Shown here: positions 1 through 64,000 of the stretch, piece after piece
Position numbering within the stretch: the first letter of the stretch is position 1
How the letters are laid out: every line of letters starts with the position of its first letter
Source of the DNA: Chiloscyllium plagiosum
Lineage: Eukaryota
Length of the DNA stretch: 64,000 nucleotides
Direction: 5' to 3'
Assembly (NCBI RefSeq): GCF_004010195.1
Contig: NC_057753.1
Location: forward strand, 8,279,309-8,343,308
Made by a program: the position numbers and the translations under genes
Notes under the pieces: generated by a model
Database searches by the model: none
What the model saw: the letters and a program-made list of their open reading frames with translations, nothing else
Told to the model about the DNA's origin: nothing

Positions 1-1385
1 AGATGAACGCGTCGTTGCTCCAACTAGCCATGAAAGCAGAACACCTTCAATTTTAAAAACAAAAACAAATTCCTCAAAGAAATCACAAATTTCATAAAAC
101 GAAATGAAAGGAAGCATTTTATAAAAGTTTGAAAGAATAAATTATGGCTCATGCCTGTTCCAATTGAAGTATTTCTCCTAAGTGACAAAAAAAAGTTATG
201 TATATTCCTGGACTGAGGGAGGTACAAACGATTGGATATAATCACACAGTTTCTAGGGAAAATAAACGTTTACCTGGCATGAGGAAGTGTGCATGATACA
301 TGAAGAAAGAGGAAAATGCGCACTTTAGGATTATGTTCAGACATGGAGTCCATAACAAAGTAAAACAGCTGAAGAGTCTTCAAACAGTTGGAAAAAAAAC
401 AGAGAAACAAATCAAAAGTCCAAACACTACACGTGTAATTCATAAGGATAACATTCAGTGTACACAGGTCCTATTCAATATCTGTAAATTCGCGAGAATT
501 GGTCTATTTTATCAAATAATTCGACTGTGTGCACAATGCTGCATTAGCATATCGCCAGTCAAAATGCTACAAGTTGATGCAAACATCGTTTTGAAATTTC
601 AGGGGCTTGTTGTCCTCAGAATTGTTACATATATTACGTTCAAATACATTTAAGTTCGGTAATGGTTTGACTGGACAGTTTGACTTTGGGTCCAGACATT
701 TACCCTCAGAGCTATGAAGAATATGTCATCATGATTACTATCAGTGTTGGCAGATCCGGTGCTCAGAATGAAATCCAATTTGCACAGGCTAAACTGGTTA
801 CATCTCTGGAGCAATTCTGAGCATAACACTGCACCCAAGCCTTTGACACCATCAGAACAGATGACCAAGACCTTAACTATATACGCACATATTGTTCAAA
901 GATCACAAGTTGAATATACATCTGATGAAGTATAAGATTGGCTATTGACGAAGTGGTGACAGGTTATGCATGGTCATAAAATATTCTACAGCTTTTTCTT
1001 CAGTTTCAATCATTTTGCAGAAACGTTTTTCATTTGTCCCCTCGTCGGGATTATGCAATTCAGTTTCATTATTTTTTGAAAAATCAGAAGATCAGATATC
1101 TCCAGGATAAAAACTATGAATTATGGAAATGCACCTTAATGAGTCATTGCCATGTCTATTTAATATATTGTAACTTTTGTTTTAGCCCATGAGCTTTCCT
1201 TCATGTGCAGCATGGAAACAATAATTTTTTTTCTCCTTTTTCCATCTTTTACATTTTGCTCAAATCTAGCTTGCTTCACCAAGTATATTGATCTGCTGAA
1301 AATACCTAGCAGGATATTAAAGGTATGTTTACAAAAATGACACGTGAGCATTGATGCAAGGAAAATTGTTCTCTTAATCTACTTT

Positions 1386-3787
1386 AGAACATATAATATA
1401 GAACAATACAGCACAGAACACGCCATTCGGCCCTCGTTGCTGCACCGACTTGTGAACTATTCTCAGCTCGCCCCCCGACACTATCCCAAAATCATCCACG
1501 TTTTTATATCAGGATCGTTTATAACTCCTTAATGTGGCTGAGTTGACTACATTAGAAGATACTGCATTCCACGGTCTGAATACTCTCTGCGTAAGGAACC
1601 TGCCTCTGACATCTGCCTTAAATCTACCACCCCTTAATTTGTAGTTCTGCTCACCCACCGCCCTCACCCCGTACGAGCTGACGTCATCATCCTAGTAAAA
1701 AGACTTTCATTGTCTACCCTATCCATTCATGTGATCATCTTGTATGTCTATATCAAATCCCATCTCATCCTTTCGCTTGCAAATGAGAACAGGTTCAAGT
1801 ATCTCAGTCTTAACTCATAAGACCTTCCCTCCAGACCAGGCAACATCCGGCTAAATCTCATCTGCACCTTTTCCAATGCTTCCATATTCGTTGCAAAATA
1901 TGGGGGGCAGAACTGTACACAATATTCCAAGTGTGGCCGCACCAGATTTTTTTATAGTTGCAGTATGATATTATAACTCCGGAACTCAATCCCTCCACGA
2001 ATGAAACCTAACTCACCATATGCCTTCTTCTTATTAGGTGGCAACTTTCAGGGATCTATGTATATTTACTCCAAGATCCCTCTGCACATCCACACTACCG
2101 AGAATATTTCAATTGACCCAGTACTCTGCCTTCCTGTTATTCTCCAAAAGTGCATCACCTCACATTTAGCTGCATTTCACTCCATTAGCCATCTTTCAGC
2201 ATATTTCTGCAGTTTATCCAAGTCCCCCTGCAACCTGTAACATTCTTCCACACTGTCCACTACTCCACCGACATTAGTGTCATCTGCAAATTTACTAATC
2301 CATCCACCTATGCCTGCGTCTAAGTGATTTATAAAAATGACCATCAGCAGTGGCCCCAAATCAGATCCTTATGGCACACCACTAATAACCGGACTCCAGG
2401 CTGAATATTTTCCATCAACCACCACTCACTGCTTTCTTTCAGAATGCCAGTTTCTAATCCAAACTGCTAAATCACCCTCAATCCCATGTCTCTGCATTTT
2501 CTCCAACAGCTTACTCTGTGGAACCTTATCAACGGTTTTACTCAAGTCCACGTATATCACGTCAACTGCCCTAACTTCATCTACCTGCTTGGTTACATTA
2601 TCAAAAAACTCAATGAGGTTTGTGAGACACGACCTGCCCTTGATGAAACCATGCTGAATATCTGAAATCAAATTGTTGCTTGCTCGATGATTATAAATCT
2701 TATCTCTTATAATCCGTTCCAAAACCATTCCTACAACACAAGTAAAGCTCACTGGTCTATAATTACCTGCGTCATCTCTATTTCTCGTCTTGTACAAAGG
2801 CACAACCTTTGCAATCCTCCAGTCCTCTAGTACCAAACCTGTAGGCAATGACGACTCAAATATTAAAGCCAAAGGCTCTGCTATCTCCTCCCTATCTTCC
2901 CAGAGAATCCTCGGATATATCCCATCCGGCCCAGGGGACTTGTCTACGTTCACGGCTTCTAGAATTGATAACACTTGTGCGTAACTAACCTCAATCCTTT
3001 CTAGTCTAATATTTCGAACCTCATTCTTCTCCTCTACATTATTCTTCCTTTCCTGAGTGAAGGCCGATAAGAAATGTTGGGTTAGCACCTCTCCGATCCA
3101 CACAACGTCCCACTTCTGTCTTTGTTTGGCCCTATTCCTACCCTAATCATCATTTTATTCCTCACATACATATAGAAAGCTTTAGGGTTCAGCTTTATTC
3201 TATTTGCTTATGACTGCTCGTAACCTCTCGTTGCTCTTCTTAACTCTGTCTTCAAATCCTTCCTCGCTGATCTGTAACTCTCCACCGCCTCAACTGAACC
3301 ATCTTGCCTCATCAACACATAAGCCTCCGTCTTCTTCGTGACAAGAGATGCAATTTCTGCTGTAAACCACGGTTCCCTTACCTTATCGATTCTGCCCTGC
3401 CTGACAGGGACATACCTATCAAGGGCAGACAATATCTGTACCTTAAACAAGCTCCACATTTACATTGTCGGAATCCCCTGCATTTTGCTACCCCATTCTA
3501 TGCATGTAATTCCTGCCTAATCGCAATATAATTGCCCTTGCCCCATCGACAAGTCTTGAACTGTGGCATGTAAATATCCCTTTCCATCACTAAACTAAAC
3601 GTAACTGAATTATGATCAATCTCACCAAAGTGCTCACCTAAAACTAAGTCAAACACCTGGCCTGGTTCATTACCAAGCACCAGATCCAATGTGGCCTCCC
3701 CTCTTGTCAGCCCTTCGACATACTGTGTCAGGAAACCCTCCTGTACACATTGGACGAATATTGATCCATCCGACGTACTAGAGTTAA
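1386..3787 (-). mobile_element. CR1-clade LINE (HER1-like), degenerate ORF2 (RT + 3' UTR); host of a nested CR1
   Basis: Minus ORFs give CR1 RT motifs (KSPGPDGIYPRIL, NYRPVS, QHGFIKGRSCLTNLIEFF, SKFADDT, RPHLEYCVQF); AGAACAT-type tail at ~1386. Confidence 0.9.
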
Positions 3788-4596
3788 TAGGCAATAGACA
3801 ATAGGTGCAGGAGTAGGCCATTCTGCCCTTCGAGCCTGCACCACCATTCAATATGATCATGGCTGATCATTCCTAATCAGTATCCTCTTCCTGCCTTATC
3901 TCCATAACCCTTGATTCCACTATCCTTGAGAGCTCTATCCAACTCTTACTTCAATGAATCCAGAGACTGAGCCTCCACTGGCCTCTGGGGCAGAGCATTC
4001 CACACAGCCACCACTCTGGGTGAAGACGTTTCTCCTCATCTCTGCCCTAAACGGTCTACCCCGTATTTCTAAGCTGTGTCCTCTGGTTCGGCATTCACTC
4101 ATCAGCGGAAACATGTTTCCTGCTGCCAGAGTGTCCAATCCTTTAATAATCTTATATGTCTCAATCAGATCCCCTCTCAGTCTTCTAAACTCAAGGGTAT
4201 ACAAGCCCAGTCGCTTCAGTCTTTCAGTGTAAGGTAATCCCGCAATTCCAGGAATTGACCTCGTGAACCTACGCTGCACTCCCTCAATAGCTAGAATGTC
4301 TTTCCTCAAATTTCGAGACCAGAACTGCACACAGTACTCCAGATGTGGCCTCACCAGGGCCCTGTACAGCTGCAGAAGCACCTCTTTGCTTCTATTCTCA
4401 ATTCATCTTGTTATGAAGGCCAGCATGCTATTAGCCTTCTTCACTACCTGCTGTACCTGTATGCTTGCCTTCATTGACTGGTGTACAAGAACACCCAGAT
4501 CTCTCTGTACTACACCTTTACTTAAATTGATTCTATTGAGGTAGTAATCTGCCTTCCTGTTCTTGCCACCAAAGTGGATAACCATACATTTATCCA
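3788..4596 (-). mobile_element. 5'-truncated CR1 of a different subfamily nested in the preceding CR1
   Basis: ORF 3935-4381 LYRALVRPHLEYCVQFW...RGDLIETYKI...TRGHSL; own 3' tail (CAATAG)n at ~3788-3805; interrupts the host endonuclease region. Confidence 0.85.
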
Positions 4597-5500
4597 GAGC
4601 ATAGCATTTCCTGTCAATGTTGGGGAAGTTAAAGTCCCCCATAATGACCATCCTGTTCCTTTCACTCCTACCGAGAATAATTTTGCTACTCCTCTCTTCC
4701 ACCTCCCTGGAACTCTGCGGGGGCCTATAAAAAACTCCAAGCGGTGTGACCTCTCCTCTCCTGTTTCTAACCTCAACGCAGACTACCTCAGTACACGAGT
4801 CCTCATTTAAAGTTCTCCCAGCCACCGTTATACTATCCTTGACTAATAAGGCAACGCCTCCTCCTCTTTTGTCGCCTTATCTGTTCTTAATGAAAGATCT
4901 AAACCCTGGAACCTGCAACATCCATTCCTCACTCTGCTCTATATATGTCTCAGAAATGGCCATAACGTCGAAGTCCCAGGTACCTATCCATGCTGCAAGC
5001 TCACCTACCTTATTTCGGATACTTATGCGTTGAAGGAGATGCACTTCAACCACTTTGCTGTCTTCCAGCACATTCCTGTGAACCTGAAATCCTGTCCCCG
5101 TCCTTCCTACTCTCATACTCCCGTGCACTGCAACTACACCTCCTGTTCCCACCTCCCATGCTGAGCTATTTTAAGCCTACCCGAATAGCACCAGCATATT
5201 TCCCACCCAGGATATTATTACCCCTCTGGTTTAAGTGAAGACAGTCCTGTTTGTAAAGGTCCTACCTTCCCCAGAATGGGGATTATCCAAGAACCTGAAA
5301 CCCTCCCTCCTGCACCATTCGTGCAGCCACGTTTTCAGCTGATATCTCTCCATATTCCTTGTCTCGCTATCACGTGGCAAGGGCAACAAACCAGAGATAA
5401 CAACTCTGTGTGTTCTAGCTCTCAGCTTCCATCCTAGCTCCCTGATATCCCGCCTTACATCCTCATGTCTCTTTCTAACTATGTCGTTGGTACCTACATA
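4597..5500 (-). mobile_element. Continuation of the host CR1 (APE endonuclease and 3' part of ORF1)
   Basis: SIRNKVGELAAWI..DVMAISET, GVFYRPP, MGDFNFPNID motifs. Confidence 0.85.
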
Positions 5501-6239
5501 TATATCTGCAAACTAATATGTGAGTCAATCGTCTAAACTACGTTAGTTATATTCACCAAGCGGCTGTCAATGATTTTCGGTGTTGAGGATTTCTGGGTGG
5601 TGGATGTCTCTTGCAGATCTGTCAGTTTCTATTGTATTGGAACCCCAGTTTCTCGAAAAGCAGAATGATAGGGAAACTCCAATGAGTGCCATAGGATCGC
5701 AAGTATGAATGCTGAGTTCCTTATTTGCTGTTTCAACATTTCTGAACACATTCAGCACTTGTCTAAATAATCAATATTAAAACGTTATCCAAGTGACTCG
5801 GTATTAATCACATAAAAGTGATTTCCACAGACGATCAAAGTTAGGCAGTTACATCCCTGGAAAATGAGACAACCTCTCATGCTATTTATATGTATTGGTT
5901 CACTTAATGTCAGTTGTTCTGTATCATGTTTAAATAACCCTTGACGACTAATCCTTAATTTTAGGATTTCAGGAACATTTTTTGAGACGAAGACTACAGC
6001 GGTAATATCAGAACTGAACACAGCTTTCTTTAGATCAAAGGTGGAATGCTTCCTTCAGTCTGGTGATCACACAAGGGGACGAATGGGATTGGACTGGAGA
6101 GTGTGCAATATAGATTATCCATCATTTTGGTTTCGTGGCATATTTCAGCTCCGAAGAAAAGCTGGATAAACTCAGGGTTTTTCTGTTGGGGAATTTGATG
6201 TGCTGTGGGTGTGGCTTCAAGTCTTTGGGTGTCATGTTT

Positions 6240-9200
6240 AAACATGGGACCATTTTGCCAGAGTGGCGAGGAGAGAAGGAGAGGTGTCGCGAGGGCTGCC
6301 GGGAAGTGTGAGTTTTCCCGCTTTAAAAGGGACTTACCTCGGGAGTTGGGCCTCCATTTGCCGAGAGGTGAGAGGGAGAAACGAAGGACTTCTGGGAAAT
6401 CATATATTTGTGTGGTTGCGTTACCTGAAACACTGCTCGGGTAGTGTCTCCCATCCATCATCCCCCTCTAACAAAAAAAAGGACCTGTGCGCAGACTGGT
6501 AAGGGAACGAATTTTCCTTTCATTCCTTAATTTTTGAACAGTCTGTCTGGGAATGTAGAATAGTGGGAATGGGGATTAGGGCAGTTGAACGTTCCCCCTG
6601 CAGAATGTGGGAGGTCAGGGTCACCACTCGTGTCCCTGATGACTACATCTGCGGGAAGTGCACCCAACTCTAGCTCCTCGAAAACCGCGTTAGGGAACTG
6701 GAGCTGGATCTGGATGAAGTTCGGATCATTCGGGAGGCAGAGGGTGTTATTGAGAGGAGTTACGGGAGGTAGTCACTCCTAAGGTTCAAGAAAATGGCAA
6801 AACAGTCAGGGGACGGAAAGGCAACTGGCAGGCAGTGCAGGGATCCCCTGTGGCCATTCCCCTCAACAATAAATATACCGTTTTGGATACTGTTGGGGGG
6901 GTCGACTTACCAGGGGAAAGCAGTGGGGTACAGGGCTCTGACACAGAGTTTGTCCCTGCTGCTCAAAAGGGAAAGGGGAAGAGCACCAGAACAGTAGTCA
7001 TTGGAGACTCCACAGTTGGGGGGACGGATAGGAGGTTCTGTGGGGACGAGAGAGACTCACGGTTGGTGTGTTGCCTCCCAGGTGCGAGGGTTCGTGACGT
7101 CTCTGATCGCGTTTTTGTGATCCTTAAGGGGAGGGGGAGCAGCCCCAAGTCGTGGTCCACATAGGTGCCAACGACATATTTGGGAAGACAGATGGGGATT
7201 TAAGGTAGAAATTCAGGGAGCTAGGATGGAAGCTTAGAGCTAGGACGAACAGAGTTGTTGTCTCTGGTTTGTTGCCCTGCCACATGCTAGTGATGCAAGG
7301 AATAGGGAGAGAGAGGAGTTGAACATATGTGTACAGGCATGGTGCAGGAGGGAGGGTTTTGGATTCTTGGATAATTGGGGCTCTTTCTGGGGTAGTTGCG
7401 ACCGCTGCAAGCAGGATCGTCTTCATCTGAACCAGAGGGGTACCGATATCCTGATGCGGCGGGGGTGGGGAGGGAGGGGGGAATATCGCTAAGGCTATTG
7501 GGGTGCGTTTAAACTAATCCAGCAGGGGGAATGGGAACCAAAATTGTAGTTCGAGTATAGAAAAGGTTGAGAGTAGGCAGGTCCAAAATCAAGTTTCAGG
7601 GACCCAAGATGGCACCGGCAAGCAAGAAGTCGGTTTGACGTGTGTCTACTTCAACGCCAGGAGCATCCGCAATGAGGTGGGTGAACTTGCAGCATGGGTA
7701 GGTACGTGGGACTTTGATGTTGTGCTCATTTCGGAGACATGGTTAGAGCAAGGATAGGAATGGTTGATGCAGAATCCAGGATTTCGATGTTTCAGTAAGA
7801 ACAGAGAATATGATAAAAGAGGGGGAGGTGTGGCGTTGTTGTTGGAGGACAGTATTACAGTGGCAGAAAGGATGTTTGGGGACTTGTCAACTGAGGTAGT
7901 ATGGGCTGAGGTTAGAAACAGGAAAGGAGAAGTCACCCTGTTGGGCGTTTTTTTATAGGCCTCCGAATAGTTCCAGAGATGTAGAGGAAAGGATAGCAAA
8001 GATGATTATCGATAGGAGTGAGAGAGACAGGGTAGTTTCCATGGGGTATTTCAACTTTCCAAATATTGACTGGGAACTCTCTAGTACGAATACTTTGGAT
8101 GGGTCAGTTTTTGTCCAGTGTGTGCAGGAGGGCTTCCTGACACAGTGTGTAGACAGGCCAACAAGGGGCGAAGCCACATTAGATTTGGTACTGGGTAATG
8201 AGCCCGGCCAGATGTTAGACTTGGAAGTAGATGAGCACTTTGGCGGTAGCGATCGCAATTCTGTTATGTTTACTTTAGTGATAGAAAGAGATAGGTGTAT
8301 ATGACTGGGCAAGAGTCACAGCTAAGGGAAAGGAAATTATGATGCGATGAGGCAAGATTTAGGAAGCATAGAATGGGGAAGGAAACTGCAGGAGATAGGC
8401 ACATTAGAAACGTGGAGCTTATTCAAGGAAAAGCTGCTGTGAGTCCTAAATAAGCATATACTTGTCTGGCAGGGAGAAGCTGTAGAGCACGGGCGCCGTG
8501 GTTTACGAAGGAAGTGGAATCTCTGGTCAAGAGGAGGAAGGAGTCTTACGTTAGGTTGAGATGTGAAGGCTCAGTTAGGGCGCTTGAGGGTTAAAAGGTA
8601 GCCTGGGAAGATCTAAAGAGAGAGCTCAGAAGAGCCAGGTGGAGACATGAGAAGTTGTTGGCGGATAGTGTCAGGGTAAACCCTAACGCTTTCAAAATGT
8701 ATTTAAGGAATAAAAGAATGACAAGAGTAAGATTTGGGCCAATCAAGATTAGTAGCGGTACGTCGTGTGTGGAGTCAGAGTAGATAGTGGAAGCACAAAA
8801 TGAATATTTTTCAACAGTATTCAACAGTATTCCTAGAAAACGAGAATGTTGTCGAGGAGATAACTGAGATGCAGGCTACTAGACTGGGTGTGATTTAGGT
8901 TCACAAGGAAGAGGTATTATAAATCCTGCAGGGTGTGAAAATACATAAGTCTGCTGGGCCAGATGGTATTTATCCTAGGGTCCACTTGAAAGCCAGGGAG
9001 GAGATTGCTGAGCCTTTGGCATTGATCTTTAAATCGTCATTGTCTACAGGAATAGTACCAGAAGACTGGAGGATAGCAAATGTGGTTCCCCTGTTCAAGA
9101 AGGGGAGTAGAGACAACCCTGGTAATTATAGACCAGTGAGCCTCATTTCAGTTGTTGGTCACGTGTTGGAAAAGTTTACAATGGATCGGATTTATAATCA

Positions 9201-10472
9201 TCTAGAAAAGAATAATTTGATTGGGAATAGTCAGCACGGTATTTCGTGCCTCACAAACCTTATTGAGTTCTTTGCGAAGGTGACCAAACAGGTTAATGGG
9301 AGTAAACCGGTTGATGTGGTGTATATGGATTTCAGCAAGGCGTTCGATAAGGTTCCCCACAGTAGGCTATTGTACAAAGTGCGGAGTAATGCGATTGTGG
9401 GAGATATAGCAGTTTGAATCAGTAATTGGCTTGCTGAAAGAAGACAGAGCGTGATGGTTGATGGGAAATATTTATCCTGGAATCCAGTTACTCGTGGTAT
9501 ACTGCAGGGGTCGGTGTTGGGTCCACTGCTGTTCGTCATTTTTTAAATGACCTGGATGAGGGCGTAAAAGGGTGGGTTAGTAAATTTGGAGACGACACTT
9601 AGTTCGGTGGAGTTGTGGATAGTGACGAAGGATGTTATAGGTTACAGAGAGACATAGATAAGCTGCAAACTGGACTGAGAGGTGACAAATGTTTTTTAAT
9701 GCGGACAAGCGTGAGGTGATTCTCTTTGGTCGGAGTAACAGGAATGCAAAGTACTGGGCTAATGGTAAGATTCTTGGTAGTGTAGATGAGCAGAGAGATC
9801 TCAGTGTCCAAGTACACAGATCCGTAAACGATGCAACCAGGTTAACAGTGTTGTTAAGAAGGCATTACTGTTTAGCTTTTATTGATCGAGGGATTGAGTT
9901 CCAGAACCATGAGGTTATGGTACAGCTGTACAAAACTCTGGTGCAGCCGCAGTTGGATTATTGTGTACAGTTCTGGTCACCGTATTTTAAGAAGGATGTG
10001 GAAGCTTTGGAAAGAGTGCAGAGGAGATTTACTGGGATTATGCCTGGTATGGAGGGAAGGTTTTAAGAGGAGAGGCTGAGGGACTTGAGGCTGTTTTCGT
10101 TAGAGCGAAGAAGGTTGAGAGGTGACTTAGTAGAGACATATAAGATAATCAGAGGGTTAGATAGGGTGGACAGGGAGAACCTTTTTACCAAGTATGGTGA
10201 CGGCGAGCGCAAGGGAACATACCTTTAAATTGAGGGATGATAGGTATCGGATAGATGTCAAAGCTAGTTTCTTCACTCAGAGAGTAGTAAGGGTATGGAA
10301 TGCTTTACCTGCAACGGTAGTAGATTCGCCAATTTTAAGTACATTTAAGTCGTCATTGGGCAAGCAGAAGGACGTACATGGAATAGTGTAGGTTAGATGG
10401 GCTTCAGATTAGTATGACAGGTCAGCGCAACATCGAGGGCCGAAGGGCCTGTATTGCGCTGTAATGTTCTAT
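6240..10472 (+). mobile_element. Near full-length but inactivated CR1 LINE (5' UTR, ORF1 zinc finger/esterase, ORF2 EN-RT, 3' UTR)
   Basis: ORF1 remnants (YICGKC, VVIGDSTV, CCLPGARVRDV); ORF2 remnants (GGGVALL, TRGEATLDLVLGN, NYRPVSL, YMDFSKAFDKVPH); TTCTAT tail; many stops and frameshifts. Confidence 0.92.
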
Positions 10473-10475
10473 TGT

Positions 10476-11090
10476 CACCCCCATGGCCGCTGCTCTGTAC
10501 TCTGCCATCCACTCAAAGATGTGTTTGTAGATGCGTGGATTCCTGAGCAATGGCTCTCTGGTGATCAACGCCAGTCCTGACAGAGGGTAGGTCAAGCGGG
10601 AGTCGACCATATCCCAGACTGTGATTAGGTCATTGTGAAAAGCAGGTAGCATACTGAGGGCGACCCGCAAAGCCTCACAGTGGATAAATAGGAGCTGCAT
10701 GTCGTAGCTGATGTTAATCACCTGGCAGTAAAAGGATGTTGCGAGGTCTCAACATCCAGGATCATGTTCGACGTAAACATATCGCTGCAAGGCCAGAAAT
10801 GGAAGATTGGGAACCTCTCCCGTATTCCATTGCAACTACTTGTCTCAAAGATATTAACCAATTCGCCCTAGATGTCAGTGACAAAAACAGGAGGAGGGAC
10901 AAAAGGGACCCGTCGGTGTTACAGCATGGCAGCCACAAGCTGGTTCATGACCAGCATTCCGCTGATGAACGAAACCAATCAGAGCAGCGCTGTCCAGTTT
11001 GCTAAGGCAAGACAAAACTTTGGTTTCCAGCTCCTGCCAATTCGCCAATTCCTCCCTCGTTCCCCAAAGCCAATTCTTCACCATTGACAT
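10476..11090 (-). mobile_element. Tx1/L1-clade non-LTR retrotransposon ORF2 fragment
   Basis: NWQELETKV, VMNQLVAAML, LPAFHNDLITVW, REPLLRNP motifs resemble the Tx1 ORF2 C-terminal region. Confidence 0.65.
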
Positions 11091-11154
11091 CTAGCCCCTC
11101 TTTGCCTGTATCGGCCTTCAAACCCTCCGTTTCTTGCTGTCACGCTGACCCAAC

Positions 11155-12190
11155 GTGTACCCTTCCACTGACACTATTATTCGATTGGCTGAACTGGTCC
11201 TCACCCTCAATAATTTTGCCTTCCAGTCATATCACTTCTTCCAGACGAAAGGGGTAGCCTTGGGTACCGCATGGACCCAGCAATGCCTGCATATTTGCCG
11301 AATGCATGGAACAGTCTATTTGCAGAAGCTGCATTAGCACCATTCCCCATCTTCTCCTCCACTACATCGATGACTGTATCAGCGCTAATCGTGCCCCACA
11401 AGGAAGTTGAATGGTTCATCAACTTTACAAATACCTTCCACTCCGTCCTCAAGTTAACCTGGAACATCTCGGATATCTCCCTCCCCTTCTTAGATTTGTT
11501 CATCTCCATCTATGGCAATCGACTCAACACAGACGTGTGCTACATACCCACTGACTCCAACAGCTACCGGGACTGCACTTCTTCCCGCCCTGCCTCGTGT
11601 GAACAACGCTCTCCCTAATTCCCAATTCCCCTGTCTCCGCCACATCTAGTCCCGGGGTATCAATTACAACATAGAACATCTCAGATATCCTCTTATTTCA
11701 AAGACAACAATTACCCCTCCAACATGGTCGACAATGGCCTCCAGAGCATCTCCTCGTCACCTAGTCACTGGACAGAACCAACCCAGTCCTCACCTTCCAC
11801 CTCACCAACCTTCCGATACATTGCAAAATTTCCGACATTTTCTCCACCTCCAAACAGACCCGCCACTCGACGTACACCTCCCTTCCCACCCCTATCTGTA
11901 TTCCAGAGAGACCATTCTCTCCGTGATGCTCTGGCCAGGTCCTCGTCCCCACCAACCCAACCTCCAATCCCAGAACATTCCCCGCATGAAGCTGCATGAA
12001 GTGCAAAGGCTGTGCCCACGCCACCCAACAAACCTCCATCCAAGTCCCCAAAGGATCCTTCCACATCCGACAGCTATTTACCTGTACTTCAGCACACTCC
12101 AACTACTGCATCAGTTGCATTCAATTTAGTCGCCTCTTAGCGCAAACTTATGCATCATTTATGAGAAAATCTCTGGGACACCCGCACTAA
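11155..12190 (+). mobile_element. Penelope-like element fragment (RT plus start of GIY-YIG endonuclease)
   Basis: IRLAELVLTLNNF..QTKGVALGT, YIDD, LPFLDL, PTDSNSY, KGSFHIRQLFTCTS..NYCI. Confidence 0.85.
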
Positions 12191-12199
12191 AGAACCCCA

Positions 12200-12464
12200 C
12201 CGCGTGATTATGCAGGTTATCAATAAAACTGAATTCACAAAGGCAGAGACGACGTTCTTGGGACATCGCATCGTTCGTCGATGTTTGTCCCACGAAACGC
12301 AAAGATGAAGGCCATTGAGGAACATTCAAGACCAACCTCAACGAAAGAGGTACTTCCATTCTTCAGACTCAGCGGATTCTGTCAGAAGATTTTCCCAAAC
12401 CTCAGCAGTGTAGTGACACCGTTAACCGATTTGCTGAAGAACAACACAAAGATTCGGTGGCCAG
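12200..12464 (+). mobile_element. Ty3/Gypsy pol fragment (RT/RNase H connection), truncated by the gap
   Basis: TFLGH..PRNAKMKAIEEHSRPTSTKEVLPFFRLSGFCQKIFPNLSSVVTPLTDLLK. Confidence 0.8.
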
Positions 12465-12964
12465 NNNNNNNNNNNNNNNNNNNNNNNNNNNNNNNNNNNN
12501 NNNNNNNNNNNNNNNNNNNNNNNNNNNNNNNNNNNNNNNNNNNNNNNNNNNNNNNNNNNNNNNNNNNNNNNNNNNNNNNNNNNNNNNNNNNNNNNNNNNN
12601 NNNNNNNNNNNNNNNNNNNNNNNNNNNNNNNNNNNNNNNNNNNNNNNNNNNNNNNNNNNNNNNNNNNNNNNNNNNNNNNNNNNNNNNNNNNNNNNNNNNN
12701 NNNNNNNNNNNNNNNNNNNNNNNNNNNNNNNNNNNNNNNNNNNNNNNNNNNNNNNNNNNNNNNNNNNNNNNNNNNNNNNNNNNNNNNNNNNNNNNNNNNN
12801 NNNNNNNNNNNNNNNNNNNNNNNNNNNNNNNNNNNNNNNNNNNNNNNNNNNNNNNNNNNNNNNNNNNNNNNNNNNNNNNNNNNNNNNNNNNNNNNNNNNN
12901 NNNNNNNNNNNNNNNNNNNNNNNNNNNNNNNNNNNNNNNNNNNNNNNNNNNNNNNNNNNNNNNN
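12465..12964. other. Assembly gap (500 N)
   Basis: Run of N. Confidence 1.
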
Positions 12965-13066
12965 AGTGGGCTAGTGTGGGTTAGGTGGGCTTGGATCGAC
13001 GCAACACCGAGGACCGAAGGGCCTGTACTGCGCTGTATTCTTCTATGTTCTATGTTCTATGTTCTA
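12965..13066 (+). mobile_element. CR1 3' end with (TTCTATG)n tail
   Basis: Matches the 3' UTR of the other CR1 copies (GGGCCTGTACTGCGCTGT..TTCTATGTTCTATG). Confidence 0.85.
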
Positions 13067-13268
13067 AGACAATTATCCGCCATCAGGATTGTCTTCCAGA
13101 AACATTCTCGTCGCTCTGGAGGAGAGATAGCTTAGGGAGCTGTCATTCCTGTATGTATTTCATCACAAGACCTTATGCCGGAGCACATCTGTCTGGCATA
13201 AAGGAAGTGGCTTCAGACAGAACAAAAAAAGAAATATCAAAGTTCAGTGAAAGGTACAGGTTTTATTT

Positions 13269-14188
13269 TCAGCACTTTTTGAATCGAAGTAAAGTAGTAA
13301 GTATGGTCAGTGGATATTTGACTCCATTCATTAACTCGTCTCTAAATTTCCTCTGGATTCCAGCATAAATAAATGGATTGATACCGGAGCTCAAAAACTG
13401 AAGCATGTATCCGGCTTCTTCAAGTATATATGATGACTTATTGAAATCAGAGCCTGAGAAATAAGTCACCTTTGCAATTCTAACATAAAGGATTGTTACA
13501 AAAAATAGCGAATATAACAAAATAAAACTGCCTGAAATCGCAAAAAGTAAAATCATTGACTTTTTCCGCTTCACCATCTCTGGGTCACTCTGACTCTCTG
13601 CATTACTTTGAACTCGGAATCTCCTGCGGGCCTTGTTAGCAATTAGAATGTGTCTGACGGTTAGAGCATTTAGCAGTAAAATCAGAATGAATGGGAGTAG
13701 AGGCGTTAAAATTGAACGAATCAAGTCATATGCAGCCCATGCAGGTGATGTGTAAGTTATTAATTTTGGGACACAGAACCAGGGTACATTGTTAATTACA
13801 TAAAGAGGTTCAAATACAAAATACAAGAAAACATTTTTCAGGCTGCTTAGTACACAGATGATTCCTATAACCCGCGCTGCTATCGTCTTCGTGCAATACT
13901 TTATCTTCAGCTTCTGACAACAAATGGACACAAATCGATCAAAGGTGAAAGCGACTGTCAACCATGCAGAGCTGTCTATGGTTGTGTAGATAAGGACAAT
14001 ACGAAGACTGCATATTGGTGTAATGGATAGGAAAGTGAATGGGAAGTAAATGCCAGCAATCCGATTTAATATCACAGTGATACTAATGACCAGGAGATCT
14101 GCCACCGCCATGGAAACTACATAGTAAATGATACATCCCGAGAGACCACATTGTTTTCGACACAGTATAACAATCACTGCCAAGTTAG
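13269..14188 (-). CDS. GPR139/GPR142-like class A GPCR, gene A, exon 2 (spliced product 329 aa)
   Basis: Acceptor tttcttctctccatcacAG|CT at 14189-14190, phase 1; open frame ANLAVIVIL..MAVADLL..FTFDRFVSIC..PWFC..LLNALTVRHI..INPFIY to TGA; covers the rest of TM1 through TM7. Confidence 0.93.
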
Positions 14189-14589
14189 CTGTGATGGAGA
14201 GAAGAAACATGCAACGGTTAGAGATCATTTGCATCATTTGTCGAAAGCTGGAAAGTTATTCCTCTGACTGACAACAACATTATTGGTTTCAAGAGATTCT
14301 TCACAAGATGCATGTGCTTGGTATGTCATCAAGAGATGAAACCTATCCCATAAACCAATGACAAATTTAATTGTACAATTCCTAATATTAAAACAACATA
14401 TGCCATGAAAACAATCAGTTCTTCGAGGGTAAGAACTAAAACACCAAATTCTCCAAATATCAGCCGTGTCAATGGATTGCAAATCCACTGTATTGATTTT
14501 TTATCCTTTCTTAAATTAGGAGACTCGAGCTATAATCAATAAAATAGATATGGTCTGCTCAAAACCTTAACCTTATATGCTATTCCTCA

Positions 14590-16920
14590 TGCAATAAGTC
14601 AAAACGGGTTTAAAAATGGCTGATGGAGTTGTATCTGATAAATGTGAGGTATTGCATTTGGATACAACTAACAACGGTAAAGCTTATATAATTAATGTTC
14701 GGGCTTTCGGTACTGGAACAGAGGGATCGTGGGGTGCAGGTACAGAATACTTTGAAGTTTGTGTCACATATAGACAAAATGGTTGAAAATGCATTTGGCA
14801 CACTACCTTCATTACACATTCCTTTAGGTTTAGGAATTGGGAAGTTATGCGGAGCTTGTAAGGACATTAGAACATAGAACATAGAAGAATACAGCGCAGT
14901 ACAGGCCCTTTGGCCCTCGATGTTGCGCCGATCCAAGCCCACCTAACCTATACTAACCCACTACCCTCCATATACCTATCCAATGCCCGCTTAAATGCCC
15001 ATAAAGAGGGAGAGTCCACCACTGCTACTGGCAGGGCATTCCATGAACTTACGACTCGCTGAGTGAAGAACCTACCCCAACTTCAGTCCTATATCTACCC
15101 CCCCCACCTTAATTTATAGCTATGCCCTCTTGTAATACCCGACTCCATACGCGGGAAAAGGTTCACACTGTCAACCCTATCTAACCCCCTAATCATCTTG
15201 TACACCTCAATCAAGTCACCCCTAAAACTTCTTTTCTCTAATGAAAACAGCCCCAAGTGTCTCAATCTTTCCTCATACGATCTTCCTTCCATACCAGGCA
15301 ACATCCTGGTAAACCTCCTCTGCACCCGTTCCAGTGCCTCCACATCCTTCCTATAGTATGGCAACCAAAACTGCACACAATATTCCAGATGCGGCCGCAC
15401 CAGAGTCTTATACAACTGCATCATGACCTCAGGACTCCGGAACTCAATTCCTCTACCAATAAAAGCCAGTACGCCATATGCCTTCCTCACCGCACTATTT
15501 ACCTGGGTGGCAACTTTCAGAAATCTGTGTACATGGACACCAAGATCCCTCTGCTCATCCACACTACCAAGTATCCGACCATTAGCCCAGTACCCCATCT
15601 TTTTGTTATTCTTCCCAAAGTGAATCAACTCACACTTAGCTACATTGAATTCCATTTGCCACCTTTCATTATTGGGATTGTATTATAGACCCCCAATAGT
15701 CAGAGGGAAATTGAGAAACAAACTTGTAAGGAGATCTCAGCTATCTGTAAGAATAATAGGGTAGTTATGGTAGGGGATTTTAATTTTCCAAACATCGACT
15801 GGGACTGCTATAGTGTTAAAGGTTTAAATGGAGAGGAATATCTTAAGTGTGTACAAGACAATTTTCTGATTCAGTATGTGGATGTACCGACTAGAGAAAG
15901 TGCAAATCTTGACCTACTCTTGGGAACTCTGACAATGCTGCTCTCCCTCCACACTGACCTTCTCACAATGCTGCACTCCCTCCACACTGACCCTCTTACA
16001 TTGCTGCATTCCCTCCATACTGACCCTCTGACAATGCTGCTCTCCCTCCACACTGACCCTCTGACAATGATGCACTCCCTCCACACTGTCCCTCTGATGA
16101 TGCTGCACTCCTTCCATACTGATCCTCTGATAGCGATCCTCAAAGCCATCCATTCTACTTATTTGTGACTCAGTATTCTCATCTACAATAATGCCCTGTT
16201 CCTGAGTAAATACTGAAGAAAAGTATTCATTCAGTGTCTCCCCAATCTCTTCCGGGGTCACACGCAACTTCCCACTACTATCCTTGAGTGGACCTATTCC
16301 TACCCTAGTCATTCTTTTATTCCTGACATACCTATAGAAAGCCTTAGGGTTTTCCCTAATCCTACCGACTAAGGACCTTTCATGTCCCCTCCTTGCTGCA
16401 ATTAGCTCTTAATGAGACCTGTCCTAGAATATTGTGACCAGTTGTAGTCACCTAGTTACAGCAACGATATTATCAAACTGGCGAGGGCTCAGAAGATATT
16501 TACCAGGATGTCGCCGGCAATGGAAGGTTTGAGGAAGAAAGAAATGCTGGAGAGGCTTCAACATTTTTCCCTGGAATGTAGAAGGTTGAGAGACGACCTT
16601 ATAGAAACATTTAAAACTATAAGAGTTATAGATAGAGATAATGGTGGTTGCCGTTTCCCTGAGAAGGGGATTTCCAGACAAGGGGACACAGTTTTAAACG
16701 AGCCAGACATATTTAAAAAGACATTGGACCATTTTAGTTTTCCACTGAGGGCAGTTGCATGCGGAATGAACATCTTGAAGAAATGATGAATGTGGGTACA
16801 ATGACAACGTTTGAATGGCATTTGGAAAAGTACATGAACAGGAAATATTTGAAGGGGTGTGGGCCAGAATATGGCAGGAGGGTCTAGTTTAATTTAGGAT
16901 TATGTTTGGCATCGACTGGT
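14590..16920. mobile_element. Nested CR1 cluster in the gene A intron: older + strand CR1 (14590-14868, 16410-16920) split by a composite insertion (14869-16409)
   Basis: Young minus 3' part with open ORF 15095-15655 and AGAACAT tail; + strand EN fragment 15664-15926; minisatellite; minus ORF2 piece 16131-16409. Confidence 0.8.
15927..16130. repeat. 33-bp minisatellite, ~6 copies
   Basis: Unit CTCTGACAATGCTGCTCTCCCTCCACACTGACC repeated with variants (reads as LTMLLSLHTDP repeats in the ORF track). Confidence 0.92.
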
Positions 16921-17099
16921 TGAAGCAATATTTCGTTTCCCTCAATTGTCCTCAAGCACAATCTGTAAAATCGTGGTCTGGTATATACCTCACTCAACTC
17001 TGTCTCATAAGAAAGGCTATAAATCCTGTTTCAATGGATTGTGCAGGAGGGCATGCCAGGAGCAAAAGCAGCATGACTAAAAATGAAGTGTCAACACAA

Positions 17100-18600
17100 T
17101 GAAGTGACCAAACAGTTCTCTTTCCGTGGCAAACTGCATTAGCAGCAAGCCATAGACAGAAATAAGCAATGCTTCAATCCAAGGAACAGATCTAACCTCT
17201 GCATTCTTATCATAGCATGTTGCGATTATAATCAAACCATTAAACAACTCACTAGTAGACGAGGCTCCATAAATATCCGATTCCTTAGTGATCGAAAAAT
17301 CTAATGCATTAGTGCAAAAAATATGACTCAAGCATTCGGACCAATCTTGAGCCACAAGTGTTGGCTTATGTCAGAATCCTCCATAGACGGCCACCATTGC
17401 AGATACCAGTCTTCAGCCATTTCGGTTCACTCCACATGAAATCAAGGAACGGTTAGAGGCACTAGATATTGCAAAGTTAATGAACCCTGAAAACATCCCA
17501 GCATTGGTGCTGAAGACTTCTTCTCCAAAACTGTCACACCTGCTAACTAAACGCTTCCACTGAAGGTTCAACACTGACATCTATCCCCAATAATGCACAC
17601 AATTGCCAAGGTACATCCTGTACAGAACATACATGACAAATACAACCTGCCCATCAGTGTTCTCTCTTCAATGTCTCTTTAATTGATGGGAGTTGTCATC
17701 AACATTGCGATCGAGCAGGTTACTGACATTTAATTTGGTTCTGCCAGGGCCACGTGGCTCCTGACCTCACTACAGCCTTTGTTCAAACATGGACATAAGA
17801 GGTGAACTCCAGAGGTGTGCTGCAGTTGAACAGCTCTTGTCAGCAAGTCCAAATTGGCCCAGTGTGGCATCAAGGAGCCTCAGCAAAAATAGATTTCATG
17901 AGTACCAGGGGACCGACTCTTTGCTGTTGCAGTAATACCTGGCAGATAGGAGGTTGCTTGCCGTTGTCGGAGGTCAGTCATTTCAACTCCTGGACATCTC
18001 TGCAGGAGTTTAGCAGGGTGTGGTCTCGGCCCAACTAACTTCAGCTGCTTCATCAATGACCTGCATCTGAAGTGGGGGTAATTGCCAATAATGGCACAAT
18101 GTTCAACACCATTCCTAACTACTCAGATACTGAGAGCTCATGTCCAAATAAAACAAGATTTGGACAATATCCAACCTTGGACTCACTAGTGGCAAGTTAT
18201 ATTCGTTCTGTAGAGACACCAAGTAATAAACATCTCCAATCGAAGATAATTTAACTACCGCCTATTACCATTCAATAATGTTACCCTCACTAAAACTCCC
18301 ACTGTCAACATCTTGAGGATTACATTGACCAAAATACCCAACTTGAATCGTCACATAAATATAGTGGCTACTGGACAAAGACTTGCAATACTGCAGTGAC
18401 TAAATCCGTTGCGAACATCTCAAAGTCTGTAAGCCGTCTACAAAACACAAAGCATGAGTCTGATGTAATACATTTACCTGCATGGGTACAACTTAGGAAA
18501 CACTCAAGATGTTTGACACCAAGGAAGACAGGGCAGTCAGTTGTTTGGCAACACACCCAAGAACATCCACTCCCTGTGTCACTGATGTTCAGGAGCAGCA
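17100..18600 (+). mobile_element. Old LINE of a second CR1/L2-group family, degenerate RT
   Basis: PENIPALVLKT, FGSARA..PDLTTAFVQTW, FSCFINDL-type remnants in shifting frames. Confidence 0.65.
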
Positions 18601-20158
18601 GTTTAAAAGACAGTTTGTCAGATACGTTAGTAGGAAAGGTTTAGATGAATATGGTCCAAAAGTAGGCAAATGAGACGAGTTTAGTTTGGGAAAATCGTTT
18701 TGCCTGGATGAGTTAGACTGAAGTGTCTCTCTCAGTGGTATACGTTTTGAGGACTCCATGATCCGATAAGGCCCTTGTATGGCATCATATCAAATCCATT
18801 TTGAAAATCTATCTTTACCACATCATCAGACTTACCAACATCAACTCTCTGTTAACTGCTCTCCCGGCTCCAGAAGATGTGTTGATAAGATGTCTTTAAA
18901 TATCCATGCAACCTCTTCCAAATCGACACAAAATACTACACGTAACTCGGCGCTATATTCTCAATTTCTCGAAGTTTGCCCAGCACCAACGTCGAACTGA
19001 ATTCTCTGCAATTGTTGTGAATATTGTTACAACTTTGTTTCAATAGGTCACTTGTTCAGTTCACTGTCACCACAATCGAAAGGACGAAGATTCAAAACTT
19101 ATTTCCAGTGCGGCAGCAATTTTCACTCACATTTCCGACATTTCCATGTCACTCTGGTTTCCTGTAGAAAACACATGGTCTCTCCTTGTTCTGAATTAGT
19201 CACAACGACTGATAGATTGTGCGATTATTCATTCTTCGAAAACTTTCAACCATCTTGATCGAAAACGTTCTCAAGCAGTGACGAAGGAACAAAATATCGA
19301 TGATTCTCGAAGCAAGCTTTGATCAGAACAAAACGGCTTTTCACTACCTTTTCGTCACTGGAAGCGTCGGATTGTATCTGACCCCTTTCAACTGATACAA
19401 ATTCAGATCTCATTTGGGAAAAGTCTTGCCTACCAAACTTACGGCTTTCGTGCATTGGTAGGGTATATAATCGTCATTGACTTTTCATCGATATGTCAAG
19501 TCAGAACATTATACCTGTCGCAGAGATATTCTCCAACAGTGGGTCTCAAAAACATGGATATAAACGTGAAATTGGGGGAAAAATTGCACAATACTGATCG
19601 ATGATAAAAGTGGGACAAGTATCTGAAATTGATCATCGCTAATGTAAAGCCACCAGTAGCGGCACCTAATTGGAGAAGGGGACCTAAGGTTAACAAAGAA
19701 GGCTGCAGGCTGAAGGCAAAACACATGAGGCTCATCAATTCAGCACCAACGTCCAACATTTACCACGTACAATTCAATAATTCAATTTAATAATCCATTT
19801 CTTCAATACTTATCCCGTTCATTCTCGGCTCTGAAAGTAATTTATTCAATGACATTCATCGGAAGTTATTCAAACTTTTCATCCTTTGACCAAAGTGAGA
19901 TTTTATGCTATTTTATGAGTCATTTTTAAGTGCCAATGAAAGACTCTGTCAACTGATGCCTTGTGATAAATTTTCATTGTTTGCAGATAGCGACAATGGG
20001 AATAAGATGACAATTCATTCACAGTAATAATTTACTTTATTTCATGGGTGAAAGTGTCGCTTTAATCGAAGAAAGTATATCTGTAACACAGAGGTAGGCA
20101 AAAAGTAGAGAAGTAGAGCAAATAATCAATGAGTCAGGCAATGATAGATAATGATTAC

Positions 20159-20228
20159 CTGGAATCCCGATACCTGCAAGGACCGGATAGTAAATGGAAA
20201 ACAGCAGACCTTTTGGTGATGCATGCAT
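20159..20228 (-). CDS. GPR139-like gene A, exon 1 (MHASPKGLLFSIYYPVLAGIGIP)
   Basis: ATG at 20228; 70 bp; donor CCAG|GTAATC at 20158; phase 1 matches exon 2; homologous to exon 1 of B and C. Confidence 0.9.
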
Positions 20229-20276
20229 TTCTATCAGAAGCTTTCTGCTCTTTGCACTTTACAATACAATTTACTT

Positions 20277-20306
20277 TATTTAAACACGATGTCTGGCTCT
20301 AGGGAA
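20277..20306 (-). promoter_or_regulatory. Putative core promoter of gene A: O/E(EBF)-like TTCCCTAGAG followed by TATA-like TTTAAATAA
   Basis: TCCCTAGAG at 20305-20297, 69-77 bp upstream of the ATG; equivalent motif in B and C. Confidence 0.45.
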
Positions 20307-20949
20307 ATCATTTTGATTTGCTTTTGCATTAAACATGTTTATTGTAACCAACAGCTTAGTGTTGCTGCACCTCATCAGCTGATAATGTTTTGATAGACTA
20401 AGATTGTTTTTCATTACGCAAATGTGAAATGACCAGAATTTTCCAAGCCGCATTATTTTATTATTAATAATTGCATTTGCAGCTAGGTCAGCATTGTTGT
20501 ACATGTCTTATTCAAGAGCACTGATTCGGGTCTAGAGTCATATTTGCAAAACCATGTCAGTAAGTTCCTTGTGTAAAAGGAGATAAAGAACCAGTTCAAC
20601 TTTTATAACAAGTCGGGTTCAATTCCCCACTGTTCAAATTTCCGCAGGTACCGTGGTAGCATTCAAATGCCTGCCCCAGAATACTAGACTAGGTTTCTAG
20701 CCCCGTGGCGATGCATAACCTGCCTTGTTCCCATTATTCGCTATTTTAGTCTGGGTGTTGAGTTCAGACCCGAAGCAGTGGGATTATCTCCTTGCAGCAC
20801 TGGGAAGTGTAAGCTTGCCTTCTCTTTTTTTCTGTAACTTGGATTTCAAATATACATTGCTGAACACCGCACCTGGTTTGGAATGACCATGACATCAGTG
20901 CCAATGCTCTTTTCTGCTTCATGGACGCTATGGTTCATACTGCTGCCCT

Positions 20950-22590
20950 CCCAGCTGATACAAAGAGTCAATCTGAAACAATGTTAATGCCATTTCTCAA
21001 AGGTGTTGAGCTGATGTCTATGCATTGTCAAACATTTGGAGCCATATGAAAATTGGAAGAACAACTGCCTGATATACAAGAATCTTGATATGAACACGGA
21101 TGTCACGTTCAACGAAGACTCTCAGCCTTAGGCATTTAAAGATGATGCTTACAGATTGCACACAATATTGAATCACTGCATTGATGTCAGCGTTAGATGT
21201 CAGGTTTATTCTCAGGTCAGGGAACTGTTCCACTTTTGGGTGGATTTATCCATTAATCTTCATGAAGACATGGACCTGAACATCTTCCGTGATGCATTGG
21301 CAAAGTATTCAAATCTTCGTGTGGGTGAGGCAGAGATTAATTCTTTGTTAAGCTTGTGTGAAGACCATAAGTGAAGCTTGAGTGTTCGCTTCCTGAGATG
21401 ATGTCGTCATCCACAGATAGAATTTCCATAGACGATGTCTATTGTTAGCTTTTTTGGATTTCAAACTGCTGTAGTCAAAACGTTTTCATCCTCTGGATAA
21501 TGACCAAACAGTGGAATGTTTGTACTTGACCAGGGAAAGAATTAAAGCGATAACGATTGAAAAAAGGGTGGGTGTTGATATATCCCTGTTTGACCTCAAA
21601 GGCATCTGCCGTTAACAGGCTGTGTCTCCATTTGTCATGGAGGAGACGGGGAATGCTGATGAGTTTCACTAGAGTGCCGACTTTTGACAATATCTTCCAT
21701 ACCTCATACCAGTTGACTGAGTCATATCCTTGTTCAGATCGATTAATGCCAGATAGAGTGGTTCGTGTTGTTCTTAGTATTTCTCTTGGAGTTGTCAAGC
21801 CGGGAAAATCTTGTCCATAGTTTCATGGTTTGGTGGACAGTAACAGTAATTCTCAGGAATAGTTTCCTCAGAAACTGGGAGAAGAAAGAACTTGCGACAT
21901 TTCAAAAGGTGAAGTTCCCAATGAAGGAGAGTACGGAGATTATGTGGTTGTTTTCCACAATCACGTTATCTTCTATCTTGAAGACGACGATAACATTCCT
22001 GAGATTAGTGGAGATTTCTTCTTTGTCTCAGATTTTAAGGAATTCTTAATGGGAATGATGATAATGCCCCGCTTCTTAAGGTTTGTAGATCTCAGTTGGA
22101 ATCTGGTGCACTCCTGCTGCCTTTCCATTCTTCATGGGGCTAATCGCAGCTTTATGTCTATTCCCTGGGCACAAGTCCAAGATTATGTTCGATGGAGATT
22201 CAGGGTTTTTGCTTCCCCTCGAACACGTCCTCAGTGGTGTAAGAGTTATGTGAAGTGCACTGTCCACCGGGAACTAAAATTTTCTTTGTGTCTCAGAAGG
22301 GTTCAATCCTGACTCCACAACTGTTGGAGTTCAAGCATCTTGCTTCCATATATTTCACTTATAGTGTCGTAAAAAGCTGATGATCTGTGTTTTTAGCAAG
22401 AATTTGAAGCTCCTTCGCTTTCTGAGTCCAATATTGACACATGATTATTCTAGTTCTTCTTGTAACTGCACCTTTGCTGTTGGTGAGTTCTCCTCTTTGC
22501 CTCACGGATGTTGTTGATTTGCCAGGCACTGAGAGCTTTCCTCTTATGATGAGGTCCATGTTGATGTAATCATTCTGGTCGAACCCGTCT
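20950..22590 (-). mobile_element. RTE-clade LINE, degenerate RT
   Basis: MKNGKAAGVHQIPTEIYK, YDSVN..VWKILSKVG..LISIPRLLH, FEVKQG, RLRVFVERDI..KILVYQAVVLP. Confidence 0.8.
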
Positions 22591-22594
22591 TAGG

Positions 22595-22700
22595 GTTTCC
22601 CAAGGAAGGGTCACTTGACCCGAAACGTTAATTCCGAATTATCTTCACTGATGCTGCCAAACCTGTTTACGCTTTCCATCACCTTCTGTTTTTGTTTAGC
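22595..22700 (+). mobile_element. Penelope pLTR remnant with decayed hammerhead core
   Basis: ..GGAAGGGTCACTTGACCCGAAACGTTAA..GATGCTGCCAAACCTG; same layout as the arm at 54647-54738. Confidence 0.6.
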
Positions 22701-22729
22701 ATTTCGTGGTCTGGTACCTGGTACCTTAC

Positions 22730-24685
22730 AGAACATAATATATTACAGCACAGTACAGGCCCTTCAGCCCGCGATGTTGTGACGACCTGTGCAACCAATT
22801 TGAAGCCCGTCTATCCTTCTGTATTCCATTTTATCCATATATTTATCCGATGACCATTAAAATGCCCCTAAAGATGGCGAGTCTACGACTGTTGCATGCA
22901 GTGCGTCCAACAGCCCCGACTACTCTCTGAGTAAAGAAATTATCTCAGACATCTGTTATATATCTATTAATCCTCACTTTAAAGCTATGTCCCTCGTGCT
23001 AACCGTCGCCAACCGAGGAAAATGGCTCTCACTGTCCACACTATTTAACACTCTGATGATCTTGCATGCCTTTATTAAATCTCCTCTTAAATTTCTCTCT
23101 AACGGAAACAGCCTCAGGTCCCTCAGCTTTCCCTCCATACCAGGCAACATTCTCCTAAATCTCCTCTGAACCCTTTCCAAAGTTTGCACATCCTTCCGAT
23201 AAGGCACTGAACAGAATTGTATGCAACACTCCAAGAGCGGCAGGGCTAGAATTTTGTACAGCTGCAGTATGACCTTGCGACTCCGAATCTCAATCCCTCT
23301 AACAATAAAAGTTAACACACTATATACTTGTTAACAACGGTATCAACATGGTGACAACTTTCAGGGATCTATGTACATAGTCACTGAGATCTCTCTTCTC
23401 ATCGACACTACCAAGAAACTTACCAGTAGCCCAGTACTCTTTATTCCTGTCGCTCTTGACAAAGTGAATCACCTCACACTTTTCCACATTAAACTCTATT
23501 TGCCATTCTCAGCCCAGCTCTGCCGTTTATCTATGTCCCTCTGTAACCTACAACATCCTTCAGCACAGTCCACAACTTCATCGACCTTAGTGTCATCCGC
23601 AAATTTACTAACACATCCTTCTACACCCTCATCTAGGTCATTTATAAAAACAGCAGTGGCCTAAAACAGATCCTTGCGGTATACCACTTGGAACTGAACT
23701 CCAGGATGAACATTTCCCACCAAGCACCACCCTCTACCTTCTTTCAGCTAACCCATTTCCGCTCTAAACCGCTAAATTACGCTCAATCCCATGCCTCCGT
23801 ATTTTGTGCAATAGCCTACCGTGGGGCGCCTTATCAAATGCCTTACTGAAATCCATAAATATCACATCAACCTCTTTACTCTCATCCACCTGTTTGGTCA
23901 CCATCTCAAAGACCTCAAAGAGGTTTGTGAGACATGACTAACCTTCACAAAATCGTGTTGACTATCGCTAATCAACGTATTCCTCTCTCGATGATTATAA
24001 ATCCTATCTCTTATAACCACTTCCAAAACTTTATCCACAAGCGAAGTAAGTCTCACTGGTCTATAATTACCAGAGTTGTCTCTACTCCCCTTCTTGAACA
24101 AGAGAACCACATTTGCTATCATCCAGTCTTCTGGTACTGTTCCTGCAGGCAATGACGAGATAAAGATCAAAGCCAAAGTCTCTGTAATTGCCTCCCTGGC
24201 TTCCCAGAGAATCCTAGAATAAATCCCATCCAGACCAAGAACCTATCTATTTTCACACTTTCTAGAATTGCTAACACCTCCTCCTTGTGAACCTCAATCC
24301 CACCTAGTCTAGTAGCCGGTATTTCAGTATTCTCCTCGACAACAGTGTCATTTTCCAGTGTGAATACTGACGAAAAGTATTCATTTGGCGCTTCACCTAT
24401 CGCCTCAGACTTCACGCACAGCTTTCCACTACTGTCCTTGATTGGCCCCAATCTTTTGCTCGTCATTCTTTTATTCCTGCTATATCTCGGGAAAGCTTTA
24501 GTGTTTTCCTTGATCCTATCTGCCAACGTCTTCTCATGTCCCCTCCTGACTCTTCCTAGCTCCCTTTATAGATCTTTCCTGGCTAACTTGTAACTCTCAA
24601 GCGCCCTGACGAAGCCTTCATGCCTCATCCTAGCACAAGCCTTCTTCTTCCGCTTGAGAAGAAATTCAACTTCTTTAGTCAACAA
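22730..24685 (-). mobile_element. 5'-truncated CR1 LINE (RT + 3' UTR)
   Basis: PEDWMIANVVLLFKKGSRDNSGNYRPV, LERVQRRF, RGDLI motifs; AGAACAT tail at ~22730. Confidence 0.9.
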
Positions 24686-25466
24686 CAATCAACCACTTTC
24701 ACTATTCTACGGCAGACCTAGACAAAACCTCAAGAATGAAGAACTCTAATGAAGAGCTCAAACCACGTAATAGCAATCTCATGCGACGAATTGTTCATAA
24801 ACTACATGCCCAAGTGTTACTTCACAAAATAAACTATTTCACCGTTCATTGGGATAATGAAATTCAAGTGCTTGCGCACCACTATGAGAGTATTCCATAG
24901 ATCAGCTAATTGAACGTTGCCTTTCTCACTTCAGTGCCAGAGTGAATACATATATTACAGCCTGTCCCTTTACTGTGGTCTATTTCTTTATTATCAGACA
25001 GTTAGTTTAACACTTGGAATGTTTCATAGGGTTAAGGGCCCTAAATCATAATGGCACATATTGATGTGACGTATAGAGAAAGAGTCAAAACTGAAGATAG
25101 GTTGCACTGTTCTGAGACTCGCTTCCCCTCGCAGCAGCGCAGGATGTATTGTCCTCTGTCACAGTTTAATACAAACATAAATTTCTGTGTAGTTTAGGTT
25201 AGGCGGATTAGTCATGATAAATGCACGGATGCCGTGAATGATTCGTGAGATGAGGTACTAGGGTCTGGGTAGAGTACACTTTGGAGGATCTTTGCAGAAT
25301 CGATAAGCTGAATGTTCTCTACCTTCCCAGGAGTGGTTCTATGATTCTATGAAGACACCTGGTTCATGTCACTGAAGATCGAGCTGTAAGATATGATTTC
25401 ACACTCTCTCAGGGATATACGCCTCATTGAAATCTGCAGAGACAAATACATAGCTGCCTCCAACAA

Positions 25467-25577
25467 TAGAACATAGAACATAGAACATAGAAGAATACAG
25501 CGCAGTACAGGCCCTTCGGCCCTCGATGTTGCGCCGATCCAAGCCCACCTAACCTACACTAGCCCACTATCCTCCAA
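25467..25577 (-). mobile_element. Short young CR1 3' stub with (AGAACAT)3 tail
   Basis: Nearly identical to the 3' ends at 14869 and 12965. Confidence 0.85.
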
Positions 25578-25899
25578 TGGGGCGACAGATCTGAGAAAAG
25601 ATAGACGGACATCCAGAAAGATATGACATCATGAACATGATAATCATTGTCCCGTTTTTAAATGTGAATTTCCTGAATAGTTAGAAGAATGGAAGTGTAA
25701 TTTTGTTTAGATATGATTTCTTCCACGTTGTAGATAATATCTTCCAACAGCGCTAAGGAAAAATTAGAAACACTGAGAAAAAATGTCGGCAGACTTTCAT
25801 GGGAAAATGTTAATTGATTCAGAACAGTGAGCCATATCAGGTAGAATTCCATCATGATTCGTGATTTAAGGTACATCCCGATGAATTTATACCTCTCAT

Positions 25900-26250
25900 G
25901 TCGGGATCACAATTGAAAAGATTTTAACGAAGAAGACAAATCAAGGCATGAATAGGGTAGAAGTATCAAACATTTGGGGAATTGGTTTAAGGAGAGAGGG
26001 GTAGTGTAAAGGATCTCTGGGAGAAAAGTTGCTTTTCCATAGAAAATAGCAAGTATCAGGAAAGTGCTGCCCATTGTACAGGTAGATATGGTGGAAAACT
26101 TAAAAAGGCATTTCGGTATATTATCAACAGGTAGATTATAAAGGGATACGGACCGTGTGCAAACAGATCGGATTTGTGGAACATTATTACAGTCGGCACA
26201 GATATGGTGGATCAAAGGACCTGTCCCTGTGCTGTTTTGTTCATTGTTTT
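25900..26250 (+). mobile_element. Old CR1 3' fragment
   Basis: Degenerate RT end and 3' UTR (AAAGGACCTGTCCCTGTGCTG). Confidence 0.55.
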
Positions 26251-26607
26251 AAATGTGCTCAGCTCCATGTGAGTTAAATTAGTGCTATTCACTGAGTGCT
26301 CTCGGTGTCCTGTGGCAATGTTACTCGTGCTCTCTCACCTTAAACAAGTCCATACAATAAACAGCAGGGGAATTTACAGTCACGAATAAATGGTTTACAT
26401 TTTCACCATTACTCTGCATATATTCAAAAAAATAACTCGGGATGAGCAATACAATTATGAACCAGCACGCAACACCCATGTATGACAACATGAATGAAAA
26501 AGAAAATGATTTGCTCACCACAGGAATGAATGTGTTTAAAGTTTGTGCGAAGATTTGTAGCTCGGGTGCTCGTTGTTGTGGTTCTGTTCGCCGAGCTGCA
26601 AGTTTTT

Positions 26608-26650
26608 GTTGCAAACGTTTCGTCCCCTGGCTAGGCGACATCATCAGTGC
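26608..26650 (-). ncRNA. Minimal type I hammerhead ribozyme motif in a Penelope pLTR
   Basis: Minus strand GCA-CUGAUGA-U-GUC..GAC-GAAA-CG-UU-UGC: intact core, stem II and stem I GCA/UGC. Confidence 0.7.
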
Positions 26651-26742
26651 TTGGGAGCCTCCTGCGAAGCGCTTCTTTGATGTTTCCTCCGGTGTTTATA
26701 GTGGTCTGTCCCTGCCGCTTCCGGTTGTCAGTTTCAGCTGTC

Positions 26743-26988
26743 NNNNNNNNNNNNNNNNNNNNNNNNNNNNNNNNNNNNNNNNNNNNNNNNNNNNNNNNNN
26801 NNNNNNNNNNNNNNNNNNNNNNNNNNNNNNNNNNNNNNNNNNNNNNNNNNNNNNNNNNNNNNNNNNNNNNNNNNNNNNNNNNNNNNNNNNNNNNNNNNNN
26901 NNNNNNNNNNNNNNNNNNNNNNNNNNNNNNNNNNNNNNNNNNNNNNNNNNNNNNNNNNNNNNNNNNNNNNNNNNNNNNNNNNNNNNNN
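26743..26988. other. Assembly gap (246 N)
   Basis: Run of N. Confidence 1.
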
Positions 26989-29533
26989 CTCCTGATGTAT
27001 GATAGTGTGGCTAATCCTTTTGGTTGTGGTATGTCCTCGTTCCGTGGTCTTTCTCTTAGGCATCTGTTGATGAAGTTGCGCGGGTATCCGTTTTTGGCGA
27101 ATACCTTGTATAGGTGTTCCTCTTCTTCTTTTTGCTGTTCTGGTGTACTGCAGTGTGTACTATCATACACACTACTATCATAGAGCAAGCCAGACAGAGA
27201 ACAGCCAGGGAATTCCTAGAGGCATGGCATTCATCCACAAACTCCATCAACAAACACGTCGACCTGGACCCAATATACCAACCACTACAGCGGACTGCTG
27301 AAACTGACAACCGAAGCGGCAGGGACAGACCACTATAAACACCGGAGGAAACATCAAAGAAGCGCTTCGCAGGAAGCTCCCAAGCACTGATGATGTCGCC
27401 TAGCTAGGGGACTAAACGTTTGCAACAAAAACTTCCAGCTCGGCGAACACAACCACAACAATGAATGTGTTTATTATTGCGATTTACCGGTTAGTGATAG
27501 TCTCAGATGGTAACACGTGTTATGAAGGACGACCAAAAGAAAATCACCGAACACAGTCTCTTCACAATTGTAAGGAGTACAATTAATGTGGGATTGCAGC
27601 AATGTGGGCCTTCAGTTGAGTGAGACAAAGGCTGAATAAGTTTGGATTGACTCCTATTGGAATTTAAGTCAAAGTTGAAATTCAAGCTGGGGAAGAAATG
27701 CTACAGCTACGAATTATTGCAAGTTATAAGCATGTCTGAGCAAGAAGGGAGCGGATAAATGGTGATGATCAAGAGACCTCCCGTCAGCAGAGCACAGAGT
27801 GAAGCGAGTACCGGGAAATAGTTTACCTGAGGAGTAGGAGTGCTGAAATCGTCTATTATTTCAGTTTTAAAAAGTCATGTTTTCATTTTGTCTGTAAGCA
27901 TCCAGTATTTCTCGTCTCTCTATCAAAATGAATATTTGAATATCAACTTGAATTTTTGTCTCTGTTGACTTTAAAAGAACAATATATCCGTGCAGTGAAG
28001 AGTTTAGGGAAACTAAATTGTAAGTTCAATAAAAACGATGTGATCACCTCAAGCATAAACGTCTACAGTAGGTGCTTGCAGCTTGAGGACCCGTGGAGCT
28101 TGTGGTTGAGAGGCAGACATTTTGCCTCATCAAGACGTGGGAACGTTTCAGAACACTTTACTCCAGAAGGCTTTCAGATTTTTTAAGATTAGGTTAGTCA
28201 AAAATAAGATCAGGGACAGACTGTCCTTGACTGCAGACGAGGAAGTTGTAAAGACCCCTGAATCAAAACTAAGGAGATTCGGCCCTGCAATTATCTCACA
28301 GTTGCTATGTTTTTGTAAGCTGTGCGGACTGGAGTGGGGACAGAAAGAAGGATGTTCAAATTGACCGTGACGTCGAGGTCAAGAATAGGTGTAAGGAAAT
28401 AGGAATGCTGCTGTGTTGCATTGTTTTGTCTGCGGGAGTGAATTCGAGGGTAAAAATGAAAGTGATGTCTAAAGACGACTGTTCATTCTCCAGAATTTAT
28501 CAACAATCGAGTACCTTCCATTAATTCAAGAAGTCAAGAGCAGCGTTTCAAATGCTTGCGAAATGGAAAGGAATTTCCCATTATCTAAGAATGCTTGGCC
28601 AATGTACCTTTGCCCTGCTTCAGGATGAACCTTCAACGAAATTGCACCATATAAATGAACCATGTTATGGTGAATGGAAAATCATGTGAACAATGCCCGA
28701 AGCAAATATTTAACACATGGGACAGAGTGTACTGGAAGGGGTGAATGAGGGAATGAGCGGAAATTGTGCACAATAATTGGAATCTTGCTGAACTGATCCT
28801 TTTAGAATTGCACGTTTTTCACTGTCTGTGAAAATTGTCAAAACTGCATGTACTTGTGCAGCTCTGCACCCAACAGTACTGCATACGCAGGAATAGAAGG
28901 AATAAAGAGCACAAATTTAAAACATCGAAGGTAGCTTCGTGTACATGAGAGTCAGTCAACATCACTGACATCCGCATCCACTGTCAGAGCTCCTTCACTT
29001 GTCGCTGTGTCAAAACCCTGGAATTCCCTTCCTGAGTGAATTGTGTGTCCTCCGACAGCAGCGAGTCAATAATACAGCTGACTACCATATATTGCTAGGG
29101 CCTGGCCTAAATGCTGGTTAGCCATAAATACTGACATCCTGCCAGCAAACAATAATAAGAAAGTGACAAATTGTATACGGTTCACCTTGCCATATCTGAA
29201 ACACGATCCTGTTCATGATTGATGATGTTTTGCATCTCCCTTCAGAATATTTCTGATAATTATACATTATCGTCAGGTTACTGAACCGTTATTACGGTCT
29301 TTTCATTCTTCTTCATTTATCGTATTCATTTGTTCATGACTGCAATGGTTTATGAATTTTTGGTTAACATTTGTGTGGAAGTGCTACCAGTATCACAATG
29401 TAGTTGATGAGCATTTCACTGTAGCGGTGCGCCAGTGTACCTTGAAATATTTAATTATATCTGTTTGATGGCAGTTCTGCAAAAAGAAACGATTTAATTA
29501 GCAAGAAGCACGCTAAAACTAAATGGTCTACTT

Positions 29534-29564
29534 ATTCCCATGAGTCTGACTTCACTTATAAATA
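29534..29564 (+). promoter_or_regulatory. Putative core promoter of gene B: O/E(EBF)-like ATTCCCATGAG and TATA box TATAAATA
   Basis: TCCCATGAG 29536-29544 (75-83 bp upstream of the ATG); TATAAAT 29557-29563; homeodomain-type TAATTA ~29495. Confidence 0.55.
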
Positions 29565-29618
29565 CTGTATAAGAACATTTCAGTGGAGTTCCGAGGACAG
29601 TCTGAACTTCGAACAAAA

Positions 29619-29688
29619 ATGCACGGACCTGCAAAAGGATTGGTTTTTGCTATTTACTATCCTTTCCTTGCAGCTTTTGGGATCCCAG
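29619..29688 (+). CDS. GPR139-like gene B, exon 1 (MHGPAKGLVFAIYYPFLAAFGIP)
   Basis: aaaATG at 29619; 70 bp; donor CCAG|GTAAAG; phase 1. Confidence 0.9.
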
Positions 29689-30439
29689 GTAAAGCCCTAC
29701 GGTCATTTAGCCTCACGTACAGTCTATTAGCTGTAGCCCACCAGCGAGATTTTCATAATATTATTCTTGTTTCTATACTTATACAGCAATGGCAATACTC
29801 CAGGTGGAAATTGGTTTCTGTTCAGTTGGTACATTCACTCCTGCTCTTGCAGTTTCTTTTCTTCCGCCTTAACTGTGTGAAGTTTGAATTATAACAATCA
29901 ATCTTAACTTCCCCATGAATATGTCCTTTTTTTCTTCTCAGTTGTATTACGTATATTTTACATAAACCAGATATACTTGAACCCTTGACAGCATAATTTA
30001 TCTACTTCCAAACAGTCATGACATGCTTTAAACCGCAGAATACCTCATATTGCTTATACAATTTCACCCTTTAAAAGTAGTTCTGCTGTGATAGTGATAC
30101 CACAAGAACATGTATTATCCAATAGTTATTATGGTGTAAATCAATTTAAATTATTTTGTTCATCATTGTCTCTTCTCATTGTGTTGATATCGATCTATTG
30201 TATTTTTAGTAACGTTATGGTAGATGAATTCCCACTCTTATTACAGTGTAAATGTAATGTAACTGTGTTGATCTGCAAGGGATATGTCTCCTTTCTCCAA
30301 AATGGCCCACTGTTTTGAAACAAAGAATTCCATTAATTCGAAATTTGCAATGTAAATAGAAATGACTTTCTCAATAACTGGTTTGGTTCTTTAATGAGAC
30401 CACGTATCACTGCAAACTGTAATCTGTTAGCCATCACTC

Positions 30440-31330
30440 ATCGTCTTCAAGATGATGGTGGTTTGATGCCTTCAAGATCATGTTTCTGTGTCAGTACCTT
30501 GTTCAGAACACACTTCCGGATATCAAACCAGACGCAATGACGGATCAATAATACAGTTTCATGTCCTATTAGTAGGTGGTATAGAGGATGATTTGCAAGC
30601 GGTGGTGATGATGCTGGTGATACCATTATCTGATTGTCTTGTTCTTGTAGGTGTCAACCTTTGCGTGTTTCAATTATTATTTCAAAGGCATATTGGAGAG
30701 TTGCTGCAGTCCAGCCTGTATGTAGAGCACAGCGTTTTCTATTGTGGGTCGTGATAGAGGAAGAAAGGGGTTCATGTTTGTGCGTGGAGTATCGATCAAG
30801 ACGTGGTGGGAGAGTTGTTATTTCAGAGTTGCAGCATTTCTTTTGTCTTGGCGCTACTTTCATCATAGCAATATAAAGTTATCCCCAAATGACAGAAAGA
30901 TTACCTACTAAAAACAGAGTTATTCACCGGAATTCATAACATCTGTCCTACTCCAGAAAACAAGGGTTTTGGTTTAAAGATGGTATGTTTCCATCGCTGT
31001 TCAGTGCTAACACCACAATATCGATATTAGGAATTCAATGACAGTCATGGCGTTACATTTCAAGGTGCAGGTGGGTAGTAATTCCATTTGCATTGTTTGG
31101 CACTGGAATGACATGGATATTCTCCGTCACCTCTTACTGAATTGTTTTACAGATTCTGTTCTTTGTGGACATGGGCAACTTCAGGATAGGATGAGTTCCA
31201 TATAGTGCAAACATCAGCCGACATCTTCACTTCTGAACATTTTTGCATAATCTCACAGAATGTAGTCTTCCTCAACTTGTTCTTTCCCTGCTGCTAACGA
31301 TTCTCATCAAATGAAACTCCTGCCGTCTTT
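30440..31330 (-). mobile_element. Highly decayed LINE fragment (second family) in the gene B intron
   Basis: Reverse-complement similarity to the 17.1-18.6 kb family 3' region; no intact ORF. Confidence 0.4.
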
Positions 31331-32639
31331 TCTATTATGATGATATTCGATATGGGTGCACCTTCTCCCCTTAACACCAGACAACTCCCAATTTTGGATG
31401 TCAAATTAGAGTCAACCATTTTGCTTTAAGTCTCCAGAAAAATGCGGGGCAAACTTAGCAGGGTGGGCAGATTCTGTCCCTGAAAGACATTCCTGAACGC
31501 GATAGAGTTTCAAATAATTCGGTAGTTCCATGAAAAGTATTGCTGAGGCTAACAGCTCTTTTCATTCTAATTGTTTTTTTATTAATAAATTCACCCCACA
31601 ATTGGATATGCATCTTGACAGTATGCTTCTGGGTTTAACAGCGGGTTTCTGGATGACTAGTCCTGTGCGTGGGGAGGACATAGTAGAAAAATAAGTACAA
31701 CGGAGTAAATCATCTAGCACATTATTCCCTTAAATGACTCAGCCAGCCAGAACTAGGTAACTCATCATCGATTGCTCAAAGCAATTTGGTGATGATAAAT
31801 AAAGACAGGTTTGGTAGAGACCTACATACAACATGTGAGAATGGACGGCACACAGTTTACTTTAACTTAACAAGTTCACTCTTGTATTCTCAAAAGTATC
31901 AAGTATCAAATATATTCCCAAATATAAATTGCTAATAGTAAAGTGAAACTACACAAAATACTTTTCTGCTAATATAATATTGGACTTTAATGAAACATAT
32001 TATCCAGGAATGGTCACCTGGGCAGGTTGAAATGCTTTTATTGTCTTTACCCCACCTGGTGGCGAGACGTTGCTCCTGTGGTGTTATTCTCCGGAGATAG
32101 GTTGTAGATGTCCAATCACTCTCTGCTTTATCCTGGATCTTCTTCTCATCTTCCATTCAGGAATATTTACATCATGTTGCTAAGCGCTGTACCTCCAATC
32201 AGTTAACAGGACTGCATTCCGCTTCATTATTTGTTCTGAGTAGCAGTCTTTATCATTTTCACCCTTTCATCATAGCTGAACTGAAGTAAATCACACTTTC
32301 TGTATTCGAGTTCCAGCCCTTTCCTGCACAAGATATTTTTTCCATTTTCTTTCTCTATATTGATTTATCTTTTCTTTCTTGTTATCATAAGCTCTTTCAC
32401 GTTTTGTTTTAATATTCTGCAGCCGGATATCGTTGCCTGTCTTAGTTTTGATCATGATTATTATTATAAATACAGAAGATGATGGGAACCAGCAAACGTA
32501 ATGTGTTCCAGCTCCGTTTCACATGCTCAAAACGCATGTGCAAATTTTATGGTTTATAGCTTCCCTGTTCGAGACATCTTAAACATACACGTTCTTTACA
32601 TTTCACCCGTATTTTTCATTGTCTTCCTTTCAATTACAG

Positions 32640-33550
32640 CTAACTTGGCAGTGATCATGATCTTGACACGAGAAAGATGCGGTCTCTCTCGATGTATAAT
32701 GTATTATCTGGTATCCATGGCAGTGTCAGATCTCCTGGTGATGATCACAGCAGTGATATTCAATCGGATTTCTGGTATTTATTTCCCAGTCAGCTTCTTG
32801 AACATCACACCAGTGTGTAGTTTCCGTTCTGTATTAAACTACGTTATCATAGACAGCTCTGTTTGGTTAACTGTTGCTTTCACCTTTGATCGATTTATAG
32901 CCATTTGTTTCCAGCAGCTGAAAATTAAATATTGCACTACGAAGATGGCAGCGTGGTTCATAGCTATTGTTTGGACACTGAGCTGTGTAAAAAACACATT
33001 TTTGTATTTTATATATGAACCTCTATACGTAATTAACAATGTTCCTTGGTTCTGCAGCATAACGTCAATATTTTATACATCACCAGCATGGACTGCATAT
33101 GACTGGATTCATCACATTTTAACTCCTTGTCTCCCATTTGCTCTGATTTTACTCCTAAATGCTCTGACTGTCAGGCACATTGTACTGGCCAATAGAGCCC
33201 GCAGGAGACTCTGGAACCAGAGTAAAGGAAAGGATCAGAGGGACTCAGAAATATGGAACCGGAAGAAATCCATTACTTTACTTTTCTGTGTCTCTGGCAA
33301 TTTCATCCTATTGTATTTACTGGTCCTTGTAACATTCCTCTATGTCAGAATTACGAACGTCAATTATTTCTCTGGTGCAAATTTTACAGAATCTAATTTT
33401 ATTCTGGATGAAAGTGGATTCATGCTTCAGCTATTGAGTTCCTGTGTCAACCCTTGCATTTATGCAGGCACCCAGAGTAAATTCAGAGAAGAGCTTAAGA
33501 TTGCGATGTACTACCCACTAAATCGCATAGTTAAGTTACTTAAGCAATAA
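32640..33550 (+). CDS. GPR139/GPR142-like class A GPCR, gene B, exon 2 (spliced product 326 aa)
   Basis: Acceptor gtcttcctttcaattacAG|CT at 32638-32639; ANLAVIMIL..MAVSDLL..FTFDRFIAIC..PWFC..VNPCIY..TAA. Confidence 0.93.
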
Positions 33551-33814
33551 AACAATACAGGTTTATACCTACACCTTATGGTCTAATTCTTTCAGTCTTT
33601 GACCATGTTGGATGCAGAGTCCTTTCTCAGAGGCATAGCTATACAGTTTGATATCTTTACCACTGTGTGAATTTAATGCTTTACAAATCATTAAACAATT
33701 CAATGTTATAACCATTCATCTATTAGTTTCCAATTATCTTACTGGTATTGATTCACGGCAGATATATTCCAATAGCCCCATCCACCCATGAAATCCGCGT
33801 TCATACTGGAGAAC

Positions 33815-33915
33815 TCATTCTGAGGAAGGGTCACCGTCCTCGAACCATTAATTCTGATTTCTCCTCACAGATGTTGCCAGATCTGCTGAACTTTTCCAGC
33901 ACCTTCGCTTATCGT
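33815..33915 (+). mobile_element. Penelope pLTR remnant with decayed hammerhead core
   Basis: TTCTGAGGAAGGGTCACCGTCCTCGAAC..CAGATGTTGCCAGATCTGCTGAAC. Confidence 0.55.
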
Positions 33916-34249
33916 TTCATACCGGGGTCAAAGCATCTGACATCTGATCTGTGATTGGATATCAAATTTTAACGATTTAATGATGAAAACCCATTCTCAT
34001 AACTGTGCAGGCAATGTTTGTAAATTTAAAGATAATATACCCAGGAAATGGAACTTCGGCAATTATGAACATTCCTCTAGTCTTTAATGAACTGTACTCG
34101 TCCATATTACGGACTGCAGAAATACCAAATTAAAGGGATTTATGGAGGAAATTAAAATGACAAAACCAGTCTAATTTCACTTTTTAAGGTTTTCGATGCA
34201 GAACTACAATGATACTGGAAGTGATTGTATGCAAAAAGAAATGATCTGA

Positions 34250-34530
34250 CGTAGTCCTTAAAAGTGGAGTCGCAGGTAGATCGGATAGTGATGATGATAT
34301 TTGGTTTGCTTGCTTTTGTTGCTCAGTGCATTGACTATGGGAGTTAGGAGGTCATGTTGCCCTGCACAGGACATTGGTTCGGCCATTTTTGGAATATTGT
34401 GTGCAATTCTGGTCTCCGTACTTTCGGAAGGGTGTTGTGAAACTTGAAACGATTTGGAAAAAAGTACAAGCATGTTGTCCGGGTTGAAGGATTTGAGCTA
34501 ACGGGAGATTCTGAACAGACTGGGTTTATA
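34250..34530 (+). mobile_element. CR1 RT fragment
   Basis: GGACATTGG..GGAATATTGTGTGCAATTCTGGTCTCC (EYCVQFWS) remnant. Confidence 0.65.
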
Positions 34531-35899
34531 TGAAGGGCTAATACAAAGATTACAGGCTGTTTTATTACTGCGGTCTACTTTTTTATTATCAGTCAGTTAG
34601 TTCAACACTGTCACATAAAATTGCATTGGCTTACAAACGAAACTGACTCTGACTCTGTACTCGGATTTTTGTATGACTGCACTGGTGAGAGGCAGCTGCT
34701 CTGGTTTCAGTAACTCAGCTGTCTATGTCTTTCTCCTGTGAACATCTTGCCAATGTTATAGATATTTTGTCTTGAAAATCCCCGGAAGTAAGAATAAAAC
34801 CCTGTATCCCTGTCACTCTAAGATCATCCATCCTATGGTTGCATAGGCAAGGTCAATCTGTCCTTTCTTCTATTTTTAGTTTAGTAGCCTTGATAACTAC
34901 CAAGGTTGAACTCCACTGCTCCTTCATCAGATTCCTACTTAAATAGCAATGCCTGCTTCTGGCTCACTCAGTCGTTTTTTGTTCCTACAAAGTTAGCCAC
35001 TTTTTTCCAATACCCTTATAGAAATGCAACTGTCAATTATTATGTTGCACTTAAAAAATGTGGGCATTCGTTACATATGTCAACAATATAGAAGAAAATG
35101 GGGGGGGGGGGGGGCGGGTGGTGGTGACGGGAACAGGGGTGCTTGCAGGATGGCAGTGAGAAAATTTAACTAGTAGATGACACAAGGTTTGGTAGAGTCA
35201 TTGACAGTGAGGAAATGTCACAGTCGCACATGTCATGGAAAGATGAGGAAGTTAGGAAGAAGATTAATAGACCAATTCAAATTTCGCACAGACATGCTGA
35301 ATTGAACCAGTCCACAGAGAATGGAGCAGTTGGGAACATTCTGCATTCTGTGAAAACATTACCGAGATCTATGCCGCTAATAAATTGGAATTATTGATCT
35401 CACCTCTGACATAGCAAACATAAAATGCAGAACACAGCAGAGAAAAAAAATCTGATGTCAAAAGAAGAAAACAGACAAAGTCACCAGAATGTGCACAAAA
35501 TGCTTAACAGAGCCTTTCGCATTCTTGGAAATGGATGCTGCTTGAACTGCTGCAAATGGACAGCACTTGATTGATTTATTTTTGAACTAATTTAACCTCA
35601 ACGTGGTGGGCAAACACCTTATTTGAATCTGTAAAGTTGAACTTGTGAAAACAATATCGCCAAAGAAAACCTATCACCTTAACAGATTTGTAAACGGCAG
35701 GGACATCTTTGTGCAGCCTGAAATCTTCAGTAATTGGATATTTTCACAATGGATGTACAGTTGGTCCAATGCTTGTGTAGTCTCTGGAAGATGCGAATTC
35801 ATTTCGTATCTTTTGATAATCACATGAACACAGTAATGGTAGAAATGAGACCCTGTCTGCATTTATTCAATATAATTTACCTTCTGTAGGAGTGAGCAC

Positions 35900-37985
35900 A
35901 ATTGTTTCTGGCAAGTGCCTAGTCCCTACTTAATTATGTCTTTCTTGGGAATAGATAAACTGTCCCATTCTGAAGTCTTTGAAAATCTCATTTTAGTGCT
36001 GCGCATTAAGAATATACTTCATCTGAGCAAAAAGAACAGAAAAGCATCAGCCGCGCTAATATGTATTAATAATGGTACAGGTCAAATCTCTTCATTATTT
36101 CCATCTGCAATCAATCTTGTTGAACTCCTCCATACTCTGTCCAATATAAATACATCTCTTCTGTACAGCCACTTCGATGAATTTCGGATATCACATGACT
36201 TTAAAGTCTCTTTTCACCACCTTTGCATCTGTGCCAATTTATTTGGACAAACGTTTTCTCTCCATCCACGTGATCTTATTAAATGCCTCCAACACTTTCC
36301 GTACACCTTCTCCCCTCACTCCGGCCTCTTAAGTCCACTCGAGCTGTTCATTGCCAAATATCGATGTTTCGTCAGTCTCCTTAATTGCTCTGTCTTCCTC
36401 ACGTTTTTGAGCCCATCTACCGCTGAACTGTTTACATTTCCTGCGGTTAAATCTACCCCTGACATTGTCATCAAGGCTGCCAATAAGAGCTGGTTTGTTC
36501 TGTGGCGTACTCACCTTGAAATCGGAGTCCCAGGTCTCAGAAATTTTCTCTAATGTTCCTGAACGTTGACCTGAACATCACGCAAAGTCCATGCTATGAC
36601 CGACTTCACGTTATCTGGAGATCTCTACCCATATACTCCAACATCACAATGCGCTAACCTTATTCTCTAAATCCACAAGGAGGAACTGCCTTTTTAGACC
36701 CATTGTTTCTGTTTGTTCCTGTCCCATGCAACTTATCGCATCGCATCTTGACTCAATTTTTGTTCTTCCCTGGTCCAATCCCTTTCCATTTACATCCACG
36801 ATTCTTTTGACACTCTACATCATTTTCACAATTTCCAGTCCACGGATATTAGCCACCGTATCTTCACCTTGAACAGACAAATCCTTTACAAGTCTATCTC
36901 CAATTTCGGATGGTTACTGGAAAGAAGATGCCATAAATGGTTCCCCTCCACGACCACCCGTCTCCACCTGACCAAGTTCGTCCTCACTTTCGAAAACGTC
37001 TTTAAAATCCGCTCACTTTTTTCAGAACAAAGCTGAGATCACAGTGCAAGCACGGGGCCCAGTTATGTCTGTCTCTTTGTTCGGTTACATTGCTTGTTCC
37101 AATCCTATGTATGCACATCCATACAACTATCTCTTGAATGCACAATTGCAACTGCTTTCCTGTGTCATTCTGATTTGAAACAAAAATCAATTCTGCTTCC
37201 AATTTCCATCCTATTTTCACTTTTTTTCTGGCGTATGTTTTTACTCCGCCTTTTCTTCTTCGGTATTTGTTTTCCATCTCTGGGGATTGGCTGGTTATTA
37301 ATATCCACAACAAACCCATCGATATCCAAAGTTACCTGGAGTAAAAGGTCTTCCCTTACTTTCAGTAAACGCTCAGTTCCATTCTCGCAACTTCTCTGCC
37401 TCCATCACACCTGTTCTGATGATGTCACATTCCACTGTGGGGTGGGGGAGGGGTTGGGTGGAGGTTGTCTCAGTAATGTCTACCATTTCCCCAACAGGGG
37501 ATTCTCGCTATTTTATTTGACAAGGTCTTGGCCTGTGTCTGGCCCATTGCTGCATTTCTGTTCTCACCTTTCTTTTCCATCCCATGACACCAAAGGGTAT
37601 CCCATTCAATCACAATTGTTAGAGCAACTGCCCGAATACTACTCCCCCCCCCCCACCCCCGGACAATCCAACACTCCGGTCACGCCTTCCAGGTAAAGCA
37701 AGTATTTACCTGAACTTCGTTTAATCTGTTCTACTGTATTTGCTGCTCAGAATAGTCACCTAAGGGAGACGTAGAGCAGGCTGGCCCGACTGCTTTTCAG
37801 AACACTTATATTTGTCCACGAGACTATCTCTGAGGTTTTAGCTGCCTGCGTATTCATCACACTACCGTGTTCCCACGACGACGAGCCCATCTCAGGCCTA
37901 CTGCAGTCCACCAGCGCGCCTAAACGCAAGCTTGAAGAACGACATGTCATTTTACTCTGAGGCACCCTGCAACCACGGAATCACA
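35900..37985 (+). mobile_element. Degenerate Penelope-like element (RT and GIY-YIG remnants)
   Basis: DIVIKAANK, KIHK..FRPIVS, YCICCS (GIY-YIG region), KLEERHVI motifs in shifting frames. Confidence 0.7.
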
Positions 37986-38689
37986 CCGTGTTTTAATGCT
38001 GTGCTGGTGCGCTCTGCTGAAATGGTATCTTCACATCAGATCATTAAGTGCTAATCATTAAGTGTTTATTAGACATGGCAATGAGCAATCGAAGTCAAGT
38101 TAAGAAAATGCATGAAAAACAGATCTAATACAACGCTAAATATTTAGTGTTGGTGGTAACCACCGGCTTATGCAGCCTGCATGGGGCTAAGTGGAATTTG
38201 TTCACCACAGATTTCTGAGGACTGCAAAAGTACTGAAAATATGAAGAAATGGGCATTCAGGATGAACCATGTATTCAGAATGGTATTAACACTGGGGACT
38301 TAGTCCCACTAAAGACTTCAGACCCATCTGAGAGAGAGTTCCATGTACTACCATTAGTAAAGTCCCGACAGATGAGAGGAGGGGTGGGATTCATTTGCTT
38401 ATCTTAATAGTTAAGTGTAATGATGCAACTTTAAACATACACACACGCACACGCACAAACGAACAATTATTAATTCATGCATATACTAGATGATTAACGG
38501 GTTATATTGAAGTGCACGTGCTACACGTTAAAGTTCACGTGAGTTCTTGCAATAATTTTCATCAGACCTTAAAGAACTTGTTAAGTACTTCCACCTGAAC
38601 ACTTGGTTTGATGCTCTGGCAATGTAGAAGCAAAAGTTTGATGAAAAAGGAGGATTATTTTGCCGTGGAAGTATTTCATGTCCTCGGTT

Positions 38690-40460
38690 GGTCCTCGAAG
38701 GATAAGCTCAGTGTGCTCGTGAAACGATTAGTGTCATTGAGTTGCACAGTACTGAAACTGATCTGTCGGTCCAACTCGTCCATGCCGATCAGACATCCTA
38801 AATTAATTAAATCCCATTTATCAACATTTGACCTGCATCCCTCGAACAGCTTCCTATTCGTGTACCCATCCAAATTCATTTTAAGTATTGTAATTGTACC
38901 CGCCTCCACCACTTCCGCTCATTCCATAAACTCAGAACCCTCTGCGTGAAAAAAAAACTGTACCTCAGATCTCTTTGATACCTTTGACCTCTCAAATGAA
39001 CCAAGACCTCTGGCAGTGAGACCAGAATTGAACGCATTTTACCAAAGGTGGCCAAACCAATGTCCTGCACAGCCGCAATATGACATCCAAACTCTTACAC
39101 GCAATGCACTGATCAATAACAGAAAGCAGAAAAAACGCCTTCTTCACTGCTTTGTCTACCCGTGAGTCTGCTTTCAAGGTCCTTTTGTTTGGTAACAGGA
39201 CACTACTGTTAGGTTTACCGACATGTAGAACCTCCTGTTTATCTAAACAAAACTCCGTCGACTGCTTCTTCGCCCATCTGATCAAGGTTCAGTTGTATTC
39301 TGAGATACCATATTCACTCTCCAGTGCACCAGCAATGTTATTGTCATCTGCAACCTTACTCACCATGCCTCCTATATTTACATCCAAATCATTGATATAA
39401 ATGATGAAAAGCAGTACACCCAGCAATGATCCTTGTGGATCACCACTGGTCGCAGGTCTCCAACCTGACAGGCCACCCTCCACCACCACCCTCTGCCTTC
39501 TACCTTACAGCCAGGTCTGTATACAGATGGCTATTTCTCCCCGTACTCCGTGTAATCTAACCTTGCTAACCGATCTACCATGAGGAACCTTGTCAAACAT
39601 TTTACTGAAATACATATAGATCACGTTCACTGTTCTGCCCTTATCCATCATCGTCGTTACTTCTACAAAAGACTCAATTAAGTTCGTGAAACACAATTGC
39701 CCATTCACAAAGCCATATTCACTTGATTCAATAAATGTTTGCTTATCCAAATACATGTAACCTCATGTGCCTCAGGATTCACTCCAGCACATTACCCACC
39801 ACAAACGTCAGGCTCACCAGTCGATAATTCCCTGGGTTTTCTTTACCACCTTCCTTAAATTATGATACCATGTTAGGCAATGTCTAGTCTTCTGGCACGT
39901 CGTCTGCGGTTATGGATGATGAAAATATCGCAGCAAAAGGACACAACAATCATTTCTCTAACTGCGACAGCGTTCTAGGGTACACCTTATAAGGTACTGA
40001 CGATTTATCCATCTTTATGCATTTTAATACGTCCAGCATCTCTTCCTCTATTATCTGGAGATTTTTTCCGATATCGCTATTAATTTCCGCACGTTCTCTA
40101 TCTTCCAGATCCTTCTCGACAATAAGCACTGGAGCAAAATAATCGTTCAGAACCTCCTCACCTCCTGCGGTTGTACACATGGCCAAGCTTGCTAATCTTT
40201 CAGTGGCACAAGTCTGTCTCTAGTTACTCTTCTGTCCTTAATGTGTTTGTCAATTCCGTATTTTTTCCCTTCATCCTATTTGATAAAACTGTCTCATCTC
40301 CCCTTTTTTCCCTCCTGATTTCCCTTTTAATTATACTCTGACTGCCTTTATACTCTTCTAGGGATTCACTCTAGCTCTGCTGTTTATTAACTGACATATG
40401 CCTTCCTTGACCAAAACTTCAATTTCTCTAGTCATCCAGCATTCCTTCCACCTACCAGCC
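38690..40460 (-). mobile_element. Old CR1 LINE (RT + 3' UTR)
   Basis: [35 protein letters not shown]. Confidence 0.85.
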
Positions 40461-41689
40461 TTCCCCAGATAAGTCCTAAAGGTTTTGTTTAGACAATAAA
40501 ATTGAAAAGAGAAGGTAAATACTGCAAAAGGCTCATTCGAGACAAAGAGAAAATGAGATTGGTGCAAGCAAGCAGCGTCATAGCTTTTGCATTAAATAAG
40601 TAACTTGGACTTGTCATTCCCAAAGTAGAGGGTTCTGCTCAGGTCATGGTAACCGAATAGGTAGTCCATTCACTTGAAAAGTCTAAAATTGATAAGAAGG
40701 TGCTGCTACATAAGTCATCTGTACTCGGTATGAATAAACACCGGATCTGTATCCAAGTGTATTAAGGGAAGTGAGAGTGGAATTTGTTGAGGCATGCCGT
40801 AATGATGTAAGCTTCTTTAGGTCTCATGGTGGTGTCAGAAGGTGGAGATTTGCAAATAGTATACTTTTGTAAATATTTGTGAAGAGAAACCCAACAAGAA
40901 CAGGCCAGTCAGTTTTACTTGATTAATGGGGAAATTTCTGGAAACAATAATTTAGATCACATGTATGGGCGAGCGTACATGGCCTTTTCAGAGGTTGATG
41001 TCTCGTGACCAAGTCAATTAATAGTTATGCATGAACAGTTCTTGATTTTACTCTTGCCTCATGCAGAGTCATTCAATAGAGTGTCAGTATCTCTGACATG
41101 CAATAGTTTGATTTCAGCCAGGGCTCCCTGACTGGACCAGATTAACAGCTCCAATTAGGGAAATCATATTCTATGAAGTTCAATTGGCCGACATCCTTAA
41201 AATCACAACAGGAATGAGGGTTGATTAACATTTGGTGTAAGTGCACGAACAATACAACGTTAGAAAACCTCAAGGTTATGGGGAATTGGAATGTGGATGA
41301 CTGGATGGCAGTGCTGTCGTATTTAGCATTCCAGCGAACAAATGGATCGATGAATATTTCAGAGGCATTCAGTTCAATTCGGGTGAACTGCCTTCATGTT
41401 TGTGCGACTTCTCTCCTAATTCTTCTTTCTATTTTACATCCAAGATTCGGAAAGAAAACACTCGAAGTTGGGAATCCAGCTTTGGGATAAGTGCAAAATG
41501 TTATCGATTTGAAAAAGTCAAATAAAAATTGCAAATATTGGAGAAGTTGTGCAGGTCTGGTTGCATCTGCAGAAAGAATAAGACAGCTTTAACATTTCAA
41601 GTACATTATAAATATTCTTTCGAGCAGGATCACGCCAGGAGCTGATCGAATCTCCCAATTGATCTCAACCTGAACATTCTCGAGTTTAA

Positions 41690-42320
41690 ACATGGAAGGA
41701 AAATGTACCGCTCACAGTGGAGAGTGTTGTCTTTGTGAGCAAATGTTCAGAAAATCATCTGTTCCGTTGCAATCCAAGTGCAGAAAACGTGGAGAGACAC
41801 TGTGGAAATGTGGGGATTGGAAGCAGGCATCCAGTTGCATTTCTGCTCTGGAAATTCAAATGTGGTCACACTGCGAAATTTACCTGTTCTATATGTTTGA
41901 TGGGAATCATTCAGTTGTCCTTGCTGCTGCCACAAAAGCGGGTTCACAATGACACTTTCAAATGCCAAGATTTTGGGATTTGCGACAAACGTTCCAGCGA
42001 ATTGATGTCCCATCTCCGTTTTCACACTGAGAGGGACACTTTCAATGCTCAGGTTGTGAGAATGCTTTGAAAAGTTCTGGGGAACTGCTACATCATCAAA
42101 GTGTTCATACTGAGGAGAGACTGTTCAAGTACTGTCAACGTAGCATTGAGTTCAGCCGATCACAAGAGAGTTCACATTGGGGAGAGGCACTCACCTGCAC
42201 AGAGTGTGGGAAGGGCTTTACTCGGAAATCCAGCCTGCTGAAGCACCATCGGGTTCACACTGAGGACAGGCCTTTTAAATGCCCAGCCTGTAGGAAAGGC
42301 CATGTAAGTTCCACCGGGCA
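41690..42320 (+). pseudogene. C2H2 zinc-finger gene remnant (frameshifted)
   Basis: HSGE/HTEERLFK/HTEDRPFKC linkers; CTECGKGFTRKSSLLKHHRVH finger; several frameshifts and stops. Confidence 0.8.
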
Positions 42321-42399
42321 AGGATTTTCTATTTACATCTTATCGCGTGATTAGTAACAGATTTTTGTTTAATTTTTCCCTTCTTCACTTATCTCTTAT

Positions 42400-43575
42400 T
42401 TGATATTATAGTTGGACTAAGTTAAGCTTAAGATTGAAAATGGCAGGAGATTGCAGATCCATGTTATGCTTCACTTGCTCAATATGGGAACTCAGGGACG
42501 CTGCTGATGTCCCTGACTCCTTTACGTGCAGGAACTGTGTCCAGCTGCAGCTCTTGTTAGACTGCAGGACGGTTCTGGAGATGTGGATGGATTCACTTTA
42601 GAGCAGACGTGATGCTGAGGGGGTCGTGAATAGCAGGTTTAGTGAATTGGTCACACCGCAGATTAGGATTGCTGAGGAAGAAAGGTAATTGGTGACCAAA
42701 AGGCAGATAAAGCAGGAAGGAAGTGCGGGCATCCTCTGTGGTAGTCGCCCCCCCACCACACACACACACATCAGGTAAACCGTTTTGGATACTGCTGGGC
42801 AGATGGCTTAGAAGGGACAGGCAGCAGGAGGCAGAATCAGGGCACCGTGGCTGGCTCTGCAGTACAGAAGGGCGGAAAAGATAGTGGAAGGGCTATATAG
42901 CCATAGTGGATTAAATTATAACGGGAGTAAATAGGCATTTCTGTGGCCAAATATGAGACTCCCGAATGGCATGTTGACTCCCAGGTGCACGGGTCAGGGA
43001 AGTCTCGGATTGGCAGAATGTTCTGACTGGTGAGTATGAATAGTCAGTTGTCGTTGTACATATAGGCACCAATGACACAGGTTAAAAAATGAATGTGGTC
43101 CGACAAGCAGAATTTAGGGAGCTTGGAGTCAAATTAAAAAGTAGGATCTCAGTGGTAGGAATTTCAGAATTGCTACTAGTGTCATGTGCCAGTCAGTGTA
43201 GAAATGAAAGAATACACAGCTTGATTGCGTGGCTTGAGAGATGGGGCAGAAGGGAAGGATTCAGATGTTTGGGACATTGCGTCCAGTGCTGCAGGACGAC
43301 TGCAAATATGACAGTCCACACCTGGGCCAGAATGGTATTAATGTTCTTGAGGGTGCTTTTTGTAACGCTGTTGGGGAGGATTTAACTTAATGTGACGGGG
43401 GATGACAGGGTGATGGGAACTAACTGAGGAGGTTAGTGGGCAGTAAGGAGGCTGCTTGAAGGTAAATCCACATTTGATATGTGGGAGGCTTTTAAAGAGA
43501 GTCTGATTAAAGTGCAAGAGAGACACGATCGTCTGAAAATGAGGGATAGAAATGGCAAGATGAGGGAACCATGGA
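42400..43575 (+). mobile_element. CR1 LINE 5' part (ORF1; ORF2 EN region deleted), interrupted by the ERV
   Basis: ORF1 zinc finger (CFTCSIWE..FTCRNC) and esterase (HIGTND, GISELL) remnants; ends at the REPW motif. Confidence 0.85.
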
Positions 43576-45517
43576 TGTGGAGGAGAATTTAGCTCCCATC
43601 TGGAATTAGCAGCCATCTGGTCACATAAACTGGTCTTACAGGACAAAGCTAGACCTGCCGACATGCCCTCTGAGAGTAGTGTTGCCTTAGCTGTTAGCTA
43701 AAGATAACCTTGCGACTATTTATTGGGGCCAGGCTTAAATGTTACGTTGCCTGGAAAAACTTTGGGATGTTGTAAGGACCATCAGCCTCCCAAAGTCAAG
43801 GTGCGACAGCTACCAAGCACTTACACGGCTTTGTCCCCTACTGCTCCGCCACCTCCTCCCCTCTGCCCAATACCTCCCAATATCCTAAAGTGCCCCTCCC
43901 TACCTCAGAACTCTGAGAAGTCGCAGCCATCATCGCGACACTTACAGTGGTCTCCTTCCATTACCCGGTTATGAATGGAGGGGCTGCGCAGCTACTTCCT
44001 AACAATGATGCGGTTCTGTACGATCGTCTGGGGTCGGCATCGGGCTGTCATTACCGTCCGACTCCTCATGAGTCAACACCCGACACCAACCCTCCTACTC
44101 AAAGCACCAGTTCTCAATCTGCGCATCTTAATTGACCCTGTCTCATGATAGACAAGGTCCACTTTGACAAACCCTGACCTCATGCTGAGATCCGCGGCAC
44201 ATTCCTGGACGCCTTGATCCGCTGAAGTGCCCAGGTCCTTTTTGCTACTGGCTGCTACAGACTTGTAATATCGAAAATTGCTTGCCACAAGATGTAAATA
44301 ATTTGTTGCACTTGCCTTATGGTACCCGCTGGTCATTAAAAATTCAGTGGCTTTCCCCGCCACCCCCTGGGGCTCCACAGTGGCCAGGGAACGGTGAAGG
44401 AGACCGAAAAGCCAGCTGTATTGTTCGCTGCACGGCAGCAGGTGGATTTTCAGGAGGTCACGTGCCATCTCCAAAAAACTCATGCAACCCTACCTGACTT
44501 TCTCGCATGCTTTAAGGAAGTTTGAGAATCCTCTGCGGGTGCTGTCCTCTCAGACAATCATAGATTGGAAATTCAGCGTTTGTTAACTGCATGCAGTCTT
44601 GCTATGCACACATTTGTAAGTCCATCAAACCTTGACTGGCATTCCAAAACCTGGGAGTAAATGCCCACTTGGCTCGCTAGTATGCATCAGCAAAGCCTTT
44701 TCGAGTATACCAAAGAAAAAGAGACGTTCTCACGTGTGCCGTCAACACCTTTTCCCCGGTGTCCAACTGCGGAGAGGGCGCAACATCAACAGTGCTGGGA
44801 AGGACAGCACTTGCAGCGCAAGGACATTAATTAGGACCAGTGTCAGGCCTGTGGCACTTTGGCCATTGGGCACAAGATTGTCAGGTAACTTCCTCCCCAA
44901 CACCATCGTTTCCTCAGCCTGACCTTTCATTGCGATGGTGCACCCCGCCAGCTACCTTTTTGGTCAACAACCCTTTCCTACACGACCTGCAGTCACAGAG
45001 CTGCTGCATGAGGGAGGTCCTGCAGGTCACTTCAATGTGGCTCTCCTATTCCCCATGCAAAACCCCATGATGGATATAGAAATGGGTGATCGACTTTTTT
45101 CGGTTCTGGTAGACTCTGGAGCCACAGAGCCTTCTGCGCCTCCCTTAGCGGGCCTTCCCCTTACATCTGATACCGTTCACACTGTGGACATCTCTGAACT
45201 ACCCTTGGTTGAACCCCGCGCTGTCCTTCTTCCGATCAAGGTAGAGTCCCTTTGAGTCATTGACGTACTGTTGTCTCCCCTTCCTGCCCCGTGCCCCTAT
45301 GTTGTCGCCATCTTACCTTTGAAATCCCTCACTCCCAATTTCCCCTACTACAGACTGCCATGACTACACTGTCCCCGCCCTCTTCACCACTCTCCCCTTA
45401 CTCTTGGTCAGTTTGTCGCAATCCTGTGCGCGTGTTCCTTTATTCTGCCTATACAGAGCCCCTCCCTCTCCACTTGCAAACTTCCTGACATGGATCTTTA
45501 AAACCGGCTGAATTTTA

Positions 45518-45796
45518 TGCAGCGCCCACGCTACTGCTGCTTATTTTGACCGGCCTGATCCACCCTATTCCACTATTGCCATCCCACACATCAAGACACC
45601 CTTCCCCCCTATCGATGATGGGCTCTTACTTCGTCTGGAGGAGGAGGTAGCGGCAGAGTTCTTGCTCACTACCGACCAGGACTTACTATCTCGACATAAG
45701 CCGACCTCAGCCCAGCACATTTCTGTCCTGGTTAAACCCCCATGGAACGGAAAGGATTTGGGCCCACTTGTCCACTGTCTTAGAGGACTGCAATGA
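45518..45796 (+). pseudogene. 2H-phosphoesterase (CNPase-like) domain remnant in the ERV pol region
   Basis: Open frame CSAHATAAYFD...VAAEFLLTTDQ...SAQHISVLVK..KDLGPLV: two Hx[T/S] motifs 63 aa apart, located between protease and RT. Confidence 0.75.
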
Positions 45797-47440
45797 TACT
45801 TCAGGCCTTTCGATCCTCCGAGCCCCGACTCCCTGCGGTTGGCTGTTCTTGGAGAGACCGCATTCTGCCTGCCCAGCAGTCCTACCTCAGCTGAAGGCAT
45901 TTTCCTCTTGCATTCCTCACCACCACCCCCTCCTCTGATATCCTCTTGTTACTCCAGCATCTGCCACCCTCCTATGGGCCCAGCATTGTAATCATACTGG
46001 ATTGGTCCTCTTTTCCTCGCCGCACACGGTCACTAGCAAACACGGTGTGACCCTGCCCTCCATCAGACAATATTACTTGTCTCCTGCTGTTAGAGAGGGG
46101 ATTAAGTCGGTTTTTATTCCCTCCTCCAACAGGGCGTCCTCGTGCCCACTGTTAGCCCTTGTGACACTCCTATTCTCTCCACCCCCAAGTCTAGCAAATC
46201 AGGCCCTAGGCAGTTTGTGCAAGTATTGTCGCCAGTACTGTCAGACACTAATGCCATCCTTACTGACCTCTCTGCCACAGCCATCTGTTTTTCTCTTATC
46301 GACCTCTGCTCAGCCCTTTTCTCCATGAAATTGTGACCCGAAAGTCAATAATTTTTCGCCTTCACTTACGGCAGTCGCCAATATACATGGACATGGCTTC
46401 CCCAGGGTTTCACGGAGAGCTCCTCTGTGTGCATCACACTCTGCAACTCCTCTGCTTGCCAGGCCAGAGTGGCCTCATTGAATAGACGGATGACCTCTTG
46501 GTGCCTCAAGCTCTCCAACCGTATATATACAGGATACACCAGCCCTCCTCTGCTGTTTGGCTCACGATGGACATAAGGTTTCAGTTGAGAAGATGCAACT
46601 CTGCCAATTGACTGTGCAGTACTTGGCTATGAACTCTCCTACGGGTTTTGATCCAGATCGCGAGACTGTATTGAGGCCATCCTCCATCTTTCACACAAAG
46701 TGTGTACAATTGTAGTGAATATGTGCAATGCCCATGTGAGGGACGAATCGTTCAACATTACTCATGCTATCCAGTCGTCCAAACGCATTTAGATGATTTC
46801 AGGCAAGGTCCCAATGGGGGGGAGAGGTAGATGGGAATGCTATCAGAGGTTACTGGGGATCCTGTCTGCTGCACGGACTTGTCCTTATTGTTGTTATTAT
46901 CGTTGTGTGTTGCTTTGCCATTTGTTGCTTAAATACCAGCTGTAAAATTATCCAAAATAAGTTGGCTACGCCGTTCTCCAACCCCCTAACATCGTAGTTG
47001 GCCAGAATAACCCCTAAGGCGTACGCCTACCATGACGCAGAACCCAAGGCCTTGCCCTCGAACCCCCCCCCCCTCCCCACCGCCAACACGGAGCTCGAAG
47101 CTTCTTTTTATGATTCTGAAACCCCACCACCAGACAACTCACTGGGCTCCAGTAATGTTCCCCCATTCACGGAAACTCCAGACCTGTTTTCCTAATTTAC
47201 TCATTTGATCTTGTGATCAAAGACAATGGATTGTGCAGGAGAATTTGGTTCCTGGGAATTAGCAGCCATCTTGTAACATAAACTGGTCTTCCAGGACAAA
47301 GCTAGAACTGGTGATACGTCCGCTCAGAGAATTTCTGCCTCAGATGTTTTTCGAAATATAGCCTTGCAACTATTTGAAATCATTGTTTATCCCCCAAACC
47401 AAGACTAGTTCAGTTTCATAATGATATATGACTCATTTCA

Positions 47441-47744
47441 AGATTTTAGATTCCCTACAGTATGGAAACAGGCCCTTCGGTCCAACAAGTCCACACCAAC
47501 CCTTTGAAGGGTAACTAATGCACCTGACACTAAGGGCAATTTAGCATGACCAATTCACCTGACATGCACATCTTTGGTCTGTGGGAGGAATCGGAGCACC
47601 CAGAGGAAACCCACGCAGACACGGGGTGGGGGTGGAGGGTAGAATGTGCAAAATCCACACAGACAGACGCCCGAGGCGGAAATCAAACCCGTGTCCCTGG
47701 TGCTGTGAGGCAGCAGTGCTAATCACTGAGCCACCGTGCCGCCC
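47441..47744 (-). mobile_element. HE1-type V-SINE (tRNA-derived) inserted in the ERV 3' LTR
   Basis: Minus: GGGCGGCACGGTGGCTCAGTG (A box)..GGGTTTGATTTCC (B box); V-domain CCGTGTCTGCGTGGGTTTCCTC..CTCCCACAG; LINE-like 3' tail. Confidence 0.9.
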
Positions 47745-48082
47745 AAGAGACTCATTGTGTCGCTTATCTTCCTGATTCTTTTTCCTTTTGCTGCTTATCT
47801 TCCCGATTCTTGCAGGACCTGGCGCAAACACTGAGTATTTGCTACCCCTCCAGTCCTGCTTGATAAGGGAACATCTGTGACTGCAACCTGTGCTGACCAG
47901 TACTATCACTGACCCCATGGCTTTGTGACGAACGGTCAGCCCTTGCTTAAGATAGTACATAAACATTAATATTTTGTATTACTTCAGGCTGTTTCTCGCT
48001 GTGAGGCATGACATTTTCCCCATGATCATGCAATCAAAGTCTGTTAATGCTCAAGGTCTGACACCAGAGATTTGCTGCAGCA

Positions 48083-50375
48083 ATGGATGACAGGTGAAAT
48101 TGTGAGACGATCAAAAAGGAAAATAGAAGCATACACAAGGGTTCGGCGACTAAAGACAGCCAAAGCTTTGGAAGAATATCGAGAATGCATGCCAATCTGA
48201 AATGAGGAATGAAGACGGCTGAAAGGTATCATGAAATATCTTTAGCAAACAGCGTTAAGGAAAATCCCAAGGCCTTTTGTTCATTTGTAAGGAGCAAGAG
48301 GGTAAGTAGAGAAATAATTGGCCCACTCAAGGCCAAAGGCGGAAATTTATGCGTGGAGTCAGAGAAAATGGGTGAGATTCTTAATGAGTACTTTGCATCA
48401 GCATTCACCGAGGAGAAGGACATGACGGATATTAAGGTTAGGGATAGATGTTTGGTTACTCTAGGTCAAGTAGGCATAAGGTGGGAGGAAGTGTTGGGCA
48501 ATCTAAAAGGCATTAAGGTGGACAATTCCCCGGGTCTGCTAGGATTTATCCCAGGTTAATGAGACAATTGAGAGAGGAAATAACTGGGGCCTAAACAGTT
48601 ATCTTTTCAGCATCCTTGAACACATGTGAGGTCCCGGAGTACAGAAAAGTTCCTAATGTTGTCTCCTTGTTTAAGAAGTGCAGCAGGGATAATCCAGGTA
48701 ATTATGCTGTGGTGATCCTGACGTCTTTGGTAGGGAATCTACTGGAGAAGATATTGACCTATTCCCATTTGGAAGAAAATAGGCTTATCAGTTATAGGTA
48801 ACATGGTTTTGTGCAGGGAAGGACATGTCTTACCAACTTAATCAAATTCTTTGAAGAAATGATAAATTTGATTGATGTGGAAAGGGCTGTAGACGGCATA
48901 TATATGGACTTCAGTAAGTCGTTTGATCAGCTTTCCCATGGTAGGCTGATGGAAAAAGTGAAGTTACATGGAGTGCAGAGTGTATTAGCTAAATGGATAA
49001 AGAACCAGCTGGGTAACAGGAGACGGACAGTAGCAGTGGAAGGGAGTCTTTCAAAATGGAGAACTGTGACCAATGGTATTCCACAGGGATCTGTCCTGGC
49101 ACCACTATTATTTGTGATATAGATAAACAAATTGGAAGAAGGTACTGCTGGTCTGATTAGCAAGTTTGCAGATGACACTGGTGGAGTGGCAGATGGTGAA
49201 TGGTGATGGTGGTTGGTGGACTGCCAGAGAATAGAGCAGAATATAGATGGATTGGAGAATTGGTTGCAGAATTAGCAGACGGATTTCTATCCAGGCAAAT
49301 GCGAGATGATGCATTTTGGAAAATCCAATTCACGAGCGAACTGTACAATAAATGGAAAAGCCCTGGGGAAAATTGATGGACCGAGAGATCTGGATATTCA
49401 GGTCCATTCTACCCTGAAGGTGGGAATACAGGCCAGTAGAGTGGTCCAGAAGGCATACGGCATGCTTTCCTTCATCGGACGGGGTACTGAGTATGAGAAT
49501 TGGCAAGTCATGTTACAGTTGTATAACACCACGTTTGGAATACTGCGGACAGTTCTGGTCGCCATATTAACAAAAGGGTGTGGATGCTTTGGAGGGGGTA
49601 GAGAAAAGGTTCACCAGGATGTTGCCTGATATGAAGGGCGCTAGAAATGACGACAGGCTGAGTATATTAGGATGGTTTTCATTAGAAAGACGGATGTTGA
49701 GGGGGGATCTCATTGAGGTTAACAAAATCATGAGAGGTCTTTACAAGGTGGATAGCAAAAAGCTTTTTTCCAGACTAGGGAACTCAATTACCAGGAGTCA
49801 CCAAAATTAACAACACACTGTAATGCCTGACGAACATGAATAATGATAACTTCTCTCAAGGAGGTTGTAATAACGTCGAGGCAGCAGGACGTAGGTCTCA
49901 TAGAGAAGATGAACTCTGACAGGACATGACGAAAACATGAGAGAACCTGGACCAGGTCTCATGACGAAAACATGAGAGAACCTGGACCAGGTCTCAGAGA
50001 AAGAGCATTTTAGAATTCTTTTGTACAATGGGCTAGTGGTGGGAGAGAAACAAGTCGAGGCAGCTGATCAGATTGTCTCAATCTTAGTGACAATTCAATG
50101 AGATCAAGGTGAGCCGGAAATGTTTAAGGGAGATATGCGTGGCAAGGCTTTTACACAGAAGTGTTGTGTGCCTGGAACGGGTTGCCAGAGGAGGGGATAG
50201 AGGCCAAGAGGATAGTGTCATTTACGATGTATCTGGGCAGATACATGAATGGGCACAAAACAGAGGAATACAGATCCTTAGAAAATAGGTGACAGGTTTA
50301 GACAGACAATCTGGATTGGCGCAGATTTGGAGGGTCGAAGGACCTGTTCCTGTGCTGTAATGTTATGTGTTCTTT
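48083..50375 (+). mobile_element. Continuation of the host CR1 (ORF2 RT + 3' UTR)
   Basis: Resumes (W)MTGEIVR after the TSD; CLTNLIKFFEE, GIPQGSVL, SKFADDT; interrupted at 49799-50100. Confidence 0.88.
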
Positions 50376-50826
50376 GTTTTTGGTCTGGAATGGAACTATA
50401 TTCATCAGGATCAATTTCTGCTGATGTTTTGCTCAGTCACAGGTACTAATATTGGGAATCGTCAAATGAATCAGCTTTGGGTCCAACACACTGTCTGCCT
50501 GAATATTTTAACATATTTACACTGCACTTTGAAGAGGTTTTCCTCCCTCCTGTCTTTTCATTGAATTGTCACTAAGATTGAGACAATCTGATCAGTTGCC
50601 TCGACTTGTTTCTCTCCCACCACTAGCCCATTGTAAATGTGCATTCTAAATTACTCTTTCTCAGAGACATGGTCCAGGTTCTCTCATGTTTATCGTCATG
50701 TCCTGTCAGAGTTCATCTTCTCTATGAGACCTACGTCCTGCTGCCTCGACCTTATTACAACCTCCTTGAGAGAAATTATCATTATTCATGTTCGTCAGGC
50801 ATTACAGTGTATTGTTGATTTTGGTG
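49799..50826. repeat. Inverted repeat, arms 49799-50101 and 50558-50826; left arm carries a 35-bp tandem duplication
   Basis: Direct reverse-complement match (ORFs 49807-50028 - and 50637-50906 + share FSETWSRFSHV); CATGACGAAAACATGAGAGAACCTGGACCAGGTCT x2 at 49925 and 49960. Confidence 0.92.
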
Positions 50827-53060
50827 CCTGTTTCACTACTTTGCTCAGCATGAAATTGTCACTCGTGATTCTGTTAGTTTGTAAAGTACGGAGGTTGTGG
50901 TCATGAAAGAGTGGGTTGAAGAATCTCAGAGGTCGACAGCAAAGATAAAGGCCATTAGGCCCATGATGTCTGCACCAGTCAAAGGTGACCACCTCACAAT
51001 TTCAATCGCATTTAACAGTACTTAGCCTATAGCTTTGTATGTGTCTTAATATTGCAAGTGTGCAATTAAATACTTTGTTCATGTCAAATTAGTTCCTGTC
51101 TCTACTATCCTCACAAGCAGCAAGGATCAAACCGAGGAGTTTTGGAGGACAAAAAATTTCCCCTAAAACTTGTGTATGTACTGCTCTACTGACAGCAATG
51201 AATGATTTAGTAAGATCTACAAAAGTAAGCTAAGGAGGTAAATCCTGGGCCCTCCCTTCTCTTTGGTCTCGATTGGCTCAATAGCCTGCTTCCACACTGC
51301 CAGGATTCTATGATTCTATGATCAAATATGATACGTGTAAATAGACGAAAGTCAATTGGTAACAATATTTAAAAAACAACATGTACATCCAATCGGTAAG
51401 AGACAAATGCTCGACCAACCATAAACAAGTATATAAAACATAGTTCAAATCTAAACAAATATGATTTTGAGCTTTACAGACTCCCAGTATAGTTGATAAT
51501 CGGCCTATTTTTCGACATCTGCAATTGCATTAAAGCACTTTTTCAGTGGCCTGCAACTTCTTTGTCCTATGATGTTTACCTTCTTTGAATTTTGCCTTCC
51601 ATATTTCCGTGTATTGCCAGCAACCAAAAACTTCCATGCATATTATTTCTAATACTCTGATTATGTGAGTTCCATGCTTGATCATCAAATGGTGTGAAAT
51701 TCAAAGTTTTGGCTGGTGTCCTCAATGCCTCCTTTTGAAGTCACCCAGCGAAGAGTCAGATGATATCCAATGTGTTTCATCACATGCTCGTACTGGAACA
51801 CAATGTGAGTTTTCTTCGAGTTCTCTGTACTCTGATTTCCATTCTGACGTTGCCTCACGAGAGACTCACCATGCCACATCGCTTATATTTCTAATTTCAC
51901 CCCAAACCCCCACTTGTAGTATACTGTAAAAGTAAAAGTAGTTTTACGATCACTTATGAAAGTGCACCAGTGATTTCACTTATATTACCCAAGCTTGAAA
52001 CAAAAACATTTCTGAGGCAATAAGTGGCAAAGTGGGACACACTTAGGATCAATTTCATGGGGTGACGTATGTTCGTGAGTTCATTTGTTGGGATGCTTCC
52101 ATTTAAGGCAAAGGCTAGAACAAGGTTACACTATTTAAATCTCAGGCGTCTTCCATTTAAGATGGATATTAAAATAAACAAACAAAAAGAAGGCTCTGCA
52201 GTTACAATGCTGTTTTTTTCACACAAACTGCAGTAGATACTTGGTCAACAAATAGTTTATGTCAGAGTTGAGATGCACCGATTTTTTTGGGATCAGTGAC
52301 AAATTAAAAAAATATATGGCAGGGGAGGGGGTGATGGATGTTGGAGTTTAGAAACTGGAGTTAAGGCCCCATCATATCAGCAATGCTATGGCCAAATGAC
52401 AGAATAACCTCTCCCGTTCGAAATGCTGAATATCAGTCTTCTGCTTTTGTTCAGTTGTATGTTGCTGGGGGAAAAAAATCGAATGGTATATTCGTTTCAA
52501 ATAAGTTTCTACCACCTCAACTCCGCGAGTTTATTCATACAACTGAAAATCTGATAAGGTTTATGAGTTGTTTTTACAACCTTTTTTTGCAAAATTCTTT
52601 CTGGCCAACCATGCTAAGTTTATACATACACAAATAAATATGAAGAATTGCAGTATTTTAAAGACATTTGAAAAGGTAGGTAACAATGAAAGGCTTACAG
52701 TCATTTGGACCAAATACAAGGAAATGGAATAGTTCAATTTTGGCAGCCTGCGAGGCATGGACTGAGAGTCGGTTTATGTGCTGCATAACCCTGTGAGTTT
52801 GTGAGTCTATAATAGGCATTGAAAAGCACAACGGTTTAGCAGTACAGCTCCTTAGTTAGATTGAATGCCTGTGGACAGTAATTTGGCTCATAATCAGAAC
52901 TAGGACTGGCAGAAATTCAATAAACTGTCACATACAATGACTTGGAATTGTATATTTTTCGCCAAACAATCAAATATTGGCGAATAGATTCCATGCATGA
53001 TTTGGTGTAGAACGTTGTGCTAAAATAATGAACACCTTTCACTTAACGAAAAGTGGAAGC

Positions 53061-53917
53061 TGTTATGACACGGGGTAAACCCTACTGCTTAATTTACCCC
53101 AGCAACACAGAAAAGAGTTGTCCCTTGCAGCAATCTGTTGAAATTTGAGACGCCAAGAACTAGTTAAAGGAAAAATTGACAACTGTATTTCTTGAAGAAT
53201 AACAGAAAATAATCAACGAACAACTAGTTACAATTCCTTCCTTTAACCTATCTTTTATCTTCCATTCTATAATACGAATCAGAGAAACCCCCGATTAAGA
53301 TTTACTAAACATTCAAGTTTTCAAAACCAGCCAGCTGTCAAATCTTATATTTGGATCTTCCTGTGTCTTTTTTCCTTCTTCTTAGGGATTATGCTTCACA
53401 GGTCACGGATCGGTGAAGGTACCTTTTGGAGCGCTATTTTTCGGGCAGTAATTTCCCTGACCCCAGCTATAACTCTTGCCCTGTAGTACACACTTATCCC
53501 TCTCCATCACGAGAGTAAAAACCACAGGATCACAGGTCACGGATCGGTGAAGGTACCTTTTGGAGCGCTATTTTTCGGGCAGTCCTTACATGCTGGTGGC
53601 GTGGCAATTCTGCTCCCAACTGTTCAAATTTTCCTGGTCTTATATCCCCAAAGATTCGGATTATGTCATTGGCTTTTCAGATTGTCACTGTACTAAATAC
53701 AAACTTGACTGAAATTTGGTATTTCTCGAGGTATAATTTAAACTGTTTGGCCTCATTCGAATCTGTTTTTGTCTCCAGGCAACCATCTACCCTCACTACC
53801 CCCGTAGCTGGACCATATGTTAGATTGTACCTTGTACCAAGAACACGTGATGCTGTCAGGTAGTTCTGCTAACTGTTAACTCTCTTGAAGGTGCAATACA
53901 CACACATCTTCATAACA
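53061..53917. mobile_element. Solo LTR (Gypsy-type)
   Basis: Termini TGTTATGA...TCATAACA (8-bp inverted); 4-bp TSD AAGC at 53057-53060 and 53918-53921. Confidence 0.85.
53396..53583 (+). repeat. Perfect 54-bp direct repeat separated by 80 bp
   Basis: TCACAGGTCACGGATCGGTGAAGGTACCTTTTGGAGCGCTATTTTTCGGGCAGT at 53396-53449 and 53530-53583. Confidence 0.95.
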
Positions 53918-54037
53918 AAGCAACGAATCTTGCATGCATAATGCGGCAGCAGCGCTCTTTCTATACCAGTGTTTAGCCAGAGAATGTTTGAACGTAAGAC
54001 ATACATGATAGTGACTACACAGCAATATGAGTTGACG

Positions 54038-54196
54038 TCCAAAGATGTGCAGGTCAGATGAATTGTCCATGTTAAATTGCCCATAGTGTTAGGTGCAATA
54101 GTCAAGATGAGAATGGGTCTGGGTGGGTTACTCTTCAGAGGGTCGGTGTGGACTTGTTGGGCCAAAGGGTCTGTTTCCACACTGTCGGAAGTCTAG
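54038..54196 (+). mobile_element. 5'-truncated HE1-type SINE
   Basis: TCCAAAGATGTGCAGGTCAG..TAAATTGCCC..GGACTTGTTGGGCC..CTGTTTCCACACTG matches the copy at 47441-47744. Confidence 0.8.
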
Positions 54197-54524
54197 AAAA
54201 ATATAGTGAATGGGACTATTAGAGGATATAGCAGAATATAGATAGATTGGAGAGTTGGCAGAGAAATAGCAGATGGATTCCAGTCCAGGCAAATGCGAGG
54301 TGATGCATTTTAGAAGATCCAATTCATGAGCGAACTGTACAGTAAATGAAAAAGCCCTGGGGGAATATTGATGTACAGAGATAGCTGAGTGATCAGGTCC
54401 ATTCTTCCCTGAAAGTGGCAACGTAGGCCAATAGAGTGGTCAAGAAGACATTCGACATGCTTTCCTTCAGTGCACGTGGTATCGATTGCAAGAATTGGCG
54501 GGTCATGTTACAGTTGTATAATAG

Positions 54525-54738
54525 GAGAAAGTGAGGTCTGCAGATGCTGGAGATCAGAGCTGGAAATGTGTTGCTGGAAAAGCGCAGCAGGTCAGGCAGC
54601 ACCCAGGGAACAGGAGAATCGACGTTTCGGACATAAGCCCTTCTTCCTGAAGAAGGGCTTATGCCCGAAACGTCGATTCTCCTGTTCCCTAGATGCTGCC
54701 TGACCTGCTGCGCTTTTCCAGCAACACATTTTCAGCTC
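54525..54738. mobile_element. Penelope-derived fold-back mini-element with 16-bp TSD
   Basis: ~90-bp arms (54556-54645 and 54650-54739) are near-perfect reverse complements; TSD TACAGTTGTATAATAG at 54509-54524 and 54739-54754. Confidence 0.88.
54644..54679 (+). ncRNA. Minimal hammerhead ribozyme core at the fold-back apex
   Basis: UC-CUGAAGA-A-GGGC UUAU GCCC-GAAA-CG-UC-GA. Confidence 0.65.
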
Positions 54739-55924
54739 TACAGTTGTATAATAGTTTGGTTCAGCCACATTTGGAATACTGAGTACAGTTCTGGTCGCCA
54801 TGTTACCAAAAGGATGTGAATGCATTGGAGAGGGTGCAGAGTAGTTTCACTCGGATTTTGCCTGACATGGAGGGCGCTAGTTATGAAGAGAGGCTGAGGA
54901 GATTAGGATTACGTTCATTAGAAAGATGGAGGGTGACGAGGGTCCTGCTTGAGGTCTACGAAATCATGAGAGGCATAGAGAGGGTGGATAGCAAGAAGCT
55001 TTTTCCCAGAGTGGCGGACTCAGTACTAGGGTTCCCGAGTTCATAGAACATAGAACATAAAACATTACAGCGCAGCATCGGCCCTTCGGCCCTTGATGTT
55101 GCACCGACCTGTCTTACCAATCTGAAGCCCACCTAACCTGCACTATTCCATGTACTTTCAAAGTGAAAGGGGAAAGGTCTAAGGGAGAAATGCCCGGAAA
55201 GTTCTTCACGCAAAGGGCACTGGGTATTGTAACACATTGCCAGCAGAGGTGGTAGGGGAGGGCACAATAGCGTCATTTAAGATATATCTAGACAGATAAT
55301 GAATAGGTAGGGAGCAACGGGGTACAGACCATAAGGAACTAGGTGACAGGTTTAGAGAGAAAATCAGGGTCAGCACAGGCTTAGACTGTCGAACGGCCTG
55401 TTCCTGTGCCGTAATTTTCTTTGTTCGTTGTTCTCTGTATGTCCCTGTGCTTCTTAACTTCAGGCTGATGATATAACTCTGAACAAATAAATTACACAGG
55501 AGATGTCAGAGTTGTAACTCGTGATGTGAGAACATCACACATAGTGTCAAGAGGCTACAGACAACCATGTATGCTTTGTGAATGAATCCGGAGTATATGA
55601 GTACAAACCACATCCTCAGTTGATGCGCGAAGGGAAAAAGCGCTCAACACATGATGGAAGTTTGTGTATATCAAAAAAAAATCCCATGCTGAATGGCTGT
55701 TCAGTGCTAATGGTAAAACTATGCAGCCTCAAGGCAGATTGAAACTCACTGGTTCTGACAATAGATTAACGATGTGAATGACTTGCAACACCATTTTGAG
55801 TGTTAATACCTTTTAGTATATTTATACTTTTCATATGGTTTTGTAAATGCATGGAATTTTGAACGGAGGTCAGACATAAGATAATCAAATTAAATCATGC
55901 AGAATTCATTCTGCATTTTTCTTT

Positions 55925-56835
55925 TCAAAATTTAAAACACTTAACGAAACTTCGTACTGGATAATTCAATCCATTTTTAAATTCCTCTCTGATTTTACTT
56001 TGTGTCACAGCATAAATAAATGGATTGATACAGGAACTCAATAACTGAAGCATATACCCACTTTCCTGAAGGAAAGATAAGGAATCAGTAATAATGGAGC
56101 CTGAAGAGTAACTGATACTCCTGATTCGGACATAGAAAGTCGTCACAAAATATAACAAATATGAAAGAATGAAACTTCCTGAGATGGCGAAGAGTAAGAC
56201 AATAGATCTGCGCCGCTTCTCTGTCTCTGGGTCACTCTGTTTCTCTCCATTGCTCTGCGCTCGGAATCTCTTGCGGGTTCGATTGGCTGCTAGAATGTGC
56301 CTGACAGTTAGAGCATTGAGCAGTAAAATGAGAATGAAGGGTAGACAAGGAGTTAAAATGGATCGTAAGTAGTCGAATGCAATCCATTCAGGTGATACAT
56401 AAAACATTAATTTTGGTTTGCAAAACCAGGGTACACCATTCAGCGTGTACAAAGGTTCAAATAGAATATACCAGAAGGCATTTTTTAGACAGCTCAGTGC
56501 ACAAACAGTTCCGATAACGCAGCCTGCTGTCTTCCCTGTACAGTATTTGATTTTCAGCTTCTGACAACAAATTGCCACAAAACGATCAAATGTAAAAGCG
56601 ACTGTTAACCAAGCTGAACTATCTACAGCTTCATAAATTAATGCAATACGAAGACTGCATACTGGTGTGATGGACAGAAAGCTCAATGGGAAAAACATAC
56701 CGCCAATGCGGTTTAACATCACGGCCGTAATGATGACCCGGAGATCAGCCACTGCCATGAATACGAGATAGTACGTAATACCTTTGGACAGCCCGCATGT
56801 TCTTCGAGACAGTATCACAATCACTATCAAGTTAG
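55925..56835 (-). CDS. GPR139/GPR142-like class A GPCR, gene C, exon 2 (spliced product 326 aa)
   Basis: Acceptor ctcctattctcgattacAG|CT at 56836-56837; ANLIVIVIL..FTFDRFVAIC..PWFC..INPFIY..TGA. Confidence 0.92.
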
Positions 56836-57444
56836 CTGTAATCGAGAATAGGAGTGGGACAAATAGAATTAATGCCTTATTGGATTAAGAATGAAACATT
56901 TAGTTTAACCACCCATGAAAACATGTCACTGTGTTTTGTATCGAATAAATAACTTCATAACTGTGACCTGGATTTATAACTATCTTTTGAATGAGCAAAT
57001 AAAAATAGTTTTCTGCATGAAATAATCAGCTAACTTAAAGACAATCTGCGTAGTGATGCAGGAATTGTCAAAAAATAGTCAAATAAAATGGAAACACGAA
57101 AACATTTCAAAGAAAAAAAACGTCAAAACCATGGGGGAATAGGTGTAATAGATTGCATAATGGCAAAAAAGTGATTAATAAGCAAATTAAGTGTCAATGC
57201 AAAGAACAAAAATGACAATCAGTCAAGGAATATTGATTTTTCTGTGGTTCACAAAATAGCGTCATTCAGCAATTATGATGAAATCGGTCATCCTTACAAA
57301 TACCTGTGCTCAGCAGTTCACGTCTCACAGCTGAGGCAACGAGTTTTAATTTCAAATGCCCACTATATGACTAAAAATCTGACAACGCATCATAGTTTTG
57401 AATGTCAAATAATAAGCGGGCATTTCTTCAAATGAGATCTCATG

Positions 57445-58023
57445 TCACAAAGCTGGTTTCTTTTTATTTAACAGCTGTTCCTTTTCTCACGGTTACTATG
57501 TCCGCGTTTTTTTTCAAAGGGATAATAATTCGCTCTTGGTTCGTATAGTCTGGTTTGGTACAGAGATTAAAGGGTGTTGAGAGGCCTTTTTGTTTACATG
57601 TAAACAGATGAGACTTCAGGCCAAAGTAGTAATGCTTTAAAAGTGACCTATATTTAAAAAAGGGACTGGTCAGCTCTCTCGCTGAGCAGTTCAGTCTAGA
57701 ACTAGTTGCGAGCAGGCGTGCTCTCTCTTTCTGCCCTTCTAAGTTCAACCTGTAAGCGACTGTTCCATTTTTTTAGTTTTTTTTTAAAGGAGGTTTGCTT
57801 ATTGGGACTGTTGTGCGTATTCGGAACAGTATAATTAAGTCTAGGTTCCTTATTCTGTTATTTGTGCTTCATTGTGTAATTTTGTGAATAAAATTCGGTT
57901 TGTTTTGAAACGTAGAAGTCAACCTAGCTAAATTATCCGGGGTAATTTTCACAATAAACTTACCAAAACAAATTCCAAAGTTATGGTCTAGGCTGCCAGC
58001 TTAAGAATGTTTTGACTGGTCTG
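57445..58023 (+). mobile_element. Probable LTR remnant in the gene C intron
   Basis: TATATTTAAAAAGGG promoter-like tract and downstream AATAAA in LTR-like order; termini and TSD not resolved. Confidence 0.4.
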
Positions 58024-58145
58024 GGAGAAAGTGAGGACTGCAGATGCTGGAGATCAGAGCTTAAAAATGTGTTGCTGGAAAAAGCGCAGCAGGTCAGGCA
58101 GCATCCAAGGAGAAGGAGAATCGACGTTTCGGGCATAAGCCCTTC
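58024..58145 (-). mobile_element. Single Penelope pLTR arm, same family as the 54525 fold-back
   Basis: GGAGAAAGTGAGGACTGCAGATGCTGGAGATCAGAG..GACGTTTCGGGCATAAGCCCTTC, near-identical to 54524-54643. Confidence 0.85.
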
Positions 58146-59074
58146 CAACAGTTATCATCTTCCAGTTACAGTCATTCAGATAAGACATGACTAATGCCAG
58201 ATGAATATCACGTGACGAGGTTACATTCTTTGCTCAATACTAACTAATGATTCATGTTTTCTCAGCTTGCAGTGAAAATGTTAGTACGTAGCAAAAAAAA
58301 ACCCAGTCACGTGATAGTCACCTGGCATGGTTCATGCCGACCTGAACATCTGTAAATGGGTGATGATCAGATCTCATCAGGAGAAATGTTACTTATCAAT
58401 GGGCATTCTTAAAACTGTACTGTGCTGTTGTCAGATTTTTACTCATGTCGTGGGCATTTGAAATCATTGCTTGAGCTATGAGACAGTTTAGCTTTATTCA
58501 TTCAGCAGAAAATAATGAAAATGAGGATAGTTGTAATATTGGCAGGAGAAAAGGACGGGGAATAATTCGTGTATTTCAGTACATGGAAGTGAAAAGCAGC
58601 CAATTGAGAGAAGAAAGTGAAATAACAGTCTACTTTAAGAAGCAAGGACCTGACAGCGGTTTGCAGAATTGAATAATTTAGCTCAAGTAAAAGTTAAACT
58701 TTCTAGAAACAGCAATTCTTGCAATTCTTATACGTTCTTCCAAAGTTGCAGCACCTTTAATATCCATTCAACAATTTCATTCATAAATTCATGATTTATA
58801 CAGAAATTTAATTCTCGTCTTAAATGTATAATTTGTGTGAATCACTATGAATGTTCTAATAATATATCCATCGTTTCAAATATTTAAGCAGCAGTGCAAA
58901 TAACATAACAGATTCGTATTTACCTTGGTCACATTTGTAATAAAGCATCAGTTGTAACATTACCAATGCAACAGTAGGCACAGTTCAATAAAGGAATAGT
59001 AGGTATCATGATACTAAAGTTTCAAAAGCGACAATAACGTCGGTGATAGATATGTGACAGACGTCAGAATAGCT

Positions 59075-59265
59075 TCTTTACTTAGAGATTAGGAGGGGTG
59101 TGGAGTGCACTGCCAACTTCAAGGGCATTTAAATGATCATTGGATAAACATACGGATTAAAATGGAATAGTGTAAGATAGATAGGCTTCATATTGGTTCA
59201 TTGGTCGGCACAACGTCGAGGCCCGAAGGGCGTATAGTGCGCTGTACTGTTCTATGTTCTATAAC
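59075..59265 (+). mobile_element. CR1 3' stub
   Basis: 3' UTR and TTCTATGTTCTAT tail. Confidence 0.75.
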
Positions 59266-59964
59266 AATATGATTCTATATGATAACTGAGTGATTATTCA
59301 CAGATGGCAATTGTGGCATTAACACTGTGGACATAAACTTATACCATGGCATTTTTGCATTAACGCATCGGTAATAATAGTTTGGACAATAAAATAAAAT
59401 ATCATTTACACTGTGAAAACAATTTCAGAGTCACACAAAAATCCAGTTCAAGCATGAAAACTCACATTATCAATGAGAGTTAGCAGCATTGAATGGAAGG
59501 AATTCGATTTCTGAATGGTGAGAATTGTTCTACTCATACGTTCATAGCACACAAATAAAAATAATGTGAACAGATTAACCCGCGTTCATGTCCCACCTGC
59601 TCCACATCTGTGTAATAGAATGTCTGGACAGGTTGATAAGAAAAACAAAAATGACTAAACTGAGGACCCGGAGCAGCGAAGCTATTACGGTGGACTGTTT
59701 TATATATGCTACTGATAAATCATGAAGATGAATTATATCTTTAAAATATAGAGTTGATATACTTCGTAAGATTTAAAGCGAATCTAATGTGAAGAACAAC
59801 ACCTACCAATTAAGAAGAAGCAATTCTGGATGCATCAGCTAAATATTTTATTTTAGACAGGAGAATAAATACCAGTATCACAGATTCACAGCTGGTGTAT
59901 TCGGAGAATTAATATTACCAATCAACAACTCATGCAACTCCAGCTCCGCACATTTTACTTGTAC

Positions 59965-60034
59965 CTGAAAATCCGATAATTGCAAGAACAGGGTAATAGA
60001 TGGAAAACAGGAGACCTTGTGGTGACACATGCAT
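59965..60034 (-). CDS. GPR139-like gene C, exon 1 (MHVSPQGLLFSIYYPVLAIIGFS)
   Basis: ATG at 60034; 70 bp; donor TCAG|GTACAA at 59964; phase 1; clear homology to exon 1 of A and B. Confidence 0.88.
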
Positions 60035-60083
60035 TCCTGCAGAAGATACGAAAGTTTGCAAAATGACTGTTAGCATTGTTGCA

Positions 60084-60118
60084 TTTATTTATTCTTTCAT
60101 GCTCCAGTGATATAATTG
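60084..60118 (-). promoter_or_regulatory. Putative core promoter of gene C: CAATTA + TCACTGGAG (O/E-like) + AATAAATAAA
   Basis: TCACTGGAG at 60110-60102, 68-76 bp upstream of the ATG, two bases from a TAATTG homeodomain-type site. Confidence 0.35.
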
Positions 60119-61529
60119 GAATCCTTGATCTTTTTTCGTTGTTTTTGTTTGCATAACAGAGATATGCAGATTCTGTCACATTTCCGTATATCTTACGTGA
60201 GAAAGTTTTGTTTCTTGTGGGATTTGAATGGGCTCTAGAGTAAAGTACTCTGACACAACTGAATGATGGAAGCTACATTTCATTATAAAGATAAAGCATG
60301 GAATTATAAATGGAAGAATCGAAGCAGCGGGTTTTCCAGAGGGAGAAACAGAAATTTCTCTGTGCCCCGATCAGTAGCATGAATCCACATCTCTGACTAT
60401 TGTGTGGTTCACTTGGGAGCAGTTTAGTGAGACAGAACAGGGAAGCCAAATCCATAAAGTATTTATTTCCCAGTATCCATAAAGTATATATGCTACCAGC
60501 TGAACACAAGGGTCTTTTCACTAGTCCGTAGCTAATGAGAGCCTAACCTTTGATGTTATCTTTATTACGCATAACAAACAAAATACAATCTTTTGTCGCA
60601 TGCACATATGTTGAATAAGTTGGATATTATTTTCAAACAGTTCAACATAAGTCTAAGCATTTAGTGACATATAAAGTAACTCATTTTATGCATTACATAT
60701 AAATCTGTATAATTTTTAATTTGGAAATTTCCAATTTGAGATTTTCAATTGATATTTATGTAACGTCATAGAATGTCATGATCCATTAAATATTAATGTT
60801 CATAATTAACTAAAGATTCCACGCAATGCTGTAAACCGCCTAATATTCTTGAATTCACTATGGTGCCAAGTGTCTACTGCAATTACACGCATGACGATTC
60901 TAACAGTTGGTCAGTCACGTGGATTCAGGTTCCTTGTCGCCACACGAATTTGCTGGGAGGAAAACAGGTGGTTGACAAAGATAACTTCAGGAGAAATGCT
61001 TTATTTTCATTCCCTGTAAAGGCATTGGTGCACCATACGAGTGGGAATCTCCCTTTTATGTATTTCAGTGCACGAGAACTGTGTCAGTGATAACACTCAG
61101 CATGCAACGCTTCTCCGAACGAATGTTCATTTCTTAGGTTCTGTACCTGTATAAGAAAGTTAACAATGGCAGATCTTTAGAAAACGAAGTTAGGCAAATT
61201 TGACGCTTGTGATTTTTTTTTCAAGGTTTTTCTTTCCAGATGTGTAAAAGATTGAATAATTGAAACATTGCATGACTCATAACCGAGGTTGAAACAAACT
61301 TGCAGTTTTCCAAGATTTTAATAGCTGCATTTTTGTTTCAAATTGCCGTTAAATTTGTTAATAATTGCATACGTTTTAGTGCTATCTAATATCACAATTG
61401 GTAACGTTCCTGTCAGTGTGATTTAAACAGCAATTCGCAATATTTCAGAGACTGCACATCCAAATAATCAGAAATGCCTGCGTATTCATTTGGGAGCCAA
61501 CTAAATGCCCCAATTCCTTTTAGGGTCCA

Positions 61530-62945
61530 TGTGCCCAGTTCTTCATGATTCCATTCAGTGTTAACGTCTCCATAATAAAGCAAGGATGCAAAGATAAACC
61601 TAGGAAGGAGAATCCAGAAAGCCTAACATCTCTGGGAGGTAAGTTACTTGAGAAGATTCTGACAGAGAAGATACACATGCATTTGGAAAGACAGGGTTTG
61701 AATAAGATTAACCAGCATGGCTTTGTGCAGGGGAGATCTTAGCTCACAAATTTGTTAGAGTTCTTTAATGAAGTTACCAGGAAGCTTAACGAGGGAAAAG
61801 TGATGATGCAGTCTTCATGGACTTCAGTAAGGCTTTTGACAAGGTTTCACATTGTAGGTTGCTCAAGAAAGTTAGATCGCATGGAATCCAGGGGAGCTGG
61901 CACGAGGCAGAGGGTAGTAATGGAAGGATACTTGTCGGACTGGAGGCCTGCAATTAATGGAGTGCCTCAGGGTTCGGTGTTGGGCCCATTGCTGTTTTTT
62001 ACCTATATCAGTGATTTGGATGAGAGTGTCCGAGACATGATTGGTAAATTTGTAGATAACATTAAAATAGGTGGTATCATGGCCAGTGAGGAATGTTGTC
62101 AGAAATTGCAGCAGGACCTTGATCCGCTGGTGATGTGGACCGAGAAATGATAAATGGAATGTAACATACATCAGTCTAAGGCCTTCCATTTTGGAAAGTC
62201 AAATCAATGTAGAAGTTCCATGGTGAATGGTCGCGCCTTAAGGAGTGCATGCAACACAGGGACCTTGGAGTTCTGGGTCACGGTTCTCTGAAAGTAAAGT
62301 CACAGGTAGAAAGGGCAGTGAAGAAGGTTTTTGGCATACTGGCCTTCATCGGGGCATTGATTATTGAGATTAGGAAGCTGTGTTACAGGTATATAGGACG
62401 TTTGTGAGACGGCATTTGGAGTATTGTGCTCAGTTTTGGTCAGCTTGCAAAGAATGCAGAAGGAATTTACAAGGATGTTGTCTGGACTCAAGGATCTGGG
62501 TTCTAGGGAGAGTTTAGACAAGCGAGGACATTTTACTTTAGAGCATAGGAGATTGAGGGCAGATCCCATAGCAGTGTATAAGATCATGTAAGGCATGAAT
62601 AGGGTCAAAGCATTTAGTCGTTTTTTGCCCACAGTTGGGGAATCGAGGACTAGAGCGCCTCAATTTAAGGTTAGTGGGGAAAGAATAAAAGGGAACGTGT
62701 GGGTCAACGTTTTTATACAGAGGATGGTATGTATATGAAATGACCTGCTAGCAGAAGTGGTTGAGTCTGATACATTAACACCATATTAGGCATTTGAACA
62801 ACTACAAAGATAGAAAAGATTTAGAAGCACATGGACCAAGTGCAGATAAGTGGGGTTACCGTGAATGGACATTTTGGGTTAGCATGGGCCAGTTTTGGCA
62901 AAAGGGGCTGTCTCCGTGTTGTAGAACTCTATGACTCTGTGACTC
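61530..62945 (+). mobile_element. 5'-truncated old CR1 LINE
   Basis: QHGFVQGRS, GVPQGSVLGPLLF, LQQDLD; (ATGACTCT)-type tail. Confidence 0.85.
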
Positions 62946-63499
62946 TTTAACTGTATTCCCCGTCGTAGATTCACTACAATATGAACAAGAACGTCACAGT
63001 AAATGTGTATATAGCTTGACAATTCCAAATTCAACTGAATTGCACTCAACGTCAAGACATTCTGTTCAGTCTGTGTATATTCAGGTAAAATTCGTACATT
63101 TCAACATATTAAGTTCCTGATCAGCACAATTGAATTCATTACGGTTCGGGTTCATTCAACAATCGTTTCATGCAGGTTAGTGTAATTAGAGCTACTATGA
63201 TTACATTCATGTAGGTCAGGAATAGTTCTGGACAGTGACAATCCATACGTCTAGTTCTGAGTCAGTTATGGAGAATGATGCACAATACTTAAAGGTCCTT
63301 TTAGCGCGATTAGTTTCAGTTTAGTTACACCCTATAAATATGCCCAATTTCAGTGCTTACTGATGCAAATAAGTGTGATCATTTTGATTGAGGTAGTAAG
63401 ATGTCATCAGAACTCCTGTACATCAATGCAGAAATTTTGTTTTCGATTGCCTCCATTCATGGCTACTCAGATACTAATATAAAGGAGTCCATTTTATAA

Positions 63500-63900
63500 G
63501 GTAATCGTAACTGCACAAAATCCAGACATAAGCAAATAAGTGGCATGTAATTTTCGCGCCACACAAATGCCAGGCGATAGCCAACACCAGTAACAGACAA
63601 TCTAATCACTGCCCCTTGGCATTCAATAGTGTTACCCAGACTGAATACCCTTCTATGAGTATCGTGGGGTTACCAGCAATTCAACTGGACTCACTGCAAA
63701 AAACAAAGTTTACAAAAGCAGTTTAAACGTGAGGAGCACAGGGTTGAGTGAATCACCTCCTGACCCGCTAACGGATGTCCACCATTTACAAAGCAGGTGT
63801 GTGATGGAATTCTCCCCAGTTGCCTGGATGGCTGCACTCTCAATAACATTCAAGAACCATCCAGGACAATATGTAATCTAATCACTCGGCATATCGCCTC
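63500..63900 (+). mobile_element. Fragment of the second LINE family (as at 17.1-18.6 kb)
   Basis: Similar to 18150-18530 (CATTCAATAGTGTTACC..GTGATGGAATTCTCCCCAGTTGCCTGGATG). Confidence 0.55.
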
Positions 63901-64000
63901 TCCACTTTGATCATCTGGCAGAGAATCGACTTTGGCTCAATGAAGAGTGCAAGAAGGTAAACTAAGAGCATAACTAAACAGACTAGAATATGAGACGTGG

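Follow-up and report, generated by a model that had tools for sequence, protein, structure and literature searches.

Published surveys count about 20–62 olfactory receptor (OR) genes in cartilaginous fishes (PMC10869828, PMC10116579), with a mean of 43.8 known genes (PMC10869828), and the keen smell of these animals has been ascribed to a trade-off of sensitivity over discrimination (PMC10869828, PMC10116579). According to one genome paper, GPCRs are scarce in these fishes (PMC8455134), and catshark olfactory neurons are reported as entirely microvillous and V2R-type (PMC10116579). In mouse, O/E, homeodomain, and TATA sites show enrichment at OR promoters (PMC3247239), while an adjacent Lhx2/Ebf composite is a mark of OR enhancers (PMC5608512). 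The receptors GPR139 and GPR142 are activated by Trp/Phe through a pocket that includes F3x33, H5x43, W6x48, R6x51, and N7x38 (PMC5430874).

The 64,000-nucleotide stretch of Chiloscyllium plagiosum DNA analysed here (the window) contains three intact two-exon class A GPCR genes, A, B, and C, which lie on the minus, plus, and minus strands and encode 329, 326, and 326 aa, respectively. Their features are as follows.

Gene A exon 2: 13269..14188, minus strand, remainder of the 7TM receptor up to the stop
Gene A intron: 5,970 bp
Gene A exon 1: 20159..20228, minus strand, 70 bp; ATG, N-terminus, and first half of TM1; GT donor
Gene A promoter composite: 20297..20313, minus strand, homeodomain-like plus O/E-like, 17.8 bits; TATA-like run about 12 bp downstream
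Gene B promoter: 29535..29564, plus strand, O/E-like site TTCCCATGAG at 29535-29544; TATA box at 29557-29564
Gene B exon 1: 29619..29688, plus strand, 70 bp
Gene B exon 2: 32640..33550, plus strand; intron 2,951 bp
Gene C exon 2: 55925..56835, minus strand; intron 3,129 bp
Gene C exon 1: 59965..60034, minus strand, 70 bp
Gene C promoter composite: 60102..60118, minus strand, 18.7 bits; TATA-like run downstream

As an earlier note on this DNA had described, all three genes are intact and have a 70-bp exon 1, a phase-1 intron in TM1, and DRF and NPxxY motifs. Their intron ends are GT..AG, none has an internal stop, and the NPxxY motifs read NPFIY, NPCIY, and NPFIY; LINE-type and other repeat fragments make up most of the remaining window. 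The 7tm_1 domain (Pfam, E 1e-20 to 1e-23 for the three proteins), seven helices, and the D/ERY-like and NPxxY motifs place them among the class A (rhodopsin-like) GPCRs, and a structure model of a close relative (P0030; pLDDT 71) has seven helices plus helix 8. Other parts of the same description need amendment. The genes are clustered but not arranged head-to-tail, A and B being divergent and B and C convergent; the TM1 GxPAN signature fails in gene C, which reads GFSAN; and the very short N-terminus, with which RefSeq models of shark relatives also open, is a property of the window's subfamily only; another abundant class has N-termini of 50–100 aa. The three proteins are 60–67% identical pairwise. 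Conservation had been placed in TM3, TM5, and intracellular loops and divergence in outer regions, which is partly borne out: columns identical across all three are frequent in TM5 (72%), ICL1 (71%), and TM3 and ICL2 (67%), intermediate in ECL2 (50%), and rare in ECL3 (29%) and TM4 (36%), but ICL3 (37%) and helix 8 (25%) vary like the outer loops.

The proposal of a lineage-expanded, birth-and-death repertoire is upheld by large copy number, clustering, and the many broken copies found beside hundreds of intact ones, features also typical of olfactory repertoires. A, B, and C lie within a ~7-Mb array of family genes, and the genome holds ~1,800 motif-bearing copies, about 330 or more with a stop-free exon 2. 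The TM3 motif has 2,003 matches genome-wide vs 169 for the reversed control, and the exon-1 donor motif 1,792 vs 0; of 40 hand-picked TM3 matches, 39 belonged to the family, and 15 of these were full-length and free of stops. Three queries returned non-overlapping sets of loci (129, 131, and 135), separated by their identity ranges, from which a hand count gave about 330 full-length stop-free loci (116+113+99). Among the matches listed for contig C44, 53 of 71 exon-1 hits have an exon 2 within 25 kb, and 46 are stop-free. Of the copies sampled, more than half are broken or truncated, and many exon 1s are found with no exon 2 within 50–60 kb; the converse is also seen. Protein searches recovered 1,819 proteins at E<=1e-3, with all named entries among the top 120 belonging to sharks, and further searches found members in skates and rays; the expansion is elasmobranch-wide, common to sharks and rays. 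Catalogues carry these same genes under the automatic name 'probable GPR139', and literature searches, which covered mainly open-access papers, returned no paper treating the expansion as a family.

Copies of one young subfamily lie in collinear duplicated units of at least 28 kb, ~83% identical and on different contigs. We considered a transposon-carried gene for this subfamily and rejected it, as eight units share no long transposon ORF and look like large segmental duplicates. No exon 1 was found within 30 kb of the young copy in four units or within 50 kb in two; for some other young copies, exon-1 hits are listed 22–46 kb upstream.

One reading, following the lead of the earlier note, is that A, B, C, and their family are co-orthologues of GPR139/GPR142 and sense aromatic amino acids via the same pocket. 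A shared TM1 signature and intron position, an aromatic residue retained at 3x33 (mostly Y/F), and the name itself favour this. However, the shark has separate GPR139 and GPR142 orthologues elsewhere in the genome (L076 on contig C21 and L079 on contig C24), ~20% identical to the family, and a shared clade is rejected (AU p=0.0003). By residue comparison, the family does not have the Trp/Phe pocket: position 6x51 is F/Y/L, 7x38 is Y/F, and 5x43 varies, such that both subfamilies counted have lost Arg6x51, Pro6x50, and Asn7x38, and the window's subfamily, where 6x48 is mostly Y, has lost Trp6x48 as well. Given the separate orthologues, the rejected clade, and the missing Arg6x51, Asn7x38, and Trp6x48, GPR139-type amino-acid sensing by this family is unlikely, and co-orthology with the same pocket is extremely improbable. 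The closeness to GPR139/GPR142 function suggested by the earlier note is not supported.

Closer relatives are found among orphan receptors of bony vertebrates near GPR139/142 (salamander P0334 and P0508, coelacanth P0341, and silverside P0351), which are 28–31% identical to A/B/C and apparently low-copy. A salamander gene is sister to the shark family (support 99/99), and the next branch is a coelacanth-type group with one shark orthologue (contig C26, 64% identity, same intron). Coelacanth and teleost relatives were recovered in a comparison with GPR210, and these orphans are possibly the GPR210A/B of Rinne et al. (PMC6504862). Foldseek matches of the family are class A receptors with no single nearest family, TRHR, NTSR1, GALR2, and GPR139 scoring alike, and the ESM Atlas returned solely entries under the automatic names of the family itself and clusters of invertebrate 7TM proteins. 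The genes also fall outside the classical OR family, as only one of the three proteins has a 7tm_4 match, below cut-off, and there are two coding exons. Three observations point to peptides or other larger water-borne molecules, in preference to free Trp/Phe, as the likely ligands: the closest solved relatives are peptide receptors, within subfamilies the deep pocket is conserved (acidic 3.37 and 5.39), and the variable sites ring the outer rim.

What is new here is a promoter composite whose types of site are characteristic of mammalian OR promoters. In the window-type subfamily, to which the in-depth promoter test applies, a homeodomain plus O/E(EBF)-like composite with the consensus TAATTA-NN-TCCCTGGAG occurs in 62 of 73 promoters (leave-one-out score >10 bits), vs 0/73 far-upstream windows and 2/73 shuffles. 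Its modal position is 86 bp before the ATG, with a TATA box 12–13 bp later, and 34 of the 40 clusters into which these otherwise unalignable promoters fall contain it. Genome-wide, a strict composite-plus-TATA pattern has 11 matches vs 0 for the control, nine in the array on contig C44 and two located a few kb upstream of exon 2s of the family. In gene B, the homeodomain half is degenerate and the composite scores below threshold. On 20 exon 1s of other classes, the best scores of the promoter matrix (3.9–17.6) are mostly within the window background (median 7.2, 90th percentile 12.4). The proximal promoter thus carries homeodomain and O/E sites like those of olfactory repertoires, as judged by sequence resemblance and with a variant O/E site: the strict O/E consensus YCCCNNGGGR is matched in just one of the 73 promoters, the core of the mouse composite probe scores 3.1 bits in the shark matrix, and the homeodomain site of the mouse composite lies on the opposite side of the asymmetric EBF site. 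Going by resemblance, an Lhx2-type homeodomain factor and an EBF factor are candidates for binding the composite.

The receptor core is under purifying selection, and the excess variation at ligand-facing sites anticipated earlier depends on the subfamily. In the young subfamily (78 sequences), dN>dS is supported at posterior >0.95 for 33 of 296 sites, and the pre-defined extracellular half holds 31 of the 33 (Fisher p=2e-13); counting-based dN/dS is 0.93 in that half vs 0.29 elsewhere (bootstrap of the latter, 0.24–0.41). Null simulations gave no dN>dS sites in three of three runs; the test is a custom grid model that ignores gene conversion, and synonymous rates are likewise elevated at the hypervariable sites. 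A third subfamily (18 sequences) gives a weaker signal of 4–5 sites. In the window's subfamily (32 sequences), no site-level positive selection was found (2dlnL 1.7), and dN/dS is 0.22 in extracellular parts vs 0.17 elsewhere (p=0.10), or 0.34 vs 0.24 for close pairs. Diversifying selection on ligand-facing residues is strong in one subfamily, weak in a second, and absent in the window's.

A young-subfamily copy shows low-level transcription. In one single-cell run, 224 of ~13 million read records fit the exon of this copy, which belongs to a different subfamily from the window's; the reads vary in identity, pile up in sense orientation at the 3' end, and include intronic and antisense ones, with no splice joint. 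A second run of the same sample gave no reads on this exon. Two contig runs, X9 and X13, guessed to be of RNA and holding intron-crossing pieces, are left out of this count. A top-50 list for catshark 'brain & olfactory epithelium' is without any GPCR (PMC11979771), though receptors expressed sparsely are not expected to feature in it.

Because the promoters share an element resembling mammalian smell-receptor control, the family is likely an unrecognised smell-receptor set, and we give slightly better than an even chance to a chemosensory repertoire, olfactory or other, that arose independently and is separate from GPR139/GPR142. The purely microvillous, V2R-type olfactory neurons reported for catshark (PMC10116579) tell against the olfactory reading. 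The chemosensory role proposed earlier thereby gains independent circumstantial support from the promoter element, shorn of its GPR139-type amino-acid sensing. An Lhx2-type homeodomain factor and an EBF factor would bind the composite and may activate the genes in olfactory sensory neurons, with probably one or a few receptors chosen per cell, and duplication with diversification of the loops would widen the range of ligands. More tentatively, and at a little under an even chance, sharks and rays may have evolved an olfactory family of their own from an orphan peptide-receptor gene that would have stayed low-copy in bony vertebrates, with hundreds of members intact and wired into the Lhx2/EBF gene-choice programme by the composite in every core promoter.

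EBF and homeodomain factors are active also in B cells and in other neurons, many sensory neurons included, and the genomic neighbourhood suggests an immune alternative, namely a repertoire by which leukocytes sense pathogen, parasite, or self peptides in the manner of FPR/chemoattractant receptors under EBF1 and E-proteins. This reading, which we consider unlikely, draws its support from family copies that intermingle with MHC class I genes and adjoin Ig-domain genes. On contig C37, at least 40 loci of the family are interspersed with MHC class I exons, and a sawfish gene list shows the same interleaving with MHC-Ib genes, with 13 'probable GPR139' rows (PMC10751288 supplement); Ig C1-set domains occur at 0.58–1.36 Mb of contig C44, adjoining the family array, and near copies on contigs C39, C49, C10, and C8. 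Hypervariability of CDR-like loops would suit an arms race, and there is modest enrichment of the E-box CAGCTG (17 vs 5 of 73 promoters). However, octamer, RUNX, ETS/PU.1, ISRE, and NF-kB patterns show no enrichment in the 73 promoters, and a TAATTA site fixed next to an EBF-like one is the pairing seen at olfactory genes. Since the majority of copies are located outside the MHC, the co-location may only mirror duplication-prone regions.

Two further alternatives concern the site of action and the number of functional members. The receptors could work in non-olfactory sensory cells, such as trigeminal/dorsal-root neurons or skin/oral chemosensory cells, in the role that MRGPRs have in mammals. 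A peptide-receptor fold with outer-rim variability is compatible with such a role, as is the activity of EBF and homeodomain factors in many sensory neurons, and cartilaginous fishes reportedly lack MAS1-related receptors (PMC8455134); the lack of RUNX enrichment and promoter elements that are those enriched at OR genes make it decidedly unlikely. Still less probable is an expansion that arose for the most part as a side effect of segmental duplication, with few functional members engaged in endocrine/neural peptide signalling like their single-copy relatives. The collinear units, the proportion of broken copies, and the unpaired exons all fit this reading, but it is already weakened by purifying selection (core dN/dS of 0.29 in the young subfamily and ~0.2 in the window's), and promoter motifs survive where flanks no longer align in an expansion that sharks and rays share.

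If the olfactory reading is correct, the intact family would amount to several times all known shark OR, TAAR, V1R, and V2R genes combined, and the paradox of few receptors and a keen nose would be an annotation gap; a set of several hundred intact receptors whose promoters are of olfactory type would overturn both the low receptor counts and the trade-off explanation. It would also add to the vertebrate chemoreceptor repertoires of independent origin and trace Lhx2/EBF control of such repertoires back to early jawed vertebrates. Should the immune alternative hold instead, the result would be notable too: a very large, MHC-linked family of innate receptors that has gone unstudied.

Compared with known systems, the family is like GPR139/GPR142 (human structures 7vug and 9m42) in its class A fold and YY..L...G.PAN TM1 motif, and all belong to the same wider orphan/peptide-receptor group. 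The phase-1 intron falls at the same TM1 codon in the family and in GPR139, for which the acceptor before the A-N codons was checked, and the shark gene on contig C26 likewise has its acceptor there. In contrast, the family has a TM3-ECL2 cysteine pair and an ECL2 hairpin missing from GPR139/GPR142, and ~1,800 copies vs one found for each of these. The vertebrate OR, TAAR, V1R/ORA, and V2R/OlfC repertoires are, like the shark family, very large, clustered, and subject to birth-and-death turnover with many pseudogenes, and they share with it compact genes, homeodomain, O/E, and TATA promoter sites, and MHC-linked clusters. They have no family-level homology with it, however, and the shark genes differ in having an intron inside the coding region, variable sites in the outer loops rather than the deep pocket, and the composite in each core promoter, where the olfactory repertoires have it in distant enhancers.

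Six-frame translation and tblastn located three receptor genes in the window, each made up of a 70-bp first exon and a large seven-transmembrane (7TM) second exon:

Gene A, minus strand: exon 1 at 20228-20159, exon 2 at 14188-13269.
Gene B, plus strand: exon 1 at 29619-29688, exon 2 at 32640-33550.
Gene C, minus strand: exon 1 at 60034-59965, exon 2 at 56835-55925.

Their splice sites are canonical and in phase 1, the spliced proteins are 329, 326, and 326 aa long without internal stops, and all three match Pfam 7tm_1, which bears out the earlier note's description of three intact two-exon receptors with a 70-bp exon 1 and a phase-1 intron. Because their orientation is -,+,-, the cluster is not head-to-tail. 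The proteins are 60-67% identical among themselves, with synonymous divergence of ~1.0-1.2 and dN of ~0.23-0.26; A, B, and C are therefore old duplicates kept under purifying selection. The earlier note had placed their divergence in ligand-facing regions; this holds only partly, since variation is found in ECL3 and also in ICL3, TM4, and helix 8. Gene C (55925-56835, 59965-60034) carries an arginine in TM2 (DLRV), lacks the GxPAN proline, and may be drifting despite its open frame. At position 6.50 in TM6, where almost every class A receptor has a proline, genes A, B, and C and the two subfamilies counted have L, V, or T instead, a replacement that may alter the activation mechanism. The window also contains a near-palindrome (54556-54739; 184 bp, 94.6%), a 173-bp inverted pair (26570-26742 with 27293-27464) around an assembly gap, two N gaps (12465-12964 and 26743-26988), and, labelled by eye, many decayed LINE-type reverse-transcriptase fragments (1400-10500, 14870-16400, 22700-24700, 48200-50400) and two short LTR-retroelement-like fragments (12233-12460, 44923-45252).

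These genes belong to a large shark-and-ray family, as the proposal of a lineage-specific expansion had anticipated. With gene B as query, at least 129 loci were found in the genome, none below 60% identity. The window occupies 8279309-8343308 of contig C44, which holds 83 of these loci, 79 of them within 1.5-8.8 Mb at a median gap of 41 kb. Two other subfamilies as queries gave at least 131 and at least 135 further loci. Stop-free full-length loci number 116, 113, and 99 per query (hand count), and their total of about 330 is a lower bound because only the best candidates were scored in each search. Whole-genome counts of the TM3 motif (2,003 vs 169 in the control) and the exon-1 donor motif (1,792 vs 0) agree with each other. 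In a non-random sample of 40 TM3 matches, hand-chosen on contigs C4, C5, C7, and C8 from the first 100 listed with most isolated matches skipped, 39 were family members and 15 were stop-free and full-length, the remainder being broken, truncated, or gapped, which suggests several hundred intact exon 2s in the genome. The number of genes that are complete can be stated less firmly. Of 71 exon-1 matches on C44, 53 have an exon 2 partner (46 stop-free). Away from C44, many first exons belonging to a class with a long N-terminus lack an exon 2 over 50-60 kb, and certain exon 2s lack an exon 1 within 50 kb. Very long introns, orphan exons, or combinatorial use might account for this mismatch. One catalogued C. 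plagiosum protein is identical to a family locus, and shark, skate, and ray catalogues hold 1,819 related proteins under automatic names.

The long-N-terminus class (L212-L222, L311-L327; for example C8:2.70-2.76 Mb and C5:31.2 Mb) is abundant, with a variable N-terminus of 50-100 aa, and an exon 2 is frequently missing from the adjoining 50-60 kb. C8 has a pair of these exons facing one another in an inverted duplication, and across its 0-8.4 Mb stretch exon-1 matches are ~fourfold the TM3-motif matches among those listed. Exons of a second, young subfamily (L113-L128, L170-L177) lie on many contigs within duplicated units of at least 28 kb (~83% identity), and 65-bp and 40-bp tandem arrays precede their exon 2 by 0.3-3 kb. 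Nucleotide identity between any two of 78 young copies is at most 98%, so this set is not explained by allelic duplicates.

The GPR139-like identity suggested earlier did not survive phylogenetic analysis. A motif search found this genome's own GPR139 on C21 and GPR142 on C24, and in both trees built (50 and 26 rows) these form a separate clade (100/100). An AU test rejected grouping them with the family (p=0.0003). In the 26-row tree the family is monophyletic (97/94) with a long-branched salamander gene as sister (99/99); in the 50-row tree that node is unresolved within a 100/99 clade. The next branch outward is a coelacanth/teleost group that includes a single shark orthologue, and beyond it lies a lamprey/anchovy group. 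The bony-vertebrate relatives may correspond to the orphan receptors that PMC6504862 calls GPR210. Mutagenesis described in excerpts of PMC5430874 linked Trp/Phe activation to F3x33, H5x43, W6x48, and N7x38, with R6x51 as a modelled polar contact. An aromatic is retained at 3x33 in the family, but R6x51, P6x50, and N7x38 are lost. GPR139 lacks the TM3-ECL2 cysteine pair and ECL2 hairpin, whereas the family has the pair and a predicted hairpin. Among solved structures, peptide receptors match it best, with no single one ahead of the others. The family is distinct from GPR139/142. The lone shark orthologue (L232, C26:36.60 Mb), 64% identical to a coelacanth orphan receptor and sharing the TM1 intron, is an unstudied conserved sister gene.

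To assess selection, we used pairwise counting and a codon-grid likelihood model of our own; motif anchors defined the extracellular regions in advance. Among 78 stop-free best matches to the young-subfamily query L060, with dS allowed to vary, dN exceeds dS at 33 of 296 sites at posterior >0.95 (2dlnL 201, in a model ignoring gene conversion). All but two (31/33) fall inside the 106 extracellular codons, covering ECL1, the ECL2 hairpin, the top of TM6, ECL3, and TM7. Counting gave dN/dS of 0.93 for extracellular codons and 0.29 elsewhere; a core-column tree gave 31 sites, and three null simulations gave none. The hypervariable sites have raised dS as well. A third subfamily showed 4-5 sites (18/30 loci usable), and deep-pocket positions are almost invariant inside subfamilies. 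The expected outer-loop excess is thus present in the young subfamily but not in the window's own (32 sequences; 2dlnL 1.7; dN/dS 0.22 extracellular vs 0.17 elsewhere, p=0.10).

Expression was checked with reads on one young-subfamily exon. In X7, a single-cell RNA run with coded tissue, 224 of ~13 million records fit this exon with a sense pile-up beyond the stop; their identities are mixed, so several paralogues are read. Intronic and antisense reads also occur, no X7 read on this exon spans a splice joint, and X8, from the same sample, gave 0 reads on it. This shows low-level transcription only, of young-subfamily copies. At locus L087 (1362-1783), antisense poly(T)-tailed reads lie across the exon 2 start and share a loose end at 1783, suggesting an antisense transcript from some paralogues.

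Upstream alignment of A, B, and C first hinted at a common element. We examined 73 upstream regions: 70 of 134 exon-1 pattern matches plus the window's three. Their flanks form 40 clusters that do not align with one another, yet most regions share TAATTA-NN-TCCCTGGAG, located ~86 bp upstream of the ATG and in 27 cases exactly at -86; a TATA-like run comes 12-13 bp after it. This homeodomain-like plus O/E-like (EBF-type) composite scores >10 bits by leave-one-out in 62/73 promoters and 34/40 clusters, vs 0/73 far-upstream windows and 2/73 shuffles. A strict form of the pattern occurs 11 times in 3.56 Gb (control 0), always within or just upstream of family loci. Genes A and C have the full composite; in gene B, only TATA and the O/E-like half are present. 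Family promoters show no enrichment of common immune motifs and a modest enrichment of an E-box. In the long-N-terminus class (L311, L314, L319, L321, L327) a related element, TAATTA..CCAGTGGA, lies ~300-400 bp ahead of the donor. In some copies TTTTAATGA comes after it, a sequence similar to the extended homeodomain site in mouse OR enhancers. The five listed copies are closely related, so not independent.

The family most likely serves as an olfactory or other chemosensory repertoire. We somewhat favor an olfactory role; one in other sensory cells appears improbable. The main rival, an immune role, seems unlikely, though less so. It would fit the at least 40 family loci interspersed with MHC class I exons at C37, 4-17.6 Mb, and the Ig C1-set domains flanking the window's array (C44, 0.58-1.36 Mb), but such neighbors would also fit shared duplication-prone regions and support either reading. 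Mammals offer a parallel in their MHC-linked OR clusters. Ig C1-set exons also adjoin family arrays at C39:27.7-27.8 Mb, C49:5.93 Mb, and C10:94.0 Mb. In sawfish, the PMC10751288 supplement places 13 "probable GPR139" genes on the chromosome that carries the MHC, at least ten of them among or beside MHC-Ib genes; the paper's main text contains none of the GPCR terms searched. Literature searches found no mention of the family, nor do the accessible portions of PMC11979771, PMC7677710, PMC12208981, and a Greenland shark preprint mention it. Cartilaginous fishes are credited with 20-62 olfactory receptor genes in parts of PMC10869828 and PMC10116579, and a passage of PMC8455134 speaks of GPCR paucity.

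Relevant excerpts report that O/E, homeodomain, and TATA sites are overrepresented in mouse OR promoters (PMC3247239) and that OR enhancers are marked by an adjacent Lhx2/Ebf composite (PMC5608512). They give YCCCNNGGGR as the O/E consensus and TAATNN as the core of homeodomain sites (PMC8213819). The strict O/E consensus is found in 1/73 family promoters. In the mouse probe, the EBF 9-mer is one base away from the shark consensus and the homeodomain site lies on the opposite side; the mouse composite core reaches 3.1 bits against the shark matrix. We infer that Lhx2/EBF may bind the shark composite, whose likeness to the mouse OR elements, judged from sequence, is one of architecture and is inexact.

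Follow-up and report, generated by a model that had tools for sequence, protein, structure and literature searches.

The window analysed here, a 64,000-nucleotide stretch of the Chiloscyllium plagiosum genome (contig NC_057753.1, positions 8,279,309 to 8,343,308), contains an LTR-flanked and internally deleted retroviral element of 3.8 kb, in which the order LTR-gag-pro-pol is present. Its features, in window coordinates, are the following.

43576–43722, forward strand: 5' LTR-like direct repeat of about 147 nt, ends approximate (direct-repeat detection)
44145–44881, forward strand: broken gag remnant (tblastn to P0141 at 44145–44290, E 2e-6)
45067–45255, forward strand: aspartic protease remnant with DSG at 45112 (tblastn to P0011, E 5e-5; Pfam RVP, E 0.15)
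45512–45904, forward strand: CNPase-like 2H domain remnant (profile score 26.7 bits; P0141 aligned over 45500–45904)
45527–45544, forward strand: first H-x-T motif of the domain, with an aromatic residue at +5 (translation and alignment)
45716–45763, forward strand: second H-x-S motif and a Gly 15 residues on that opens a predicted helix (translation, alignments and model)
45972–46684, forward strand: reverse transcriptase (RT) remnant in three frames with stops (tblastn and PDB-sequence match)
46797–47195, forward strand: probable env C-terminal remnant with a hydrophobic segment, a Cys cluster and a tail (position and composition)
47232–47376, forward strand: 3' LTR-like direct repeat, ends approximate (direct-repeat detection)

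The two LTR-like repeats are identical at 113 of 144 aligned columns (78%, K2P 0.257). Inspected by eye, the LTR ends are heavily eroded where a primer-binding site, a polypurine tract and a target-site duplication were sought. Dating by the LTRs was rejected, given the 144 columns, the uncertain ends and the want of a reliable rate. The gag remnant ends in a C-x2-C...H...C arrangement at 44841–44881, split over two frames, which we take to be a gag knuckle. The RT breaks off in the thumb region near 46684, with no RNase H or integrase after it within the element. The segment at 46797–47195 is probably the end of env, to judge by position and composition; Pfam matched it to no env family and returned Orthoreo_P10 only (E 0.01). 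An earlier note on this DNA had placed the putative 2H domain downstream of a protease motif and upstream of RT, and this arrangement is borne out by the DSG motif, whose Asp codon lies at 45112 in another frame than the domain, and by a downstream match to the RT of MLV.

High-copy repeats with very high read depth flank the element at 43000–43587, 47446–47750 and 48200–49800; they are presumably CR1-type LINE pieces and a SINE. A C2H2 zinc-finger-like remnant occupies several frames at 41801–42315 (tblastn to P0018, E 1e-14), and long inverted repeats of 140 and 134 nt at 93–96%, together with a 91-nt near-palindrome, occur at 49796–50829 and 54556–54739.

The core of the domain is read from 94 codons, stop to stop, at 45512–45796 of the forward strand. 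Re-translation confirmed the stop-free stretch of the earlier note, quoted as 45518–45796 and lying inside these limits, and its two histidine codons: the first motif, H-A-T-A, starts at 45527 and the second, H-I-S-V, at 45716, 63 codons apart. Stops stand directly before the domain remnant (45509–45511) and inside the domain (45794–45796). The stretch contains no ATG, and the frame that holds it has 11 stops in 447 codons, so that stop-free length carries little weight and by itself means little. The motif pair alone is likewise weak evidence. Two H-x-[ST]-hydrophobic motifs 55–110 residues apart are not rare in the window, where they are found in 3 of the 159 stop-free stretches of at least 80 amino acids; shuffling the residues of the segment 20,000 times produced the same pattern 74 times. 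Searches with the segment alone returned no match in Pfam, in PDB sequences or in a word search of longer proteins, and the Atlas search gave unnamed clusters only (recognition 2287) and no family match. With the read-through frame, neither a word search of long proteins nor a search of viral contigs gave a match. The frequency of such pairs and the blank single-sequence searches are what could be said for the view that the pair occurs by chance in a decayed spacer.

Homology, rather than the motif pair, settles the identity of the domain. With the domain-plus-RT frame of the window as query, phmmer matched 411 proteins at E ≤0.001, the best 150 of which were examined; the top match of the 411 is the sawshark protein P0006. 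The best match to the domain itself is the bamboo shark protein P0141, with 31% identity over 45500–45904 (tblastn, E 1e-10) in a nearly gap-free alignment. Since this alignment reaches 45904, the homology extends beyond the stop at 45794–45796. The remnant runs from the first motif into the C-terminal part of the domain, and the N-terminal part is not recognisable in the frame. A profile was built from the protease-RT spacers of 13 natural fish and shark Pol proteins with the window copy left out; its seeds came from the search with the window's own frame, which entails a mild selection, and nearly all of them were found through RT. The window stretch scores 26.7 bits against this profile, compared with at most 4.7 bits for 1,268 other window stretches and 6.1 bits for 2,000 shuffles. 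Both histidines of the window align with the conserved histidines of the family. The profile score and the register of the histidines refute a chance origin of the motif pair, which the nearly gap-free alignment with P0141 also opposes and which we regard as hardly tenable.

The profile finds the domain in 29 of the best 150 of the 411 matches, and a further profile search added 11 proteins, including additional skate, shark and hake entries. Relatives with the domain between protease and RT come from perch, wrasse, cardinalfish, catfish, hake, skates and sharks. The earlier note had proposed to examine whether the histidines are conserved, and among related ERV proteins they largely are: the first is retained in 21 of 23 covering relatives, the second in 23 of 26, and both in 19 of the 28 aligned. 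The spacing between them is mostly 59–64 residues, against 63 in the window. The position five residues after the first histidine is aromatic in 16 of 24 covering relatives and Val in 7, with Tyr in both the window and P0006. A Gly 15 residues after the second histidine is invariant in an 18-row alignment, which comprises 17 of the 19 relatives with both histidines (two short ones were omitted), so that the invariance of the histidines themselves there is due to selection of the rows. Conservation of the two catalytic motifs and of the helix Gly thus extends over sequences that share only 16–24% identity.

Sequence and fold comparisons both point to the CNPase/RICH group of 2H enzymes. Searched against PDB sequences, the family profile matches goldfish RICH first (E 2e-4) and then CNPases, and 22 of 23 rows belong to CNPase or RICH. 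The model of the P0006 domain, with a modest pLDDT of 61, matches mouse CNPase in VIA at Z 9.5 (rmsd 4.3, 153 residues aligned), followed by MHV NS2 (Z 5.4), AKAP18 (4.2–4.4), rotavirus VP3 (4.3), phage Acb1 (4.2), penguinpox PDE (3.9) and plant CPDase (3.6). Ranks 1–21 of the 26 VIA rows are 2H-type entries, one of them a mitoribosome chain carrying an AKAP7 domain name. Foldseek agrees in rank order, its rows being CNPase or RICH except for one fungal RNA kinase (best E 1.5e-3). The read-through model of the window copy itself, built without the N-terminal part that is absent from its frame, has a pLDDT of 53; CNPase ranks first for it, yet at Z 4.2 and rmsd 5.2 this is tied with unrelated folds and not significant. 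The proposal of a 2H domain between protease and RT stands on the profile score, the register of both histidines and the fold of an intact relative, the last of these being the fold search that the earlier note had called for. Pfam recognised 2_5_RNA_ligase2 in 3 of the 18 alignment members (best E 2.4e-4) and the CNPase family in none of them.

The spacing from the second histidine to the invariant Gly equals that of His309 and Gly324 in mouse CNPase. According to the available text of PMC3290555, Gly324 and Phe235 matter for binding in CNPase; Gly324 opens the CNPase-specific helix alpha7, and its mutation impairs both binding and catalysis. In the P0006 model a helix is predicted at residues 122–139 with the Gly at its start, and by spacing and predicted secondary structure this fits a CNPase-type alpha7-like helix following the second motif. 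The counterpart of CNPase Arg307, two residues before the second histidine, holds no Arg in the 18-row alignment. The R307Q mutant of CNPase raises KM only and keeps kcat, as given in the accessible part of PMC4643303, and the missing Arg therefore lowers the case that the domain is a CNPase but not the case that it works like one.

These comparisons bear on the function that the domain might have served. The earlier note had left two possibilities side by side, RNA-end processing and the degradation of nucleotide messengers such as 2-5A or cGAMP; since sequence and fold point to CNPase and RICH rather than to AKAP7, NS2 and VP3, the former, as processing of 2',3'-cyclic phosphate ends, is preferred to the latter. 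With respect to the 2',5'-PE subfamily, defined in the available part of PMC8406329, AKAP7, NS2 and VP3 are not the nearest structures and an alpha7-like helix is predicted. In 2-5A-degrading enzymes the substrate binds on the side that helix alpha7 obstructs in CNPase (available text of PMC5283653), a point against an NS2-like role, the one that the earlier note had named first. On the predicted structure, the domain is better called CNPase-like than an RNase L antagonist. We consider it unlikely that, despite its CNPase ancestry, it was an innate-immune antagonist degrading 2-5A in the manner of NS2, NS4b and VP3, or cGAMP in the manner of Acb1 and the avipox PDE. Such a role would agree with the common 2H fold, with the repeated capture of 2H enzymes by viruses against innate immunity described in the portions seen of PMC10835031 and PMC11410667, and with the patchy occurrence of the domain over the RT tree, which would suit an accessory factor. 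Against it stand the score of CNPase, 4 Z units above all those enzymes, and the predicted helix, which should block the 2-5A side. The text available from the same two articles on viral PDEs does not mention retroviruses (term search, 0 matches to 'retro' or 'retrovir'). What speaks against the CNPase-type reading itself is that viral 2H enzymes have switched substrate repeatedly (PMC11410667, in part), and the fold therefore does not fix the substrate.

The RT remnant places the element among epsilon-like class I retroviruses. Against solved structures it matches MLV at E 5.6e-10, foamy virus at 4e-8 and Ty3 at 0.02–0.1, and it is nearer to MLV-type and fish and shark ERV RTs than to Ty3/Gypsy. 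A quick RT tree of 101 rows comprised the window and those 100 of 154 RT-bearing proteins that cover the RT stretch. The RT phylogeny that the earlier note had suggested joins the window to the shark ERV protein P0006 with SH-aLRT 98, in a group that includes mackerel as well as sawshark Pols; the branch of the window is long, at 1.75, and WEHV1 lies in another branch. Among all 154 RT-bearing proteins, 30 carry the domain upstream of RT, 22 have a protease and no domain, and 102 are uncallable. The distance from protease to RT is 262–338 amino acids in proteins with the domain (n=9) and 108–159 in 20 of the 22 without it; the window, at about 308 codons measured by hand, falls with the domain carriers. 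The sister group of the window lineage (14 rows, SH-aLRT 99) includes six members with a protease and no domain and none with the domain, and this distribution suggests that the domain was lost there. Two proteins, P0010 and P0041, have long spacers (244 and 268 amino acids) without a profile match. The gene models P0018 (zinc finger protein 271-like) and P0019 (esterase OVCA2) contain retroviral RT and are probably chimeric annotations.

The locus is a fixed, old, non-coding relic, a dead copy of its virus. That it is defective, as had been claimed, is evident from the stops and frameshifts, from LTRs that are 78% alike and from the occurrence of this deleted element in two further species. 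A conspecific contig spans 45090–45895 with three differences and no gaps, and the frame breaks within this part are therefore not assembly errors. The two other species carry what seems to be this very insertion with its deletion, 6–7% different. In one of them, a single contig of 4,014 nt spans the whole deleted element (window 43472–47469) plus roughly 100 nt of flanking sequence at either end, and differs from the window by 293 differences and 52 gap letters; the second covers the element in pieces at about 6% difference. Both the insertion and the internal deletion seem, by these alignments, to be older than the three species. Each run has a single contig over the domain at 85% likeness; this is not a copy count, and it holds no hint of a large, young family. 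No reads fell on the element in the roughly 6% sampled from a poly(A) single-cell run, which does not amount to a test of expression. Co-option of the domain as a host gene was rejected, as there is no ATG, a stop lies inside the domain and the N-terminal part is out of frame; it is also opposed by the alignment to the species that covers the element in pieces, where the domain piece (48 differences in 929, with 44 gap letters) is roughly as divergent as the neighbouring pieces (54 in 909, 62 in 1017 and 45 in 742).

The presence of such domains in fish retroviruses, asserted in the earlier note, is on record. Fish retroviruses and WDSV are listed as bearing 2H domains in the available text of PMC9503650, which cites Mazumder 2002; according to that of PMC4977317, which cites Basta 2009, a CNPase or macro domain is occasionally encoded by epsilon-like ERVs of ray-finned fish. 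Fish retroviruses are thus already described as carrying the domain, and the present copy is so decayed that it contributes little. Term searches of the accessible text of PMC4422223, PMC8672886, PMC12690878, PMC3185748, PMC9967133 and PMC7599744 found no mention of it. In a literature search covering mainly freely available papers, we found neither an account of the domain in ERVs of cartilaginous fish nor a study testing the function of any retroviral 2H domain.

The locus is best explained as holding a decayed, once captured CNPase-type 2H domain from the Pol of an epsilon-like (class I) fish or shark retrovirus, and the predicted activity, that of a 2',3'-cyclic-phosphate 3'-phosphodiesterase, makes up a reading we consider probable as a whole. 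In the ancestral virus the domain would have been made as part of Gag-Pol and hence packaged into virions. The most likely activity of the intact domain was the hydrolysis of 2',3'-cyclic phosphates, whether in free 2',3'-cNMPs or at the ends of RNA, leaving a 2'-phosphate and a 3'-OH. By analogy with CNPase, catalysis would depend on the two His-x-Thr/Ser motifs, with the base stacked by the aromatic residue five positions after the first histidine, and the alpha7-like helix would position water and close the side used by 2-5A-degrading enzymes. A likely use might be the repair of ends left on viral RNA or on primer tRNA by metal-independent host RNases, and the clean-up of such ends may also blunt the sensing of these RNA fragments.

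A different cyclic phosphate can be envisaged as substrate. The domain might have hydrolysed ADP-ribose 1'',2''-cyclic phosphate, partnered with retroviral macro domains in ADP-ribose metabolism; CNPase and macro domains are both occasional in fish ERVs (PMC4977317, as available), and the accessible part of PMC9503650 ties 2H and macro domains together in viral systems. We regard this as very unlikely: the available text of PMC4643303 contrasts CNPase with the plant CPDases, which do accept this substrate, the fold match to plant CPDase reaches only Z 3.6, and Pfam found no macro domain at the locus in the 16 stretches scanned. Retention of the catalytic motifs and the helix Gly at 16–24% identity opposes a non-catalytic role, whether as a structural spacer in Pol or as a scaffold or decoy that counters the restriction of Gag assembly by host CNP. 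Such a role is highly improbable, although particle formation is inhibited by host CNP, which binds HIV-1 MA (PMC7471995 in its available text, citing Wilson 2012), and a similar fold in WDSV and WEHV1 Env entries implies that the position of the domain is flexible.

The phosphodiesterase reading can be extended into a broader and tentative one, to which we give a minor chance. A CNPase/RICH catalytic domain may have been captured early, before or near the split of sharks and bony fish, and kept with its helix, some lineages having it in Pol and the walleye viruses in the Env cytoplasmic loop, as an active enzyme against an arm of innate immunity based on 2',3'-cyclic phosphates. If true, this would make the domain the first nucleotide-degrading immune antagonist from a retrovirus and would offer a handle on the physiological substrate of CNPase, which the available text of PMC3290555 calls unknown. 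The locus itself matters little, being a dead copy of a described arrangement, and the family is of more interest: the analysis predicts that 2',3'-cNMP is cleaved and 2-5A is not, and intact natural domains exist in skate, sawshark and teleost proteins.

Among known systems, the cGAMP-degrading phage Acb1 and avipox PDE share the 2H fold at Z 4.2 and 3.9 and have no sequence-profile match. AKAP7/AKAP18, MHV NS2, MERS NS4b and rotavirus VP3 share the fold and the catalytic motifs, with Z 4.2–5.4 for AKAP18, NS2 and VP3 against 9.5 for CNPase; 2',5'-phosphoesterases lack helix alpha7 (PMC5283653, in part). Fish retroviruses and epsilon-like ERVs have the same kind of domain in the same virus group. 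The window copy differs from these published domains in being dead and internally deleted and in having its nearest named relatives in sharks, whereas the mention in the available text of PMC4977317 is limited to ray-finned fish. The best viral fold matches of the domain model are Q2VF30_1, WDSV Env (A4GTG3) and WEHV1 Env (Q9WHI8). The first is presumably the polyprotein of salmon swim bladder sarcoma virus. The fold search thus matches Env entries of WDSV and WEHV1, and WEHV1 Pol (P0023) is without the domain; the WDSV Env cytoplasmic loop of about 170 amino acids (available text of PMC3185748) is about the size of the domain.

The best match in both sequence profile and fold is provided by vertebrate CNPase and fish RICH (2xmi, 1woj, 2ilx, 2i3e). 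At 12–20% identity the viral domain differs from them in being enclosed in a polyprotein, in lacking a counterpart of Arg307 and the N-terminal domain of CNPase, and in a shorter loop before the second motif, the histidines being about 63 residues apart against 79 in CNPase (His230 and His309). Common to both are the two H-x-T/S motifs, the aromatic residue five positions after the first histidine (Phe235 in CNPase) and the helix-opening Gly fifteen positions after the second.
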